This document shows, one piece after another, positions 1 through 64,000 of a stretch of 64,000 nucleotides of DNA. Each line of letters begins with the position of its first letter. Position 1 is the first letter of the stretch. Origin of the DNA: an uncultured Acidobacteriota bacterium (lineage in GTDB: Bacteria > Acidobacteriota > UBA6911). The translations under genes and the position numbers were made by a program. The notes beneath the pieces were generated by a model. It did not search any database, had not been told where the DNA came from, and saw only the letters and a program-made list of their open reading frames with translations. The stretch spans positions 64,001 to 128,000 of the forward strand of contig CAWHCF010000046.1 of the NCBI GenBank assembly GCA_963827655.1, in the 5' to 3' direction.

Positions 1-1260
1 CAATGAAAGATAATTGTTGGCGTTTGTGAAAGGGTTGTTCGGCGCCACGTTAGGGAGCGGCATATACTCGAGGACCCGCAGGGATAAAGGATCCATGCGG
101 GTCCGTAGAATCACGTTGCCGGGGAAAGGATCCCGAACGAAGCCGCTGCCGGCGGGATTGGGTCGAGTAGTCGCCGGATCGTAAATGAGAATAAGGTTTC
201 CGTTGCCGTCGCGGGTGTTTGAGAAATCGCCCGCGCGTTCCGCCGGAGTCGGGACGGTGGCGCGGTTGATGTTGGCAGTTCTGTGCCGCCACTGTTCATA
301 GCCGACGTGAAAGAAGGTTCGGTCCTTCCCGTTGTAGAGTTTCGGAATCCGAACCGGGCCGCCCACAGTGCCGCCATACTGGTTGTAGCGCAGAACGGGC
401 TTGGTCCGGCCCGTCACCGGGTCTCGCTGGGTCAGAAAGGCGTTGCGCGCGTCGAAGGCGTCATTCCGGACAAACTCGTAGAGCGAGCCGTGGAACTGAT
501 TGGTCCCGCTTCTCGTGACGACGCTGATGACTCCGCCGTTTGACTGGCCAAACTCGGCCGCGAGAGCGTTAGTGTGAACTTTGAACTCCTCAACCGTATC
601 CAGGAGAGGCACAACCCCGAGTTCGTTGTGCACCGGCACGGTGTTCATTCCTCCATCGAGGAATATCTGGTTTCCGTAAACCGGGCCGCCATTGAAACTG
701 ATTTGGGAGAAGGCCTGATTGTCGACCTGTGCAAAACCATCCGTACCCTTTGACCTTGGTTGCACGCCCGGAATCAGCCTGACCAGGTCCAGGACATGCC
801 GTCCATTGAGCGGGAGATTCTCGATCCGTTCTCGTTCAACGGTCGCGCCGAGACTGGAGTCTTCGGTTTGAACTCTGGACACAGCGCCGGCGACCGTCAC
901 CGTCTCGGTTACTTCGCCCACCTTGAGCACAACGTCGAGACGGAGTCTCTGCCCGACTTCGAGCACCACACCGGTTCGTTTAAATGTTGAGAACCCGGCC
1001 AGGGCGGCCGTCAGGTCGAACAGGCCGACGGGAAGCGATGGAATAGCGTACACCCCGTCGTCCGAACTGACTGCGGCAAATCTCTGGTTCGTGTCGACAT
1101 GTAACGCGGTCACCTCGACGCCGGGCACGCGCGCGCCCGAGGAGTCTGTAATGGTCCCGGTAAGGGTCCCTTTGGGCGACTGGCCGTGCGCGCTGCTTGA
1201 CGAGAGGAGCAGGGCGAGCCATGGATAAATGAAGAACCTGATGGTCATTCTGTCAGTCAT
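1..1260 (-). CDS. TonB-dependent receptor with N-terminal carboxypeptidase-regulatory-like domain (partial, runs off the left edge)
   Basis: Manual translation from ATG 1260: signal peptide, then GTLTGTITDSSGARVPGVEVTA, IENLPLNGRHVLDL, VEEFKVHTNALAAEFG, TRSGTNQFHGSLYEFVRNDAFDARN. Missing from the ORF track because it has no stop in the window. Confidence 0.88.
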   Translation of the reverse strand, partial: MTDRMTIRFFIYPWLALLLSSSSAHGQSPKGTLTGTITDSSGARVPGVEVTALHVDTNQRFAAVSSDDGVYAIPSLPVGLFDLTAALAGFSTFKRTGVVLEVGQRLRLDVVLKVGEVTETVTVAGAVSRVQTEDSSLGATVERERIENLPLNGRHVLDLVRLIPGVQPRSKGTDGFAQVDNQAFSQISFNGGPVYGNQIFLDGGMNTVPVHNELGVVPLLDTVEEFKVHTNALAAEFGQSNGGVISVVTRSGTNQFHGSLYEFVRNDAFDARNAFLTQRDPVTGRTKPVLRYNQYGGTVGGPVRIPKLYNGKDRTFFHVGYEQWRHRTANINRATVPTPAERAGDFSNTRDGNGNLILIYDPATTRPNPAGSGFVRDPFPGNVILRTRMDPLSLRVLEYMPLPNVAPNNPFTNANNYLSL

Positions 1261-1440
1261 GACGAGAACTCCGGTTGTGGTTCGACTTCGTCAACGAAAT
1301 CACTCGAGCCGATCGTTGATACAACCTAAGCCAAGTCCAAGTTTTCTGCAAGGGTGTCGGTCGCCCACGGCGAGCGAAATAAATCTACCATTCGGGCGTA
1401 AGAGTAGTGGTAAGCTCATGCCACAAAAAAGGAGAATCCT

Positions 1441-2061
1441 GTGAAACGACATCTCGTCTTGTTCGCGCTTGGCTTCCTCCTGGTGCAGACGCTGTCTCCG
1501 GCAGCGCTGGCGGAACGTAAGCCGTACGCACTCGACCGGTCGCACTGCCAGCTCAATTTCATCGGGGAAGCCCTGCTGATCTCCGCCCATGGATCCTTTG
1601 ACAAATGGGACGCAGACGTCCAGATGGACCGCGACAAGCTGGAAAATTCCTCGCTCACCCTCACGATTGATGCGACCAGCATCAACACCCGTGTCGAGCG
1701 CCGGGATAATCATCTGAGGAGTCCCGATTTTCTGGATGTGAAGAATCATCCTCAGATAAAGTTCGTCTCAACCAAGGTGACGCGCGTCGATGACAAGACC
1801 CTCAATCTCGTGGGGGACCTTACCATTCGGGGGACGACCAAGCCCGTCCAGGTACCGGTCAAGGTGGTGTTCATGCGCCCTGACGATGCCAGATTCAAGG
1901 GCGACCTCCAGATCAACCGCAAGGATTTTGGCGTCAATTACGATTCGAAAATGAACCCGATCGAAGACATGATCACGGTGCAGTTTGATTTTCACCTGGT
2001 CGACCAGCAGGCCATGCAGCAACGCCAGCAGAATCGTCCCGCTCAGCCACCGCCGAACTAG
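1441..2061 (+). CDS. YceI family periplasmic lipid/polyisoprenoid-binding protein
   Basis: Signal peptide; SINTRVERRDNHLRSPDFLDV and GDLTIRGTTKPV motifs. Confidence 0.9.
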   Translation: MKRHLVLFALGFLLVQTLSPAALAERKPYALDRSHCQLNFIGEALLISAHGSFDKWDADVQMDRDKLENSSLTLTIDATSINTRVERRDNHLRSPDFLDVKNHPQIKFVSTKVTRVDDKTLNLVGDLTIRGTTKPVQVPVKVVFMRPDDARFKGDLQINRKDFGVNYDSKMNPIEDMITVQFDFHLVDQQAMQQRQQNRPAQPPPN

Positions 2062-2127
2062 GCCGTCTTTGCATCTTCGTGTACTGGAATCAAAGACTCG
2101 GTGTCTTCGTGTCTTGGCGGTGGGTTT

Positions 2128-2931
2128 ATGAATTTTCCAAGACTGATGGGATGCTCTCTGGTTGCAGCCTTGGCGATCGCCTCGACAACCGCCGCCCAGA
2201 ATCGGAATCGCCCGCCGGCGCGAGCGCTCGATGAAGCGGAGGTGTCACAAGGACGTGAAATCTATAACCGATCGTGCACGACCTGCCACGGCCTGGACGG
2301 AACCGAAGGCGACCGGGCTCCAGCGCTAGGCGCCACACGGCGCTATCTTCGAACCAGTGATGAAGCTCTATTCGATGCCATAAAGAACGGAATCGGCGGC
2401 ACTCTCATGCCTCCTTCCTCGATGCCGGCGGCCGAGGTCCGGAAGGTGGTGGCCTACATTCAGAGCCTGCGCGCGACCGCCTCGGAGGCGGTGGTCAAAG
2501 GAGATGGCGCGCAGGGCGCGGAGATTTTCTGGGGGAAGGGGGAATGCGGCAAGTGTCACATGATCGGGGGCCGGGGCGACATTCTGGGGCCGGACCTCTC
2601 GAACATCGGGGGTGAGCGCCGCCTGAGCTTTCTGCGCGATCTTCTGATCAAGGAAAGGCCGCGCATTCCGCGCGGCTACCATCCGGTTCGAGTCAAGACG
2701 CGTGACGGGCTGACTCTGGAGGGAATCGTCAAGAACGAAAATAACTTTTCACTCCAGCTCCTGGACATGGATCGCAAGCTGCACCTGTTCACCCGTGACG
2801 AATTAGCTGAAGTGACTTACGCGACCAGGTCGCTCATGCCGAGCAACTATGATCAGCGCCTGACTGAGACCGAATTGCAGAACCTGCTGGCATTTCTGAG
2901 CCGGCAGGCACGCAGCAAGGAGCCTCGATGA
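2128..2931 (+). CDS. Di-heme c-type cytochrome, probable quinoprotein partner
   Basis: Signal peptide; CTTCH and CGKCH; GPDLS motif; stop overlaps the start of the next gene (ATGA). Confidence 0.85.
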   Translation: MNFPRLMGCSLVAALAIASTTAAQNRNRPPARALDEAEVSQGREIYNRSCTTCHGLDGTEGDRAPALGATRRYLRTSDEALFDAIKNGIGGTLMPPSSMPAAEVRKVVAYIQSLRATASEAVVKGDGAQGAEIFWGKGECGKCHMIGGRGDILGPDLSNIGGERRLSFLRDLLIKERPRIPRGYHPVRVKTRDGLTLEGIVKNENNFSLQLLDMDRKLHLFTRDELAEVTYATRSLMPSNYDQRLTETELQNLLAFLSRQARSKEPR

Positions 2932-4508
2932 AGACCCGCATCGCCTGCTTTTTGATCCTGGCGGCCGAGCTGGCCGCGGCTCAGGTCACGTACCAGGACT
3001 TGCTGAAGGCCGATCCTGATAACTGGCTGAGTTACTCGGGCTCTTACAGCGCCCAGCGCCACAGCCTGTTGAAACAGATCAACGCCGGCAACGTGCACGC
3101 CCTGGTGCCGAAATGGATCTACCACATCGCCGGCGCGAGCCGGCTGGAGAGTGTGCCGGTCGTCGTGGATGGAGTGATGTACATCTCGCAGCCCAACGAA
3201 GTCTATGCGCTCGATGGGCGCACGGGCCGCCTGTTATGGGAATACCGCCGGACGCCGGCCATCCGCAGAGGCCCCAACCGCGGTGTCGCCGTTTACGGCA
3301 ACAGAGTCTACTTCGGCACACCCGACCCCTGCCTGGTGGCGCTCGATGCGCGGACGGGGAATCTACTGTGGGAGACGAAACTGGCTGAGCCGAGCGAGGG
3401 CTACTGGTGCCCGGTGGCTCCCCTTCCGGTAAAAGACAAGATCATTATCGGCATCGCGCCGGGGGATCACGGATTGAACGGCTGGCTCGATGCGTATGAC
3501 GCCGAGACGGGCAAGCGAGCGTGGCGCTGGCATGCGATCCCGAAGCCGGGCGAGCCCGGGTCAGAGACCTGGGCCGGGGAGTCGTGGAAAACGGGCGGAG
3601 GGAACACCTGGCTGACCGGCAGCTTCGACCCGGCGCTCAACCTGATCTACTGGGGAATCGGAAATCCGGCGCCCGATTTCGACGGCGACGCGCGCAAGGG
3701 TGACAATCTGTATACGGAGTGCATGGTGGCTCTGGATGCCGATTCGGGAAAGCTGAAGTGGTATTTCCAGTTCACGCCGCACGACGTGCACGACTGGGAT
3801 GCGGTCGAGATTCCGGTTCTGGTCGACGCGCCGTTTCAGGGTGAAATGCGCAAGCTCCTGGTGCAGGCGAATCGAAACGGCTATTACTACGTTCTTGACC
3901 GCACCAATGGCAAATTCCTGCACGGAACGCCGTTTGTGAAGCTGCTTAACTGGGCGAAGGGTCTGACGCCCGAAGGGAGGCCGATCCGCGTACCCGGAGT
4001 AGAGCCGACCCTCCAGGGGAACAAGGTATGCCCCCCGACCGCGGGCGCGACCAACTGGATGTCGCCGGCGTACAATCCGGACACCGGGTATTTTTATGTG
4101 GTCGCGCTCGAAGGTTGCGGCATCAGTACCAAGGCTGCCGACAAGTTCCGGCCCGGCGGCTTTCCGTTCATGGCCACCGGGTACGTTGAAAGTCCCGAGG
4201 AGCCCTGGCAGATGCACGTCCGCGCCCTCGAGCTGACCACCGGCAAGCTGAAATGGGATTACAAGCAGACCGGATCACGAAGTTACGGCGCAGGCCTGCT
4301 CTCGACCGCCGGAGGTCTGATCTTTGCCGGCGACGACCAGGGCTTCTTCACTGCGCTTGACGCGACGGCCGGGAAACCGCTGTGGCACTTCAACACCGGC
4401 CAGCGTATTTCGGCGTCCCCGATCACCTACAGCTTCAAGGGCAAGCAGTACATCGCCGTCGCGGCCGGTTCGAATGTCGTGGCCTTCGGACTGTACGATG
4501 GTCTGTAA
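2928..4508 (+). CDS. PQQ-type beta-propeller dehydrogenase lacking the vicinal Cys-Cys
   Basis: NWLSYSG, PVVVDGVMY, NRGVA, FQFTPHDVHDWDA, ANRNG, SPITY...GKQYIAV. Confidence 0.9.
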   Translation: MKTRIACFLILAAELAAAQVTYQDLLKADPDNWLSYSGSYSAQRHSLLKQINAGNVHALVPKWIYHIAGASRLESVPVVVDGVMYISQPNEVYALDGRTGRLLWEYRRTPAIRRGPNRGVAVYGNRVYFGTPDPCLVALDARTGNLLWETKLAEPSEGYWCPVAPLPVKDKIIIGIAPGDHGLNGWLDAYDAETGKRAWRWHAIPKPGEPGSETWAGESWKTGGGNTWLTGSFDPALNLIYWGIGNPAPDFDGDARKGDNLYTECMVALDADSGKLKWYFQFTPHDVHDWDAVEIPVLVDAPFQGEMRKLLVQANRNGYYYVLDRTNGKFLHGTPFVKLLNWAKGLTPEGRPIRVPGVEPTLQGNKVCPPTAGATNWMSPAYNPDTGYFYVVALEGCGISTKAADKFRPGGFPFMATGYVESPEEPWQMHVRALELTTGKLKWDYKQTGSRSYGAGLLSTAGGLIFAGDDQGFFTALDATAGKPLWHFNTGQRISASPITYSFKGKQYIAVAAGSNVVAFGLYDGL

Positions 4509-4572
4509 AAACAATAACCACCAGGACACCAAGGCACGAAGAAAGCACTCTGGCACCAGGCTTTCCCACGCC

Positions 4573-5866
4573 CTACTTGAGCAGCCCAGTCTCAAAGTCG
4601 AGGACCGCGCGCTGGATCTGGTACTCGTAGGTCGCGCTGGCAGCCGTGATCTCGGCCGAGGTCTTGTTGAGCTGCGCTTGACTCAGCTCAACGATCGAGC
4701 TGAGCCCGAGCCCGTAGCGCGTCTGCGCGAACGCCGCCGCCTTCGAGGCCTGATCGAGCAGCCGCGTGGTGACGTCGAGACGCTGAAAGGCGTTCCGCGC
4801 GCTGAGCCACGCCACCCGGACGGACTGTGCGATGCGCAACTCGAGGTCCTTCACCTCTGCGCCGATGGACTTGGCGCGCAGCTCGGCCTCGGCGTGACGC
4901 GCCGCAAACAGGTTGCCGTTGAAGACGGGGATGCTGAGGTTCAACCCGCCGCCGGCGTACTTGCCGCGCAGGTGTTCATCGTGGACGGGCAGGACCCCCG
5001 CGGTGCCGAGCAGGCTCAGCGTCGGGAAGCGCAAGCTCTTCTCACCGTCTGCCAGCTGCTGCGCGGCGTCGCTCTGCAAGCGCAAGGCAATCAGCTCGGG
5101 CCGCGACGCGAGCGCGTCGCGGACAAGCGTCTCGACATCGCCGGCAAGGGGCGGCGGAAGAGTTTCCTCGGCCAGCGTGAACTCCTGCGGCGTCTCGAAG
5201 CCCATGGCTGCTGAAAGGTCCGCGGTCGCCGCGCGGATGTCGTTTTGTGCTCGAAAGAGCAGCAACTCCGCCTCCGAGACGTTTACGGCCGCGAAGTTCA
5301 CGTCCAGGGTCGAACGCAGGTCGCTCTTCTGGAGCGCCGTCACCTGCCGCAGGCTGAGCCCGCGCGCCTCGACGGTTTCCTGCGCAACGCGCAGCACAGA
5401 GCGCCTCAAGAGCTGGCGATAGTAGGCCTGGCGCACCTGCACCAGGACCTGCGCGCGCGTGACCGAGACACTCTCCGAAACAGCCTGGGCCTGCATCTCG
5501 GCGCGCGGGTCAGGCTGGCGTGCGGCCGAAATCGGTGATCAGCTGGTTGACGGTGAATCCGGTGGCGGCGCGGCTGGCCACACTCGATGTGGTGATTGCG
5601 CCAGCTGCCACCACAGTGCCGTGGTCGGCCCCCATCCCCGTGACCTGGATGTTGACGGTCGGGTAGTATGCGGCGCGCGCCTGAGCGACTGTGGCCGCGG
5701 CGGCGTCCGCGCGGTAGCGCGCGGCTCCGAGCCTGGGGTGGTTGCTCAGCGCCAGCGCCTCGGCTTCGGCCAGCGTCAGGTGGCGCTGGACGGGGGCCTC
5801 GGCGGCGGAGAGGGCCGTCGTGAACAGCAGAATCGTGGCCAGCGCTCGAGTGTCCACTCCTCTCAT
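4573..5866 (-). CDS. TolC family outer membrane efflux protein (frameshift near 5510)
   Basis: ORFs 5510-5866 (signal peptide, ITDFGRT) and 4573-5496 (LNLSIPVFNG, YGLGLSSIVEL) join into one OEP protein. Confidence 0.85.
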
Positions 5867-5867
5867 C

Positions 5868-8800
5868 TTATTGCTCCTCGCTTGCTACAGGTGAAGTCAG
5901 GGACCGGTCGGCGCGCCCGTAAACCAGAAGATAGGCGGCCGGCACGATGAATACGGTGAAAAGGAGTGATACTGCCATGCCTCCGATGATCGCAAGCGCC
6001 AGGGGCGCGTAAGCCTCGCTACCGGTTCCAAGCCGCATTGCCATTGGCAGCAGGCCTATGATGGTCGCGAACGAAGTCATCAGGATCGGGCGCAGCCGGA
6101 CCCGGCCGGCCGCCGCGACCGCGTCACGCACCGAAGCTCCTTCCTCGCGCGACCGGCGAGTGAACTCGACGATCAGGATGCTGTTCGAGACCACGATTCC
6201 GACCATCATCACGATTCCCATCAGCGACTGCACGTTGAGCGTCGTGCCCGTCCCGGCCAGAGCCACGAGTACTCCGCTCAGGCCCATCGGGACGGCGAGC
6301 AGGATGATGAGCGGGTCGATGAACGAGCGGAACTGCGCCACGAGAATGAGGTATAGGAGGAACGTCGCCAGGATCAGGCCGAGCGCGAAGCTGCGGAACG
6401 ACTCGCGCATCGCATGCACGACGCCGCGCAGGTCAACCCGGACCCCCGTCGGAAGCTTGGTGCGCCGGATGATCTCCTCGATCGAGCTCGCCACTCGCCC
6501 GACGTCCTCGTCGGCCAGGCTGACGTAGGCGTCGATGACCTTGCGCAGTCCGTAGTGGGCGACCTCGGTGGGCGCCTCGACGCGACGCATGCGCGCCACG
6601 GCGTCGAGCGTGGTGGCCCGGCTGCGGGCGGCCGAGCGGACCGGAATGTCGCCCAGGTCCGACAGTTCCCGGATCTCTCCTTCCGGGTATTGCACGGTGA
6701 GCAAGTAGTCATTGTTGCTCTTCGGGTCGGTCCAGAAGTCGGCGCGATCATCTGGTTCGAGGCGATAGCCGTGATCACGTTGCTCACGATCTCCTTCTGG
6801 GTGAGACCGAGCTGGCTCGCGCGCAGGCGGTCGACCTCCAGGCGCAGCGCCGGGTTGTCGAGGTCCTGCGGGATCATGACGTCCTTGACGCCGGGGAGCC
6901 GGCGGATCTCGGCGGCGATCTCCGAGGCGACGGCGAACGGGGATTCGCAGGTCGGGTCCGCTTACCTGAACGTCGATCGGCGCCGGGAGACCGAAATTGA
7001 GCACGGCGTCGACGAAGCCGCCAGACTGGAAATAAGCGTTCATGTGGGGCAGTCTCCGAGCGGATGCGCTGGCGAACGCGGTCCATGTACTCGTAGCTGC
7101 CGACCCGGTGGCCGTCCTTGAGGCTGACCTGGAGGAAGCCGGTGTGAGGCGCCGAGTTCGACGTATAGATCGCCGAGAAGTCTGGGACCACGCCGATGTT
7201 GGCCACCATCATCTCGAGGTCCTCGGGTGCGACCACCTCGCGCACGAGCTTCTCGACGCGCGCGACCTCGCGTTCCGTGGCGTCGAGCCGAGTTCCCGAC
7301 GGCGCCTTCAGGTTGATGACAAACTGGCCGGCGTCGGTGCGCGGGAAATACGAGACGCCGAGGACTGGGTACAGCGCCAGGCTCAGGGTGAAGAGCGCTA
7401 CCGTGGCCGACACGAGCACGATGGGGCGCCGGAGCGCGACGCCCAGCAGCCGGTCGTAGAGGGCCATGAAGCCGACGAAGCCGCGGTTGAAGGCGAAATG
7501 GATATGGCCGATGCCGCGCGGGATGCCGTGGGCGTGAGGCGCGCGAATGAAGAGCGCGCAGAAGAGCGGCACGACCGTAAGGGCGACCACATACGAAGCA
7601 ATCAGCGCGAGCACGACCGTCAGCGCCAGCGCCGAGAAGAGGTCCTTGCTGACGCCGTAGAGAAACGTCACCGGGAAGAAGACCACGGAGGTTGTGAGCG
7701 TCGAGGCGAGCACCGGGAGCGCGACCTCGTCGGCCCCCTTGCGCGCGGCCTCCCGCACGGGTTCCCCCAGTTCCATCCGCCGGAAGATGTTCTCGAGCAC
7801 GACCACGGAGTTGTCGACCAGGCGCGAGAAGGCGAGCGCCAGCCCTCCGAGCGTCATCGAGTTGATCGAGCCGCCGGAGAAGGAAAGAGCGAGGAAGGCC
7901 GCGAGCGCCGAGAGCGGGATCGAGAAGAAGACGGCCACGGTCGCGCGCAGGCTGCCCAGGAACAGCAGGATCATGAGCGAGGTGAGCAGGATTCCGAGTC
8001 CCCCTTCGCTGAGCAGCGTCTGGATCGCGCGCTTGATAAATTTTGACTGGTCGAAGACGACCTCGCCACCAGGTTCGCGGGGACGTCAAGCAGGTTCGCG
8101 ACCTCGCGGTGCACGGCGTCAACGACTGCGATCGTGTTGGTATCACCCCCCTGACGCAGCACCGGCTGGTAGACGGAGGGCTGTCCGTCGACCCGCACGA
8201 TATTGTACTGGATCTGTGCCGCATCCTTGGGTATGCCGACGTCGGCGATCGTGATCGACGACTGGTTCACGGTCTTGATCGGGATCCGCAGCAGGCCCTC
8301 GAGGTCCGAGAACTGGCTGTTGGTATAGATCGGGTAGTCCATCGGGCCCATGCGGACATTGCCGGCCGGAAGGATCAGGTTGGTCTCGTTGACGGCGCGC
8401 ACCACGTCCATCGGGCTCAGCTCGTAGCTGTGGAGCTTCTGCGGGTCGACGTAGATCATGATCTGGCGGTAGCGTCCGCCGAACGGCGGCGGGACTGCAG
8501 CCCCCTGCACCTTCGCGACCTGGGTGCGCACCTTGTAGTGCGCGACGTCGCGCAGCGCGGCGTCGGTCATCCCCTCCCCCTTGAGGGCGATCAGGCACAC
8601 CGGGAGGCTCGATGCGTCGAACTTGAGCACGATGGGCGGCAGCGTACCGGGGGGAAGGCGGCGCTGCTCGGCGCTGCCAGGTTGGCCATGGCGGAGACCG
8701 CCGAGTCGGGGTTCGTACCCTGCTGGAAGAAGATCTTGATCACGCTCACGCCCGGCAGGGAGCGCGACTCGATGTGCTCGATCCCGGGCGCCAGGGTGAA

Positions 8801-9004
8801 GAAGCGCTCCTGGCGCTGCGTGATGTCATTTTCGACCTGCTCGGGCGGCATCCCCGGATAGAAAGTGGCAACGACCACCACGGTCAGATCCATCGCCGGG
8901 AACATGTCGACCGGCATGCGCGCGAGCGACGTCCCGCCGAGCACGCAGACCACGACCGCGCACACGAGGATGAAGTACGGGTTGCGCAGGGAGAAGGAGG
9001 GCAT
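5868..9004 (-). CDS. RND efflux permease (AcrB/CusA superfamily), split by about 4 frameshifts; sequencing error or pseudogene
   Basis: Consecutive ORFs 8591-9004, 7971-8630, 6874-7974, 6374-6877, 5868-7043 carry RND motifs RMPVDMFP, SRLVDNSVVVLENI, RLRPILMTS. Confidence 0.88.
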
Positions 9005-10212
9005 CAGTTCGACATGAGCTTGGGCTGGACCTTCTGGCCGGCGCGGAGCTGACTGCGGTTCCCGACCACGACGAGTTCGTTGGCCGCCAGTCCGTCGACC
9101 ACTTCCACCGACGTCGCGGTCTCGAGGCCCACCCGGACCGACCGTTCATGCAGAGTCCCGTCGGGGCTGACCACGGTGACGGAACGTTGGATATCGTGGC
9201 CGGAAATTGCCTGCACAGGGACGGTGAGGGCCGAGTCGCGCTTCTCGAGCGTCAGCACAACCTCGGCGTAGAGCCCGGGGAAAAGCTGGCCGCTCTGGTT
9301 CGGCACGTCGATCTCGACGGTCATGGTGCGGGTGTCCAGCTCGACCGTTTTGGTCAAGCGCGCGATCCGTCCGTCGAGCGAGCTGTCTAGCGACCGCACG
9401 CGAATTCGAACGGGGGCGCCCACCCGGATGCGGGGCGCCGCGGATTCTGGCACGGGAACGGCCAGCCGCAGACGATCGATCTGGGCAAGCCGGACCACGG
9501 GCATCGCCTGAGTCTGCGAGGCGGTGCCAGCCTGAATCATAGCTCCAGGGTCCGCGTAGCGCTTGGTGATCAGTCCCGCGAACGGCGCGATGATGCGAGT
9601 GTAGTCCGCCATGGCCCGGACGCGCTGCTCGGTCGCGCGCGCGGCCTCGATCTGCTGCTCCGCGGAGGCGATCGCGGCGGTGGCGGCGGCGACCGTGGCG
9701 GCGGCGACGCGCTTGCGAGCCGAAACGTCGTCAAGCTCCTGCTGTGCGATCAAGCCGGGCTCGGTGCTTGCGGCAGCGAGCAACCGCGTCTGGGAAAGTT
9801 CCACCAGCCCGCGATTAGCCTCGGCGCGTTCGAGCTCGCCGCGCAGGCGGACCAGCTCGGACGTGGCGTGGCGAATCTGAGCAGTGGCGTGCGTTAGGTC
9901 GGGGGCGATCTCGGGGATCTCGAGCGTGGCCACGAGCTGTCCTGCTCGAACCCGATCGCCGACGTCAACCTCGATTGCTTTGAGGTACCCCGCGACCTTG
10001 GCGTGCAGCTCGATCGACTGATAGGGCCGGAACTCGCCGGTCAAGAGGAGGTCTCGCGTGAGGGTCTCGGCCCCGACCTTGGCCACCGCGACGGCGGGCA
10101 GGGCGGCCGGCGACTCGTCGGTGGTTGAAGTCGCCTGGCTGCGATCACACGCGACCCCCCCCAGCACGACCAGAAGCAAAACTGCACAACCTAACGCTCG
10201 AACTCCTGACAT
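9004..10212 (-). CDS. RND efflux periplasmic adaptor (membrane fusion protein)
   Basis: Lipobox-like GVAC; VDVGDRVRAGQLVA, IAPFAGLIT, LFPGLYAEV. Confidence 0.9.
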   Translation of the reverse strand: MSGVRALGCAVLLLVVLGGVACDRSQATSTTDESPAALPAVAVAKVGAETLTRDLLLTGEFRPYQSIELHAKVAGYLKAIEVDVGDRVRAGQLVATLEIPEIAPDLTHATAQIRHATSELVRLRGELERAEANRGLVELSQTRLLAAASTEPGLIAQQELDDVSARKRVAAATVAAATAAIASAEQQIEAARATEQRVRAMADYTRIIAPFAGLITKRYADPGAMIQAGTASQTQAMPVVRLAQIDRLRLAVPVPESAAPRIRVGAPVRIRVRSLDSSLDGRIARLTKTVELDTRTMTVEIDVPNQSGQLFPGLYAEVVLTLEKRDSALTVPVQAISGHDIQRSVTVVSPDGTLHERSVRVGLETATSVEVVDGLAANELVVVGNRSQLRAGQKVQPKLMSN

Positions 10213-10293
10213 CCAAGTTTCCTCCGGGGAAGACGCGGATAGCCAACGCGGGTGAGCATCAGGTTACCGGACGCTGACGAGGAAATCAATCGA

Positions 10294-10325
10294 TTCTTCA
10301 TCAATTCTTAATCAATTCTTAACAA
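10294..10325. promoter_or_regulatory. Triple 11-bp-period direct repeat, putative OmpR-family response-regulator box
   Basis: TTCTTCATCAA-TTCTTAATCAA-TTCTTAACAA in an AT-rich patch about 80 bp upstream of the RND operon. Confidence 0.5.
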
Positions 10326-10570
10326 TTGCTTCAGCAAGATCCTCCATACGGAAACCCCTGAAGGGCTATGACGGCCACCCGCTTCAGGTGGAGCGATTCG
10401 CGCCCGCCCTGAACTTTGTCCGCGCCGAGAGAACCCAGGATTCATCCACATCGATCGATATTCCGGCCATGGCAGGCGAAAAGAACGTAACAGGTGGCGC
10501 TTCTGGACCGTAAGGGTTCATGATTGAGCGGTTGACATCCCGATTTCATCCGATCTGCGAGGACCTGGCG

Positions 10571-11513
10571 ATGAATATGGAAAGGTTGTCAGTGACACGC
10601 CGGACATTTCTTGGATGCGGAATGGCGTTCCTGCGGCCCGGCTCGAGGACGCAAGAACCGGGCGGTTCCCAGACGGTCGAACTGCGTGCAGGAGAACTCA
10701 CGCTGCTGCTGGGTAACGAGTACGACCACGGCGCAGGCCGCCCCGGTTATATCGGCATCTGGAGTCTTACCAGCGTGCATGAGCCGGCCAACATATTCGT
10801 TCCCCGTTACGCCGGCTGGATTCACCGGAGAAACCGGGCCAGGGTGACACGGATGTCCGAGACCGAAGGGTTAATCCAGCACATGGATGCCGCCGGGAGG
10901 CTTGGGACCAGGCAGACCTTCAAGGTGATCCCGCCGCACTACTTCGACTGCGTGTTCACCATGGGTGGCTCCGGTGATTCTATCCCGGTCAACGGCACCA
11001 GCTACATGAACGGGCCGGAGGACCCGGGGGTGTACTTTCTCGATCCGGCAAATGAAATGGCAACGCCACTACGATCCTCTTCATGGCAGCGCCGCTAGCA
11101 TCTTGCCGGCGGGTATGCCGGTCCCGGAAGTAAAAAAGGTGCCAGACTCGCCCTATCCTCGCGGCACACAGAATTTTTGGGATACTTTCGCCGAGCATCG
11201 CTATCATCCTGACTATTCGCTCTTCTACGGACGCTTCCGTGACATGGTCCTGGTTCACATGTTCCCGCCGCAGTCGAATGTGATCCCATATACCTCCCCC
11301 AGCGGCGGCGGTCCCCGGCCTGGAGGACAGCTTCGCAACCCAGCCTGGGACTGGCGCGTGACGATCACCCGCGGCGCGCAACGGAATGACGAACCGAGCT
11401 TCCTGGTGCGCGCGGTTTATAAAAAGTATGTGGACGACAGCGACATCCTGACCGAATACCGCAGCTGGACCAACACCCTGCCTGTCGGATCGCAGATCAA
11501 GAATGACGAATGA
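10571..11513 (+). CDS. Hypothetical protein with Tat-like signal (frameshift near 11050)
   Basis: VTRRTFLG signal; ORFs 10520-11098 and 11052-11513 read continuously as YFLDPA/KWQRHYDPLHG. Confidence 0.65.
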
Positions 11514-11550
11514 CCAATGACCAATGAGAAATCAATGAGATTTGTCATTA
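11501..11550. repeat. Heptamer tandem tract (AATGACC)n
   Basis: gaatgacgaatgaccaatgaccaatgagaaatcaatgag. Confidence 0.8.
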
Positions 11551-11586
11551 ATCTTACGTCCCAAGCCCACGAAGAGGGAAAAAACC

Positions 11587-12243
11587 TCACGCAGTGGCGT
11601 CGGAGCATTCGCTGACGCAGGCTTCGAGCCGGCTGCGAATGCGGCAGGCGCGAATGCTGAGCGCGTTGATCGTCAAACCAAATTGTTCGGCCAGCGCCCG
11701 GCGATTCTCGATCTTGGTCCGTTGCTCTCCGTGGTAATAGCGCAAAATCAACTCGCGATTCTCGGGCTCCAGGCGCTGCAAACAACCTTCAAGGCTGTTC
11801 AGTAGCCTTTCTCTTTCTTCCGGTAAATCCTGAAATTCGGAATCTGGCTCGGATTCAGGCGTCGGGGCGCCGGGCTGTGACAAGCTATCCAGACTCACCG
11901 GGCTTGTTTCGGTCCAGCGAAGATGCTCCAGAAAGACAAACCTGGCCACTATGTAGCAGTAACGAGCAGATGGCGTGTTGGTAATGGCGCCTTCTTCCTT
12001 CAGCCTGCGTGCCACGCGGTTCAAGGTCTCGTCCGCCAGATGTTCCGGCGCAAGGCAGTTCTTCCGGTCAAAGAAAGAGACGAGTCTTCGGCACATCTCC
12101 AGGTACTTCTTCCCCCTGGAATCCCCTCCTTCATCCAGCCAGCACAGAAGCTGGTGGAATGCACCCTCGGTCAGTTCCCAGTTCTTCTTTGAATCCGGCT
12201 TTGCCTCCGGTTCGGTCGCGTTTCTTACCTCGATTATCGGCAT
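11587..12243 (-). CDS. Divergent ECF/sigma-70-family sigma factor
   Basis: PEHLADETLNRVARR (region 2-like); CLQRLEPENRELILRYY...LAEQFGLTINALSIRACRIRSRL (region 4 HTH). Confidence 0.75.
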   Translation of the reverse strand: MPIIEVRNATEPEAKPDSKKNWELTEGAFHQLLCWLDEGGDSRGKKYLEMCRRLVSFFDRKNCLAPEHLADETLNRVARRLKEEGAITNTPSARYCYIVARFVFLEHLRWTETSPVSLDSLSQPGAPTPESEPDSEFQDLPEERERLLNSLEGCLQRLEPENRELILRYYHGEQRTKIENRRALAEQFGLTINALSIRACRIRSRLEACVSECSDATA

Positions 12244-12304
12244 AGATCATCCTTCTTGTCTTCGGAGTCTTCGTGGTTAGCGCGGCGAAACAAAAATCCT
12301 CTAA

Positions 12305-12537
12305 GGGTTCGCGCAGAAATAAGTTCGCATTCTGCTGCAGGCCCCCAGGCCCGCTGGCGAGGCGCGAGCGACGATGCGTACCCGGTGCGGTACGTGAGGA
12401 GCGAGCAACAAAGCGAGCGGGCCTGCGGGCCGCAGCCCGAAGGGGCGCGATCCTCAGCCTGCTTAGCGAACAGAGACCGGTTCAAGATTGACCACCGACG
12501 CTCGCGCCAGAATGTGAAGTTATTTCTGCGCGAGCCC
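12305..12537. mobile_element. MITE-like element, copy 1 (233 bp)
   Basis: About 30-bp terminal inverted repeats GGGTTCGCGCAGAAATAAGTTCGCATTCTG ... CAGAATGTGAAGTTATTTCTGCGCGAGCCC; second copy at 46680. Confidence 0.8.
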
Positions 12538-12577
12538 TACGATACGTGACTCGCCGAGAACGTCCATATCCCAGGCA

Positions 12578-12913
12578 ATGTTCACTCGTCACCCCTTACG
12601 TGCGCAAAGCAGGCGCGAAAGGGATCACGCATTCTCTGCAACGAATGAAAACAGTTCGATCTGGCGCCTGGGCAGCCTGGCGTCAAACAGGCTTCAATGG
12701 GATTACGGCAGTAAGGCTCTGGTCTATGCGGTGCAAAGTGAAGATCTCGTCAAGCTCTACCGCCAGCATTTGGACGGCGGTTCAGCCCAACCGATGGCAA
12801 ACTTGAAAGCAGAAGACACATTTGATTTCGCCTGGCCTCGTCGTGGGCGTCTTCTAGCTTTCATGCGGGGTAATTGGCAGCATGACGCACTGATCATCAG
12901 TGGTCTGAAATGA
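12578..12913 (+). pseudogene. C-terminal remnant of a TolB/WD-like beta-propeller protein
   Basis: QWDYGSKALVY...LYRQHLDGGSAQPM...FDFAWPRRGRLLAFMRG...DALII resembles the last blades of TolB-like propellers; no N-terminus; lies next to the MITE. Confidence 0.55.
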
Positions 12914-12934
12914 CACCGGAGGAATCCAAAACCA

Positions 12935-14158
12935 CTAAGAAACGAAGACTCGAAATCCTACACTTTGAGCTTGGGTGAAAATCTCCTTGAGCCTCTCGGC
13001 CACAATGCGGTGTTCGTCTCCCTGCATCATCCACACCGAAATTCGAATCTTCCCTTTTTCTTCTCTTGAAACCATGATGGGCGGATTTCCCTCGCGCAAC
13101 TGGCGCAATACATCCTGCGAGCTGAGCTTCAGGCGATCTTCTTCCCACTCCAGGAGCGCGTGAGGGACGTTATTGGCGATTTCGGGCACGTGCTGCCTGG
13201 CGGTCAGGCCCTGAATCTTGGAGAGCTTCTCAATGATGTGGCTGACCCTGCTCTCCAGTTTGCGCCGCTCGGCCGCATGATCCACTGCGAGGTAGCGCTC
13301 CACGGCAGCAAGAAGGCCCATCAGCTCCTCCTTGCCTACTTTCATCCCGCGGCCGATACCGCCATGCGGATTGATCGCATGCTGCGCCGCTTCTATCAGG
13401 TCTTTTCGGCCCAACAGTAGACCGCTGCCCTGGGGTCCCAGCAGACCCTTCCCTCCGGAAAAGGCGACCAGGTCGAATCCGTCATTGACGTACTTCGAGA
13501 GGCGATCGACCGGAGGAACGTCGGCGGCGGCATCGTTGAATGTGGGAACCTTGCGTTCCCTGCCGACCTGAATCCACTCCCCGGCTTTGATCTGGCCGAG
13601 CGGATCGGACTTGTTGAGAAAGAACATCATTGCGGTCCGCTCGTTGATGGCTTTATTCAGTTCCTCCCGCGTCTCCACCCAGACGATCTTGGTTCCCACG
13701 AGATCCATCTGAGCCTCGTATCCGCTCCGGTGGCTTTTCTGCTGCACGATTTCGTTTTTCAACCCGGTCGTGTCGGGCAGCTGGCGGAGCTTTGCAGGAT
13801 CGCCACTGACGACACAGGCAGCGGTGGCGACCGTGATGGCTGAAGCTGCCCCGCAAGAAACCATGGCTGCCGGAACCTTGAGCAGCTCTGCGATACGTTC
13901 CCCCACCTTCTTCTGCAGCTCCGGAAGTTGAATGAAGTGCTTGCTGGCCTCGACCATTGCCTGGACGACTTCGGGGGGCATTATGGAACCGCCCAGAACC
14001 GTCACGGTGCCGACACCGTTGATAACAGGTTGCAGGCCGAGTTTGTCGAGGTAAATGCTATTGCTCTTTGAATGCGCCGGGGCTCCTCGGGCGGTGCTCA
14101 GGACCGTGGCCGCCGCGGTTGTCTGGAGAAACTGTCTGCGATTCGATTTGTTTGCCAT
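12935..14158 (-). CDS. SelA-like / DgaE-family PLP-dependent enzyme with Tat signal
   Basis: NRRQFLQ Tat motif; PVINGVGTVTVLGGS, DAAAD, FSGGKGLLGPQGSG (PLP lysine), GRGMKVGKEE. Confidence 0.85.
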   Translation of the reverse strand: MANKSNRRQFLQTTAAATVLSTARGAPAHSKSNSIYLDKLGLQPVINGVGTVTVLGGSIMPPEVVQAMVEASKHFIQLPELQKKVGERIAELLKVPAAMVSCGAASAITVATAACVVSGDPAKLRQLPDTTGLKNEIVQQKSHRSGYEAQMDLVGTKIVWVETREELNKAINERTAMMFFLNKSDPLGQIKAGEWIQVGRERKVPTFNDAAADVPPVDRLSKYVNDGFDLVAFSGGKGLLGPQGSGLLLGRKDLIEAAQHAINPHGGIGRGMKVGKEELMGLLAAVERYLAVDHAAERRKLESRVSHIIEKLSKIQGLTARQHVPEIANNVPHALLEWEEDRLKLSSQDVLRQLREGNPPIMVSREEKGKIRISVWMMQGDEHRIVAERLKEIFTQAQSVGFRVFVS

Positions 14159-14215
14159 GGTGCCCTCCCGTGGGTGAATGAGCCATCATATACCTTCTTT
14201 TTCACAGGAAAAGCT

Positions 14216-14365
14216 TCATTGGTCATTTCTCATTGGTCATCTGTCATTTGTCATTAGTTGGTGCTGCGGCCAGGTTTGCGCTCGCAGCCTACGCGGGGCC
14301 TTGCTACAATCCCTTCCCGCTATGAATGACAAATGAAAAATGAAAAATGACCAATGACTAATGAC
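14216..14365. repeat. Inverted pair of (AATGAC[C/A])n heptamer tracts around a ~65-bp core
   Basis: tcattggtcatttctcattggtcatctgtcatttgtcatt ... aatgacaaatgaaaaatgaaaaatgaccaatgactaatgac. Confidence 0.8.
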
Positions 14366-14470
14366 GTGTCCTGGCGGTGACGCGCCAGGACCTAACCGCA
14401 ATTTGAAACCGCTGGAAATCGCCGGAGGAAATCGCTACGCTGAAGGCGCCAAGCCGCTGCCTCTAACTTT

Positions 14471-16024
14471 ATGATACGACGTGACGTGATACCGCCGCAG
14501 AAACTCCACGCGCGCCATCTTTCCCGACGCGACGTCTTCGGCCTGCCTGGACGGGGCACTCAGGCTGCAGCGGTCTCGCCTCAGTCCCACGCCACAGCTG
14601 CCCTCGTGCCGGCGGCGGACGCCAGTCTCCTGTTTCCCCAATCGAACGACCCTGCGGCAGAACTGATTTACATGTCGGCGACCAAGCTGGCGCAGTGGAT
14701 CCGCGAAAAGAAAGTTTCCTCGGAGGAAGCTGTCAAGGCCTGTCTGACACGGATCGCGGACGTCAACCCGAAACTGAACGCCGTGGTGCAACTCTGCGCC
14801 GAGCGCGCTCTGGTAGAAGCGAAGGAAGCCGATGGCTTGCTGGCAAAGGGAAAGCTCAAGGGGCCCCTCCATGGAGTCCCGATGACGATCAAAGATTCCT
14901 TCGACACGGCCGGTGTCGTCAGCACAGGCGGAACTCTGGGACGCAAAGATTACATTCCGGGGCGCGATGCCACCGTCGTAGCGCGGCTTCGAGCCGCGGG
15001 GGCGATCCTGTTGGGGAAGACTAACACACCGGAGTTCACGCTTTCCTTCAACACAACCAATCTGGTTTATGGCGCGACCAGGAATCCCTACGGACTGAAC
15101 TTTCAGCCTTCGGGGAGCAGCGGGGGCGCTGCCGCCATCGTTGCCAGCGGCGGATCCCCTTTTGATATCGGCAGCGATTTCGCCGGCAGCATCCGAGAGC
15201 CCTGTCATGCCTGCGGTATCGCGGGAATCAAACCCACCTCCGGGCGGGTCCCGCGGAGCGGGCACATCGTCGGCTACGGGGGAGCGTTTGACGCTTTTCA
15301 GCAAGTGGGACCGATGGCACGGAAGGTTGAAGACCTGGTTCTTATCCTTCCCATCATTGCCGGACCTGACTATCTCGATGCGGCGATCGTGCCGGTGCCG
15401 CTCAAGAATCCGGGCGAGGTAGCGCTCAAAGGCCTGCGCGTTGCGTATTACACAACCAACGGCGAGATCGACCCCGTACCCGAAATCCAGCAGATGGTGG
15501 AAAAGTGCGCGGGTTTGATTTCCGGTCTGGGCGCCAAGGTAACGCAGTCGCGGCCTCCCATGATGAAAGAGGCGGGCGAGATCCGCTGGAGGCTTCACGG
15601 CGCCGATGGCGGCGCAACCGTTACCCGCCTGGTTAAGAAGGCCGGGACCCGACAGACCTCCCCGGTTCTTGTTCTGGGCGGTACGATGCTCAAGCCCTCT
15701 GAGTTCGCGGCGTTGGTGGAGAAACTGGATGCCTGCCGGAGTGCCATGCTGGCCTTCATGGAAGACTTTGACGTCATTCTCTGTCCGGTGAACGCCCAGC
15801 CGGCCAAGCCTCTCAGCGCGGAACCCGTTTCGCCGCGGGGAAACTACACGAGCGTCTATAACATCACGGGGTGGCCGGTCGCGGTCGTAAGAGCCGGGAC
15901 TTCTCCCGAGGGCTTGCCGTTGGGCATCCAGATCGTGGGGCGGCCGTGGGCCGAGGAAGTCGTGCTGGCAGCGGCGGCGCAACTCGAATCAAAAACCGGC
16001 GGATGGCAGAAACCGGCGATATGA
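14471..16024 (+). CDS. Amidase-signature family amidase (possible Tat signal; start uncertain)
   Basis: GPLHGVPMTIKD, GKTNTPEF, SGSSGG, GSDFAGSIR. Confidence 0.9.
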   Translation: MIRRDVIPPQKLHARHLSRRDVFGLPGRGTQAAAVSPQSHATAALVPAADASLLFPQSNDPAAELIYMSATKLAQWIREKKVSSEEAVKACLTRIADVNPKLNAVVQLCAERALVEAKEADGLLAKGKLKGPLHGVPMTIKDSFDTAGVVSTGGTLGRKDYIPGRDATVVARLRAAGAILLGKTNTPEFTLSFNTTNLVYGATRNPYGLNFQPSGSSGGAAAIVASGGSPFDIGSDFAGSIREPCHACGIAGIKPTSGRVPRSGHIVGYGGAFDAFQQVGPMARKVEDLVLILPIIAGPDYLDAAIVPVPLKNPGEVALKGLRVAYYTTNGEIDPVPEIQQMVEKCAGLISGLGAKVTQSRPPMMKEAGEIRWRLHGADGGATVTRLVKKAGTRQTSPVLVLGGTMLKPSEFAALVEKLDACRSAMLAFMEDFDVILCPVNAQPAKPLSAEPVSPRGNYTSVYNITGWPVAVVRAGTSPEGLPLGIQIVGRPWAEEVVLAAAAQLESKTGGWQKPAI

Positions 16025-16063
16025 GCCTCGCCAACCGCGAACGCGAGGCGCAGGTTTTAATGG

Positions 16064-17638
16064 ATGAGCGTGAAAGAAACTGAACCGTGCTCTTCTGTGA
16101 GACTGCCTCGACGCGCCTTTACCCGCATGCTGGGCGGCGGCGCCATAGCCTTCGTCTCGCTCGCGCCCGGAGCCGCGGGACAAGCCGCGCGGTCCGATAG
16201 CACGACCGCGAAGGGGCCCGATCCGACGGACGAGATCATTTTCATGTCCACGACTCGACTGGCGCGCATGATCCGGGAAAAGAAGGTTTCCGCAGTCGAG
16301 GCCGTGCAGGCATATATCGCGCGCATCACAGCGGTAAACCCGAAGCTGAACGCGGTCGTGCAAACTTGCTTTGACCGCGCGCTCAAGGAGGCAAAGGAGG
16401 CGGATGCGCTCGCGAGCGGGGGCCGATTCAAGGGTCCGTTGCACGGAGTGCCGATGACGATCAAGGACTCGATCGATACCGAGGGCGTCATCAGCACGGG
16501 AGGCACCGTGGGCCGGATGACGTACGTACCGGGAAAAGACGCCACCGTCGTGGCACGGCTGCGGGCTGCCGGCGCGATCTTGCTGGGGAAGACGAATACA
16601 CCCGAGTTTACGCTCGCCGGGGGAGGCATTGCGGGTCTGGGAACGACCGCAAACATCATCTATGGTGTTTCACGCAACCCATACGACTTGACTCGCAGCA
16701 CCGCGGGCAGCAGCGGAGGAGCCGGCGCAATCGTCGCCGCCGGCGGGGCGGCATTTGACATCGGTTCGGATTGGGGCGGCAGCATTCGAGGGCCATCGCA
16801 TAATAACGGCATCGCAGGCATCAAGCCGACGTCGGGCCGCGTGCCCCGCACAGGGCATATCGTCGACTTCGGGGGTATCTTCGACTCGTGGCAGCAACTC
16901 GGTCCGATGGCGCGCCGCGTGGAAGACTTGTGTCTCATTATGCCGCTGATTGTCGGTCCGGACTTCAGAGACGCGGCGATCGCGCCCGTACCCTGGAATG
17001 ATCCGGGCAAGGTCGAAGTCCCCAGGCTGCGCGTGGCTTTCTACGCGGAAAATGGCGTGGCCGAGACCACGCCCGAAACCAAGGAAACCGTCCGGCGCAC
17101 AGCCAAATTTCTTGAGGAGGCGGGCTGCCCGGTAAAGGAAGACCTTCCCAAGTCGATTCTGATGGAGATGGAGGAGGTGCGGTTCAAATTGACTCGGGCC
17201 GATGCCTGGTCCGGGCTGAGGCGCCTGGCCGACAAATGGGGCACCAAAGCCCTTTCGCCCACCATCGTCGAAAGGCTAAGCGGGGATCAGGTATCGGCCC
17301 CGGAATATACCGAACTGCTGGAAATGCAGGACGAGGCGCGCAGCAAACTGCTCTCCTGGGTGCGGAATTACGACGTGGTTTTGTGCCCGGTCCTCGGCAA
17401 GCCGGCCCAGCCGATCAATTTTGGAACCGAGGGGCCGAAGCCCGGTCCCGGCCTGAACTATACGGGTCTGTACAATAGCACGGGCTGGCCCGCGGCAGTG
17501 GTGCGGGCCGGCACCTCGCCCGAAGGTTTGCCGATCGGCATACAGGTAGTAGGACAGCCGTGGCGCGACGATGTGGTTCTTGCGGTCTGCGGTTACCTCG
17601 AGTCTAAAACCGGCGGCTGGCAGAAGCCGCCCATCTGA
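16064..17638 (+). CDS. Amidase-signature family amidase, tandem paralog with Tat-like signal
   Basis: PRRAFT; GPLHGVPMTIKD, AGSSGG, GSDWGGSIR. Confidence 0.92.
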   Translation: MSVKETEPCSSVRLPRRAFTRMLGGGAIAFVSLAPGAAGQAARSDSTTAKGPDPTDEIIFMSTTRLARMIREKKVSAVEAVQAYIARITAVNPKLNAVVQTCFDRALKEAKEADALASGGRFKGPLHGVPMTIKDSIDTEGVISTGGTVGRMTYVPGKDATVVARLRAAGAILLGKTNTPEFTLAGGGIAGLGTTANIIYGVSRNPYDLTRSTAGSSGGAGAIVAAGGAAFDIGSDWGGSIRGPSHNNGIAGIKPTSGRVPRTGHIVDFGGIFDSWQQLGPMARRVEDLCLIMPLIVGPDFRDAAIAPVPWNDPGKVEVPRLRVAFYAENGVAETTPETKETVRRTAKFLEEAGCPVKEDLPKSILMEMEEVRFKLTRADAWSGLRRLADKWGTKALSPTIVERLSGDQVSAPEYTELLEMQDEARSKLLSWVRNYDVVLCPVLGKPAQPINFGTEGPKPGPGLNYTGLYNSTGWPAAVVRAGTSPEGLPIGIQVVGQPWRDDVVLAVCGYLESKTGGWQKPPI

Positions 17639-17725
17639 TACAAACTACTGGGATTGCGGAGAGCCAACCGCAAAAACGCAAAGAAATCGCTGAGATCTTG
17701 ATGAGGAAAAGAATCAGACCCGCCA

Positions 17726-18184
17726 ATGATTGCGGGTCTTGTCTTCTTTGTGGCATACGCCGCCGTCGCCTTCAAGATACTTGCGGTTGCCGAAGTTCAG
17801 TCCGACGCAAGCCCGCCGGTAAAGGAATCCCTGCAGAGGGTCTGTGTCACCTGCCATGCCCTGGAACAGATCACATCATCTCGCCGCAGCCGATCCCAAT
17901 GGGATGACTTGATCAACCGGATGATCGAACGAGGGGCCAAGGGAACCGACGAGGAATTCACCCTGGTCTTTGACTACCTGGTCGGGCAATACGGCAGGGT
18001 CAACGTGAACACAGCCGTGGCCGACGAGATGGCGCAGGTTTTGGGTTTGCCGGAGAAGGAGGCTGAATCCATCGTCACGCACCGCCAGACCCATGGTAGA
18101 TTTGATGGCTTCGATGCCCTCATGAAGGTGCCGGATATCGACCGGGAGAAGTTGGAGAAGAGCAGGGACGCCATCTCTTTCTAG
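17726..18184 (+). CDS. Cytochrome c / helix-hairpin-helix (ComEA-like) fusion protein
   Basis: N-terminal hydrophobic segment; CVTCH plus distal Met (NRMIERGA); VNVNTA...AESIVTHRQTHGRF...LMKVPDID. Confidence 0.8.
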   Translation: MIAGLVFFVAYAAVAFKILAVAEVQSDASPPVKESLQRVCVTCHALEQITSSRRSRSQWDDLINRMIERGAKGTDEEFTLVFDYLVGQYGRVNVNTAVADEMAQVLGLPEKEAESIVTHRQTHGRFDGFDALMKVPDIDREKLEKSRDAISF

Positions 18185-18226
18185 CCTCTCGACCGTGAGC
18201 GCGAGTTCAGCCAAGGAGAAAAACGG

Positions 18227-19876
18227 ATGCATCGCTGGGTAATTGTCTGTGCGCAGATCGCCGTGCTCGCCACCGCGACAGGTCTCGGGGCCCAGGCGCC
18301 GCCGGGTGGGGAACGCCAGGGGGCGCGGCCGCCCAGTGGCATGCAGGGGAGATTGGACCCGGCGAAGCTGATGCAGCCGCCTACCGATACCTGGCCGACT
18401 TACAACGGCGACTATTCGGGACGCCGCTACAGCACGCTGTCGAAAATCACTACCTCTAACATCAACTCGCTCAGCCTGGCCTGGGTCTACCGGGTGAATA
18501 CCGGCGGAGGCGGCGGCTTTGGAGGTGCGAGAATCTCGGCGACACCGCTCCAGATTAACGGTGTCCTCTACTTTACGATTCCCGACCATGTGTGGGCCCT
18601 GGACGCGCGCACGGGGCGCGAGATATGGCATCACGCCTGGCAATCGAAGGGCGGCATCCACATCGGCAACCGCGGTGTCGGAATTCATGGCAGCCGGCTC
18701 TATTTCGAGACTCCGGACTGCAATCTCGTCTGCCTGGACTTGAAGGACGGCAAAGAGAGATGGCGAAAGCCGATCTGCGACCTGGACCAGTTTTACTTTG
18801 GTTCAATGGCGCCTCTTATCGTGAAGAACCACGTCATCGCTGGTGTGAGCGGCGACGATTTGGATACTCCCGGATATATCCAGTCGCACGACCCGGAGAC
18901 GGGAGAGTTGCAGTGGCGCTGGCATGTAGTGCCACAGAAGAAGGGTGATCCCGGCTCCGAGACCTGGCCGAACGAGGACGCCATGAAGCACGGCGGAGGT
19001 ATGACCTGGCTGACCCCTACGTACGACCCGGAGCTCAACCTCATTTATGTCCCGACAGGCAATCCGCAACCGGTGATCGCGCACAAGAACCGCGAAGGCG
19101 CCAACCTTTTCACGGGTTCGATTGTGGCCCTGAACCCGGATACAGGCAAGATGGCATGGTATTTTCAATCTTCGCCGCACGACACACACGACTGGGATTC
19201 GACGCAGACGCCCGTGCTTTTCGACGGAGAAATCAACGGACAAAAGCGCAAGCTCGTGGCGCAGGCGGCACGGAATGGCCATTTCTTCGTGCTGGACCGC
19301 GTGAACGGCAAGAACATTGTGTCGGCTGAGTTCGTCAAGACCAACTGGGCGATGGGCTACGACGCCAGAGGGCAGCCGATTCCAAACCCCGCGAAGATGC
19401 CTCAGGTTGATGGCACGCTGGTATCGCCGGCTCAGGCAGGTGGAACCAACTGGCCACCGCCGAGCTTCAGCCCCGATACCGGCCTGTTTTATGTGAGCGC
19501 TACACGCGCGTATAGCGTGTACTACATTTTCGATACCGACGACAATCCGCAGGGCTGGGGTGGAACCGATCGCGGAGGGTGGTCGGAAACCATGGTGCAG
19601 GCGATCGACTACAAGACAGGCAAGATCCGCTGGAGCCATAAGTGGGAAGGGGGTGCCCGTTCCGGTTTGTTGAGCACGGCGGGCGGATTGCTCTTTGCGG
19701 GGGACGGCTCGAACAATATCGTGGCCCTCAACGCCACAACCGGAGAGCCGCTGTGGCATGCCAATCTCGGCAACTCCGTGACGAACGGTCCGATCACCTT
19801 TGAACTGGACGGCACGCAATATTTAGTCGTGGGTGCAGGCGACACTCTCTTCGGATTCGCCCTGCTGAGCCGATGA
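18227..19876 (+). CDS. PQQ-like dehydrogenase of acido-empty-quinoprotein group A type
   Basis: WPTYNGDYSGRRYS, GGIHIGNRG (no Cys-Cys), SPHDTHDWDS, AARNG. Confidence 0.85.
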   Translation: MHRWVIVCAQIAVLATATGLGAQAPPGGERQGARPPSGMQGRLDPAKLMQPPTDTWPTYNGDYSGRRYSTLSKITTSNINSLSLAWVYRVNTGGGGGFGGARISATPLQINGVLYFTIPDHVWALDARTGREIWHHAWQSKGGIHIGNRGVGIHGSRLYFETPDCNLVCLDLKDGKERWRKPICDLDQFYFGSMAPLIVKNHVIAGVSGDDLDTPGYIQSHDPETGELQWRWHVVPQKKGDPGSETWPNEDAMKHGGGMTWLTPTYDPELNLIYVPTGNPQPVIAHKNREGANLFTGSIVALNPDTGKMAWYFQSSPHDTHDWDSTQTPVLFDGEINGQKRKLVAQAARNGHFFVLDRVNGKNIVSAEFVKTNWAMGYDARGQPIPNPAKMPQVDGTLVSPAQAGGTNWPPPSFSPDTGLFYVSATRAYSVYYIFDTDDNPQGWGGTDRGGWSETMVQAIDYKTGKIRWSHKWEGGARSGLLSTAGGLLFAGDGSNNIVALNATTGEPLWHANLGNSVTNGPITFELDGTQYLVVGAGDTLFGFALLSR

Positions 19877-19937
19877 CGCTACCGCCAAGACGCAAGCACG
19901 CGAAGAAACGCTTCTCGACTTGATTCCTGCGAGACCG

Positions 19938-22373
19938 ATGGAACAACCCCGAAACCATACGGCCCAAGCATCTCGATTCCTGCCGTTGATTTTCACGCTT
20001 TTCATCGCCGGCGGCTGTGCCGCGCTCGTCTACGAGATCGTCTGGTTCCAGATGCTTCAGCTTATTATTGGCTCCTCGGGGGTCTCCCTGGGGGTCCTGC
20101 TCGGGACCTTCATGGGCGGGATGTGTCTGGGGAGTTTCTGGCTGCCGCGCGTGATCCCCCCTCGGCTACACCCGCTTCGCGTCTACGCCGTGCTCGAGCT
20201 CGGAATCGGAATCCTGGGCATCCTGGTTCTGTTCGGGATGCCGTTCATCGGCCGCCTGTACACGATGCTGGGAGGACACGGGCCCTTGGGAATTCTCCTT
20301 CGGGGGCTATTCTCAGGGATTTGTCTTCTGCCTCCGACGATCTTGATGGGGGCTACGCTGCCGGTCATCGCTCGCTGGGTGGGAACCACTCCGCGCGGCG
20401 TCTCGCGGCTGGGCTTGCTCTATGGCGGCAACACCGCCGGGGCCGTGCTCGGATGCCTTGGCGCCGGATTCTATCTCCTGCGCGTTTACGACATGCCGGC
20501 GGCGACATACGTCGCCGCGGTTCTGAACGTTGCTGCAGCGTTAGTCGCCTTCGTACTGGCCCGCATCACGCCGCACCTGCGGGCCGAAGACTCGGCAGCT
20601 CGGGAGTCCGCCGTCGCGCCGGGTTCCTGGCCCGTCTATGTCACGATCGCGCTTTCGGGCATGAGCGCGCTGGGCGCCGAAGTGGTGTGGACCCGCCAGC
20701 TGACCCTGCTGCTGGGCGGGACAACCTACACATTCTCGATCATCCTCGCCATCTTCCTGGTCGGCCTCGGCCTTGGCAGTGGCATCGGATCGTACGCCGC
20801 GCGCGAGGTGGTTCGACCGCGGCAAGCATTGGGCGTATCCCAATTTCTTCTGGTGGGCGCTATCGCGTGGAGCGCCTGGATGATCGCCAAGTCTCTTCCC
20901 TACTGGCCGATCAACCCGGCACTCACCCAGAGCCCCTGGATCATCTTGCAGGTCGATTTCGTGCGCTGCCTGTGGGCCATCCTCCCGGCGGCAGCCCTGT
21001 GGGGTGCCAGCTTTCCGTTGGCGCTCGCATCGGCCGCATCGGAGGGACAGGATCCCGGGCGGATGGTCGGCGCCGTCTATGCCGCCAATACCGTGGGCGC
21101 GATCGCCGGCGCGCTGGTGTTCAGCACGCTGCTGATCCCGTGGCTGGGCACGCAGGCGTCACAGCGCATCTTGATTACTGTCGCGGCGCTTTCAGCGGTG
21201 TTGATGCTGGCGTTCTGGTCTCCAAGCGAATCGGGCAACTCTGGTTTCGATACTCGCAGGGCTGTCTGGCTCGTGCTGATCATCGGAATCACCCTGGGGT
21301 TAGCTTCGAGCGTCGCTCGGATCCCCGGATTGCTCGTGGCCTACGGCCGCTTCATGACAGTGCGGCTCCAGGACAAGGTGGACATCATCTACGTGGGCGA
21401 GGGGATGAACTCGTCAATGGCCGTGTCGCGGATGCCGAACGGCGTTTTGAACTACCATAACGCCGGCAAGATTCAGGCCTCGAGCGAGCCGCAGGACATG
21501 CGGCTGCAGCTAATGCTGGGGCATCTCACGACGCTGCTGCCGGAGCATCCGCGATCTATCCTCGTCATCGGGTGTGGTGCCGGGGTGACGGCAGGCGCGG
21601 TCAGTGTCAACCCGGAGGTGGAACGGGTCACCATAGTCGAAATCGAACCGCTCGTACCTCAGGTCGTTTCGAAGTATTTCAGCGAATACAACTATGACGT
21701 CGTCCGCAACCCTAAGGTCCGTGTCGAGCTGGACGACGCGAGACACTACCTTCTTACGACCCGGGAGAAGTTTGACGCCATCACATCCGATCCGTTCGAC
21801 CCATGGGTCAAGGGCGCAGCGACGCTTTACACGAAGGAATTCTTTGAGGAGGTCCGGGAACACCTGAATCCAGGCGGCGTCGCCACGGTATTCGTCCAGC
21901 TTTACCAGAGCAGCACGGATGTAGTAAAGAGCGAGATAGCGACCTTTCTTCAAGTTTTCCCGGACGGCGTCGTCCTGGGAAACACTTACGATGGCGCGGG
22001 CTACGACCTGGTGCTGCTGGGCCGGCTGGCACAGACGCCGATTGACCTCGACGAGATGGAGCGACGCTTGCGCACCCCGGAGTTCGCTCAAGTGGCGCAG
22101 TCGCTGCGGAAAACAGGATTCTACTCGGCGGTCGATCTATTCTCGACCTTCGCGGCTCAGGGACCGTACCTGAAACCATGGTTGCAGGACGCGCAGATTA
22201 ACCGTGACCGGAATCTGAGACTTCAGTACCTGGCAGGTCTGGGGTTGAACCAGTCCCAGGAGGCGGCCATCTATTGGCAGATACTGGCCTGCCGCCGGTT
22301 TCCGGAGAATCTGTTCACGGCTTCACCCGAGCGTTTGCAGGCGCTGAAACTCGGCATTGCGGCAGCTCAGTGA
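19938..22373 (+). CDS. Fused membrane (MFS-like) / spermidine synthase-like SAM-dependent protein
   Basis: GCAALVYEIVW, many TM helices, ILVIGCGAGVT, VEIEP, DDARHYL. Confidence 0.88.
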   Translation: MEQPRNHTAQASRFLPLIFTLFIAGGCAALVYEIVWFQMLQLIIGSSGVSLGVLLGTFMGGMCLGSFWLPRVIPPRLHPLRVYAVLELGIGILGILVLFGMPFIGRLYTMLGGHGPLGILLRGLFSGICLLPPTILMGATLPVIARWVGTTPRGVSRLGLLYGGNTAGAVLGCLGAGFYLLRVYDMPAATYVAAVLNVAAALVAFVLARITPHLRAEDSAARESAVAPGSWPVYVTIALSGMSALGAEVVWTRQLTLLLGGTTYTFSIILAIFLVGLGLGSGIGSYAAREVVRPRQALGVSQFLLVGAIAWSAWMIAKSLPYWPINPALTQSPWIILQVDFVRCLWAILPAAALWGASFPLALASAASEGQDPGRMVGAVYAANTVGAIAGALVFSTLLIPWLGTQASQRILITVAALSAVLMLAFWSPSESGNSGFDTRRAVWLVLIIGITLGLASSVARIPGLLVAYGRFMTVRLQDKVDIIYVGEGMNSSMAVSRMPNGVLNYHNAGKIQASSEPQDMRLQLMLGHLTTLLPEHPRSILVIGCGAGVTAGAVSVNPEVERVTIVEIEPLVPQVVSKYFSEYNYDVVRNPKVRVELDDARHYLLTTREKFDAITSDPFDPWVKGAATLYTKEFFEEVREHLNPGGVATVFVQLYQSSTDVVKSEIATFLQVFPDGVVLGNTYDGAGYDLVLLGRLAQTPIDLDEMERRLRTPEFAQVAQSLRKTGFYSAVDLFSTFAAQGPYLKPWLQDAQINRDRNLRLQYLAGLGLNQSQEAAIYWQILACRRFPENLFTASPERLQALKLGIAAAQ

Positions 22374-22403
22374 GCTCCGCGGCCTTGAGATGGAGGATAT
22401 CCA

Positions 22404-23435
22404 ATGATGAACCGGATAGGATGGCTGACTTTGTTACTCTCGGCGTTCGTGCTGTTGGAGTGCTGCGGCAGGTCGGGCTCGGGGTCTTCCTACCGGGTTT
22501 ACGTAAGCAACGAAGCCTCGGGTGACCTGACCGTGATCGATCCGGTCACTATGGCGGCTCTGACCACCGTGCCGCTGGGAAAGCGGCCGCGAGGAATTCA
22601 CGCGGGAGCCGACGGAAAGCTGATCTTCGTGGCGCTGAGCGGTTCACCGTCCGCGCCTCCGGGGGTGGATGAGAGCACCTTGCCGCCTCCGGACCGCAGC
22701 GCGGACGGCATCGGCGTTGTCGACGTGGCGCAAAACAAGCTGTTGCGTAAGATCGACGCGGGCTCCGACCCGGAGGAGTTTGCTCTGCGCCGGGATGGCA
22801 GGCTGCTGTATGTCTCGAATGAGGATGCGTCCTGCGTCAGCTTCGTGGATCTTCTCAAGGGACAGGTCCTGAATTCGGTCCCGACCGGCGGAGAGCCGGA
22901 AGGAGTGACACTCAGCCCCGACGAGAGGTTCGTCTATGTGACCTCGGAGGATGACGGTGCGGTGACGGTAGTAGACGCCGCGGCGGCGACAGTGGTCAGG
23001 ACGGTCAACGTTGGTCGGCGGCCCCGCAGCGTTGCTTTCCTTCCTGATGGGTCGCGCGCCTATGTCACCAATGAAAACGATGGCTCCCTGAGTGTGATCG
23101 ACACGGCGAAAGGGGAAGTGACGAGCACGATTCATTTGGGCGAGGGATTGAAACCGATGGCCATGGCGATGAGCCGGGACGGCTCGCGGCTCTACGTCAG
23201 TACCGGACGCGGCAAGAAGGTGGTGATTCTGGAGCCGGCAACGGAGAATATTCTGGCTTCAATTGAAGTGGGGGAGCGTCCGTGGGGAATCGCGCTCTCG
23301 CCCGATGAGAAGCTCCTGTTTACGGCGAACGGGCCTTCCAACGACATCTCGGTCGTCGATGTGGGGACCCGCGCGGTCATCAGTAAGATCAAGGTCGGCG
23401 ACCGGCCCTGGGGAGTGATCGCGCTGAGCCGGTGA
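22404..23435 (+). CDS. YVTN-type beta-propeller (lipo)protein
   Basis: Repeated YVSNE/YVTSE/YVTNE and VGxRPxGI blades; Cys after the signal peptide. Confidence 0.88.
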   Translation: MMNRIGWLTLLLSAFVLLECCGRSGSGSSYRVYVSNEASGDLTVIDPVTMAALTTVPLGKRPRGIHAGADGKLIFVALSGSPSAPPGVDESTLPPPDRSADGIGVVDVAQNKLLRKIDAGSDPEEFALRRDGRLLYVSNEDASCVSFVDLLKGQVLNSVPTGGEPEGVTLSPDERFVYVTSEDDGAVTVVDAAAATVVRTVNVGRRPRSVAFLPDGSRAYVTNENDGSLSVIDTAKGEVTSTIHLGEGLKPMAMAMSRDGSRLYVSTGRGKKVVILEPATENILASIEVGERPWGIALSPDEKLLFTANGPSNDISVVDVGTRAVISKIKVGDRPWGVIALSR

Positions 23436-23442
23436 GGAACAG

Positions 23443-23483
23443 ATACCACGAGGACACAAAGACACGAAGAAACACCAAGAATC
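23443..23483 (+). repeat. 41-bp left arm of an inverted repeat bracketing the alpha/beta hydrolase gene
   Basis: ataccacgaggacacaaagacacgaagaaacaccaagaatc. Confidence 0.9.
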
Positions 23484-23500
23484 ATCCGTTCTTCACCTTA

Positions 23501-24451
23501 CTAGCCGGCAACCTTCCACGCGAATTGGTCGACGGTCGGTTCTCCCTTGAGGTACCCAAGAGACACGAGGAACGCATCGGCCTTCTTCAGAGTGTCCAGG
23601 AAATACTTGTTTTCGCTCCGGCCGAAGTTGAAGAAACCGTGAGGCTGTCCCTCGTAGGTCACCAGCTCGCACCGGCTGCCCTGTTGCTTCATCTGATTGC
23701 AAAAGTACTCGGCGCCTCCAAGCAGGCGGTCAGCCGTGCCGAAAAACAGGATCGCCGGCGGCGCGCCAGAGCGGACGTGATGGGCGGGGGAGACGGCCTG
23801 CGGGTCGGAGCCAAAGCGGTCGGCCAATCTCGCCATGTCCGGGGAATCGAGGGGCGATTTGTCTCCATACCGCGCCAGCGCCGCGGGCGGATTGAACAGG
23901 ACCAGCGCGTTGGGCACCGAACTTGTCGAGCGGTCCTCGCCGGGTTCGTCGAAATCACGGATGTTGGCGGCGGCGGCCGCGATGTGGGCTCCCGCCGAGC
24001 CTCCGCCCGCGACGATGCGGTTTGGATCGATCCCCAGGCGCGCGGCGTTCGTTCGGATCCAGCGCACAGCGGACTTGGCGTCTTTTATGCAATCGACCAC
24101 TTTGGCGGCGTGGCGCGAGGCAACGCGGTAATCGGCGGTCATCGCCACCATGCCGCGCGAAGCGAGATAGCGGCACTGTTGTTCGAACTGGGCCGGGGAG
24201 CCGGCGTTCCAGCCACCGCCGAAAAAGAAGACGATGGCCGGTGTCCGATCGGCGCTCTTGTGGTTCGGCGGCTCGTAGACGTAGAGGTTCAGCTCCGTTG
24301 CGCCGATCTTTTTGTAGACCTCGACCCGGGCGCCCTCGAGCCTGGGTGGATAGGACACTCCGCCCTGGCGAGGTCGCTCCTGGCCCTGGTTCTGGGCCAC
24401 CGCGTGGGTGATGAGCGCAAGCAGTCCGGCGGTGATGGCTGTCTTCCTCAT
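23501..24451 (-). CDS. Secreted alpha/beta hydrolase (BD-FAE/HSL-like esterase)
   Basis: Start ATG 24451 after GGAG; FFFGGGW, GGSAGAH, GTAD, HGFFN. Confidence 0.9.
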   Translation of the reverse strand: MRKTAITAGLLALITHAVAQNQGQERPRQGGVSYPPRLEGARVEVYKKIGATELNLYVYEPPNHKSADRTPAIVFFFGGGWNAGSPAQFEQQCRYLASRGMVAMTADYRVASRHAAKVVDCIKDAKSAVRWIRTNAARLGIDPNRIVAGGGSAGAHIAAAAANIRDFDEPGEDRSTSSVPNALVLFNPPAALARYGDKSPLDSPDMARLADRFGSDPQAVSPAHHVRSGAPPAILFFGTADRLLGGAEYFCNQMKQQGSRCELVTYEGQPHGFFNFGRSENKYFLDTLKKADAFLVSLGYLKGEPTVDQFAWKVAG

Positions 24452-24489
24452 AGTAGGCTCCTTCAAAAGATTCGTAGCTTTTTTAGCAC

Positions 24490-24570
24490 GATTCCTGGTG
24501 TTTCTTCGTGTCTTTGTGTCCTCGTGGTATTTTTTCGCGGCACTAACCACAAAGACCACGAAGAAAACTA
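24490..24570. repeat. 41-bp right arm (1 mismatch to the left arm), then the core and a further forward arm
   Basis: gattcctggtgtttcttcgtgtctttgtgtcctcgtggtat tttttcgcggcac taaccacaaagaccacgaag. Confidence 0.9.
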
Positions 24571-24610
24571 GCGTCCTGGTGTCTCCGTTTAAACGGGTGA
24601 TCAGAACGCT

Positions 24611-25039
24611 ATGGATCAGACCCGATACCGGTTCCATTATCCGCTGCAGGTTCGTTTCGCCGATACGGACGCGCAGGGTCATGTCTTTTTTGGCACGTAC
24701 TTCACCTATCTCGATGAAGGCCTCATGGCCTATCTGCGCAACCTCGGCTTTCCTGTCAGGGCGCTGCTGAAAATGGGAGTCGACATGTTTTACGTGGACG
24801 CCCACTGTCAATTCAAGGCATCGGCAACGTTTGAAGAGATGCTGCACGTGCACGCTCGCATCGGCCGGATCGGCAACAGCAGCCTCACGGCAGAGCTAGC
24901 AATCTACAAGGCAGAAACCGGCGAGCTTCTGGCCACAGGCGAGCTTACCGCAGTCATCATCGACGTCGAGACGAGAAGGCCGGTCCCGGTTCCGGATAAG
25001 CTGCGCGCCGCAATAGCAAGTTACGAAGGCACTGGATGA
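24611..25039 (+). CDS. 4HBT/YbgC-type acyl-CoA thioesterase
   Basis: VRFADTDAQGHVFFGTY, IGNSSL, PVPVPD. Confidence 0.9.
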   Translation: MDQTRYRFHYPLQVRFADTDAQGHVFFGTYFTYLDEGLMAYLRNLGFPVRALLKMGVDMFYVDAHCQFKASATFEEMLHVHARIGRIGNSSLTAELAIYKAETGELLATGELTAVIIDVETRRPVPVPDKLRAAIASYEGTG

Positions 25040-25116
25040 ATCTTCCGCCCTTGCGTCCCGGCGGTGAGCCAAGAACAAGAGTCACCACACAGGGCGCAAG
25101 GACGCGAAGGAGAACC

Positions 25117-26805
25117 TCACTGAACGATCACGGGGCCAGAAACCGCCAGGCGCGTGTACGAGTAACCTGAAAACAGGCGGAACTGGTAGCTTCCGGGAGC
25201 AGTGGGCATCGTGAAGGTGCATGAGCCTGCGGCCTTGGCCGTACTCTCGAAGCTATGGGAACAGGTGCTCGTATGTTTCCAGTCGCTATAGGCGCTGTCG
25301 CCCGCTGATAAAGCGTAGCGGCCGATCCAGTCGATTACTTTTGGATTGGCGATTCCACTCCAACTGACCGTTACGGTGCCGCCTGGGCTGACTGAAGCAG
25401 GGCTGGCGGTCAGAGTGAAGGTTCCGGGAGGAGGGGGTCCGGGAGGGGGTCCGGGAGCGGGTCCGGGACCTGAGGTCCGGATGTGAAGCGCCCAATCGTT
25501 GCCATCGGGGGCCGTGAAAGTCGGTCCGCCGCCGGCCGCGTGCTGCATTCCATTGCGTGGATTGAACCACGTCGCGGTGTGCGAAGCCGGCAGGTTCGCA
25601 ACGGTCGTGCTCCCCCCCGACATCAGGTAGATAATGTATTCGTCCCCGTTTCGCGCGTAACACCACCCGTTAGTGACCAGATGGTCCGAGGGGAACATCC
25701 CCGCCAGATTGACGTCCAGGTCATCCAGGAATTTCCGGGTATAACCTACGTACCGCATTCCGTCGGTCACATCTTGCGAATCCAGAGTCCGCTTGCCTGA
25801 ACATCGCAAAGTGGAAAAAATCCAGGTGTCCGCCGGCCGTTAGAATCGCCCACGCCATTTGGCGGCTGATAGTCCGGGGTATAGACCTCATAAGTCCGAG
25901 TCGTTATTGGCGACTAACGGCCTGTTCCATGAGTGAGCCGACTTCATCTCGGAATGGGTCGTGCGCACATCCGGATCCAAGAAATACCCCGGTGTATTCT
26001 CATGGTTTGGGATATCCCGAGGCATCACCAGATGAGGCGTGAACCCTCTCGATTGCTCATAGGCAGTGATGTAGTTCGCCAGCGCGATCTGCCACGGGAA
26101 TCCCACGGTTTCGGGAAATGCCTCGTTGGCCACCTCCCAGATGATGTTCGGGAGATCTCCCAGCGAGTCGATCACCTTGGAGACGAGGGCCTTCTGATAT
26201 TGGAACACGGGATGGTTGGTGTTCAGCCACTGGTATTGGTCGGTTACCTCGAGGCCGTTGATGTTATTGCCGGCGACATAAAAGTCGTGCTTGAGCCCCC
26301 ATTCCTGCTGGGGGTCGCCATTGCTTGAGGCAACCCACGCGCTGCCATGCCAGAAGTCGAAGATGCTCAACTGAATGACGATCCCTCTGGCCCGGGCATA
26401 TTCCACCACCTGGCGAAAGTAATCGAAGTGAGCCTGGTTGAACTTGGTCAAATCAAACCGGGGTCGGCCATCGGCCGCCAGGCCCGGACCGGTGCGCTGG
26501 TAGGGAACCGTGGTATTTGCGAACGGCTGCCCGGCCGTAAACCAGTTGCGGAAGGAGTTGATGCCGTAGGCGGCCATCTTGTCCATCAAGGATTGGTACC
26601 GCGCAGCGACAGGGTTCGCCTGGTCGATCAGAAGGCTAAGCCCTGGCGTGTATCCCGCCAGGTACCACGTTGATCCGTTCACGACAAAGCGGTGCGGATC
26701 GTTCGGATGAACCCGCGGCACATAGCTGGATTGCTGAGCGGAGACGGCGCTGGCCGAGACCAGCAGAAACGACGTAACGCACCAACGTTTTATTAACGTC
26801 TTCAT
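25117..26805 (-). CDS. Secreted clan GH-A-like glycoside hydrolase with collagen-binding-like domain, Pro linker and Ig-like C-terminus (frameshifts at 25800-25890)
   Basis: Signal peptide; RFDLTKFNQAHFD, IIWEVANE; bridging frame RQMAWAILTAGGH; ATWFNPRNG...DWALHI; PGPAPGPPPGPPP. Confidence 0.7.
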
Positions 26806-27499
26806 ATGGGTACCTCCCAGAAGGTGATCGTGGATTTATAGATTGAGTTAGCCACCCTGCCCGTCGCTGCTGGACGTTCGGGGAGCCGAATTGAGAAGAG
26901 TTTGTCGGCAGCCTGAAAAATCACGAGCGGCATTCCGCTGCTGCCGGTATTCTGCTGCGGCGATGGGTCCGATGGATCCATCTCTGTTCGGAAGAGGGCG
27001 ATTCACATCGACTCTCCGCTTTGGTTATAAAAAACTGTCAGGCTATAAGCCTGGTCATAGACTCAAACTTTGCACCTGAGCGGTTACAGTTTTGCGGCAA
27101 GGGAGAACCGCACCCCAACTCCATAACGGCGAGCCGTGAAGCGCGACTCTACCCCAGCTCTTGATTTGGGGGTGAGGAGGCCAGAGAGGGGTCTGACCTG
27201 AGCTGAGGGCGCGAGTATACCAGATTGTTTCCCGGGTGCATCTCTTTTTTTCTCAGCAAGAAGCCCGGGATTTTCTTATAACAAATTCGCCGCACTGTCA
27301 TCCTTTATTTCTCAAATAATGCGCGACGTCCGGCTGGAGCTCTCAGCGGGTCGTACTGCTCGTGAGGTGAGACGGCACGTTAAATGACACCTCAGAGACA
27401 GCGATTGTGGCGGAGGGTCGTGACCGCCGGAATCTTTGACTTCGGGAAGCGACCCGTCCATTCGGAAGCGAAAAGTGACGCGAGCTCTACAATTCAGTG

Positions 27500-27529
27500 T
27501 TGACGGCTGTTATTTTTTTCTAGAATAAT
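27500..27529 (+). promoter_or_regulatory. Putative sigma70 promoter giving a leaderless transcript
   Basis: TTGACG at 27500; TAGAAT/AATAAT at 27521-27529; ATG at 27535 with no SD sequence. Confidence 0.5.
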
Positions 27530-27534
27530 GCTGC

Positions 27535-28170
27535 ATGACTATCGCCAAGCGTGGACGTCCCACGAAATTCGGCCGTACGTCTCGCGTGGTCGCGCTGACT
27601 TTGCCTGAAGACGTACTGAGCGCGTTGCGCCACGTACATCCCGACCCCGCCCGCGCCATCGTCAAGATCGTTGAAGGGAGCGCCGAGAAAACTCATGGCG
27701 AAGACAATCGGAAACCATTGGCGGAACTGGTTGCAGTCGGATCGCGACGATCCCTGATTGTCGTGGACCGCTGGGCGTTCCAGAATCTGCCGGCGGTTTC
27801 GCTGATTCCGATTTCCGAGGATCGGGCGTTTCTCGCGTTCGAGAAGGGCAAGGATAGCGGCGCCCTGGAACTGGAACTAATTGATCGACTGGAGCAGCCG
27901 GCGGTCAGCCGGGCTGAGCATGAGGCGCTCAACGAGTTGCGTACCTGTCTTCGTGAGTGGCGGCATGATCCGGCACTCAAGTTCTTGTTCCGATCCATTC
28001 TCATCCTGGAACGAGACCCGCGCCGGTCCACCTCAAGCACAGTCACCAGCAGTCTCCTGGCGTCTTCGTGGTTTGCGCGGTCGGACAAGAACCAACCACC
28101 AGGACGCAAAGACACGAAGAAAAACCAAGAATCTTCTCGAAAAAGCAAGAAAGTACCGACAGGCCGTTAG
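27535..28170 (+). CDS. Hypothetical protein, putative DNA-binding (AT-hook-like KRGRP N-terminus)
   Basis: MTIAKRGRPTKFGRTSRVVALTLPEDV; C-terminal ~35 aa are encoded by repeat DNA. Confidence 0.6.
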   Translation: MTIAKRGRPTKFGRTSRVVALTLPEDVLSALRHVHPDPARAIVKIVEGSAEKTHGEDNRKPLAELVAVGSRRSLIVVDRWAFQNLPAVSLIPISEDRAFLAFEKGKDSGALELELIDRLEQPAVSRAEHEALNELRTCLREWRHDPALKFLFRSILILERDPRRSTSSTVTSSLLASSWFARSDKNQPPGRKDTKKNQESSRKSKKVPTGR

Positions 28171-28272
28171 TGACGCGAAGCATCCAGAAAGGCGAAAGAA
28201 TCACGATTGCGTCACGCGCCTGATTCGGAGTATCGTGGGAATGATCTTTCCCGATTCCACGGGATTCTGAGC

Positions 28273-29244
28273 ATGCGCTTGCGTACTTCCATACTGCCGC
28301 TCTTTTTTGCATTGGGCCAGCCCGTCATCGCCGGTTCAGAAAAAGCAACTTTCGAACTCGTCGGCACATTGGTTCCGGGCGAACCCGGCATGTTCAGGAC
28401 TGTGTATCCAACGATCTCACTTCACAGCATCGGCACCCCTTTTTCAGCCCGGGCCGTGGCGAACGTTAAAGGAGAGTTCAAGTTAAAGCGCTTGCAGACC
28501 GGAATGTACACCCTGGTCGCCGTCCTCCCCCAAGTGCGGGTTTTGCGAAAGACCGTGGATATAGGTCCTTCCTTCGCCGACGCCAAAGGAAAGATCTACG
28601 TCACGATACCGTTCGACCGCCTGCCGCCGAATCGCCTGCGATACACGGTTTCGGCATCCCAGCTGGCAATCCCTGACGGCGCCATGAGCGAGTACCGGAA
28701 GGCTCAGGATTATCTCGCGAAGGGTGATTCGGAGCGCGGGATCGCCTGTCTCAAGAAGATCGTGGAAACGACGCCTCAGTTTGCGTCGGCCTGGAACTCG
28801 CTGGGAAGCATCGCGTCCCAATCGGGTCACTTCGAGGAAGCCGAAATCTATTACAAGGAGTCTCTCAACCACAATCCCAGCTCGTATAGAACTCTGCTCA
28901 GTCTTGGCGGCACCCTGATCTCTCAGAAAAAGACCAAAGAAGGCCTCCAGGTCTTTGTGCGAGCCGTGAAGCTTCGGCCCGAGGATCCGGAGGGCCAGGC
29001 GCGGCTGGGCTTGACCTACCTCATGCTCGAAGACCTGGACAAGGCAAAGGAACACCTCGAAGAAGCCAAGAAAATCGAGCCGGGACATTTCTCGTGTCCC
29101 CAGTTATTCCTGGCCCAGATTCACGCGCGTCGAGGGGACGTCGCTTCCTCAATCGCGGAACTCGAGGAATTCCTCAAGCTCCATCCGGATCTGGAGATGG
29201 TTCCTTCGGTTCGCGAAACGATCAAGCAGCTCCGCACTCCCTGA
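28273..29244 (+). CDS. Secreted TPR protein with N-terminal carboxypeptidase-regulatory-like domain
   Basis: Signal peptide; GEFKLKRLQTGMYTL; TPR motifs AWNSLGSI, RAVKLRPED, LFLAQIH. Confidence 0.8.
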   Translation: MRLRTSILPLFFALGQPVIAGSEKATFELVGTLVPGEPGMFRTVYPTISLHSIGTPFSARAVANVKGEFKLKRLQTGMYTLVAVLPQVRVLRKTVDIGPSFADAKGKIYVTIPFDRLPPNRLRYTVSASQLAIPDGAMSEYRKAQDYLAKGDSERGIACLKKIVETTPQFASAWNSLGSIASQSGHFEEAEIYYKESLNHNPSSYRTLLSLGGTLISQKKTKEGLQVFVRAVKLRPEDPEGQARLGLTYLMLEDLDKAKEHLEEAKKIEPGHFSCPQLFLAQIHARRGDVASSIAELEEFLKLHPDLEMVPSVRETIKQLRTP

Positions 29245-29404
29245 CCAGGATCTAGGATTTAGCGATGCTAGGGCACTGGAAATCGAATCCTAAGTCCCAG
29301 CTCCTGAATCCCATATTCTGGTTTCGACCTAATCCTAGATCCTGACTCGGCGCTGCGGTAGAATCAGTCCGACAGTTTAAAAAACAATCTGCCAGGGGGG
29401 TGCC

Positions 29405-30778
29405 ATGATCAAATTCGACGCCGAAAAGCCGGTTCATTTCTGTGACGGAATGAAACGTCGCGACTTCCTTCATGCCGGCGCTCTGGCAGCCCTCGGGCTG
29501 GGTGTTACCGACTGGCTAACGCTGAAAGCGCTCGGCGCCGTCCCCGAAGAAAAGGACATCAATTGCATCATGCTGTTTCTGGTTGGCGGTCCAAGCCAGC
29601 TCGACACCTTCGACATGAAGCCCAATGCCCCGGCGGAAATTCGGGGGCCGTACCGTCCGATCAAGACCAATGCGGACGGAATTCAGATCTGTGAGGTCTT
29701 TCCGCGCACGGCCAGGAACGCCGACAAGTTCTCGCTGGTTCGATCGGTATATCACACGGCGGCGGCGGTCCACGATACCGGACACCAGATGATGCAGACA
29801 GGGCGGCTGTTCCAGGGAGGGATCGAGTATCCTCACATCGGCTCGGTTCTCAGCAAGCTTCGGGGACCGAAGGGTGACGTTCCGGCTCATGTCTTGTTGC
29901 CCCGGCCGATCGGCAACACCGGCGGGAATATGCCGCACGGCCAAAATGCCGGGTTCCTGGGCAAGCTGTACGATCCCTTCGTCTTGAATGCCGATCCTTC
30001 GGAACCAAACTTTGCCGTCCCTGATCTTCTGCCTCCCGATTACATCAGCTCGGTTCGAGTAGACCGGCGGCGATCGCTGCGCGAGATGGTCGACTCCTCA
30101 GTCAAGAATATGGACGCGAGCCAGGACGCCCGCCTGCTCAACACCACATTCCACCAGGCTTATACCCTCATGTCCTCGGCCAAGGCGCGCGAAGCCTTCT
30201 CAATCAAAGACGAACCCGAGAAGACCCGCGAGCGCTACGGATTGAACCGGTTCGGACAGTCTTGTCTCCTGGCTCGACGCCTGGTCGAGCGGGGCGTGCG
30301 CTTCGTTACGGTCAACATGTTCGAAACGGTTTTCAACGAGATTACCTGGGATATTCACGGATCGAAGCCCTTCAGCCCGATCTCCTGCTACCGGGATCTG
30401 GTCGGTCCGATGTTCGACCATGCCTACGCGTCCCTGCTGGAGGACCTGCAGGAGAGAGGCCTGCTGGAAAAAACCATCGTCGTGGCCATGGGTGAGTTTG
30501 GACGCACTCCCAAGATCAACCCCGCCGGAGGGCGCGACCACTGGCCGCAGGCATGGACCATTCTCATCGGAGGAGGAGGGATCAAAGGCGGACGGGTCGT
30601 CGGATCAACCGACGAGATTGGAGCCTACCCCGTTGAACGCCCGACCTCGCCCGCCGAGGTTGCGGCAACCGTTTACCAGGGATTGGGAATCGACCTCGAG
30701 AAGGACCTTCCGGGACCTCAGGGAAGGCCGATCCGGCTCGTCGATCACGGAGTCGAACCGGTCGGCGAACTTTTCTAA
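29405..30778 (+). CDS. DUF1501 domain protein
   Basis: RRDFL; GGPSQLDTFDMKP, FGQSCLLARRLVERGVRFV, WDIH, GEFGRTP, GRDHW. Confidence 0.93.
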   Translation: MIKFDAEKPVHFCDGMKRRDFLHAGALAALGLGVTDWLTLKALGAVPEEKDINCIMLFLVGGPSQLDTFDMKPNAPAEIRGPYRPIKTNADGIQICEVFPRTARNADKFSLVRSVYHTAAAVHDTGHQMMQTGRLFQGGIEYPHIGSVLSKLRGPKGDVPAHVLLPRPIGNTGGNMPHGQNAGFLGKLYDPFVLNADPSEPNFAVPDLLPPDYISSVRVDRRRSLREMVDSSVKNMDASQDARLLNTTFHQAYTLMSSAKAREAFSIKDEPEKTRERYGLNRFGQSCLLARRLVERGVRFVTVNMFETVFNEITWDIHGSKPFSPISCYRDLVGPMFDHAYASLLEDLQERGLLEKTIVVAMGEFGRTPKINPAGGRDHWPQAWTILIGGGGIKGGRVVGSTDEIGAYPVERPTSPAEVAATVYQGLGIDLEKDLPGPQGRPIRLVDHGVEPVGELF

Positions 30779-30794
30779 ATCAGGAGAAAGCGCC

Positions 30795-33324
30795 TTGTTT
30801 CGGAGTGGAAAGTCACAATCACGAGGATTCTCGCGGCAGAAAAAAGCGTTTTGCCTGAGTCTCTGGTGTTTCTGCGCCGGGCGGTTACTCGAGGCGGCGG
30901 ATCGTACCCCCGCGCGTCCCGTCGCGGCAAAAGCAATCCCTCAACAGCTCCTGATACTCCCGAGCAGCGTGTCGCTGGAAGGACCGAAGGCCGTTCACCA
31001 GTTGCTGGTTCAGGCGAAATCAGCCGACGGCCGCGAGCAGGATCTTGCCCGAAGCGCGGTGTATAGCAGCTCCGATCCTGCCATTGCAACCGTGGACTCC
31101 ACGGGTCGAGTGCATTCGGTCTCAGACGGCGAGGCGATCATCACGGCGCGCGCCGGTGGCCATCAGGCTTCGGCGAAAATCACCGTTCGCCGCTCCCAGG
31201 AACGTTATGTCCCGAGCTTTTCGAACAACGTCTTGCCGGTCATGACGAAGGCGGGCTGCAATTCAGGCGCCTGTCATGGCGCTGCCGCCGGCAAGAACGG
31301 GTTCAAGCTGACGCTGCGAGGCTATGATCCCGAAGTAGATTACATGGTATTGACGCGCCAGGCCCTCGGCCGCCGCGTGAACCTGCTCGAACCCGCCCGC
31401 AGTCTTATGCTTCTGAAGCCTACTCTCGCCGTCTCTCACGGCGGCGGAAAGCGCTTCGAGGTCGATTCCAGGGAGTACGAGATTCTTTCTTCCTGGATCG
31501 CTTCAGGCACGCCTCCTCCGTCCGAGGGGGATCCCGCCATTCGCGAGCTGGAAGTGCTGCCGAAAAATGCCACTCTCGCGCCTGGCTCCGAGCAGCAAGT
31601 GGTAGTCATGGCGCACTTCTCCGACGGGCATTCCGAAGACGTCACCCGCTGGGCCATCTACAACTCGAGCGATGAGAGCGTGGCGGCCGTGAACGCTGAA
31701 CGGACTGGTGAAGATGCAGGGACGCGGAGAAGCCGCGATTTCAATCTATTACCTCAGCCGGGTCGCGGCGGCGAGAGTCGGGGTTGCTTTCGACAGGGTG
31801 GTGAATGCTGAAACCTACCGCGGCTTCAAGACCGAGAATTACATCGACGAGCTTGTGCTCAAGAAGCTGAAGGCCCTGCACATCACTCCGGCCACCCGCG
31901 CGAGCGACGCGGAGTTTTTGCGGCGCGCCTACCTTGACACCATCGGCACCTTGCCTACGGCTGACGAAGTCACCCGCTTTCTCCACGATCCTCGGCCCGA
32001 CAAGAGGGCGCGGCTGGTTGACGCCTTGCTGGCGCGGCCCGAGTACACGGACTACTGGGCCTACAAATGGTCGGACATCCTGCTGGTCTCGAGCCGGAAA
32101 CTGCAGGCCCGCAGCATGCGCGCCTACTACCAGTTCATCAGGGACAGCGTGGAGCAATCAAAGCCCTGGGACCGCTTCGTGCGCGAGATCCTCACGGCTT
32201 CGGGCAGCAGCGCCGAAAACGGCGCGGCCAACTACTTCCTGGTGCAGAAGAGCGCCATTGACTTATCCGAGAATACGACTCAGGCCTTCCTGGGGATGCG
32301 GTTGACTTGCGCGCGCTGCCACAACCATCCTCTCGAGAAGTGGACGCAGAAGGACTATTACGGATTCGCAAATCTTTTTTCGCGCGTGGCGCTGAAGAAC
32401 AGTCCGGGCGGCGAGGTCACGGTCTTTTCGAGTGAATCGGGCGATGTCTTGCATCCGCGTCTTCTGGTTCCGATGCCTCCCAAACCGCTGGACGCGCCTG
32501 CCGTTCCCCTGGATTCGACCGAGGATCGCCGCGAAGTCCTCGCTCGCTGGTTGACTTCAGGCGACAATCCGTTCTTTGCCCGCGTCACCGTCAATCGCAT
32601 ATGGAAAAACTTCATGGGGCGCGGTCTGGTCGAGGCTGTGGATGATGTGCGCTCAACCAATCCGGCATCCAACGAGGAACTTCTGCAGGCTCTCACTCGT
32701 GATTTCGTCGACCACGGCTTCGATGTGAAGCATCTGATTCGAACCATAATGAATTCCGGAACCTACCAGCTTTCTTCCGAGACTCCCAAAGGCGGCGTGC
32801 CGGACGAGAAATACTATTCGCACTACATTATTCGACGCCTGCCCGCCGAAGTTATCCTGGATGCGATCTCGCAGGTCACCGGGGTGCCCCAGACCTTCGA
32901 CGGCTACCCGCCAGGCACGCGGGCCCTGCAACTACCCGATACGCGGGTCGACTCCTACTTTCTCACGGTCTTTGGACGCCCGGACCGCATCATACCGTGT
33001 GATTGTGAGCGGCAGCAGGACCCGAGCCTCACGCAGGCGCTCCACCTGATCAATGGGGCAACGGTCAATCAGAAGATCATCAACTTGAATAGCCTCACAG
33101 AGTCGTACCTGAAGCTTGGGATGTCCGGGGAAATGGTTCTGGACCATCTCTACCTGGCAGCCCTGAGCCGCCTTCCGACGGCGGCGGAAAAGAAGGAAAT
33201 ACTGGGGGCGTTTCAGGAAGCCGAGGCGATGCCGGTTACGGCCTCGCAGAACCCCAAACGCGAATTCATCGAAGACCTGATCTGGGCAGTCATTTCCGGC
33301 CGTGAGTTTCTCTTCAACCATTAA
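30795..33324 (+). CDS. DUF1549/DUF1553 protein with Ig-like (Big_2) domains (frameshift near 31700)
   Basis: TTG after AGGAG; GCNSGACHG, FLRRAYLDTIG, CARCHNHP, VNRIWKNFMGRG, QALHLING, EFLFNH. Confidence 0.88.
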
Positions 33325-33339
33325 GACGCCAGGGCGCAG

Positions 33340-34794
33340 ATGAAACGCGCTTTCTTTTATCTTTGTGTCTCGGGGTCTTTGTGGTGCTCCGTCCGCGCCG
33401 CGCCCCAAGCCGCGGACGCAGGAAAAGCGTTTGGTGTGTTGCGCGCGAACTGCCTGGCATGTCACGACAGGAAACTACACTCGGGCAAGCTGGTAATGGA
33501 AACCACAGCCGACCTCTTGAAAGGTGGGGCCAAGGGGCCGGCCGTCATTCCGGGAAAGAGTTCCGAGAGCCTGTTGATCAAAATGGTCCTGGGAGAGCTC
33601 ACCCCAAAAATGCCTTTGGAAGGCGAACTCAAGCCGGGAGAGATCGAAGTCCTGCGCCGCTGGATCGACGCGGGGGCTCCGGCCTGGTCTGCTGCGGACG
33701 CGGATCCGGAGAGGCTCGAGGTTCCTGACATCAAGCCTGCAGTGCCGCCGCGCTCTCAGGTCAGCAGCCTGGTCTTCAGTCCTGACGGCCAGTCGCTGGC
33801 TGTGGCAGGGTATCGCGAAGTGCGCCTGCTCGATCCCAAGACACTGCAGGCCAGGAGCGCGCTTCAAGGTCCCACCGATGTCGTGCGGGCGCTTGCTTAC
33901 AGTCCCGACGGAAAAGTCCTGGCCGCCGCCGGCGGCGGGCCCGGGAGGTACGGCGAGATCGTTCTTTGGAACTCTGCGGGGGAGCCGCTGCGAAAACTGC
34001 GGGGACATAGCGACTATGTCTACAGCATATCGTTTAGCCCGGAGGGGAAGATCCTGGCCAGTTCCAGCTATGACCGGCTGATCAAGCTGTGGGACGTCTC
34101 TTCGGGTGGTGAGCTGAAGACCCTGAAGGAGCACACCGATGCAGTCTTTCCCGTCGCCTTCAGTCCGGACGGCAAGCGCCTTGCATCCGGAGGAGCAGAC
34201 CGGACCGTGAAGATCTGGGACGTCGGATCGGGCCGGCGGTTATTTACCCTCAGCGATTCCACCGACGTGGTCTTGACCCTCGCCTTTCACCCCTCGGGAC
34301 AGAAGATCTCCGCGGCCGGGGCCGATAAGCAGATTCGAACCTGGTCCCTGACGAACGACGGTGGTTCCCTGTCGCAGACGATCATCGCGCATGAGGCCGA
34401 AATCACAAAGATTCTTTACCTGCCCGACGGCAAGAGGCTCGTCTCTGCCTCCGCCGATCGTACGGTGAAAATCTGGGACCTGGAAAAGGGCGAGGCGATT
34501 AAAGTCCTCGCGCAACAGCCGGACTGGGTGCTCGACATGACGCTCAGCCGCGACGGGAAAGCTGTTGCCGTGGGGCGCTACGACGGGTCGGTCGGCTATT
34601 ACTCGATTGCAGATTTCGGATCAACTCAATTGCGGATTGCGGATTTCGGATTGCGGATTGACTCGATTGCGGTTATGCGTGAGTATTTCGGAATATCTAA
34701 CGTTGAGACTCGGGAGTATCCAATGATGCCATTCCTTAAATCCGCAATCCGCAATCGCAATCGCAATCGCTCAATCGATCCGCAATCGTCATAG
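33340..34794 (+). CDS. Planctomycete-type cytochrome c domain plus WD40 repeats
   Basis: CLACH...KMP...WIDAGA; GH...WD repeats; C-terminus runs into heptamer repeats. Confidence 0.88.
   Translation: MKRAFFYLCVSGSLWCSVRAAPQAADAGKAFGVLRANCLACHDRKLHSGKLVMETTADLLKGGAKGPAVIPGKSSESLLIKMVLGELTPKMPLEGELKPGEIEVLRRWIDAGAPAWSAADADPERLEVPDIKPAVPPRSQVSSLVFSPDGQSLAVAGYREVRLLDPKTLQARSALQGPTDVVRALAYSPDGKVLAAAGGGPGRYGEIVLWNSAGEPLRKLRGHSDYVYSISFSPEGKILASSSYDRLIKLWDVSSGGELKTLKEHTDAVFPVAFSPDGKRLASGGADRTVKIWDVGSGRRLFTLSDSTDVVLTLAFHPSGQKISAAGADKQIRTWSLTNDGGSLSQTIIAHEAEITKILYLPDGKRLVSASADRTVKIWDLEKGEAIKVLAQQPDWVLDMTLSRDGKAVAVGRYDGSVGYYSIADFGSTQLRIADFGLRIDSIAVMREYFGISNVETREYPMMPFLKSAIRNRNRNRSIDPQSS
34606..34790. 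repeat. Inverted (GATTGCG)n / (AATCCGC)n heptamer tracts
   Basis: ttgcggattgcggatttcggattgcggattg ... aatccgcaatccgcaatcgcaatcgcaatcgc. Confidence 0.85.
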
Positions 34795-37151
34795 CTTTCC
34801 TTGTTCTTACCGCGACGGCGGGCGCCCAGCTGCGTCCGCCCACGGTTACTTCGGTTGCTCCTGCCGGCGTGCAGCGCGGGACCACCTTTACTCTGACGGT
34901 CGAAGGCGCCAACCTGGCGAATGCCAGCGCCATCCAGTTCAGCCATCCGGGTATCGCGGGCGAGATCACCAACATCATCGAACTTCCGTATCAACCCGTG
35001 GTCCGGCCCAGAGGCGCCACCGCTGCGCCCATTGAAGACCTTTTCGCGCTCCACCGATTGCTTGTGAAGGTTCACGTCGCCGAGACTATACCCGCGGGCC
35101 GGTATAACTTCCGCATAAAGACGCCGCTGGGGAGTACGAATACCGGCTCCTTCTATGTTGGATCGCTGATCGAGATCTTTGAAGCCGAGCCGAATAGCCC
35201 GCCGGCCGAAGCGCATAAGATCTTCTATCCGTCGACGGTCGTTGGAACGATTACCCGATCCGGCGACGACGATGTTTTTGAGTTCGATGTCGAGGCTGGA
35301 AAGACCCTGGTCTTTGAAGTCCAGGCCGCCGCTATCGGATCTAGCCTGGACTCCGAACTGACGCTCATCGACAGCCAGGCGACTGTGCTGGCGCGCAACA
35401 AGGATTTCAGCGGCAGACCCGATTCTTTCCTGTCGCACACCTTCGCTAACGCAGGTACCTACCGGGTTCGAATCGCCGACGCGATCGGAGGTGGCAGCGC
35501 GCGCCACAACTATCGCCTGAACATAGGCGCGCTGCCGTATCTCTCGAAGGTCTTTCCGCTCGGCTTGCGCCAGGCGTCTTCGGCAGAGCTGCAGCTGGAG
35601 GGAGTCAATCTGGATAACCTGGCGAAGCTGAAAGTAGACGCGCCGGCAGCTTCGGATTACGGTCAGACGCTCACGATCCAGCCCACGCTGCGCGGTCGCG
35701 AATCGTTGAATGCCATGCGCGTCGCCATTGGCGAGCATCCGGAAATCTCAGAGCAGGAGGACAACAATACCCCTGCGGCGGCCCAGCCTGTGACGTTGCC
35801 GGTATGCATTAACGGCAGAATCGACGGCGGTCGAGGCTCCCCGGACAAGGATGTTTTTCGCTTCACGGCGAAAAAAGGGGAGCGAGTTTCCATGACGGTT
35901 CTGGCGCAACGCCTGGGATCGCGTTTGGATTCTATCCTGGAGGTCTTCGATAGTGCCGGGAGCGCTGTGCCTCGTATCGTGGCGCGTCCGGTATGGCAGA
36001 CCTTCGTAACGCTGAACGATCCCGACTCTCTGCGGCGAGGCATGAGGATCGACTCGTGGGCGCCCCTCGGGATCGGCGACTACCTCATGGTGGGAAATGA
36101 GCTGGTGCAGGTGGAGGAGCTGCCCAAGAATCCTGATGATGACATCAAGTTGCGCAGTTACCGCGGGTCGCGTGTCGCCTACGAAGGAACGACTCCGCAG
36201 ACCCACGCGATGAATACGCCGGTTTACAAGGTGGAGCTGCGCAAACCGGACGACACCTTCGCTCCCAATGGCATGCCGCTTTTCCCCATCCACTACCGGA
36301 ATGATGACGGCGGCCAGAATCTGGGCAGAGACTCCTGGCTGGTGTTCGAGGCCCCTTCGGACGGCAACTACTTCGTGCGCATCCGGGATGTTCGAAATTC
36401 CCAGGGGAATGACTACGCTTACCGGCTCACTCTGGCTGCGCCACAGCCGGACTTCACCCTAACCGTGGATACCAAGAACCCCAACATACCGCGCGGCGAC
36501 GCCGTTCCACTCACGGTAACGGTCACCAGGCTGGATGGGTTCGATGGTCCGGTCGACCTCGAGATTCTGGACCTGCCCGAGGGGATAACTGCGACGGCGG
36601 GACGAATTCTCCCGGGCGCCACTAACGCAACCCTGATCCTGCGGTCCGCGGCGGACGTGAAGCTTCCCGAGCGGCTGGTGCCGTTTCGCGTTAAAGGAAA
36701 AGCAATCGTTGACGGACATGTGCGAGAACACTGGGGTGATAACTCCAGCCCAACGGATGATTCGGTGAGCGGGCTTTCGGTGAGCGAGCCTCCGGAGTTG
36801 CTGGTAACCTCGGCGGAACCCAAAGAGATCGTGCTGGAGCCCGGGCAACAAGCGGCCGTAACCGTCTCGATAGCACGGCAGCGCGGCTTTTCGGGGCGCG
36901 TGCCGGTCGAGGTACGCAATCTGCCGCTCGGCGTGATTGTGCCCGATATCGGGCTCAACGGAATTCTGATCACCGAGAGCGAAACCAGCCGCGTATTTCA
37001 CATCCAGGCAGATCCCAGGACCGGTCCTCTGGAACAAACCCTTTACCTCGTGGGGCGCATTGAGACCAATTCGCCCAACTCAACGGAACACGCCTCCACG
37101 GCGATTCGTCTGAAAATAATTCCGAAGAGTACGCAAGTAAGCCAGAAATAG
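34723..37151 (+). CDS. Secreted multi-PPC-domain protein (start codon out of frame across a repeat tract)
   Basis: GGGAG-ATG at 34723; signal-like SAIVIAFLVLTATAGAQ in the body frame; EAEPN, DDDVFEF, LGSRLDS, DGNYFVRIRD. Confidence 0.8.
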
Positions 37152-37410
37152 CGTCTTGTGGTTAGCTGCGAAACAATACCACCAAGACGCAAAGACACGA
37201 AGAAACACCAAGAATCCTTGTCAAGAGGGCCTTGGAGACGGGACGGCTGGAGCAGCTGCTCGAGGAAGGCAAAAGCACAAGTCCCGAGTTCGTCTCCGCC
37301 TTGAGAGACCTCCGCCAGCTTCGACAGGAGCACGCGATAGTTTCTTAGCGTCTTCGTGTCTTCGCGGTTAGCGCTGCGACAACGAATACCACTCGACTCA
37401 AAGACACGAA
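37151..37410. repeat. Cluster of ACCAC/GAAGACAC-family arms with two cores
   Basis: gtggttagctgcgaaacaataccaccaagacgcaaagacacgaagaaacacc; tcttcgtgtcttcgcggttagcgctgcgacaacgaataccac. Confidence 0.85.
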
Positions 37411-37480
37411 CAAAATTTCCCGATTACTACCGCGGCATCCCCGATGTAGACTAAAAATGCTGCTTGAGAACGGAGGCCCT

Positions 37481-37909
37481 ATGGCGAAGAAGCGAATGCG
37501 CGAGGTTGTCTCTGAATTCCCCGGTCCGGATTACCTGAGAGCAAAGCAGGAGGGGGGATGGAGACTGGTAGCGCTCGAATGGGAGCGCGAAGCGGAAGAC
37601 ACTGAGCGGGCTCCCAGAGAAGAAGTCCCGTTCGGTCTGAAGGTGGCCGATGATTGCGTGCACCTGGAAGAAGATCCTGATGAGAGGCAGGCGCTGCGGC
37701 TCATGCTGGACTTGATTGTCGATGACGAGATCCCTCTGTCGCGCGTCAGCAACGAGCTGAACCAGAAGGGCTTTCGTACGCGGTCGGGTTCAAAGTGGAC
37801 CCAGGTCGCCGTGTTCGACATGCTCCCGCGGTTGATTGAATCGGCGCCCCGCATCTTTTCGACCGACGAGTGGGCGCTTCGCAAGCGCCACTACGCAGGT
37901 CCGCTGTAG
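37481..37909 (+). CDS. Small protein with a serine-recombinase 'Recombinase' DNA-binding domain and no catalytic domain
   Basis: GGAGG RBS; VPFGL...EDPDERQAL...LSRVSNELNQKGFRTRSGSKWTQVAV...RIFSTDEW. Confidence 0.7.
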   Translation: MAKKRMREVVSEFPGPDYLRAKQEGGWRLVALEWEREAEDTERAPREEVPFGLKVADDCVHLEEDPDERQALRLMLDLIVDDEIPLSRVSNELNQKGFRTRSGSKWTQVAVFDMLPRLIESAPRIFSTDEWALRKRHYAGPL

Positions 37910-37944
37910 ATCACCGGTCTTTTTTGGCGTCTTCGCACGCTCGC

Positions 37945-39345
37945 CTACAGTCGCGGGCGGTTTTGAGCCCAGGGGCGAGCAGCCTCGAATTGAGCGCAGA
38001 AGTTCAGCACCAATTCATCCGCATAGCGCGGGCCTACAACCTGTAGCCCGACAGGTAATCCTTCGGAGGTAACGCCGCACGGTAAGCTTGCCGCCGGATT
38101 GCCCGTGAGATTAAAAGGGTAAGTGAAAGGAATCCAGCCCAGAGCATCGATGCTCGTTCCCGCGATCTCGCGCGGCGGGTTTTCGATCGGGAATGGCGCC
38201 ACGGCCACCGTCGGGGTCAGGAGAAGATGGTGATCGGAGAAAAAATCGCTCAGATGCGCCGCCAGCTCGTCGCGGCGCGCTAGCGCGGCAAAATACTGCG
38301 ACGCGGTGATTCCGGTTCCATTTTCAATAAACTTTACCAGACCTTTATCCATGAGCTCCCGGCTGCTCTCCAGCTCCTCGCGGTGCGCGCCCGTGTTTTC
38401 CGCAAGAACAATGGTCTCGAACACCTCCCGAGAAGGACTCAAGTCGACGTCAACGTTCTCCGCTTTGTGACCCATTTCTTCGATCAAGGGAAGGACGGCT
38501 TCGACAACGCCGGCAACGACGCGATCGACGCGAGCGAAGCCCAGGTCGGCGCTGTAACCGATGCGTAGTTCCCGGCGCGGACGTTCCAGCGCACGCAGAT
38601 TACTCGAGCTGCTCGCAGGAACGGAATTTCGATCCCTTTCATGGTGCCCGGCCATCACGTCGAGCATGGCTGCGGCGTCGCCCACGGTCCTGGTGATCGG
38701 TCCCGTGTGAGAAAGGGTCTTCCATCCCCGGAAGCCAGGAACATTGGGAACTCGCCCGAAGGTGGGCTTCAGTCCGAAGACTCCGCAAAAGCTGGCGGGA
38801 ATCCGGATCGACCCGCCGCCGTCCGTCCCCAAGGAAAGCGGAGCGAGTCCGGCTGCCGTCGCCGCGGCGGCTCCACCGCTCGATCCTCCGGGTGTGCGCT
38901 CAGTGTTCCAGGGGTTACGTGTGGGCCCGAAAAGCAGGTTTTCGGTGGTGGCCTTGTAGCCGAATTCCGGCGTGTTGGTCTTTCCCAACAGTATCGCGCC
39001 CGCCTCACGCATCCTGGAAACAGAGATCGCATCCTCAACCGGAACATGGTGCTCATGAATGCGGGATCCCGCGGTCGTCCTGGTTCCGCGGGTAAAAACC
39101 AGATCCTTTACCGAAAAAGGCACGCCGTGGAGCAGGCCTAACTCGTCCCTCCGCTGCAGCTTTTCATCCGCTCGCCGCGCCGCGCCCAAAGCCTCGGCCT
39201 CACAGATCGTGACGTAAGCATTCAACTGCCGGTTCAATCCGGTGATTCGCTCCAGGAATGCCTGGGTCACTTCCAGCGCGCTGAGACTCTTGCGGCGTAT
39301 TTCCTGGGCCAGCACGACCGCGGGCAAGAAACAGAGATCAGACAT
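37945..39345 (-). CDS. Amidase-signature family amidase (cytoplasmic)
   Basis: GVPFSVKD, PGGSSGG, GTDGGGSIRIPA. Confidence 0.92.
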   Translation of the reverse strand: MSDLCFLPAVVLAQEIRRKSLSALEVTQAFLERITGLNRQLNAYVTICEAEALGAARRADEKLQRRDELGLLHGVPFSVKDLVFTRGTRTTAGSRIHEHHVPVEDAISVSRMREAGAILLGKTNTPEFGYKATTENLLFGPTRNPWNTERTPGGSSGGAAAATAAGLAPLSLGTDGGGSIRIPASFCGVFGLKPTFGRVPNVPGFRGWKTLSHTGPITRTVGDAAAMLDVMAGHHERDRNSVPASSSSNLRALERPRRELRIGYSADLGFARVDRVVAGVVEAVLPLIEEMGHKAENVDVDLSPSREVFETIVLAENTGAHREELESSRELMDKGLVKFIENGTGITASQYFAALARRDELAAHLSDFFSDHHLLLTPTVAVAPFPIENPPREIAGTSIDALGWIPFTYPFNLTGNPAASLPCGVTSEGLPVGLQVVGPRYADELVLNFCAQFEAARPWAQNRPRL

Positions 39346-39610
39346 GGAAAACCATCTTACATTACTTTCGGTTGCTTCGCGTTTCTTCGAGTCTTTGTCT
39401 TACTAGTGCGAAATAACTTCTACTTTTTGGCAAGATCGGTGGTCTTCGGTCTTTGAGTCTCGTGGATTTGCTAGACAGCTCTAGCCACCAAGCACGAAGC
39501 ACGTAGAAGCCTGAGCCTTGGGTTGCGGAATCACTGCTGCGCGAATCTTCGTGGTTGGTTTTTGGTTACGCCCCACTAACTCCTGTTGTGGTACGCTGGG
39601 CGCGGTCGTG

Positions 39611-40630
39611 ATGACGGACAATTCCTATTTGATCAGTTGCGACTGGGGGACATCGGCCTTTCGCCTCCGGCTGCTCCAGGGGACGGAGTCGCCCAAGATC
39701 CTCGCGGAACGCTCGACCTCGCGGGGCATCTCTACCTTTTCGGCTGGAGAAGTCGACGAGTTCCAAAACTACCTCATCCTGGAGTTGGATCGGCTATTCC
39801 GCAGCGCGCGGCGTTCTCCGGAGCCTATCCCCGTGTACCTGTCGGGAATGATAACGTCGACTCTGGGATGGAAAGAGCTTCCATACGCCGAGCTTCCTTT
39901 CCCGCTCGAAGGCTCGCGCGCCGTGGTCGCGCGCACTGTTCTGCAGCGCGTCTACGGCAACCATGCCCTGGTTTTCTTCTCCGGAGTTAAATCCGCCGAT
40001 GATGTCCTGCGCGGAGAAGAGACCGAATTGCTGGGGATCATTCAGGATCCCGAGCTTCGCAAATGGCATAAATCGAGCGTGGTGCTTCTTCCCGGTACCC
40101 ACAGCAAAGTGATCGAACTCGAGGACCGGGCGATTGCGGGATTCCGGACTTATCTCACCGGTGAGCTCTTTCAGGTCTTGCGGCGCAATAGCATCCTCAG
40201 GCACTCGGTCGACGTCGAACCGGAGAAGGATGAACTTGCCTGGGAGCTCTTCCGATCCGGTGTCGAACGCGCGCGCCAATCAGGTTTGCTGGAATCGCTC
40301 TTTACCGTGCGCAGCAACGTTCTCCTCAAACGGATTCCCCCGAGTGTTAATACCTTTTATCTCAGCGGGCTGTTGATCGGCACCGAGGTGGCATCGGTTC
40401 ACAATCGGTATCCGTCCCCCAGGTCCATCATCCTGGGTGGAACCCGCAAACTTCAGGAGTTGTATCACTGTGCTTTTCAGGTTTTGAATGACAGCTCGAG
40501 AGTGCATCTCGTTTCGGAGGAAGTGACTTCGATCGCGTCCGCGCTCGGCCACTGGAGCCTCCGTGCGGTGGTGGAAAATGATTCGGTTGGTTTCACTCGA
40601 CAGGAGAGCCAAACACAAAGCGACCCTTAG
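39611..40630 (+). CDS. dgoK: 2-dehydro-3-deoxygalactonokinase
   Basis: CDWGTSAFR, GMITSTLGW, DVLRGEETE, PGTHSK, TGELF, YLSGLLIGTE. Confidence 0.88.
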   Translation: MTDNSYLISCDWGTSAFRLRLLQGTESPKILAERSTSRGISTFSAGEVDEFQNYLILELDRLFRSARRSPEPIPVYLSGMITSTLGWKELPYAELPFPLEGSRAVVARTVLQRVYGNHALVFFSGVKSADDVLRGEETELLGIIQDPELRKWHKSSVVLLPGTHSKVIELEDRAIAGFRTYLTGELFQVLRRNSILRHSVDVEPEKDELAWELFRSGVERARQSGLLESLFTVRSNVLLKRIPPSVNTFYLSGLLIGTEVASVHNRYPSPRSIILGGTRKLQELYHCAFQVLNDSSRVHLVSEEVTSIASALGHWSLRAVVENDSVGFTRQESQTQSDP

Positions 40631-40691
40631 GGTATCGCCCCCAGGATGGTTGACGATCACCGCGGTCGCTTTTCTCTTGAGTGGAGGCGCA

Positions 40692-41690
40692 ATGTCGGAT
40701 CCGCAATTGGCTGGCTTCCACTATTCCGTTTTGACCGACCCCGAAAGCCAGTGGAAGGTTCACGAACTGTCTTATCGTGACGCGAAAAATCCCGGTCGCA
40801 CTGTCATCGCGCGCATCGTTCCCGCTGGAGGAAGCAACCTGGTCTCGCTCGAAGTCGACGGCACCGAGATGCTGCGCACTCCTCCCAAGATCTCCCAGGC
40901 AGCCGGCGTAGGTTACGGAATTCCAATCCTCTACCCGACGCCCAACCGGGTGAGGGACAGCCGGTTCATGTTTGACGGAAGGACCTTTCAGTTCAAACCC
41001 AATGAGCGCTCCAATTTCATCCATGGGCTTGTTAATCGGGCCGAGTGGAAAGCCGATCCTCCCGTAATGAGAAGCGATGGCGTCTCGCTGAAAACCTATA
41101 TCGATTTCGACCAGAAATCTCCGAACTTCTCCCTGTTTCCCATCCTGAATCGACTCACCATGACCTATGCGCTCGCGACCGACGGTATTCTCATGAGCTT
41201 TGCGGTGGAGAATCGAGATGGACGCCCGCTTCCCTTCGGTTTTGGCCTTCATCCCTATTTCAGAATCCTGGGAGACCGCGGCCAGACTTACCTTCAGGTT
41301 CCTGCCGAACGTCACATGGAAGCGGAAGGACTCTTGCCCACCGGCAAGCTGCAGAGCCTCGAGGGCGCACCTTTCGACCTGCGCCAGCCCACATCGCTGG
41401 GGGACCTGAAGCTGGACGATGTCTACTGGGGAATGGTCCCCGAAAGACCAGCCGGCTATGAATTCCGCGACCGGGGAATCCGCGTGACTCTTGAGGCTTC
41501 GGAGTTGTTCACTCACGCGGTGGTCTATACGCCGCAAGGCCGACCCTATTTCTGCATCGAAAACCAGACCTGCTCGACGGATGCGCATAACCTTCATGGG
41601 CAGGGTTTCGAACGGGAAGCCCATCTGATCGTTTTGAAGCCGGGGGAGAGCGCGACTGGAAGCGTTCGGATTCGGGTCGGCAAACTCTAG
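40692..41690 (+). CDS. Aldose 1-epimerase (galactose mutarotase-like)
   Basis: GIPILYPTPNRV, IHGLV, FGFGLHPYF, FCIENQT. Confidence 0.88.
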   Translation: MSDPQLAGFHYSVLTDPESQWKVHELSYRDAKNPGRTVIARIVPAGGSNLVSLEVDGTEMLRTPPKISQAAGVGYGIPILYPTPNRVRDSRFMFDGRTFQFKPNERSNFIHGLVNRAEWKADPPVMRSDGVSLKTYIDFDQKSPNFSLFPILNRLTMTYALATDGILMSFAVENRDGRPLPFGFGLHPYFRILGDRGQTYLQVPAERHMEAEGLLPTGKLQSLEGAPFDLRQPTSLGDLKLDDVYWGMVPERPAGYEFRDRGIRVTLEASELFTHAVVYTPQGRPYFCIENQTCSTDAHNLHGQGFEREAHLIVLKPGESATGSVRIRVGKL

Positions 41691-41730
41691 AGGTATTTTT
41701 TCCGCAGCGCTAACCACGAAGACACAAAGG

Positions 41731-41758
41731 TTCGTTCGGGGACTTCGCCCCGAACGAA
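41731..41758. terminator. Perfect 11-bp stem hairpin, possible terminator or REP-like element
   Basis: ttcgttcgggg-acttcg-ccccgaacgaa downstream of the epimerase; no clear U-tract. Confidence 0.35.
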
Positions 41759-41835
41759 AGGGCCCCTTGTGAACGACAACATGTTAGTTTGAACGTTTCG
41801 CTAAGCGCCTAAGAAACAAACGCCAAGGGTCTAAA

Positions 41836-42732
41836 GTGAAAGAACTAAGGCGAGCCACGGTCGGTGAGGATTCGTATGGCAGGGAGGTCCGCAGGGTCCT
41901 GATGTTGACCCTGGCGCTGAATCTGGCCGTTGTGGCAGGTAAACTCGTAGCGGGATTTCGGGCGGGCTCCCTGAGTGTGATCAGCGATGCCATGCACTCG
42001 TCGGCCGATTCGCTCAACAATCTCGTCGGGTTGGTCATAATCCGGCTAGCCCAGGCGGCTCCCGATGAAGAACATCCCTACGGGCATCACAAGTTCGAAA
42101 CTGTGGCGACTTTCGCCATCGCCGGCTTTCTTCTCGTGACCGCGTTTGAAGTCGTGGTCGGAGCCACGAAGCGTCTGCTCGGCTGGTCGTCGTCGGAGGT
42201 TGAGGTCACTACCCTGACGGTCGGCGTCATGGTCGTGACCCTGATGGTCAATATCTTTGTCTGGAGCTATGAAAGCCGCCGGGGAAAGGCATTGAATAGC
42301 AGCTTCCTCATCGCCGACTCGAAGCACACGCTGAGTGATATCTTCGTCAGCCTGTCGATTCTGATCGGCCTCGTGCTCGTCCGCAGAGGAATGGTTCACA
42401 TCGATCCGATTCTGGCCTTTGTCGTCGCCGGGGTAATCACTTACGCTGCGTATCAAATCTTTGCCTCCACCATTCCTGTGCTGGTGGATAGCGCGCCTCT
42501 TTCCTCGGAATACATCGCCAAGATCGTGCGGGAGACGACTGGAGTCGAATCAGTGCATGAAATAAAATCCCGTGGAGTGCCGGGCCGAATCTTCATCAGC
42601 ATGCATCTGGTGGTCACTCCGACGAACACGTTCGAGGCCCATGCCGTGACGGAAGAAGTGGAGAGGCGGCTGGCCGAGAAGATCGGCCCCTGTACCGTTA
42701 CGATTCACGTCGAGCCCGATGAAACCTATTGA
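41836..42732 (+). CDS. Cation diffusion facilitator (FieF-like) transporter
   Basis: SDAMHSSAD, HPYGHHKFE, ADSKHTLSD, IHVEP. Confidence 0.92.
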   Translation: MKELRRATVGEDSYGREVRRVLMLTLALNLAVVAGKLVAGFRAGSLSVISDAMHSSADSLNNLVGLVIIRLAQAAPDEEHPYGHHKFETVATFAIAGFLLVTAFEVVVGATKRLLGWSSSEVEVTTLTVGVMVVTLMVNIFVWSYESRRGKALNSSFLIADSKHTLSDIFVSLSILIGLVLVRRGMVHIDPILAFVVAGVITYAAYQIFASTIPVLVDSAPLSSEYIAKIVRETTGVESVHEIKSRGVPGRIFISMHLVVTPTNTFEAHAVTEEVERRLAEKIGPCTVTIHVEPDETY

Positions 42733-42790
42733 GTCTTAGGTTTCATTTGTGTCTGTTGAGTCTTAGTGGTGGGTCTTTTCGATGACGCGT

Positions 42791-43981
42791 TCACGGCCGG
42801 GTTTCTACGGCGGACTGAACCACGTTGGAAACTCGATTGAGCAGAAAGCCGCCGTCCTGGCTGGCGGGACGGGTCGTAAGAATCACGCAGATTAAATCCC
42901 GCTCGGGATCAGCCCACGCCACGGTGCCGGTGGCGCCCACGTGGCCGTAAGTGCGGTCCGAGGCCAGGTCTCCAAAGAAGTTCCATACCGGCGAGCGCTT
43001 CAGGGCCCAACCTAAGCCCCATGGAGCTCCCAGCCTCTGGTTCTGGTCGGAGGTCATAGCATCGACGGTCGCCGGTGCCAGAATCCTTTTGCCGCCGTAC
43101 GCTCCTCCGTTCAGAAACATCTGAAGAAAGACCGCCAGGTCATTTACTGTGCTATGCATTCCTCCCCAGGGATGTCCCATATCTCGCCAGTAGGGGCTGT
43201 TGGCTCCGAATCTTTTGGCGTCGGCGCTGCTGGTTTCGTAAGAGGGCGACCCTTGGCACCAGGCGGTCTGTTCGATGGTTCTGCCTCCAAGGCCCAGCAT
43301 GGTGTTCTTCATCCCCAGGGGATCGAAGAACTCCTTCTTCAAGAATTCCCGCAATGGAGTTTTCGTGAGACGTTCCACGATCTCGGCGGCCAGCAGAATT
43401 CCCATGCTCTGGTAGGAAAATGAACTGCGCGGCGCGAAGAGAAGGGGGGTGGTCAGCGACCGCCGCACGAACTCCGGAAGTGGAGCATGCGCCCTTCGCA
43501 ACTCGGTATTCTCCGGAAGCATGTCCGGCATTCCCGAAACATGGGTCAAGAGATCGTGGACCCGTACCTTGTCTCGCTCCGGCCCCTGAAATTCCGGCAG
43601 ATATTTTTGTACGGGATCGGAAAGACTGATCATGCCGCGTTCCACCAGAAGCATCAGGGCGGAAGCGGTAACCGGCTTGGTGATCGAGGCGACGAGATAG
43701 ATGGTATCGGGCCGCGCAGGCGGGCCGGAGGCTTCCGGCGACTGCTTTCCGGAACCTCGATGCAAAACGATAACGCCGTGCCGGGCGACCAGGATCGAGG
43801 CGGCGAGCACCTGGCCGTTTCTGGTTTCCTGCTCCAGGATCTGGCCGGCCTGCTCCAGGCGGACGGCAGACATACCAGCTTCTTCCGGCCGGCCCGGTTT
43901 TAACACCTGTTCTTTCGCATGAGCCGGGTTGACCACGCCGGTCACCAGAACCAACAATAAGGCAATTGAGAAGGACAACAT
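42791..43981 (-). CDS. Serine hydrolase, beta-lactamase family
   Basis: Signal peptide; ASITK, LLTHVSG, FSYQS, YGHVGATG. Confidence 0.9.
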   Translation of the reverse strand: MLSFSIALLLVLVTGVVNPAHAKEQVLKPGRPEEAGMSAVRLEQAGQILEQETRNGQVLAASILVARHGVIVLHRGSGKQSPEASGPPARPDTIYLVASITKPVTASALMLLVERGMISLSDPVQKYLPEFQGPERDKVRVHDLLTHVSGMPDMLPENTELRRAHAPLPEFVRRSLTTPLLFAPRSSFSYQSMGILLAAEIVERLTKTPLREFLKKEFFDPLGMKNTMLGLGGRTIEQTAWCQGSPSYETSSADAKRFGANSPYWRDMGHPWGGMHSTVNDLAVFLQMFLNGGAYGGKRILAPATVDAMTSDQNQRLGAPWGLGWALKRSPVWNFFGDLASDRTYGHVGATGTVAWADPERDLICVILTTRPASQDGGFLLNRVSNVVQSAVETRP

Positions 43982-44186
43982 GGCTCCCACATCAAGAGTC
44001 TACAGCGATTGTGTCACTATTTTTAAGGCAAAGTAATTCTTGCGTGTTTCTTCGTGACTTGGTGTCCTGGTCGGTATTGCTTTTGCAGCGCTAGACATAA
44101 GAAACCTGGAACCGACAACTTTCTGCTATTCTCGTCCAAATTTTGCGCCGGGAGGGGCGACTAAAGCTTCCATGGAGGAGTGACGC

Positions 44187-45807
44187 TTGCGCAGGCCGAA
44201 TCCCAAAACCCGCCGGGCCGGCAAAGTGACTCAAAAGAAACACGGCCCGGATCCATGGCTTCAATCTCACCTGAACTCGATCGCCCTCCTGGTTATTTCG
44301 GCCGGTTTCGTGATCCGGGTCATCACCGCTGCTGCCGGCTATCTCAATCCGGATGAAGCCCTGCACTACCTCCTTGCCAATCAGCCGTCCGCCGCTCTGG
44401 CATACCAGGCGAGCCTTACCAATGCTCATCCTCCATTCTTCTTTTTGCTGCTTTATTTCTTGCGCTTTATCGGCACCTCCGAGTTCATCCTGCGTCTTCC
44501 ATCGGTGCTGGCTGGAACTCTGTTGCTCTGGGTCGCGTACAAATGGCTCGAGAGCGCGTTTAATAAGACGGCAGCTTTGGTCGGTCTTTTAGTGCTCACT
44601 TTTTCGCCGGCGATCATTTCGGTTTCGACTGAAGTGCGGGGCTATGGAGTTCTCCTGCTCTGCATGGCGAGCGCCCTTTACTTCCTGGAACGGGCCTTCA
44701 AGCAAAAGTCTTTGCGCGCCATGTTACTTTTCTCAGCCGCTTTGTATCTTGCAATTCTAACGCACTACTCAGCCCTTTGGTTCACGCTGGCAGCAGCCGC
44801 CTATGCATTGATACTCATCTGGGATCGCCGGCTACCAGGCCGCCTGGTCAAGGTTTGGGCCGCGTCTCAGGCGGGCGTGGTTTCCCTCTATGTCTTTCTT
44901 TACCTTACACACATCTCAAAATTAAGAGGGGGCGGCATGGAGCAGGAGGCGGCGGGCGGTTGGCTCCAGAGCTCTTACTTTGACCCGGTAAAGGACAATC
45001 TGTTTGCTTTTGTGTTCAATGGCACGGTCGCCTTTTTTCATTATGTTTGTGCCAACCGGATCGTCGGGATCGCCATGCTTCTAGCCTTTGTCGCCGGCGT
45101 CGTGGTTCTTTTTACGAAGGATGTTCGGCGCGAAGAACGATGGGACAGGCTGGGCCATCTTGCCATTCTGCTGCTTCCATTCTTGCTGAGCTGGTGCGCT
45201 GCGCTTGCTCGCATGTATCCTTACGGCGGCACCCGGCACAGCATTTTTCTGACCCTTTTCGCGATCGCAGGCGCCAGCTTCGGGCTGACGAAACTCATCG
45301 AGAGGAAGCCTTGGCCCGGGCTGTTTGCCGTGGGTTTTGCCATGGCGGTCTGTAACCTTTATCCCACGCCTCCTGCCCAGCCGATTTATGCGGAACATCA
45401 GAGCCGGACCTTAATGAGCCAGGCCGTGAATCATATTCATCAATCAATCCCGGCGGGCAAGCTCGTCTTTGTGGATTACCAGACGATGCGTTCTGCTCGG
45501 CTATTACCTTGGGAAAAACCAGATCACCCGCTTCGATCAACCTCAGAAAGAGTTTTGGGAATTTCCATATGGGGGGTACCGAGTTGTCTCGACGCGACAC
45601 TGGTTGTTCAACGTTGAGAGTTTCGGGGTTGAACTTAAGCGCTTGAGGAACGTTTATGACCTGCCGCCTGGCGAGATGGTGTGGATCATTTCGGCCGGTT
45701 GGGGAGTCAACCTCTACACCAGGCTGAGCCAGCGATTTCCTGAATCCCATTTCCCGGGCACGATGTTCGGGAGCAGTCTGGCAGTCTTTCAGGTCCCGAC
45801 GGTTTAG
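44187..45807 (+). CDS. GT-C (PMT_2/GT39-like) membrane glycosyltransferase (frameshift near 45490)
   Basis: NPDEALH, HPPFFF, LRLPSVLAG, EVRGY; many TM helices; continues in ORF 45469-45807. Confidence 0.78.
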
Positions 45808-45889
45808 CCCGTTCTTAGTCTTCGTGCTTAGAGGTTAACAATCCACGACTAGACCCGAAGACTCGAAGGCACTAAGAAACGTGATGCAC

Positions 45890-46633
45890 TCATTCCTGAG
45901 TCGCTTCGGTCATCATTTCTTTCAGCACCTCGATGATGGCCTCGGCCCAGATCTCATACCCGCGGAGACTCAGGTGCAGGAAGTCGGGCATGATGTCCTG
46001 CGAGATGGTGTTGTCGGGCTGAAGGAACTTCCCACCGATGTCCAGGTATCGAACGTTCTTGCCGTCTTCGAGTTTGGTAATGATCGCGTTCACCTGCTGA
46101 AGCTTCTCGCGCAACACGCCAGGTTTTTCCTCCCGAGGGAAGATCGCCAGGAGCAGGACCCTGGTTTTCGAAGAGCGTGAGCGGATTTCCTGAACGATGA
46201 GCTTGATCCCTTCGGCGATTTCTTCGGTTTGGTTCTGCGCGAGATTGTTTGTGCCGATCATGACCACTGCGACTTTGGGCTGGATCCCCTCAAGCTCCCC
46301 GTTTTGAAGCCGCCAGAGCAAGTGCTGTGTGCGATCCCCTCCTATGCCGAAATTGGCCGGTTTGAGCGGGTCAAAGTACTTCCGCCAAACAGGCCCGCCG
46401 CCGCGCTCATTTCTCCAACCGTCGGTAATCGAATCACCGAGGAATAGAACGTCGACGTCGCCTTTCTTGGCGAGGCTGACGAACCCCTCATGGCGTCTGA
46501 GCCAATCATTCCTGATCACAGGTATGGTTGCTGGTTCGGGCTGTGCCGCCGGAGTCTGGGCCTGGAGAGCAACCGGTAACGAAGCGACGATCAGGAAGAA
46601 ACCCAGAATGAATAGACGCTGATTTCTTTTCAT
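45890..46633 (-). CDS. SGNH/GDSL hydrolase (PAF-acetylhydrolase IB-like)
   Basis: FLGDSIT, NFGIGGD, IGTNN, DFLH. Confidence 0.92.
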   Translation of the reverse strand: MKRNQRLFILGFFLIVASLPVALQAQTPAAQPEPATIPVIRNDWLRRHEGFVSLAKKGDVDVLFLGDSITDGWRNERGGGPVWRKYFDPLKPANFGIGGDRTQHLLWRLQNGELEGIQPKVAVVMIGTNNLAQNQTEEIAEGIKLIVQEIRSRSSKTRVLLLAIFPREEKPGVLREKLQQVNAIITKLEDGKNVRYLDIGGKFLQPDNTISQDIMPDFLHLSLRGYEIWAEAIIEVLKEMMTEATQE

Positions 46634-46679
46634 ATGAACTCCTGAAGCATTTTTTGAGTGAAGACGCTGCCAAGCCTAA

Positions 46680-46821
46680 GGGTTCGCGCAGAAATAAGTT
46701 CGCATTCTGGCGGGCCGCAGCCCGAAGGGGCGCGATTCCGAGCGTGCGCAGCCAAGGGAAACCGGTTCATGATTGACCACCGAGTCCGCGCCAGAATGTG
46801 AAGTTATTTCTGCGCGAGCCC
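46680..46821. mobile_element. MITE-like element, copy 2 (142 bp), flanked by TAA on both sides
   Basis: Same terminal inverted repeats as 12305-12537; ccTAA-GGG...CCC-TAAtac. Confidence 0.82.
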
Positions 46822-47789
46822 TAATACCCGAGTCGCTTGTCCACCACGTTCTGAAGCGGCTCCCCTTTTCGAAAGCGCTCGAAGTTGTCCAGGAAGAACT
46901 GGGTAGCCTGCTCCATCCAGTCTGATGTGTGGTCGGCGCAATGGGGCGAGAGGAGGAGGTTGTCCAGACGGTAAAAAGGGTGGCCCTGCGGCAAGGGTTC
47001 ATTCTCAAATACATCGAGCGCCGCGCCGCGGATCCATTTTTCCTGGAGGGCCCGAATCAGTGCGGGTTCGTCGACCACCGGGCCGCGGCCGATGTTTATC
47101 AGGACGCCCGTCTTTTTCATGGCGCGCAGTTCGGTGGCGCCGATCATGCCGCGTGTGTCTCGCGTCAACGGCGCGGCAACGACGACATAGTCCGAGCCTG
47201 CCATTAGCTCGAGCTTTCGTTCCAGGGGCAGAAGCTGGTCGAGCATCGAGTCGTCTCGGGACTGCTCCGGGCGGCGGCGAAGCGCGAGGACCTTCATGCC
47301 GAACGCCTTGGCGCGCCGGGCGACGGCGCGGCCAATATCGCCGTAGCCGATAATCCCCAGGCTCTGCCGGCTGATCTCGTCGACATCAAAAGCTTGCCAT
47401 ATGCCTGCGTCCTGATTCCGGACCATGCGCCGAAAATCCTTGGCGAAGAACAGAACGGCGCCCATGACGAACTCACCCAGCGATTGACTGAATACTCCGC
47501 GGGAATTGGTAAGAGGAACCGGGCTTTCGACCAGCGCGGCAAAAAGTAAATTATCAAGGCCGGCGGCCATCGAGTGCACCCATTTGACCTGGCGCGCGGC
47601 ACTCCAGATCTGTTCCAGCAGGTCGCGATTTCCCGACCAGGCGAAAATCACATCGGCACGAGGCGCGCTCGGCTCGACCGCTTGCACTGTATTTCCCACC
47701 GTTACCGTGGCGGTCTGTCGCAGCTGCTCCAGCATCTTCAGCTGCGGCTGTGCAGGATCGGCAAGTACAAGCAGATTGATGAGACTCAT
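46821..47789 (-). CDS. D-2-hydroxyacid dehydrogenase
   Basis: GIIGYGDIG, INIGRG, AALDVFENEP, LSPHCA. Confidence 0.92.
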   Translation of the reverse strand: MSLINLLVLADPAQPQLKMLEQLRQTATVTVGNTVQAVEPSAPRADVIFAWSGNRDLLEQIWSAARQVKWVHSMAAGLDNLLFAALVESPVPLTNSRGVFSQSLGEFVMGAVLFFAKDFRRMVRNQDAGIWQAFDVDEISRQSLGIIGYGDIGRAVARRAKAFGMKVLALRRRPEQSRDDSMLDQLLPLERKLELMAGSDYVVVAAPLTRDTRGMIGATELRAMKKTGVLINIGRGPVVDEPALIRALQEKWIRGAALDVFENEPLPQGHPFYRLDNLLLSPHCADHTSDWMEQATQFFLDNFERFRKGEPLQNVVDKRLGY

Positions 47790-47792
47790 TCA

Positions 47793-48050
47793 GATTGACG
47801 ATTGACGATTGACGATTGACGATTCATGACGAGATTTCGTAAGCCCGTAACACTTTGCCTTTTTAGCACGAATTTCACGCTGCTCCAATCCGTGTGTCCG
47901 GAGGAGCCGGACAAACCGTGTCGTTCGGGTCCGGAAGCTGACCGCTGATAGCTGACTCCTGATAGCTCCGCGGCCGCCGGTCCGGTGGCCGCCTGCAGGG
48001 ACGATCGACTCAATGGTAAATCGTCAATCGTCAATCGTAAATCGTCAATC
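47793..48050. repeat. Inverted (GATTGAC)n / (AATCGTC)n heptamer tracts with an internal (GCTGA..)n tract
   Basis: gattgacgattgacgattgacgattgacgatt ... aatcgtcaatcgtcaatcgtaaatcgtcaatc. Confidence 0.85.
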
Positions 48051-48054
48051 GGGA

Positions 48055-49914
48055 TCAGGCGCCATGGCTCGACAGAACGGCCGTCACCCGATTCAGAGCA
48101 TCCTCGTCCTCGGGATCACCCGAAGTGAAGTCTACATACTGGATGTTCTTCAATTGCCTCGGAATCGGGCACTTCTCCAGAAGCACCGGAACTATCGGTT
48201 TGCGCTCGTCCAGAGCCGTGCGCAACTCCCCCGTCGCCTCGCTGGATTGGATGGCGGCCGGCGAGAGTACGATCAGGAAGGAGGCGCAGTCATGCAGAGC
48301 TTTGTCGATGGCCTTATCCCAGTTGGCGCCGGGTGGAATGTCGGTCTGGTCTATCCAGATGGGAATCCCGCGCTCCTTGAGCTTTCCCGCGAGGTCGAGG
48401 ACAAAGCCCTCGTCGTCACGCGCATAACAGACAAAGACGTGGTCGCCCCGTTGGTGCCTGCCTGCGACCGCACCCGTGTCCCCTGCGAAATCGATTCCTG
48501 ACGAAGAAGGCGCGCCCACGAATCCGAGCCGTTTCAAGATGTGGGTCAGCGCTTCGATTCCTAACCATCCGCCGAAGACGGAGAACGTGAAGGCGGTGAG
48601 CGGGTTTAACGCGAGACCGCGCGGCAAGACATGGATCAGACCCAGCAGCAGGATCCAGTAGAAGAGAAATCCGGCGATCAGGCCGACCACGAGACGCCAC
48701 CATCTGGTTCGTCGGCGAGTCAGAATAACAAGCAATCCTCCCGACAATCCACCCAGCGCCGAAAAGCCCATCATCGCGAGTGGCAACCTGACTTTTAGCG
48801 GGACCGTGGTGCTGAAAAGATTGGGTGTTGAAGCCGAGACCTGGAAGTCTCCCCACCAGACCGGCTCGAAGTTCGCGCGGCCTCCGGACTGCCCAGGAAG
48901 AATGGTAAATTCCTTCGGAGAGATCTCCCCGCGCCCACGACTGATCGCCACCGAAATCAAGCGTTCTTCAGCGGTGCGGATCGGCCTTCCCTTATCGTCT
49001 ACCAGGCGGACAAACAAATCCGATCGGTCCAGAAGCGTGATGTCCTGGGGATTGGGGATGAGCTCGAGCCTGGTGATCGGGGGACCGAACTTGATCTCCA
49101 ATTTTCGGTCACCTTCCAGGCGGGCCTCAGGCACGGAATCGAGATACTCTACTGATGACAGTACCCTGTTCGTTCGATTTCAAGGTCGCTTCGGCGGAAT
49201 CCTCACCCTTGTGAATTACCATGGGGTTCGGGGCCAGAATCCCGCTTCCTTGAAAGAGGCGAACTCTAAAATCCTCGGAGGATCCAGCGTCCTCTCGCAA
49301 TAGAAAAGCGTGGATCGTCACAGTGTCCTTCCCGTCCGCGAGAAACAGCCGTTGCGGGCTGAATCGTAGAGCCAGCGAAGGAAGCTTGCGTGCCTCGGGC
49401 TTCGGGCGCCGGCTCTGGAAGGCCCCCGCCGCGAGGTATCAGAATGCCCTTCGGCTCGAGCTTTTTCAGGGGGGCGCGGGCGTTTTGGAGCATGAGTGTG
49501 CGGGACCGAATCCTCGACCCGAAGGAAAGCGCCACCCGCAAGCAGTTCCTCGTGCCTGGCCCAGAGATAGACAAAGCCTCGAAGCCCTGATCGAAGAGGG
49601 ACAGTAAAAGTCTGCGAGGATTGCCCCGCCTTCATCGTAACATCCATCAATTTTTGCGGCGGATCGGCAGGAGACAGGCGCGCCTGAATCTGAATTGCGA
49701 GATCCCTCGGCGCGTTGATGGGCCGATTGTCCGAGTCCAGGAGTGTGATCCGGATACCGGCCTTACCGCCAACGGCCACCCTTGACGCAACCGGGTTGAC
49801 GTCAAGCTTGACGGGGTTCTTTTGAGCGCTGCACGGAACTGCCAGGAGGATAAAAAGAGAAAGGAGCGCTGGCGATGGCCTCCGGAAAAATGACACCAAT
49901 CCCTTGGGCCGCAC
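48055..49914 (-). CDS. Membrane TIR-domain protein: signal peptide, Ig-like ectodomain, 3 TM helices, TIR_2 (two frameshifts)
   Basis: ORFs 49318-49914, 49127-49321 and 48055-49134; LADGKDTVTI; TIR VFVCYARDD...IWIDQTDIPPGANW...VLSPAAIQSSEATGEL...QYVDFT. Confidence 0.78.
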
Positions 49915-50167
49915 AGCTTCTCCCTCCCCTGAGAATCGAATCGGCTCTATGGGTACCGGATTCTATTTTGTCGAACTGCCTTGGGGCAAGAGTATTCGCG
50001 CTTCGCGTTTCCTGGTGTTTTCGAGTCTTCGCGGTTAAGAATCCTGTTCCGGCGAGACAAGGCACACGGACCGAGGATCAAGCTTGAAAGGGCCGCCCCG
50101 ATGGACTAGGGTAACAAGGCTTACGTCAGCAACTCTTAATCTATGGTACCGATCGAGGTGAGAAGAC

Positions 50168-51307
50168 ATGCCGGAAGCAACCACCATACCTGAAGTCAAG
50201 GTTCCTTTTTACGGTCACGTCCGCCAGTATCATGGTCTCCGGAAGGAGCTCGATGATGCCATAAGGCGGGTTCTCGAGAGCAACCAGTATGTGATGGGAC
50301 CCGCTCTGAAACAGTTCGAGCAGGATCTGGCAAAGTACTTTGGAATGAAGCACGCGGTCGGCGTCAACTCGGGGACCGACGCGCTCTTTCTCGCTTTCAT
50401 GGCCCTTGGCATCAAGCCGGGAGACGAGATCATCACCACCGCGAACACGTTCTTTGCTACGGCCGAGGCGATCTGGATCGCGGGAGCGAAGGCCGTGTTT
50501 GTCGATTGCGACCCGGCAACCCGAAATATCGATCCCTCCAGGATTGAAGCGGCCATAACTCCGAAGACGCGCGCTCTCGTCCCGGTCCATCTGTACGGGC
50601 TGTGCGCCGACATGAAGTCGATCAGCGAGATCGCGAAGAAGCACAAACTGTTTGTCATCGAGGACAACGCCCAGGCCATCGACGGCTACGGCCCGGGCTG
50701 GAAAGAAGGGGAGCTCAGCGACGCGATGTGTGTCAGCTTCATTATTCAGAAGAACCTTGGGACCTTCGGCGATGGCGGCGCAGTCATTACCAATCGGCAG
50801 GACGTGGATGCGGAGGTCCGCCGTCTGCGAAACCACGGTTCGAGCAAGCGCTCGGTTCACAGCATGGGCTACAACAGCCGATTGGACGATCTTCATGCTG
50901 CGATCTTGAGCGTGAAGCTGAAACAGGTCACCAGGTGGACGGACCGGCGGCGGGAGATTGCAGCCCGCTATGCCCGGGGACTTGAGCGCACAAGCCTCAC
51001 CCTTCCCTGCGAGCCCTCCGGATACCGGCACGCCTATCACCTCTACGTTGTCGAGCATCCTGAGCGCGACAGCCTGGAGGCTTTTCTGCTCGCCGCAGGG
51101 ATAGACGTGAAGCTCCATTACCCGATTGCCATTCACCAGCAGGAGGGATATCCCTGGGGAATGCCGGCGGATCCCAATCCCACAGTTCCTAACTGCGAAA
51201 AAAACGCGGCCACCTGCCTTTCGCTGCCCATGTTTCCCGAGCTGACGGACGAGGAGGTGGACTACACCATCGAGCAGTGTGTGAAATGGGACCGAGCGCG
51301 GCGATGA
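50168..51307 (+). CDS. DegT/DnrJ/EryC1/StrS family aminotransferase
   Basis: VNSGTDAL, PVHLYG, IEDNAQA, QKNLGTFGDGG, NSRLD. Confidence 0.92.
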   Translation: MPEATTIPEVKVPFYGHVRQYHGLRKELDDAIRRVLESNQYVMGPALKQFEQDLAKYFGMKHAVGVNSGTDALFLAFMALGIKPGDEIITTANTFFATAEAIWIAGAKAVFVDCDPATRNIDPSRIEAAITPKTRALVPVHLYGLCADMKSISEIAKKHKLFVIEDNAQAIDGYGPGWKEGELSDAMCVSFIIQKNLGTFGDGGAVITNRQDVDAEVRRLRNHGSSKRSVHSMGYNSRLDDLHAAILSVKLKQVTRWTDRRREIAARYARGLERTSLTLPCEPSGYRHAYHLYVVEHPERDSLEAFLLAAGIDVKLHYPIAIHQQEGYPWGMPADPNPTVPNCEKNAATCLSLPMFPELTDEEVDYTIEQCVKWDRARR

Positions 51308-51323
51308 AAGTTCCGCGGGCGAA

Positions 51324-52340
51324 TCAAGAAGTATTCCTGGCGTTCTTCGCGTCCTGGAGTCTTCGCCGTGGCCTTGGTTCTTGCGCGCCGGCACGAAGCC
51401 GCTGAAGCTCCGCGTAAGCATAAACGAGGGCAAGACCGCGGTAAGGCTTCCACGCTTCGGCGTAGTGGCGCATCTCCTTCTCGGTAGCCGGTTCCGGCCG
51501 CCGCAGTAATCCCTGAGCCAGGTATTTCACCACGCCGAGATCGCCTGCCGGGAACGCATCGATCCGGCCCAGACCTCGCAGCAGGACTGTTTCCGCGGTC
51601 CAGATTCCCACGCCCTTGATGGCAGTAAGGCGTTCGATGACGGCGTCATCCGTCAGTTTCGCCAGCGCGGTATCGGACAACTCCCCCTGGTTGAAGGCAT
51701 CGGCCAGCCGGACCAGCGTCTCCGCCTTTGCCTGCGAGAGGCGGAATTGTCTCAGCCGGTCCACTCCCGCGTCGACGATACGCTGTGGCGCCGGAAAGGC
51801 ATAGAAAGACTCACCGTTGAATCGGGCATGAAACCCGAGATGCATCGCGAGCTCCTGCCGGATTCCGTAAGCGAACGCGAGATTCACCTGCTGGCAGAGC
51901 ACCGTGCTGGCCAGCGCTTCCCATACATCCGGCCAACCCGCGATGCGCAATCCTCTGAAGGCGCGAATGGAGGAACCGAGTATCGGGTCGGCTTTGAGCG
52001 CGCGGTAAAAGGGGCGCACATCGCTTGCCGCACCCAGCGCGCGTTCGACTGCCTGGCGCGCTGCGGCGCGGACGGAGTCCGAATCGGATCTTTCGCCCGT
52101 GATCCGGATCTGCAGCGTAGCCCGAATCGGCGATCCGCTCTGCGTGACAGTCAGCAGCTGGGGCCGGTCATCGACGAGGAGCAGCCGGCGGTAGGTCGCC
52201 CCGTCGAAACGGTCGACCGCCTCAGGGAAGCGCCGGAACCGGCTCGCAGTGAGCGGCAGAGAGTAAGGCCGGAGTGGAACGATACTGAAACCCGAGTCTC
52301 CGGTGGTTTCGCGTGCTCGCGGTAAGGGCGTAAGGCTCAC
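51324..52340 (-). CDS. alkA: DNA-3-methyladenine glycosylase II (AlkA-like)
   Basis: LCQQVN, FPAP, HhH LTAIKGVGIWTA, AFPAGDLG, WKPYRG. Confidence 0.85.
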   Translation of the reverse strand: MSLTPLPRARETTGDSGFSIVPLRPYSLPLTASRFRRFPEAVDRFDGATYRRLLLVDDRPQLLTVTQSGSPIRATLQIRITGERSDSDSVRAAARQAVERALGAASDVRPFYRALKADPILGSSIRAFRGLRIAGWPDVWEALASTVLCQQVNLAFAYGIRQELAMHLGFHARFNGESFYAFPAPQRIVDAGVDRLRQFRLSQAKAETLVRLADAFNQGELSDTALAKLTDDAVIERLTAIKGVGIWTAETVLLRGLGRIDAFPAGDLGVVKYLAQGLLRRPEPATEKEMRHYAEAWKPYRGLALVYAYAELQRLRAGAQEPRPRRRLQDAKNARNTS

Positions 52341-53107
52341 ATTCCCATGATCTGGTAGCCGCAGTCGACATAGATCACCTGTCCCGTAATGGCGGCAGCA
52401 CTGTCGCTGGCCAGGAAGGTGCCGGTCGCGCCGAGCTCGTCGGGAAGGACATTTCGCTTGAGGGGAGCGTGAGCTTCGTAGTGTTTAAGCATATCGCTGA
52501 AGCCGGCGATGCCGCGGGCCGCCAGCGTATTTACCGGGCCGGCGCTGATGCAATTGACCCGAATTTTTTTCGGGCCGAGATCGTAGGCCAGATAGCGCGT
52601 GCAGGCTTCCAATGAAGCCTTGGCCACGCCCATCACGTTGTAGTGCGGCACCACCTTTTTCGAACCGTAGTAGGTCATCGCGACAATGCTGCCCCCATCC
52701 GTCATGAGCGGCGCTGCGCCGCGCGCCAGAGCGACGAGGGAATAAGCACTCACGTCGTGAGCGATCCGGAAGGATTCGCGCGACGTTCCCACGAAATTTC
52801 CTTCCATCGCCTCTCGCGGCGCGAAGGCAACCGAATGGAGCAGCAATTGCAGCTTGCCGAACTCCCGGCCTACTTCGGCGAACACTCGCTCAATTTCTTC
52901 ATCCTTTGTCACATCGCACGGCAGCAGTAGGGTTTGGGAGCCAAACGTTCCGACCAGCTCCTCTACGTTTTCTTTGAGGCGTTCGCCCTGGTAGGTGAAA
53001 GCCAGTTTGGCCCCTGCCTTGGCCCACGCTTGCGCGATGGCCCAGGCAATCGAGCGCTTGTTCGCTACACCAAAAACGATTCCAAGCTTGCCGTCTAGTA
53101 GAGACAT
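52337..53107 (-). CDS. fabI: Enoyl-ACP reductase
   Basis: GVANKRSIAWAIA, YNVMGVAKASLE, ISAGPVNTLAARGI. Confidence 0.95.
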   Translation of the reverse strand: MSLLDGKLGIVFGVANKRSIAWAIAQAWAKAGAKLAFTYQGERLKENVEELVGTFGSQTLLLPCDVTKDEEIERVFAEVGREFGKLQLLLHSVAFAPREAMEGNFVGTSRESFRIAHDVSAYSLVALARGAAPLMTDGGSIVAMTYYGSKKVVPHYNVMGVAKASLEACTRYLAYDLGPKKIRVNCISAGPVNTLAARGIAGFSDMLKHYEAHAPLKRNVLPDELGATGTFLASDSAAAITGQVIYVDCGYQIMGM

Positions 53108-53442
53108 AGGAGTCCATCAGCATAAGAACTTTGAATGTGAACTTCAATCAAAACAGTAGGCAGTAGGCAGCATGAATGACAAATGAGAAATGCAATGATC
53201 GATGACAAATGTTTATTTATTTGTGCATCAGTTGGTGCTGCGGGCCCGGGTTGCGCTCGCAGACGACGCGTTGGATGCCGAATCCCCCGCGCGCGCGAAC
53301 GTCATGCCCTCGGCGGTTCTTGAGAAGCAGCTGCCTCGGCTCGCCTGCCAGGATCGAACTTGACCTCGGAGTTGTTCCGGAATGTGCGCCACGCTCGTGC
53401 TACGATGAGCGCGCTCCTGCGACGACTTTTCAGAGAAAGACA

Positions 53443-53973
53443 TTGGATTTCGAAAAGGTTCTCATGACGATCGCCAAGTACTTCGAACGGGAAGGTGTGA
53501 AGTTTGCCGTCATCGGTGCATTCGCGCTTCACGCTTATGGCAGAAGTCGACTCACTCAGGATCTGGATTTCGTAACAGAAGCCGCTGGCCAGGCGGCACT
53601 CATTGCCTATCTTGAGTCGCTCGGGTATCAGACCCTTCATTGCTCGGAGGGTTATTCCAATCACCTGCACAGCGACTCGGCGATGGGACGCGTCGATTTT
53701 GTCTACGTGCGAGGTGAAACCCGGCGGAAAATCTTCGAAACTCAAGGAGCGACGCTCAAGCTGGGAAATCTTTCCGTACCGGTTCCGAGAGCCGAACATC
53801 TCGTGGCCATGAAGGTCCAGGCCATGAAGAACGATCCGTCGCGCACGCTTCAGGAACTGGCAGATATTGGCTTCCTCATCCATCTCCCCGGTATTGACCA
53901 AGAAGAGGTTCGGAAGTACTTTGAGGAGGGTGGGCTGCTGAACAGTTATGAAGAGATCCGGAAGCGAACCTGA
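53443..53973 (+). CDS. AbiEii/DUF6036-like nucleotidyltransferase
   Basis: TTG start; FAVIGAFALHAYGRSRLTQDLDF, LVAMKVQA...ELADI. Confidence 0.75.
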   Translation: MDFEKVLMTIAKYFEREGVKFAVIGAFALHAYGRSRLTQDLDFVTEAAGQAALIAYLESLGYQTLHCSEGYSNHLHSDSAMGRVDFVYVRGETRRKIFETQGATLKLGNLSVPVPRAEHLVAMKVQAMKNDPSRTLQELADIGFLIHLPGIDQEEVRKYFEEGGLLNSYEEIRKRT

Positions 53974-54172
53974 CCGGCTAGATCTCGAGCGAGACCTGCC
54001 AACGACGCCGGAAGATAACCTCGCACAGCGTCGATACCGCGATTTTCCTTCAATGGATCTGCAGAGCTATCTGCGATTCCTACGATCCTTCGATCCCCCC
54101 ACCCTGGAACACTTAGGTTCACGAAAAGGGCCCCGAGGGAAAGCGCCCTTCGTCCTTCCCCCGTCTGGTTAA
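53948..54172 (+). CDS. Small hypothetical protein overlapping the nucleotidyltransferase
   Basis: 74-aa ORF, 26-bp overlap with the upstream gene, LDLERDLPTTPED. Confidence 0.55.
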   Translation: MKRSGSEPDRLDLERDLPTTPEDNLAQRRYRDFPSMDLQSYLRFLRSFDPPTLEHLGSRKGPRGKAPFVLPPSG

Positions 54173-54194
54173 GCGGATCACCCTCCCGTCGGCC

Positions 54195-54390
54195 GCGTTC
54201 ATCTTCGCGAAGACCATCGACCTGGACACGTAAGAGCGCCAACGTGATCGATTGCGTGAGGAATTGACCCTTGTACAGATCGACCGACACACTTCAGAGC
54301 TGGAAGAACTCGACGTAGAAGGGATTCTCCCTGCCTTCAACTACTTCACGACGATTGAACCCTCAGGAACAAATTTGGTGGACCAAATCA
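54195..54390 (+). pseudogene. Possible C-terminal remnant of a large serine recombinase
   Basis: AFIFAKTIDLDT*ERQRDRLREELTLVQIDRHTSELEELDVEGIL with an internal stop, ending at TGGTGGACCA; family call is from recollection. Confidence 0.45.
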
Positions 54391-54547
54391 AGTCCATGGA
54401 CTACATTGGCACGAAAGCAAGGTTCATTGGAAAAGCGCAGAGTCAGCTCATAACCGAAGCCCTCAGCCGTTTAGACGCCTGTGTCAAGTGAAGCGATGTT
54501 CCTGGCCACTTGACGTATTCGCGGTGAGAGTGACCAAGGAATCAAAC

Positions 54548-55340
54548 ATGAATTCTATCTTCAGCCTTGCATGCGGTTTGATGCTGCTTGGAATCTCGTG
54601 GGCGGCCCAGGCGCCGCCGGAAAAGGAGATTCCTGAAAAGAATCCTTTCGACTCGGCGGCGGACGCGGCTGCAGGGCGGCAATACTTCATGGGACATTGC
54701 GCGCTGTGCCACGGGCCCGGAGGGCGAAGGCGGGCGCGGCATCAATCTGACCACGGGCCGTTACCGGATGGGCGGGTCCGACCGCGAGTTATTCCGGACC
54801 ATCCAGAAGGGAATCCCGGAGTCCGAGATGCCCGGCACCGGTCTGTCCGAGAACGAAATCTGGAGAATTGTGGCTTTCGTTCGCCGTCTTGCAACTGCCG
54901 GGGCGGAGGAGAAAGCGCCGGGAGATCCGGCAGCGGGCAAGCTGGTCTATGAAGGGAAAGGCATGTGCGTGCCCTGCCATGTCGTCGGTGATGGCGGCGG
55001 GCGCCTGGGACCGGAATTGAGTGAAGTCGGCCTGCGGCGCTCGCTGAAGTTCCTGCGCGAGTCCCTTACCAATCCTGCCGCCTATATAGCCGACAACCAT
55101 CGTACAGTGACCGTTCTCACCAAGACAGGTGAGCCCGTCACCGGCATAAAGCTCAATGAGGACGATTACTCAATCCAGGTCCGGGATATACGTGAGAACT
55201 TGCGCTCCTTTCTGAAGAGCGATCTGAAAGAAGTAAAACGCGAGGGCCGGTCGTTAATGCCCGCCTATGGATCGACCCTGTCGGCAGTGGAGATTGAGAA
55301 TGTGGTCGCCTACCTGAGCTCTTTGCGAGGAAAGAAGTGA
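54548..55340 (+). CDS. Di-heme c-type cytochrome (extra base near 54716)
   Basis: Signal peptide; CALCHG[P]EGEGGRG and CVPCH; paralog of 2128-2931. Confidence 0.85.
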
Positions 55341-56938
55341 TGAAACTGAAACCACTGGTCTTCTTAACCGTGGCTCTGCTGGCGGCCGCAGCCGCGTGGG
55401 CCGACGGACTCGTGAGTTACGAGCGCCTGTTGAAGGCGGACGACGAACCCGGCAATTGGCTCATGTACTCGGGCAACTACCGTAGCTACCGCTATAGCCG
55501 TCTCGATCAGATCAACGCCGGAAATGTCGATCGGCTGCGCCCGAAGTGGATATACCAGATGCGGACCACCCACAAGGTCGAGACCTCGCCCCTGGTAGTC
55601 GACGGGGTGATGTACCTGACCCGCCCTCCTAACGACGTGATCGCCCTCGACGCGGAAACCGGGCGGAGGTTGTGGAGTCACCAGTATAAGGTTCCGGAGA
55701 AGGTGATCGTCTGCTGCGGCCAGGTGAACCGTGGACTCGCGATTCTGGGGGACAGGCTCTTTATGGCCACGGTCGATGCCAAGCTGCTCGCCCTGGACGC
55801 CAAATCGGGGCGTTTGCTGTGGAAGACGGAGATCGCTGATTACAAGGGAGGCTACGGGGGCACCGTCGCGCCTCTGGTGGCGAAAGACAAAGTCATCCTG
55901 GGTCTTGCCGGAGGGGAGTACGGGGTGCGCGGGTTTATCGATGCGTATCACGCCGCCACGGGTGAACGGGCCTGGCGCTTCTATACAATTCCCGGACCGG
56001 ATGAGCCGAATTTCGGCACATGGGCAGGGGACTCCTGGAAGACCGGCGGGGCGACGGCCTGGGTTACGGGCGCTTTCGACCCGGACCTCAACCTCACCTA
56101 CTGGGGTACCGGAAACCCGGGCCCCGACTGGAATGGAGACGGACGCGCCGGCGATAATCTCTATTCCGACTCCATGCTCGCCCTTGACGTCGATACCGGG
56201 AAGTTGAAGTGGCATTTTCAGTATACGCCGCATGACGTACACGACTGGGATGCCACGCAAGTGCCGATCCTGCTCGATTCGGAGTTCAAGGGCCGCAAGC
56301 GGAAGCTCCTGGCTCACGCGAACCGCAACGGGTTCTTCTACCTGCTCGATCGCCAGACCGGCGAATACCTGATGGCCAAACCCTACGTCAAGCAGACCTG
56401 GGCCAAGGAGATCGACGCCCGGGGCCGGCCGGTGCGCCTGCCCGATACCTTCCCCAGCCTCGAAGGTACCGCGGTATGGCCGGGTATCAACGGCGGGATG
56501 AACTGGTTTTCCCCCAGCTACAGTCCCCGGACCGGGCTCTACTATGCTCCCTCCCAGGAAACCGGGAACGTGTATTTCAAAGCCGACGCGGAATACAAGC
56601 CGGGCGCCAGCTTTACCGGGGGCGGCGGCAAGCCGGTTCCGGGCTTTCAAGAGCATAGCGCCGTGCGTGCCATCGTGCCCGAGACCGGCGAGATCCGCTG
56701 GGAGCACAAGCTGGTCAGCCCGTCCTGGGCGGGCGTGCTCTCGACCGCCGGCAACGTCGTCTTCAGCGGCACGGTTGAAGGCAATTTCTTCGCGCTCGAT
56801 GCTGCGACGGGCAAGCATCTCTGGTATTTCCCGGCCGGAGGCATGATTTTTGCGAACCCGATCACGTATCTCAGCAAGGGAAAACAGTACGTAGCCATAG
56901 CGGCGGGTGACGTCCTGATCACCTTCGGCCTGGAGTAG
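55337..56938 (+). CDS. PQQ-dependent dehydrogenase, methanol/ethanol family, possibly lanthanide-dependent
   Basis: VCCGQVNRG, GGEYG, GTGNP, YTPHDVHDWDA, ANRNG. Confidence 0.92.
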   Translation: MMKLKPLVFLTVALLAAAAAWADGLVSYERLLKADDEPGNWLMYSGNYRSYRYSRLDQINAGNVDRLRPKWIYQMRTTHKVETSPLVVDGVMYLTRPPNDVIALDAETGRRLWSHQYKVPEKVIVCCGQVNRGLAILGDRLFMATVDAKLLALDAKSGRLLWKTEIADYKGGYGGTVAPLVAKDKVILGLAGGEYGVRGFIDAYHAATGERAWRFYTIPGPDEPNFGTWAGDSWKTGGATAWVTGAFDPDLNLTYWGTGNPGPDWNGDGRAGDNLYSDSMLALDVDTGKLKWHFQYTPHDVHDWDATQVPILLDSEFKGRKRKLLAHANRNGFFYLLDRQTGEYLMAKPYVKQTWAKEIDARGRPVRLPDTFPSLEGTAVWPGINGGMNWFSPSYSPRTGLYYAPSQETGNVYFKADAEYKPGASFTGGGGKPVPGFQEHSAVRAIVPETGEIRWEHKLVSPSWAGVLSTAGNVVFSGTVEGNFFALDAATGKHLWYFPAGGMIFANPITYLSKGKQYVAIAAGDVLITFGLE

Positions 56939-56955
56939 CTTCCTCCTCGAAACGA

Positions 56956-57038
56956 ATACCACTAGGGCACAAAGACACGAAGAAACACCAAGACCTGTAT
57001 TCTTAGTGTTTCTTCGTGTCTTCGCGTCTTCGTGGTAT
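56956..57038. repeat. 'Empty' inverted-repeat element: 38-bp arms, 7-nt loop
   Basis: ataccactagggcacaaagacacgaagaaacaccaaga-cctgtat-tcttagtgtttcttcgtgtcttcgcgtcttcgtggtat. Confidence 0.88.
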
Positions 57039-57173
57039 GTTGCCTCGAGGTGAACCCTGCGCCCCTCGCTTGCGTTAAGGGAATACGAGCCTGCGAAAGG
57101 TGATTGTCGACGCAAGGTAATAGCGTGCCCCGGATCCTCCGCGCGAGGAAGGCTTCACAATCAGGCGATAAAC

Positions 57174-57791
57174 TTGAGTGCCGTGGTCCTCTCTGTGAAT
57201 ACGCTTGAGTCCTCCTCAACCACCGAGGAACTGATGACCCAGGTTCAGCGAGGAGACATGACCGCGTACCAGGAGCTGATCCGGCGTTACCAGAGAAAGG
57301 TATTTCGCGTCATTAACGGCTATCACCGCGACCCGGAGGATGCCATGGAAGTCTTACAGGACACGTTCCTCAAAGTGTACATGGCGCGCCAGACCTGGGA
57401 ACGACGGACGTCCTTTCGCGCCTGGCTTTACCGGATCGCCATTAATGCTAGTATCGACAGGTACCGGCGGGGGGACAAGGGGAGAGTCTCGTCCCTGGAC
57501 GACGTCGCCGAATCTCAAGTGCAGAAATCCGCTACCCTGATGAAACCTGGTTCTGCTCTCGATCGGTTGAGAGACGGAGAGAGACGGCGAGTCATCGAAG
57601 AAGCAGTCCGGCGGCTGCCTGAACGACAGCGCCAGGTGGTGTCCTTGAGATATTTCGGAGAAATGCAGCTCGAAGAGATTGCCCACACACTGGGTTGCCC
57701 GCTGGGGACGGTTAAATCGAACCTGCACAAAGCGGTCCATAGCCTCAAGAACCTGCTATTAGACCAGAAGGAAGCGTTGAGTTATGAATAA
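57174..57791 (+). CDS. ECF RNA polymerase sigma factor
   Basis: EDAMEVLQDTF, WLYRIAIN, LPERQR...EIAHTLGCPLGTVKSNLHKA. Confidence 0.92.
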   Translation: MSAVVLSVNTLESSSTTEELMTQVQRGDMTAYQELIRRYQRKVFRVINGYHRDPEDAMEVLQDTFLKVYMARQTWERRTSFRAWLYRIAINASIDRYRRGDKGRVSSLDDVAESQVQKSATLMKPGSALDRLRDGERRRVIEEAVRRLPERQRQVVSLRYFGEMQLEEIAHTLGCPLGTVKSNLHKAVHSLKNLLLDQKEALSYE

Positions 57792-58545
57792 CTGTGAAAG
57801 CGTTGGTGACCTGCTGGTCCTCTATGCGGAAGGCGAATTGCCTCCGGAGGACAAACGGCGGGTAGACGATCACATCCGGGCTTGCCCCCTCTGCCGCGCT
57901 GAAGTCGCGAAGATCGATACCGTCACGTCCTGGTTGAAGGATCCGGACCTGTTCATGACTCATGACTATGCCTGGCATTCCCTGCCCCGGACACTGGCGG
58001 ATCGCGCCCGGGGGCTGCACACCCGCAATCCCTGGGTTCCTTCCAATATGCCCTCGCTGCTGTGGGCCGCCTGCGTTGCGGCTTCTCTGCTTCTGGGAAT
58101 CGGGCTGATCTGGATGTTGAATCGCCCTGCATCCGCTCCTCCGCCGCTGGCGCACCAGGCAGGTTCGGGCAATGCGGCCTTTCTCCGGCAAATCGAGTCG
58201 GTCCATGCGCGCGAGGCGACGGCGCGCTACCTGACCGAATGCGAAGTCTTGCTTCTCAACGTCGTCGGAGCAGAGAAGAACTGCGAAGGCGAAAAGCACG
58301 ATGTCTCTGCGGAGGTCACCCGTGCGCGGGAGTTGCTGCAACGCAAGCGCATTCTGGACGTGGAATTGCGCGCTCCCGAGGTGGCGCGGGCCAAAGATCT
58401 ATGCGACCAGCTGGAGACGTTCCTGGTCAATCTCTCGGTCTCGGAAAGATGCGAGAGTTCCGAGGGGTTGCATACCATGGAACGTTTTATTGAAAGGGAG
58501 CAGCTTCTGCTTCGAATCGATCTGCTGCAGGCAGAGCTCTCCTAG
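57784..58545 (+). CDS. zf-HC2 anti-sigma factor (single TM helix)
   Basis: HIRACPLC; TM segment WAACVAASLLLGIGLIWML; overlaps the sigma gene. Confidence 0.85.
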   Translation: MNNCESVGDLLVLYAEGELPPEDKRRVDDHIRACPLCRAEVAKIDTVTSWLKDPDLFMTHDYAWHSLPRTLADRARGLHTRNPWVPSNMPSLLWAACVAASLLLGIGLIWMLNRPASAPPPLAHQAGSGNAAFLRQIESVHAREATARYLTECEVLLLNVVGAEKNCEGEKHDVSAEVTRARELLQRKRILDVELRAPEVARAKDLCDQLETFLVNLSVSERCESSEGLHTMERFIEREQLLLRIDLLQAELS

Positions 58546-58555
58546 GAGTCTCATC

Positions 58556-59473
58556 ATGAATTCAGCATCCGTTATCCACCTCTTTTCCGGCCGCCATCCG
58601 ACACTGGCAGTGCGGCCAATGGTCGCGACTCTCGTGTTGCCCCTGGTTTTGCTTTCCTGCCTGCAGACGCGGGCCGAAGAAGCAGCACGAGACCAGGATC
58701 TGTTCAACCAGGGTAAGATCCTGATGTTCGACAAGAAATGGGAAGAGGCCCGCGCGGTCTTCCAGCGTGTCATCCGGGAGTTCCCGAAGAGTACTCTGGT
58801 TCCACAGGCGCATTATTTTGCCGCGCGTTCTTTCCAGCAGCAGGGAAAAGAAGAAGAAGCGGTGCGGGCCTACGATGAGTTCGTAAGCCGATATCCCGGT
58901 GAGTCCTACCTTTTGGCTGAAGCTCGGAACAGTGTCGTGGACCTCGCGGCGTCATTGATGGAGAAAGGAAACAGTTCGTACCGGGATCGTATTGTGGCAG
59001 CCCTGGGTGATCCCACCAGAGAAGTCCGCTATTTTGCGGCAATCCGGAGCAGCAGTCTGAATGATCGCGGCTTGACCTCGATGGCCATTCCCGTTTTGCG
59101 GCAAATCGTCAATAAGGAGAAAGAACGGGACCTGGTAGACCGGGCGAAGATTGCTTTGCTCCGCCTGGATCCCAACGCCCTCTCTCCACAGCGTGAATCG
59201 CCGGAGCGAGGAAAGAGCGAAGGCCAGGTCGACAGCAGGATGTTTCACATTCGGGTCTATTCGGACAATGCGACTGAACCGACTGTAGAAATCAACCTGC
59301 CTGTAAGTTTTGCCCAGCTGGCCATCATGGCTCTCGACGAATCGAAGAAGGAGGAGCTCCGGCGTAAAGGGTTTAACGTGGACGATTTCTGGGAGAGCAT
59401 AAAACGGCTGGGTCCTACCAAGATCATGGAGATTCGCGACGGCAAAGATCTGGTCAAGATTTGGATTGAGTGA
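58556..59473 (+). CDS. Secreted TPR (BamD/YfiO-like) plus HEAT-repeat protein
   Basis: FQRVIREFPKSTLVPQAHY, ALGDPTREVRYFAA. Confidence 0.75.
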   Translation: MNSASVIHLFSGRHPTLAVRPMVATLVLPLVLLSCLQTRAEEAARDQDLFNQGKILMFDKKWEEARAVFQRVIREFPKSTLVPQAHYFAARSFQQQGKEEEAVRAYDEFVSRYPGESYLLAEARNSVVDLAASLMEKGNSSYRDRIVAALGDPTREVRYFAAIRSSSLNDRGLTSMAIPVLRQIVNKEKERDLVDRAKIALLRLDPNALSPQRESPERGKSEGQVDSRMFHIRVYSDNATEPTVEINLPVSFAQLAIMALDESKKEELRRKGFNVDDFWESIKRLGPTKIMEIRDGKDLVKIWIE

Positions 59474-59572
59474 TACCACTGTTTGTGGTGTTGCTTGGGT
59501 CTTCGTGTCTCGGTGGTTAGAGAAACGTGATTTTGCGGAACCGGCGCTGAGCTGCGGGCGTCTAAGGACGGC

Positions 59573-60898
59573 ATGAGGGCAATTCTTGCGGGTTTGTTCT
59601 GCGCCGCCACGCTGCTCCTCGCGGCCCAGAAGAAAGTCTCGCCTCCACCCAAACCACCGGAGCGTCCTGCCGAGAGCTGGCCCATATGGGGCGGGCCGCG
59701 CCACAACTTCATCTCGACTTCGACCGGGCTGGCGAATGCATGGCCCAAAGAGGGGCCCACGCGTGTGTGGAGCCGCCCGCTCGGCGATGGCTACTCCCCA
59801 ATCGCCGAGGAAAACGGCGTGCTGTTCACCGGGTATCGCCGAGGATCGAAAGACGTGGTGATCGCGCTAAATGCGGCGACCGGCAGCACCGTCTGGGAAT
59901 ACGAGTACGACGCGCCTTTCCGCAACAGCTATTCCGAGGGCGTGGGACCCGGGCCGTATGCGATGCCGCAGGTCATCGGAGATCGCGTCGTCACGGCGAG
60001 CGGCGCAGGAAAGATCCACTCGCTCGACAAGAAGACAGGTAAACCCGTGTGGTCGCACGACCTGTACACAGAGTTTGCGGCCAACCGGCTGCCATTCGGC
60101 TACTCCTGCCACGGTCTGCCGTACAAAGACACCCTGATCTACCTGGCCGGGGGCGACGCGCCCTGGTTCGGATTCGGTCAAGGCGCCGCGGTCATCGCGT
60201 TTCGTCAGAGCGACGGCGCCGTGGTCTGGAAGAATCAGGGTTTCAAGAACGCGCACTCATCGCCGCTCCTGATCAACGTGGACGGTCAGCCGCAGGTAGT
60301 CGCGTTGCTGGCGGACCAGGTGATCGGGTTCAGTCCCGATAACGGCGAGCTGCTCTGGAAGCACTCGCATCCTACCCAGCACGGCCTTGCCGTCGCCACG
60401 CCGATCGCGGCCGCCGGAAACCTGGTGTTCATTTCCTCGGCTTACAGCGGCGGAGCCCGGGTATTGCAGCTCGCCCGGAGCGGCAGTGGGACTACAGTGA
60501 AAGAGCTGTGGCATAACCCGCGAGTTCAGCTCCATTTCGGCACCGCGATACTCATTGGCGACTACATTTATCTGTCGAGCGGCCACTCCGGGCCTGCCTT
60601 TATCACCGCCGTGGAACTCCGGACCGGGCGGATCGCCTGGCAGGCCCGCGATTTCGCCAAGGCGCAGCTCCTCTACGCCGATGGGAAGTTGATCATCCTC
60701 GATGAAGACGGCAACCTTGGTCTCGCCAGCGCAACACCCGAGCGTTTTCAGGTGCTCTCTCGCCTTTCGCTTCTGAATCGCATCTCATGGACTCCTCCCA
60801 CGCTGGTCGGGAGCCGCCTCTATGTGCGTGACCGAGCCAACATGATGGCACTCGAGCTTGGCGCGTTGCCGCCTGCGTTGCCCCCTAAGCAAAAGTAA
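59573..60898 (+). CDS. PQQ-binding-like (BamB-type) beta-propeller protein
   Basis: Signal peptide; WPIWGGP, ALNAATG..VW, HSSPLL, WTPPTLVGSRLYVRD. Confidence 0.88.
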   Translation: MRAILAGLFCAATLLLAAQKKVSPPPKPPERPAESWPIWGGPRHNFISTSTGLANAWPKEGPTRVWSRPLGDGYSPIAEENGVLFTGYRRGSKDVVIALNAATGSTVWEYEYDAPFRNSYSEGVGPGPYAMPQVIGDRVVTASGAGKIHSLDKKTGKPVWSHDLYTEFAANRLPFGYSCHGLPYKDTLIYLAGGDAPWFGFGQGAAVIAFRQSDGAVVWKNQGFKNAHSSPLLINVDGQPQVVALLADQVIGFSPDNGELLWKHSHPTQHGLAVATPIAAAGNLVFISSAYSGGARVLQLARSGSGTTVKELWHNPRVQLHFGTAILIGDYIYLSSGHSGPAFITAVELRTGRIAWQARDFAKAQLLYADGKLIILDEDGNLGLASATPERFQVLSRLSLLNRISWTPPTLVGSRLYVRDRANMMALELGALPPALPPKQK

Positions 60899-60934
60899 AC
60901 CGGATCATCCCTCTTTCACTGCTTGAGAAGTTTA

Positions 60935-61401
60935 CTCCGGTCATAGATCCAATTCGATTGCGCGCGACGTAGTGTCCTAGGAGAAGCGCACGAGAGGATG
61001 GCCTGGATCCCGTCCCCCGGGACCAGGCTGCTCGGCGCCGCCCGAGGTCGCTGATCTGTTGGGCACTTGTCCCTTTGGTGCGCAAGCCTGCTTGCGTCTT
61101 GCGACGCGGCAGCTTGTTGCCGCACGGAGTATTGGACATTTAACAAGCACAGAGCTCGGGTGCTGTTAACCAGGGCTGAAGGCGCGGCAGTGAATAGTGC
61201 GCGCCGCGCCTCCGGTCATAAATCCAATTCGATTGCGCGCGACGTAGTGTCCTAGGAGAAGCGCACGAGAGGATGGCCTGGATCCCGTCCCCCGGGACCA
61301 GGCTGCTCGGCGCCGCCCGAGGTCGCTGATCTGTTGGGCACTTGTCCCTTTGGTGCGCAAGCCTGCTTGCGCCTTGTGACGCGGCAGCTTCTTGCCGCAC
61401 G
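60935..61401. repeat. 192-bp direct repeat, two copies (60935-61126 and 61210-61401)
   Basis: Copies differ at 4 positions by eye; 83-bp spacer. Confidence 0.92.
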
Positions 61402-61527
61402 TGCGAAATGTACAACTAGGCCTGCGCAGGAGCGGGGCCTTAGCCCTTGGGAACGGAGCTTGGCGAAGCAAGCTTCGCCATAACCAAAACGCAGCAAGCT
61501 ACCGCACTCCAGGAGGAGGAGACAACT

Positions 61528-62418
61528 ATGAGGAACACACGAGCGTTCTTTGAGTTTCCCGGAAAGAGACCCTTTCGATCCGCGGTAACGGTGCTGGTCG
61601 TCGTCATGCTTGTCGCCGGGCTGACGATTTGGAAGCCCGAGCCCGCATCGGCGAATCACCCGGTCCTGGTGGAAGGTGAAAAAGACTACGACGGCGATGG
61701 GCTGGTTGGCACGGCCGAAGACACCGACAATGCCACCGACCGGATTTTCGGAACCATCAACGGCGCGCTCGGCAACATAGATCTCGGGGCCGCCATCAAC
61801 GCCACCCACGCCAACCAGAACGGCCGGGTCGTCATCGTCACGTCGGGCCGCTTTCCCGAGGGCGTCAGCATCACGGCCGCCAACGGCAACGTTTCGCTCG
61901 AAGCCGCTCCTGGAGTCGACGCCGACATAGATGCGGTCGTACAGGGAGCGGCGGGCAATGCGGGCCGTCAGGCCAACCCCGGGATTATTGTCAACGCTCC
62001 GGCCAATCGCTATGTCACGATCCGCAACATCATGAGCCGAAACTGGACCGAGGGGATCCGGGTGATGGGCGATTCCAGAGTGACCATAGCCAACTGCCGT
62101 TTCGAGAACAATGTAAGCTTCGGCATCCACGTGCTCGACAACGCCCGGGTAGCGATCAACAACTCCCAGGTCAATGCCACCGGGTTTCGCCAGGCGGGAG
62201 GGGTGAACAATACGCCCAGCCCCGGAATCGGGATCCAGTTCGAAGATTCTTCCTCGGGTTCGGTCGCGTTCACAACCGTCAGCGGGAGCTTCAGTGTCGG
62301 TCTTGCTAACGACATTCAAACCCAGGGTTCCGTTTTCGTGATGGACGTGAACACCTTCGACAACAATCCGAACTTTCGCGGGTTTTTCCGGCAGGGCGCC
62401 GTGCCGGCAAATTTCTAG
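61528..62418 (+). CDS. Secreted right-handed beta-helix protein
   Basis: AGGAGG RBS; signal peptide; DYDGDG motif; Asn-rich repeats VTIRNI, VTIANCRFENN, VAINNSQV. Confidence 0.8.
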   Translation: MRNTRAFFEFPGKRPFRSAVTVLVVVMLVAGLTIWKPEPASANHPVLVEGEKDYDGDGLVGTAEDTDNATDRIFGTINGALGNIDLGAAINATHANQNGRVVIVTSGRFPEGVSITAANGNVSLEAAPGVDADIDAVVQGAAGNAGRQANPGIIVNAPANRYVTIRNIMSRNWTEGIRVMGDSRVTIANCRFENNVSFGIHVLDNARVAINNSQVNATGFRQAGGVNNTPSPGIGIQFEDSSSGSVAFTTVSGSFSVGLANDIQTQGSVFVMDVNTFDNNPNFRGFFRQGAVPANF

Positions 62419-62736
62419 ATTTGTGTTTCTTCGTGTCTTTGGGTCGTGGTGGTATGGTTGGCCGCCCCTAACCCCTAAGACTCAAAGACACGAAGAATGG
62501 GAAGCGGCTGAAGATCTCGTGGAACTCCGCCACCGCCACACAGCCGACCGGTCCCCGTGCCGTCGTTGACAAGAGAGGTTTTTCGACTTAGACTCGGCCC
62601 CTCCGTTCGAGCACGCCACCATCATCTGAACGGGAGCCTTAAGGGGCCCGGTGGACAAGCACGTTCCAAGCCGGGTGTGCTCGAATGCGTGACCACGGAC
62701 AGATCGTCATGTCGGATTCGGGTCGGAGGCAAGGCT

Positions 62737-64000
62737 GTGTCGGATGGCTGCGGGTCTCCGAAGGGTGGAATCAGCGTCATCATCCCGCACGGCGGGGAGA
62801 GCCGGTTTCCGCAGCTCGCCGCGACTCTGCCGGCTCTGAGGCAGTGCTCGGGCGTCCAGGAGGTGATCGTCGTCGAGCTGGCCGAATCGCCTCGGGCCGA
62901 GCAGTTCGCCCGGCGCTGGGCGGATAAGTATGTCTTCGCCCGTCACTCGGCTCCCTTCGACCGGGCGCGCGCGCTGAACATCGGAATTCCTTTCGCGGCG
63001 CGCGACCTGCTCTTGTGGCAGGACAATGACCTCGTCCTGCCTGAGGGGTTCGTTCTGAGAGCAGCCGCCGAGATACGCGCCCGGTCGCTGGACTTTCTGA
63101 CCCCCTACACGTCCATCCGGTACCTCTCAAAAGCCGACAGCACGGCTGTCATGAAGGGGATGCGGCGCCCCGTCGATTGTGATCCCGTGAACGTCTTCTA
63201 TTCCCGCCGCGCCATCAGCGGGGGCGCGGGGCTCGTGAGGCGAGCATTCGTCAAGCGGTACGGCGGGTTGCCAGAGGGCTTCCGTGGCTGGGGCTGCGAG
63301 GACGAGGCGTGGGCGTACAAGGCCTACCTGCTGGGGCGCGCCGCTCACACGGGCTACGACGACCAGCATCTCTATCATCTTTATCACCCCGGGTCGGGGG
63401 GATACTGCCGCCGCGCTCCTATATCGAGCCCGTCGGACTATGCTCACAACCTCGCGCTTCTGAGCCGGATCATGTCGGTGCGGGAACCGGCTCGATTTGC
63501 CGAGATGTTCGGACCGAAGTACTTCTCGTGTCCGTGGCCCGAGTCGGCGCACATCGTGTTCCTCACGCGCGCTGGTGACCGCAGGAACACGCTTCTGGCG
63601 GAACGCGTCGCCCGGTGCTTACGGAAACTTTACGGCAGCAATATCGAACCCGCGCAAGTCCCGCAAACAGTCCCACTCGAACAGGTCGTGCCCCAGCATG
63701 CCGATGCGATCGTACTGTTCGGCAGCGGGCTGGCGAGGGACGTGGCGGCTACCCTGCCTCGAGCACGGTTCGACTCAAGGGTCGTCGTCGTGAGCCGCGC
63801 CAGGCACCGGCCGAAGCGCGAGGAAACTCCCGGGAAGCCGTTCGGCACGATCGTGATGGCGGATCCTGTGCCGGGCCACCTGGCGATCGCATTGACGCTG
63901 GCGCGGCCGATCGCGTTGATCGCCGGACGGAACGTACGCGCTTCCCGACCGCGGCAGGCCGACATCGCCCGCGGCGGACATGGCCGGGCGACCGAACCGG
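62737..64000 (+). CDS. GT-A glycosyltransferase with GT7-like C-terminal motif (partial, runs off the right edge)
   Basis: GGAGG-N7-GTG; ISVIIPH, FDRARALNIG, QDND (DxD), FRGWGCED, LYHLYH; frame open to the window end. Confidence 0.8.
   Translation, partial: MSDGCGSPKGGISVIIPHGGESRFPQLAATLPALRQCSGVQEVIVVELAESPRAEQFARRWADKYVFARHSAPFDRARALNIGIPFAARDLLLWQDNDLVLPEGFVLRAAAEIRARSLDFLTPYTSIRYLSKADSTAVMKGMRRPVDCDPVNVFYSRRAISGGAGLVRRAFVKRYGGLPEGFRGWGCEDEAWAYKAYLLGRAAHTGYDDQHLYHLYHPGSGGYCRRAPISSPSDYAHNLALLSRIMSVREPARFAEMFGPKYFSCPWPESAHIVFLTRAGDRRNTLLAERVARCLRKLYGSNIEPAQVPQTVPLEQVVPQHADAIVLFGSGLARDVAATLPRARFDSRVVVVSRARHRPKREETPGKPFGTIVMADPVPGHLAIALTLARPIALIAGRNVRASRPRQADIARGGHGRATEP

Follow-up and report, generated by a model that had tools for sequence, protein, structure and literature searches.

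Inverted arms at gene ends of an Acidobacteriota genome are best explained as gene-less copies of a dispersed palindromic repeat

Integron cassette arrays hold cassettes in the same orientation, each ending in an attC site, beside an intI integrase gene and an attI site. The attC site is an imperfect palindrome at a gene boundary with an asymmetric, bulged centre, and its inverted core sites are RYYYAAC and GTTRRRY with extrahelical bases. RNase III excises the intervening sequences of 23S rRNA. REP, BIME and REPIN elements of Proteobacteria are non-coding, occur in hundreds of extragenic copies as doublets and singlets and are expanded by lineage; their single-copy partner gene, encoding a Y1 transposase, is itself flanked by the repeat. 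The Correia/NEMIS MITEs of Neisseria are spacer palindromes of about 100-150 nt with nested repeats that sometimes lie at rearrangement junctions. STRR and heptameric intergenic repeats of cyanobacteria and Xanthomonas have 7-8-nt units, lie in spacers and often form hairpin-forming inverted pairs (excerpt of PMC4692102), and the 23S rRNA intervening sequences of Leptospira and Coxiella place a small gene (PF05635 ORF) within stem-forming inverted repeats (excerpt of PMC4990558). The repeat described here shares with attC the imperfect, bulge-centred palindrome at gene boundaries and with the other systems the structural traits just named, including, for REP/BIME/REPIN, a repeat-flanked candidate partner gene, and differs from each in others.

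A preliminary description of the window, which is the whole 64,000-nt stretch of DNA analysed, had listed 20 sites bearing arms of a dispersed inverted repeat. We built a profile HMM of the arm from 338 genomic arms and searched with nhmmer. At E <= 10 the window gave 24 hits covering 19 of the 20 sites, and the 20th (25050/25083) is by eye a diverged '- core +' copy; the repeat is thus real. At E <= 1e-3, 10 hits fell on eight sites (4499, 23429, 24473, 28069, 37158, 44028, 56947/56982 and 62401/62469), while the remaining 11 HMM-matched sites (E 0.003-4.1) are recognisable solely as degenerate copies (Table 1). Allowing up to three mismatches, AAGACACGAAGAAACAC matched the window 10 times compared to 0.11 matches expected from shuffles, and 0 of 100 shuffles reached 10. 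With its 10 arms the window is ordinary for the genome (median 7, 75th percentile 9, 95th percentile 12 in 180 windows of 64 kb). Heptamer inverted pairs also occur in spacers of the window.

Each arm consists of a short head (ACCAC) followed by three to four tandem 8-nt units (RAAGACNC). The usual whole copy in this genome is an imperfect palindrome of about 110 nt, in which a reverse arm, an 18-nt bulged core and a forward arm follow each other. The core (GTGGTTAGAGCTG or GTGGTTAGCGC) combines a mini-palindrome (TTAGA-GCTG-TCTAA) with a one-sided bulge (CAAAT). Its directionality, claimed earlier, was confirmed at all six positions named, forward at 12273, 37158 and 37364 and reversed at 24524, 41692 and 44072. 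A whole copy can form a long hairpin with imperfect pairing. Among arm pairs of this genome at E <= 1e-3, the '- core +' topology outnumbers '+ loop -' by 107 to 2; it is the reverse of the forms '+ gene -' and '+ loop -' that are usual elsewhere.

Table 1 Copies of the repeat in the window. E values are from nhmmer with the arm HMM; fold energies and z scores refer to single-strand DNA. A dot marks rows without one strand.
Position	Strand	Feature	Evidence
2093..2128	-	Degenerate arm upstream of cytochrome c / PQQ-dehydrogenase pair	E 0.59; 3-mismatch motif match
4499..4544	+	Single right-type arm immediately past stop of gene 2928-4508	E 8.8e-6
12252..12296	-	Left arm and core; right arm displaced by unrelated MITE-like insertion (12304-12538)	E 2.8
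12926..12954	+	Weak arm remnant	E 3.6
19879..19912	+	Single arm, diverged, separating genes 18227-19876 and 19938-22373	E 0.032
23429..23499	+	Single arm in convergent-gene spacer, without own fold	E 2.7e-14; fold of 23430-23500, z -0.2
24473..24575	-	'- core +' palindrome upstream of esterase gene 23501-24445(-)	E 2.3e-15; fold of 24480-24575, -17.7 kcal/mol, z -4.1
25040..25115	.	Diverged '- core +' copy, GCGAAGG-type units	By eye; missed by HMM
28055..28143	+	Short left stub, core, full right arm	E 3e-11
37151..37229	+	Core with short left stub and full right arm; immediately past stop of gene 34869-37151	E 3.3e-16; fold z -2.7
37340..37410	.	Another '- core +' copy, decayed, 120 nt downstream from the 37151..37229 copy	E 0.003, 0.004; fold z -0.6
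39373..39486	-	Two weak arm remnants upstream of DGOK / aldose-epimerase pair	E 0.62, 0.38
41692..41729	+	Reversed core and left-type arm, abutting another palindrome (41731-41758)	E 2.9
42717..42770	-	Weak arm remnant	E 3.1
44028..44097	-	Arm and core upstream of gene 42791-43990(-)	E 5.7e-8
45856..45881	+	Weak arm remnant	E 0.08
49987..50037	-	Diverged arm, family D1	E 0.022
51319..51365	-	Diverged arm in convergent-gene spacer	E 0.032
56947..57041	.	'+ loop -' hairpin with outermost ACCAC heads; the usual topology of other phyla	E 2e-13, 3.9e-13; fold of 56945-57050, -28.5 kcal/mol, z -7.9
59486..59517	-	Weak arm remnant	E 4.1
62401..62497	.	'- core +' palindrome past gene 61447-62418	E 1.3e-8, 2e-4; fold of 62400-62505, z -4.5

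The scan of the whole genome and of related genomes that the preliminary description had proposed placed the window in a large family. In the 8.2-Mb genome, 847 arms (E <= 1e-3) lie on nearly every contig, and a full-length HMM resolved 790 loci into 386 two-armed elements, 247 right halves, 126 left halves and 31 others. The half-elements, about half of the loci, break at or near the core and look like decay products of the palindrome. By our own crude gene caller, 756 of the 847 arms (89%) are mostly intergenic compared to 16% intergenic DNA genome-wide, and convergent spacers are densest in arms (0.84 per kb), ahead of co-directional (0.69) and divergent ones (0.44). The earlier placement of arms at gene and operon ends was therefore correct; only nine of the 847 arms lie deep inside predicted genes, and because the repeat survives only in spacers, it seems to 'mark' those ends. 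The exact pattern ACCACNAAGACNCNAAGAC gave 390 matches in this genome (G000) and 203 in a sister genus (G007). In 300 other Acidobacteriota genomes it reached at most 21 matches each, with any match in 31, and a control pattern gave a single hit in total. Hence the huge expansion appears to be confined to this lineage. It also appears to be old: median pairwise identity among 257 full copies is 76%, 39 of them having a neighbour at >=95%, and decayed copies sit at orthologous spacers in this genome and the sister genus. Taken together, the best overall explanation, which we consider probable, is that the arms belong to a dispersed palindromic repeat, of which they represent whole and decayed copies without genes.

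The '- core +' junctions had instead been read as possible recombination sites, with the genes between them as mobile cassettes joined up by a recombinase whose gene lies elsewhere. Beyond the position of the arms at gene and operon ends, some comparisons of gene order agree with such a system. The colinearity of the five-gene block 29405-37151 with other genera stops exactly at the arm at 37158. The gene C29:207239-210013 is inverted between this genome, where inverted arms flank it, and the sister genus, in which one gene located elsewhere in this genome also has flanking arms. At sister-genus loci fetched for their arms, a hand tally found arms at seven of nine rearranged or indel junctions against about five of 18 conserved adjacencies. 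The predicted link between breakpoints and arms was lost, however, in an unselected sample of 33 adjacent gene pairs from the same genome: all seven broken adjacencies were armless, and both arm-bearing spacers were conserved. Irrespective of the repeats, the block 29405-37151 keeps its gene order in G002 and, in part, in G007, which belong to two other genera. G002, which has one pattern match genome-wide and not one arm in the 60 kb covered, is nevertheless scrambled relative to this genome. Copies present in one genus are missing in the other within intact colinear operons; at C19:51926-51988, a single arm parts two genes with a TGATG overlap in the sister genus, an insertion without rearrangement. 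Wherever this was tested, gene order was kept regardless of the repeats, an outcome that the preliminary description itself had named as speaking against shuffling. Any dispersed repeat can come to lie at some rearrangement junctions. The elements are also nested with other small repeats and sometimes found at such junctions.

The arrangement of the arms argues against cassettes as well. Consecutive arms 300-2000 nt apart show neither alternation nor an excess of brackets (+- 32, -+ 29, ++ 27, -- 15), and arm orientation relative to neighbouring genes is random (256 versus 256 in co-directional spacers). Both strands carry genes between arms, and these genes serve ordinary metabolism. About 15 tyrosine recombinase genes (20 PF00589 matches), none of them in the window, stand against some 800 repeats and are not linked to them. 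By eye, the cores read GTTAGAG or GTTAGCG and do not contain the consensus GTTRRRY. Unlike attC, the sites have no adjacent intI/attI platform and form no one-directional array, and many are half sites. We thus regard an integron-like system as very unlikely. Of the two layouts proposed earlier, the REPIN-like unit with inverted arms, short core and many single arms is supported, whereas the recombination or cassette site is not; quite probably we are dealing with a gene-less selfish repeat.

Many extragenic copies, as inverted doublets and singlets (386 two-armed loci, 373 half-elements), would also be expected of a classical REP/REPIN family driven by a RAYT (IS200/IS605-type Y1) transposase, and the genome has one PF01797 match (C35:41745-42074, 36.8 bits). 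Yet no arm (E <= 10) lies within 600 nt of this RAYT-like gene, and the arm co-occurs with PF13366 instead. The single arm is purine-rich, nearly T-free and, unlike REP, not self-complementary; a GTAG-type head is absent, and the arms are tandem 8-nt arrays shared across phyla. Neither a repeat-flanked RAYT gene nor a self-palindromic unit with a 5' tetranucleotide was found, and RAYT-driven movement appears exceedingly improbable. The element also differs from Correia/NEMIS MITEs in that the whole of it is one hairpin of short tandem units. BLAST with the longest variant and its 600-nt flanks found no insertion sequence with the same ends and no larger autonomous unit, repetition extending over only about 220 nt. 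Five near-identical long copies have fuzzy ends within other arm-like DNA, without a consistent target-site duplication. In metagenome contigs aligned over 20 kb no clean empty site was seen, and movement was not observed.

Outside genomes contain the exact 23-nt arm pattern at at least 20 loci, compared to about 0.1 chance hits by a rough estimate. Among the matches listed, the hosts are Chitinophagaceae, Bacteroidetes, Pyramidobacter, Alpha-, Beta- and Delta-proteobacterial, Acidobacteriota and Blastocatellia MAGs; the arm is common to MAGs of Bacteroidota, Synergistota, Proteobacteria and Acidobacteriota. The earlier call for a co-occurring enzyme led neither to a tyrosine recombinase nor to RAYT, but to another candidate named there, GxxExxY (PF13366/TIGR04256), a small, uncharacterised nuclease gene of the PD-(D/E)XK fold, where REP/BIME/REPIN have a Y1 transposase. 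In four of the arm-bearing outside genomes (G031, G032, G034 and G035), inverted octamer arrays directly adjoin 10 or more of the 12 PF13366 genes inspected, and one gene matches TIGR04256 at 134.6 bits. Across the 300 Acidobacteriota genomes, PF13366 is present in 26 of 31 arm-bearing and 85 of 269 armless genomes, an association overstated by the non-independence of related genomes; all 13 genomes with at least four arm matches have it. Since 85 armless genomes also have it, the gene is independent of this arm sequence, and one intact copy read in the sister genus has arms of a different unit sequence. In the genome under study no intact GxxExxY gene accompanies the roughly 800 copies; the only PF13366 gene (C19:35526-35878) carries a frameshift and a stop codon and lies between two decayed arms.

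These findings suggest that the repeat is a non-autonomous relative of cassettes found in many phyla, in which inverted octamer arrays surround a small GxxExxY gene. The class would be defined by inverted tandem 8-nt arrays with an ACCAC-type head, present here, and by a PF13366/TIGR04256 gene between the arms, which is found in G031, G032, G034 and G035 and is broken in this genome; the literature searched held no published description of it. GxxExxY is a tentative candidate for the mobilising enzyme. Copies might have been moved by its protein, now encoded by a pseudogene here, or by some host function, the chemistry being equally presumptive. The arrays, with their 8-nt units and fixed ACCAC head, are tied to cargo genes, in all of which they depart from STRR as portrayed in the excerpt of PMC4692102. 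Of the 11 PF05635 genes of this genome, 9-10 have inverted arrays of 6-8-nt tandem repeats on either side.

The arms could alternatively be kept for the benefit of the cell, as dsRNA stems for RNase III, as protectors or terminators of mRNA ends or as arrays of protein sites on DNA, their selfish look being secondary. This is partly compatible with the selfish-repeat explanation. It would fit an arm kept almost letter for letter across phyla, a density highest past gene ends and elements persisting at orthologous spacers of two genera; in the spacer upstream of rpsU, each of the two genera has a hairpin, but built of unlike unit types, as if the hairpin itself were wanted. The hairpin-plus-ORF layout recalls the 23S rRNA intervening sequences, although, set against the excerpt of PMC4990558, the copies here lie outside rRNA and are mostly gene-less. 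Half of the loci, however, are single arms unable to fold. Stems are just 78% Watson-Crick (3844 of 4951 positions), and their mismatches (251 G.T-type versus 307 A.C-type) favour G-U on neither strand. The element lacks a T-run for intrinsic termination and has no match in Rfam. Orientation is random with respect to transcription, copies decay in situ and close relatives have 0-1 copies. A primarily host-serving role therefore seems unlikely.

The repeat behaves like selfish DNA of the REP/REPIN or MITE type. Conservation of the 23-nt arm across phyla could reflect a host-level function as well as horizontal spread. The window holds its part of a genome-wide family of about 800 copies, gene-less and hairpin-forming, and the repeat marks no gene cassettes.

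The preliminary description had reported degenerate inverted arms around a directional core at gene boundaries of the window, and both the repeat and the core are real. The 17-mer AAGACACGAAGAAACAC matched the window ten times with up to three mismatches (0.11 expected), and a repeat search found these arms again, as both direct and inverted families. An arm profile, first built from 8 window copies and rebuilt from 338 genomic copies, gave 24 window matches at E ≤ 10, which fall at 19 of the 20 sites named before; the twentieth, 25050/25083, is a diverged copy that was recognized by eye. Taken one by one, ten of the matches, located at eight sites, reach significance (E ≤ 1e-3); the others are decayed copies. 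In oriented form the arm reads (G)AAACAAAT-ACCAC-N-AAGAC-N-C-AAAGACAC-GAAGAAAC-ACCAAGAATC, in which three to four tandem octamers, the number of which differs among copies, come after a head. The most frequent whole copy consists of a reverse arm (-), the core TAGAGCTGTCTAACAAAT and a forward arm (+). A small palindrome (TTAGA GCTG TCTAA) with a bulge on one side makes up this core, which is why it looks directional. Folded as single strands and compared with shuffled controls, whole copies gave z-scores between -4.1 and -7.9; one arm by itself had no fold. In an alignment of 149 copies, Watson-Crick pairs make up 78% of the stems. The stem mismatches showed a G-U preference on neither strand (251 vs 307), so that selection on an RNA of a single polarity is not apparent; a strand-specific RNA structure was rejected on this ground. 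Rfam returned no family at gathering score for the whole window and only a chance lncRNA match (E 0.37) for 37100-37450.

In the genome containing the window (G000; 8.18 Mb in 53 contigs), 847 arms were found at E ≤ 1e-3. With ten significant arms the window is ordinary for this genome, in which the median per 64 kb is 7 and the 95th percentile 12. By the crude gene calls of our own caller (7206 genes, 84% coding), 756 of the 847 arms lie for the most part between genes, and no more than 9 are located deep within predicted genes. Arm density is highest in convergent spacers (0.84 per kb) and lowest in divergent ones (0.44 per kb), and within co-directional spacers 256 arms point along the genes and 256 against them. 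Such a distribution characterizes DNA tolerated in spacers, best 3' of genes, and not a one-direction signal. A promoter or 5'-UTR role had been considered for several arms that aim at a start codon 20-70 nt away, and was ruled out by the random orientation genome-wide.

A full-length profile resolved the copies of G000 into 790 loci, comprising 386 two-armed copies, 247 right halves, 126 left halves and 31 others, with half copies terminating at or near the core. Single arms had first seemed to be nearly all of the right type, which prompted the idea of a retro-element-style 5' truncation; this was abandoned in view of the 126 real left halves that the full-length HMM detects. The best-supported reading is that the copies represent gene-less versions of a selfish palindromic element, which would decay by losing one arm near the loop, and the REPIN-like part of the preliminary description is supported. 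A host-level role for whole copies, as RNase III stems or in end protection, is possible, but it leaves the many half copies, the random orientation and the decay unaccounted for. Paired arms in G000 are arranged as '- core +' (inside-out) in 107 cases versus '+ loop -' (ACCAC heads outermost) in 2. Elsewhere '+ loop -' and arms around a gene ('+ gene -') predominate, and a genome of the sister genus (G007) has both '- core +' and '+ loop -' forms. Soil metagenome contigs from four runs that cover window positions 22501-42500 are short, stacked on the arms and end there; none of them bridged an empty site, which has no bearing on mobility either way. At 34629-34661, metagenome contig depth reaches 43 (X2) and 1777-3001 (X1, X3, X4) compared to about 10-30 around; many contigs end there, so this stretch of about 30 nt is very widely shared or repeated.

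The proposal that the junctions delimit cassettes or a gene-shuffling system found no support in arm order, orientation, gene content, the recombinase search or the synteny of relatives. Cassettes would be expected to show alternating consecutive arms and an excess of '+ ... -' pairs at gene-size distances. Consecutive arms 300-2000 nt apart occurred as +- (32), -+ (29), ++ (27) and -- (15), and a longer-range '+-' excess arises because each '-+' palindrome is counted as two arms. The 30 window genes scanned belong to ordinary metabolism and occupy both strands; they include three PQQ dehydrogenases, a cytochrome c, an esterase, an amidase, a sugar kinase and epimerase pair, a CDF transporter and an ECF sigma factor. 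Searches for PF00589, for RAYT-like genes and through the window ORFs found no linked recombinase as driver: PF00589 had 20 matches in G000 and none in the window, and the one RAYT-like gene of G000 has no arm within 600 nt. An ORF at 37481-37909, just past a double element, gave a weak match to 'Recombinase' (PF07508, 22.2 bits) that was not recovered by the whole-genome family search; it is probably a gene fragment.

Positions of heptamer arrays and further sequence features in the window. C34, C36 and C49 are contigs of G000.
Feature	Position	Remarks
Heptamer arrays (AATGACA / GATTGAC types)	14216-14255/14325-14364, 47785-47829/48012-48058, 11493-11532, 53172-53195	Mostly inverted hairpin pairs
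PQQ-dependent dehydrogenase paralogues	2928-4508, 18227-19876, 55340-56938	Cytochrome c gene precedes the first
MITE-like repeat	12304-12538, 46679-46822	Unrelated to the arms; terminal inverted repeats of 31-34 nt; the longer copy sits in the core of an octamer element, the right arm of which is displaced
28-nt palindrome TTCGTTCGGGGACTTCGCCCCGAACGAA	41731-41758	Adjoins an arm, likewise on C36, C34 and C49
Direct repeat	60935-61126, 61210-61401	192 nt, 98% identical, 275 nt apart

Two relatives were compared, one from the same family (G002) and G007. The query genes 29405, 31714, 33436 and 34869, which skip the window gene between 30795 and 31700, have homologues in unchanged order in G002, and no arm was found in the 60 kb examined. 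Outside this colinear block, G002 is scrambled relative to G000 despite a single arm-pattern match genome-wide, and it was dropped as a breakpoint test, being too scrambled at that distance. In G007, which has 203 pattern matches, the same operon is colinear, but its spacers differ from those of G000: one contains a hairpin in G000 and G007 alike, another an element whose unit type differs between the genera, and a third, empty in G000, about 560 nt of elements in G007. At C19:51926-51988, a single arm lies between two genes whose G007 counterparts overlap as TGATG. Since decayed copies occupy orthologous sites in both genomes, some copies predate the split of the two lineages. Upstream of gene 29405, inverted CTAGGAT-type arrays are present at 29250-29400, and the orthologous G007 spacer contains a GCGAAG-type '- core +' element. 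A decayed '+ loop -' element lies at 33325-33440; if the G000 gene starts at the ATG near 33340, the reverse arm may now be read as signal peptide. In G007 the hairpin is intact and precedes the signal peptide of the G007 gene.

Arms occur at rearrangement junctions in some cases, and two small samples of G007 junctions were tallied. In loci chosen because they contain arms, a hand tally placed arms at 7 of 9 rearranged junctions versus about 5 of 18 conserved ones. In an unselected sample of 20 contigs taken by number, none of the 7 broken pairs among 33 adjacent pairs had arms, and both arm-bearing spacers were conserved. Both samples fit repeats that act as occasional recombination substrates and not as a cassette machine. 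On contig C29 of G000 (207074-210081), a 2.8-kb gene lies between inverted arms and has the opposite orientation at locus L066 of G007. This is consistent with an inversion by recombination between the arms; possibly, the gene at L066 is instead a paralogue (55% protein identity).

GxxExxY proteins (PF13366/TIGR04256, PD-(D/E)XK fold) had been suggested as a partner of the repeat, and this part of the earlier reading is supported by arrays that flank PF13366 genes and by co-occurrence in genomes. Of 12 PF13366 genes examined across four arm-bearing genomes, at least 10 are wrapped from start to stop by inverted 8-nt arrays, with an octamer unit that varies among cassettes (GAAGACAC, GCAGAGNC, GGATTAAN, GCGAATTA). 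One arm-wrapped gene scored 134.6 bits on TIGR04256 'GxxExxY protein'; from translation, its neighbours are, at a guess, hydantoinase-like and aminotransferase-like. The arm pattern occurs in 31 of 300 other Acidobacteriota, and PF13366 is present in 26 of these 31 compared to 85 of the 269 genomes without an arm, and in 13 of 13 with at least four matches; as these genomes, which include the unpublished G028, are related to one another, the co-occurrence is an indication and not a test. With 390 pattern matches, G000 exceeds any of the 300 at least 18-fold, and the single PF13366 gene it has, located between two decayed arms, carries a frameshift and a stop codon. From the flanking together with the co-occurrence, we infer that a GxxExxY protein may have moved the copies. 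The 2012 survey of PD-(D/E)XK proteins lists the GxxExxY/PF13366 family with function 'Unknown' and 'multiple transfers' (PMC3424549).

The exact 23-nt pattern GACNCRAAGACACGAAGAAACAC, for which a rough estimate predicts about 0.1 chance matches in the genome collection, is present in at least 20 records. Those listed belong to Bacteroidota, Synergistota, Alpha-, Beta- and Delta-proteobacteria and Acidobacteriota MAGs; among them the ACCAC head is kept, at least five show a '+ loop -' hairpin and one shows '- core +'. Viral contigs gave no match to the 23-nt arm pattern, and blastn with a 106-nt hairpin gave none on plasmids.

A similar arrangement surrounds PF05635 genes ('23S rRNA intervening sequence protein'), 9-10 of 11 of which are flanked on both sides in G000 by inverted tandem arrays with units of 6-8 nt (CAGAAGT, GATTGAC, AATGACA, CGTTCC, CACGTG). 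Two of the flanking heptamers also form gene-less inverted pairs in the window (14216-14364 and 47785-48058), and octamer arms and heptamer arrays therefore share one architecture. It is conceivable, if rather unlikely, that the octamer arms, the window heptamers and the arrays wrapping GxxExxY and PF05635 genes all belong to one undescribed superfamily of selfish hairpin cassettes. In such a superfamily, the tandem-repeat arms would form a stem by which the cargo would be cut out of any host transcript, similar to rRNA intervening sequences, and the cassette would thereby be harmless inside operons. The element would be copied through the action of the cargo nuclease on the extruded hairpin, and the inside-out copies, dominant in G000, would represent junctions left as fossils by a replication intermediate of circular or head-to-head form.

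Dispersed palindromic repeats are common, and to our knowledge few have a known driver, REP-RAYT being the main example. Dispersed palindromic repeats that come with a candidate driver gene are already known as a kind of system; what is new within the literature searched is how the arms are built, which candidate driver accompanies them and their identity across phyla. These searches, which covered publications without their supplements, returned one unrelated primer match only for the arm as 15-nt strings, no link to tandem-repeat arms for GxxExxY/PF13366, no title or abstract with such arms for PF05635/IVS proteins, and no tie of arrays to cargo genes for STRR/heptamer repeats. The repeat accounts for about 800 conserved intergenic blocks in G000, which should not be taken as regulatory sites or cassette borders, and it provides break points of soil metagenome contigs. 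Its unusual build of tandem 8-nt units is common to several phyla, almost unchanged, and it gives the widespread GxxExxY family a concrete candidate nucleic-acid partner through a statistical and a physical tie. If arms and arrays do form one superfamily of selfish cassettes, G000 would preserve the traces of a burst that produced about 800 copies and of the later death of the driver gene.

Follow-up and report, generated by a model that had tools for sequence, protein, structure and literature searches.

A rare fusion of Ig-like domains, a three-helix membrane module, and a TIR domain in an acidobacterium: architecture, alleles, and putative role

Introduction

The bacterial TIR_2 NADase or signalling domains, known from AbTir, BtTir, the SPARTA TIR-APAZ proteins, and Thoeris ThsB, share the TIR_2 profile, the canonical fold, and a Glu at the catalytic position with the TIR domain described here. 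TIR NADases carry a Trp four residues before the catalytic Glu (WxxxE). To our knowledge, all characterised bacterial TIR systems sense intracellular events. The gene described here differs from these systems in that neither its protein nor its neighbours provide an APAZ domain, pAgo, a ThsA-type effector, a cyclase, SAVED, or STING. Its TIR domain is anchored by a membrane module that has three spans and a periplasmic portion of ~340 aa, and a Glu replaces the aromatic residue four positions before the catalytic Glu. The adjacent effector of Thoeris systems (SIR2/SLOG, Macro-TM) is absent, the neighbours within about 10 kb being metabolic according to Pfam, and the ThsB profile matches weakly (E 4e-6) and only in the TIR part. 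The SAVED, STING, and cNMP-binding domains of CBASS and Pycsar are absent from the protein, and neither these nor a cyclase are found among the neighbours. The best PADLOC match of the TIR domain, to SPARTA, covers only profile positions 5–120 of 430, and no Argonaute is encoded nearby. All PADLOC and NCBIfam matches are confined to the TIR part and stay far under the full-length cut-offs.

Single-gene TIR defence has been reported for Escherichia coli, where stand-alone TIR proteins, some with TM helices, require their active site (PMC11350192, accessible text). The protein described here likewise combines a stand-alone TIR domain with TM helices; a large periplasmic Ig-like ectodomain such as it carries is not described in the accessible text of that paper (PMC11350192), and its host is an acidobacterium rather than E. 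coli. The same text states that TLR-like features “seem absent” from the bacterial TIR systems studied (PMC11350192).

Animal IL-1R, Toll, and TLR proteins have the order of extracytoplasmic binding domains, membrane span, and cytoplasmic TIR domain in common with the protein described here, and in IL-1R the ectodomains are also Ig-like (PMC7075850, accessible text). The bacterial protein differs from the animal receptors by having three helices instead of one, no LRRs, and Ig-like domains of the invasin/MG type; the TIR identity amounts to 24–25%, and the best solved match of the TIR domain in sequence and fold is Hydra TRR-2. An earlier note, made from the sequence without database searches, had called the protein Toll-receptor-like. 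This holds for the architecture only; the Ig ectodomain is nearer to IL-1R than to Toll, and there are three spans rather than one. We regard the protein as an analogue, not a member, of the animal Toll/IL-1R receptors. In the literature outside subscription journals, we found no bacterial protein described that combines an Ig ectodomain, TM helices, and a TIR domain.

The gene was analysed within a stretch of 64,000 nucleotides of a contig from an uncultured soil acidobacterium, referred to as the window.

The gene and its interruptions

Three ORFs on the minus strand, 49914..49318 (198 aa), 49321..49127 (64 aa), and 49134..48055 (359 aa; termed ORF C), proved in tblastn to be together colinear with intact proteins of 618–619 aa. 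The whole gene as assembled (48055..49914, minus strand, as are all gene features given below) is colinear over 618 aa with the intact proteins P0003, P0201, P0202, and others. It consists of four stop-free segments in frames a/b/c/a, each 94–100% identical to an intact allele. The earlier note had joined the ORFs by two frameshifts into about 620 aa; the collinear gene stands, while the number of frame changes has to be corrected to three. Translation would begin at a GTG (49914–49912), 5 nt downstream of a Shine-Dalgarno-like GGGGAGGGAG (49920..49929) read from the sequence.

The frame interruptions are three single-base insertions. Break 1 (49458..49461) has one extra base in ..GAAAAAGCTCGAG.. 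(PPEKA / EPKG), where soil contigs of runs X1 and X2 are one base shorter. Break 2 (49404..49407) has one extra base in ..GCGCCCGAAG.. (EPAP / KPEAR); no near-identical contig of the compared soil runs bridges this site. Both lie within a Pro-rich linker (49367..49515). Break 3 (49153..49155), outside a homopolymer, has one extra base in ..GTCATCAGTAGAG.. (GTVI / VEYLDS), where contigs of runs X2 and X3 are one base shorter. Programmed frameshifting can be dismissed, since it would take three separate +1 events, none of them at a known slippery motif. The full protein thus cannot be made from the window copy as assembled. The gene at this locus encodes an inner-membrane protein, and the window copy is either broken or mis-assembled.

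The second explanation, a consensus drawn from mixed strains, appears somewhat likelier to us than a true pseudogene. Breaks 1 and 3 coincide exactly with sites of difference among natural alleles, the window holding the bases of both; every extra base is at a polymorphic site, and the window reads as if two alleles had been combined. Divergence is not raised in the shifted segment, with 95.2% identity to P0201 in D2 (see below) compared to 94.7–96.2% in the other segments. All 18 of 18 neighbouring genes have full-length Pfam matches, and the breaks in the assembly are therefore clustered; clustered internal stops are likewise seen in 4 of the 67 listed matches to a large outer-membrane barrel family. 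That the three breaks are genuine and the gene is dead in the strain of the window is nevertheless a serious and only slightly less probable explanation. Protein P0001 (365 aa; six residues unlike the window) begins with MEYLDSV, and P0002 (359 aa), encoded on a 2.3-kb JGI contig, begins at the same GTG as ORF C; both suggest a break at the same site in other assemblies. An intact member also exists in each of the two sublineages to which these proteins belong, and this counts against an artefact. A real pseudogene is also favoured by the position of break 3 outside a homopolymer, by the lack of a Shine-Dalgarno sequence of its own in ORF C, and by natural deletion alleles, which indicate that the gene is dispensable. 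Such a pseudogene would concern the state of the window copy; it is compatible with each of the functional readings considered below and says nothing against a function of the intact alleles.

In a mosaic test, the window switched between P0201-like and P0202-like states in 21 runs over 50 sites. We do not take this as proof of a chimeric consensus, because three roughly equidistant lineages would yield the same pattern.

Five distinct intact sequences (P0003, P0004, P0201, P0202, and P0207; 81–98% identity) occur in soils, and P0203 and P0204 do not differ from P0003 in their final 359 aa. A natural 1320-bp deletion allele is seen in one contig of run X3, and proteins P0198 and P0205 also document it; the missing segment corresponds to 48027..49346 and comprises the D3 and TIR domains, the TM module between them, and a portion of D2. 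In twenty soil runs, 0.14–0.28 of the sampled words were present, and the contigs of four runs were compared. Metagenome scans for P0003-related loci and for the exact allele pattern of break 3 gave no match, which does not show their absence. Third codon positions account for 23 of the 35 listed nucleotide differences from soil contigs, in a set containing 135 more.

Signal peptide and ectodomain

In the intact alleles, a cleavable signal peptide leads into three Ig-like domains on the periplasmic side. A strongly conserved three-helix membrane module and a short basic linker then connect these to a TIR domain that is most likely cytoplasmic. Pfam, the alignment, and the structural model agree with the domain order given in the earlier note. 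Its signal peptide is also borne out: a basic n-region and a hydrophobic core precede ..LLAVPCSA/Q (~aa 1–31; 49822..49914). A lipobox is absent, and relatives do not keep the Cys; residues 1–33 are of low confidence in the model of P0003.

The AlphaFold2 model of intact P0003 shows three all-beta domains (residues 35–133, 179–276, and 281–375). D1 (49516..49812; aa 35–133 in P0003 numbering) is an Ig-like beta-sandwich according to model and Foldseek. It is followed by the Pro-rich linker, which is disordered and conserved neither in length nor in sequence (mean identity of 56% among intact alleles). D2 (49084..49366), which is in the shifted frame c up to break 3, is Ig-like and carries the SPQRLFLADGKDTVTIHAF motif. 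D3 (48787..49071), also Ig-like, is the best-modelled part (pLDDT about 90). The top Foldseek match of the model is invasin (1cwv, E 1.5e-12), then MG-domain proteins and FdeC, and the matches of the ectodomain include the MG domains of alpha-2-macroglobulin and complement. The sequence LADGKD lies within the most conserved motif of the ectodomain, in which S185, P186, Q187, R188, L191, K195, and D196 are invariant.

The tandem beta-sandwiches are shared with the Big_1 arrays of invasin, intimin, and FdeC and with the MG domains of bacterial alpha-2-macroglobulins. The likeness is limited by low whole-chain TM-scores (0.13–0.23) and by Pfam scores below the cut-offs: the window ORFs have no Big_1 match in Pfam at E <= 1, and relatives show weak Big_1 and Invasin_D3 matches, with 21.4 bits for Big_1 compared to a cut-off of 34.9. 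Of the beta-rich domains with an invasin/Big_1-like motif that had been claimed, the beta domains and the conserved LADGKD are confirmed, with invasin as the top fold match, and the Big_1 cut-off is not reached. In contrast to invasin, intimin, and FdeC, the protein is anchored by C-terminal helices in the inner membrane and not by an outer-membrane barrel.

The membrane module

Three helices follow the ectodomain in the P0003 model (residues 378–398, 405–425, and 437–462) and are supported by alignment, model, and hydropathy. TM helix 1 (48718..48780) contains ALGGLxGG with invariant glycines, TM helix 2 (48637..48699) follows the cytoplasmic loop TRRRTRWWR (invariant W405 and R406), and TM helix 3 (48526..48603) follows an invariant LNP turn and contains GGWLG. 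The three hydrophobic helices of the earlier note are thereby recovered, the third being only moderately hydrophobic (Kyte-Doolittle 1.25, compared to 1.81 and 2.56 for helices 1 and 2). The junction between TM helix 3 and the TIR domain (48442..48525) is basic and hypervariable (43% mean identity among intact alleles). Five K+R residues are found in loop 1 and eight after TM helix 3, compared to one in loop 2 and one before TM helix 1. Because of this enrichment (positive-inside), the TIR domain is most likely cytoplasmic, as had been proposed. A likeness of the module to GlsB/YeaQ (Transgly_assoc) was considered and discarded: PF04226 has no match at the locus even at E <= 10.

The TIR domain

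The TIR_2 domain (PF13676; 48088..48438) was recognised by profile, model, and fold matches. Residues 233–349 of ORF C match positions 1–120 of the 122 in the profile (E 1.8e-30; 106.3 bits, gathering cut-off 28). The best fold matches of the TIR model (pLDDT 90.6) are TIR folds: Hydra TRR-2 (TMq, the TM-score normalised to the query, 0.74), AbTir (TMq 0.75, rmsd 2.2), and SPARTA TIR domains (TMq 0.75–0.77). In the alignment, E303 of ORF C (E562 of P0003; codon 48226..48228), which is the second Glu in SSEATGEL, is at the catalytic position and has its counterpart in the YEL motif of 7uxr (named BtTir), in the Glu of that motif. In solved TIR NADases, this Glu of helix alphaC is the catalytic one. 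Not one of the 48 aligned TIR segments lacks it; these were obtained from 59 sequences after leaving out 11 TIR ORFs of the same genome not recovered by blastp. The claim that a C-terminal TIR_2 domain retains the catalytic Glu is therefore upheld in both parts, with the residue now specified. Four residues upstream, the window and 29 of the 48 segments have Glu, while W and F occur in five each. The domain belongs to a promiscuous subfamily of soil bacteria with the motif SxEVRGELRTALDE. It is as strongly conserved among the five intact alleles as the folded ectodomains (mean identity 87.7%, compared to 87–89% for D1–D3 and 43–56% for the linkers).

From the sequence, a reading as an envelope sensor coupled to an NADase is plausible. 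The membrane module would hold the TIR domains at the face of the inner membrane, where a change at the envelope could gather them, be it contact with a ligand or phage, damage, or ectodomain clustering. Their assembly would turn on NAD+ cleavage or the production of a nucleotide signal and lead to growth arrest, so that the gene would act as a single-gene, strain-variable defence or stress module. We put this forward tentatively, as possible rather than probable. It is consistent with the best PADLOC matches of the TIR part, which are TIR domains of defence proteins. It is weakened by the Glu found in place of the Trp before the catalytic Glu, by the absence of a defence gene within about 10 kb, by a GC content like that of the flanks, and by the lack of a cytoplasmic domain in >98% of the listed family members, the ectodomain module not being evidently a sensor.

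The genome encodes 31 TIR_2 matches in 30 ORFs, among them four copies of SIR2_2-TIR, Macro-TIR, TIR-STAND-WD40, and TIR-TM-WD40 or -PASTA proteins. Against this background, the TIR domain may be one node of a TIR network instead of a self-contained effector that depletes NAD+. It would make a small signal for effectors encoded elsewhere, for which the SIR2-TIR and Macro-TIR proteins are candidates, or recruit other TIR proteins by TIR–TIR contacts, as in animal receptors. The loop W-I-D-Q-T-D-I-P-P-G resembles the metazoan Box 2 RDxxPG as given in the accessible text of PMC7075850. Both by sequence and by fold, the nearest solved TIR domain is that of a Hydra Toll-related receptor, then those of MAL and MyD88, but NADase TIR domains reach equally good fold scores. 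We know of no bacterium in which an adaptor-type TIR function has been shown. With an invariant Glu at the catalytic position and no partner linked to the gene, we consider such a network role rather unlikely.

A family mostly devoid of TIR domains

The ectodomain and the three-helix module together define a large unannotated family with 823 representatives, which has no name in Pfam, NCBIfam, or the ESM Atlas. Its members (Acidobacteriota, mainly Bryobacterales MAGs) share with the window protein the signal peptide, the three Ig-like domains, and the three TM helices, with 40–44% identity over ectodomain and TM module and with the invariant TM motifs GGxxGG, WR, LNP, and GGWxG. A profile built from 16 aligned family members (alignment A1) matched the locus in three pieces (E 8e-113, 1.5e-38, and 1.5e-34) over positions 11–470 of 471.

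Nearly all listed family members stop a few residues past TM helix 3, and the TIR domain was added only in the lineage of the window. Among the 150 best of the 823 representatives, extensions of more than 60 aa past this helix are confined to the TIR cluster and one further representative, and a cytoplasmic domain is missing from >98% of the family members listed. All nine family loci found in genome contigs are devoid of a TIR domain, and so is G112. As to whether homologs have the TIR fusion, which the earlier note had left to be checked, the TIR cluster does and nearly all other listed members do not. Since the chain ends right after TM helix 3 in nearly all listed members, the form with a TIR fusion is rare and derived, a TIR module having been joined to the cytoplasmic end of the ectodomain and membrane module in one narrow lineage. 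Most of the ectodomain family lacks a TIR domain, so the arrangement arose by a separate fusion and does not reflect common descent with the animal receptors. The near-absence of extensions past TM helix 3 among the 150 best representatives also means that the ectodomain and membrane module is normally not a signal transducer with cytoplasmic output.

The missing output domain in nearly all family members would also suit an envelope protein that does no sensing and whose task is structural or linked to proteases, to which the TIR domain is merely tethered or has been added as a nearly neutral accretion that is being lost. Peptidases often adjoin the TIR-less members: M48 (L027 and L028), astacin (L026), M14 (L024), M28/M29 (L029), and C1 together with chagasin-like genes (G112). 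The MG domains of alpha-2-macroglobulin and complement among the fold matches point in the same direction, as do the frequent broken and deleted alleles. The peptidase link is loose, however, with no neighbouring family common to all seven loci examined. The TIR domain is conserved like the ectodomains, changes are biased to third codon positions, and the five distinct intact sequences (81–98% identity) persist in soils. We thus hold a module without any sensing function to be improbable.

Genomic setting

No ortholog was found in 40 relatives, and a family member is present in 2 of 137 genomes of the class. In G007, the 2-Hacid_dh/DegT slot holds a different gene of 282 aa in the same place. 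The gene is thus accessory and strain-variable, in a variable slot between housekeeping genes. Consistent with the earlier statement that no partner effector is nearby, Pfam identified 18 neighbours as housekeeping genes and eight neighbours had no PADLOC match. Neither Pfam nor PADLOC revealed a defence gene among the neighbours within about 10 kb, and the gene does not sit in a defence island, a setting that had been suggested for checking in homologs. The only hint of a defence gene is a weak AbiEii match (26.8 bits; 53209–53973) at a distance of 3.3 kb. The GC content is that of the flanks and gives no sign of foreign origin.

An array of the heptamer GTCAATC (48019..48058, no strand assigned) overlaps the stop codon; it has an inverted partner at 47785–47824 and coincides with a depth spike. 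It is a generic intergenic repeat and no part of the function of the gene. Several TIR proteins of the same genome have a mirror-image order, with the TIR domain first, then a TM helix, and then WD40 or PASTA domains.

Implications

The fusion of Ig-like domains, TM helices, and a TIR domain is rare and real, and its role is putative. A further step, which we consider unlikely on the present sequence data, would be that the protein represents an independent bacterial receptor resembling IL-1R. Its periplasmic Ig-like domains would then detect an extracytoplasmic cue, for instance an adsorbing phage, a damaged envelope, or a touching cell, and the three-helix module would relay it by clustering. 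In the cytoplasm, the TIR domain would respond by cleaving NAD+ or by sending a nucleotide signal into a genome-wide network of ~30 TIR proteins. This would amount to outside-in TIR signalling in a prokaryote.

Gene callers divide the gene into three, at breaks that are possibly an assembly artefact. The analysis brings out a large family of inner-membrane proteins that has no name, contains Ig domains, and keeps its three-helix module strikingly conserved. It also reveals an acidobacterium whose ~30 TIR genes include several membrane-spanning ones. If the TIR domain is indeed wired to the large periplasmic ectodomain, the envelope would be sensed before or at phage entry, and the protein would be a convergent counterpart to the IL-1R and Toll receptors of animals.

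ORFs, intact relatives and frame changes

The gene studied (window 49914..48055) is represented by three ORFs, all on the minus strand: ORF A (49914..49318; 198 aa), ORF B (49321..49127; 64 aa), and ORF C (49134..48055; 359 aa). Relative to ORF A, ORF C is in the same frame and ORF B is shifted. The C-terminal domain TIR_2 was identified by Pfam in ORF C (residues 233–349, E 1.8e-30, 106 bits vs. a cut-off of 28), where TIR (PF01582) also matched (E 2.9e-7); ORF A and ORF B have no significant Pfam match. Among the 47 matches obtained with ORF C as protein query are the full-length proteins P0003 (618 aa, 89% identity; used for residue numbering) and P0004 (619 aa). Further relatives were obtained by cluster look-up: P0201 (618 aa; from a 564-kb contig), P0202 (619 aa), P0207 (631 aa), and P0203 and P0204 (618 aa each), which are identical to P0003 across the last 359 aa.

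When compared to the window by tBLASTn, P0003 is colinear over its full 618 residues, which bears out the collinear ORFs of the earlier note; similarity drops out around residues 152–250. Comparison of the three window frames with the intact proteins revealed four stop-free segments on the minus strand: 49914-49462 (frame a; 151 aa), 49457-49407 (frame b; 17 aa; 16/16 identical to P0202), 49405-49157 (frame c; 83 aa; 95.2% identical to P0201), and 49152-48058 (frame a; 365 aa; 96.2% identical to P0201). There are thus three frame changes and not two, as had been counted before, each equivalent to a single additional base (break 1, 49458..49461; break 2, 49404..49407; break 3, 49153..49155).

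Origin of the breaks

We lean slightly toward an assembly artefact as the origin of these breaks. Contigs from soil metagenome runs X1 and X2 have one base fewer than the window at 49461, as do contigs from runs X2 and X3 at 49155; no near-identical soil contig spans break 2. At break 1, AAAGCTCGAG in the window corresponds to AAACTCGAG (EKLEPK) in the soil contigs, with EKAEPK encoded by P0201 and P0003. At break 3, GTCATCAGTA in the window corresponds to GTCACAGTA in the contigs, which gives VTV, the residues of P0202 and P0004; VIV is found in P0201 and P0003. At both sites, the window resembles the union of two in-frame alleles. The frame-shifted segment of ectodomain domain D2 is no more divergent than the rest of the gene. 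Full-length Pfam matches were obtained for 18 of 18 neighbouring genes, so that the breaks are clustered in the assembly, and one to three internal stops also interrupt 4 of the 67 matches listed for an outer-membrane barrel family of 2.5 kb. However, the first residues of P0001 (365 aa), which differs from the window at 6 of 359 aa, are MEYLDSV, and the 359-aa protein P0002, encoded on a 2.3-kb JGI contig, begins at the GTG of ORF C. Both sublineages to which these broken forms belong also include an intact protein (P0201 and P0202), as would fit genuine breaks.

The 67 matches, all in the window's own genome, are to the giant barrel family OMP_b-brl_4 (PF25183); one of the four stop-bearing matches, C46:61826-64519, overlaps the first bases of the window.

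Ectodomain and membrane module

P0003 was modelled by AlphaFold2 (mean pLDDT 66) from a 16-row alignment (A1) of 3 fused and 13 TIR-less sequences drawn from the 47 matches. The model has all-beta domains at 35–133, 179–276, and 281–375 (the last with a pLDDT of about 90), a disordered Pro-rich linker (138–175), and helices at 378–398, 405–425, and 437–462, so that the reported order of beta-rich domains and three hydrophobic helices is seen in the model of an intact protein. The top Foldseek match is invasin (E 1.5e-12), followed by MG domains of complement and bacterial alpha-2-macroglobulin, and by FdeC; Big_1 and Invasin_D3 score under their cut-offs in relatives. As an alternative to a sensor, the protein might be a tether without sensing, built on a structural envelope protein.

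Within the family, conservation is highest in the membrane module, with G387, G388, G391, G392, W405, R406, G410, G414, W419, L435, N436, P437, F441, S444, G447, G448, W449, and G451 invariant in alignment A1. Kyte-Doolittle maxima of helices 1, 2, and 3 are 1.81, 2.56, and 1.25. Loop 1 and the segment after TM3 contain 5 and 8 Lys plus Arg residues, respectively; loop 2 and the segment before TM1 contain 1 each. Together with a cleaved signal peptide, this distribution predicts an N-out, C-in topology and supports, as a prediction, the cytoplasmic TIR domain claimed previously. We consider the domain architecture of the intact protein secure.

TIR domain

The TIR part of the window gene was modelled separately (35 rows; pLDDT 90.6, pTM 0.83). 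Its best fold matches among solved structures are Hydra TRR-2 (TMq 0.74), MAL, MyD88, SPARTA TIR-APAZ (TMq 0.75–0.77), and AbTir (TMq 0.75, rmsd 2.2); Hydra TRR-2 is also the best solved sequence relative (E 5e-8). The Glu proposed at the catalytic position is retained: the Glu of ..TGEL.. aligns with that of ..YEL.. in 7uxr and is invariant in the 48 TIR segments aligned (59 input sequences less 11 own-genome ORFs that BLASTp at 1e-3 did not recover). Four residues upstream, 29 of the 48 segments have Glu, and Trp and Phe occur in 5 each. The closest TIR domains (54–67% identity) form a subfamily with the motif SxEVRGELRTALDE; its fusion partners include FGE-sulfatase among other domains, and TM helices occur in some of its members.

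Rarity and constraint of the fusion

Of 823 representatives matched by a profile of ectodomain plus TM module at E ≤ 1e-3, 268 reach ≤ 1e-30. Among 150 listed representatives, only P0005 and P0070 extend more than 60 aa past TM3: P0005, which is the TIR cluster, by 148 aa and P0070 by 101 aa without a Pfam match. Several family representatives have N-terminal extensions, again without a Pfam match. TIR is absent from 9 of 9 genome loci (Bryobacterales and other Acidobacteriota MAGs) and from the one other family member in the window's class (genome G112). Because TIR is missing from all of these and from nearly all listed representatives, the fusion is rare and derived.

Mean identity among five intact alleles is 87.7% for TIR, 87–89% for D1–D3, 89.4% for the membrane module, and 56% and 43% for the two linkers. 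Of 35 listed nucleotide differences from soil contigs (175 overall), 23 are at third codon positions. The ectodomain-like identity and this third-position bias indicate that TIR is under constraint in intact alleles.

Neighbours of TIR-less members vary (27 ORFs, 7 of 9 loci). A Ser/Thr kinase with PEGA is encoded upstream in two loci, and M48-PsbP downstream in two, with other peptidases elsewhere. In the Bryobacterales loci L023:1739-3481 and L024:6137-7876, the kinase gene immediately precedes the TIR-less member on the same strand, about 60 nt away, and may share an operon with it. Peptidase genes often adjoin TIR-less members (L027:8513-9964, L028:9428-10867, L026:7035-7793, L079:2633-3394), a loose link; examples are M48-PsbP, astacin, and a papain-like C1 between two chagasin-like inhibitor genes.

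Locus, deletion allele and repeats

One flank of the gene carries an amidase, sugar enzymes, a CDF transporter, a beta-lactamase-fold protein, PMT_2, a GDSL lipase, and 2-Hacid_dh; the other carries a DegT aminotransferase, HhH-GPD, SDR, cytochromes, PQQ dehydrogenases, and an ECF sigma pair. PADLOC gave no match in the 8 neighbours tested, in agreement with the earlier view that no partner effector is nearby. GC content at the locus is unremarkable. A weak match to AbiEii, a type IV toxin-antitoxin nucleotidyltransferase, was seen at 53209-53973 (26.8 bits vs. a cut-off of 22.5, 34 profile positions; no PADLOC match). No ortholog of the gene was found among 40 related genomes; in G007, from a related genus, an unrelated 282-aa gene (L074:8498-9346) occupies the 2-Hacid_dh/DegT slot.

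A natural 1320-bp deletion allele lacks 48027-49346, which joins D2 to a heptamer-repeat spacer. It is represented by one contig of run X3 and by two 269-aa proteins from three JGI contigs, P0198 and P0205, whose tails run into that spacer. Inverted arrays of the heptamer GATTGAC are located at 47785-47824 and 48019-48058 (40-nt arms, 90% complementary, 194 nt apart). One array overlaps the 2-Hacid_dh gene start, the other the TIR gene stop, and one deletion endpoint falls inside an array. The site is unique in the window (7 matches vs. 0.01 expected), and contig depth at the arrays spikes up to about 3700 (four soil metagenomes).

TIR genes across the genome and proposed role

In the window's own genome, 30 ORFs carry a total of 31 TIR_2 matches (e.g., C35:79463-82807, C51:71018-74083, C32:69226-70299, C50:180798-182357). 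Pfam analysis of 28 of these showed SIR2_2-TIR (4 copies), one Macro-TIR, TIR-STAND-WD40, TIR-PASTA, TIR-Lcl_C, TIR-DUF4384, and SEFIR. Several have an N-terminal TIR, a strong hydrophobic helix right after it, and then WD40, PASTA, or unknown domains, which is the mirror image of the arrangement studied here. A signalling or adaptor role inside a TIR network is another conceivable function of the TIR protein. Two TIR-nSTAND1 genes (C36:16353-17436, C36:29013-29687) appear fragmented, one into overlapping ORFs with TIR profile parts 1–34 and 24–121, the other with its STAND domain cut at 89–133 of 379 positions; these breaks are of the type found in the gene studied.

TIR systems with TM helices are reported for E. 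coli in PMC11350192. In the portions of the literature searched, no description of a bacterial protein with the architecture studied here was found. The previous label 'Toll-receptor-like' is an analogy: the likeness to IL-1R and Toll is in architecture only, and the protein is outside those families. By analogy with TIR enzymes of the established, oligomerisation-activated type, we infer that the TIR domain of this protein would be switched on when its membrane module clusters.
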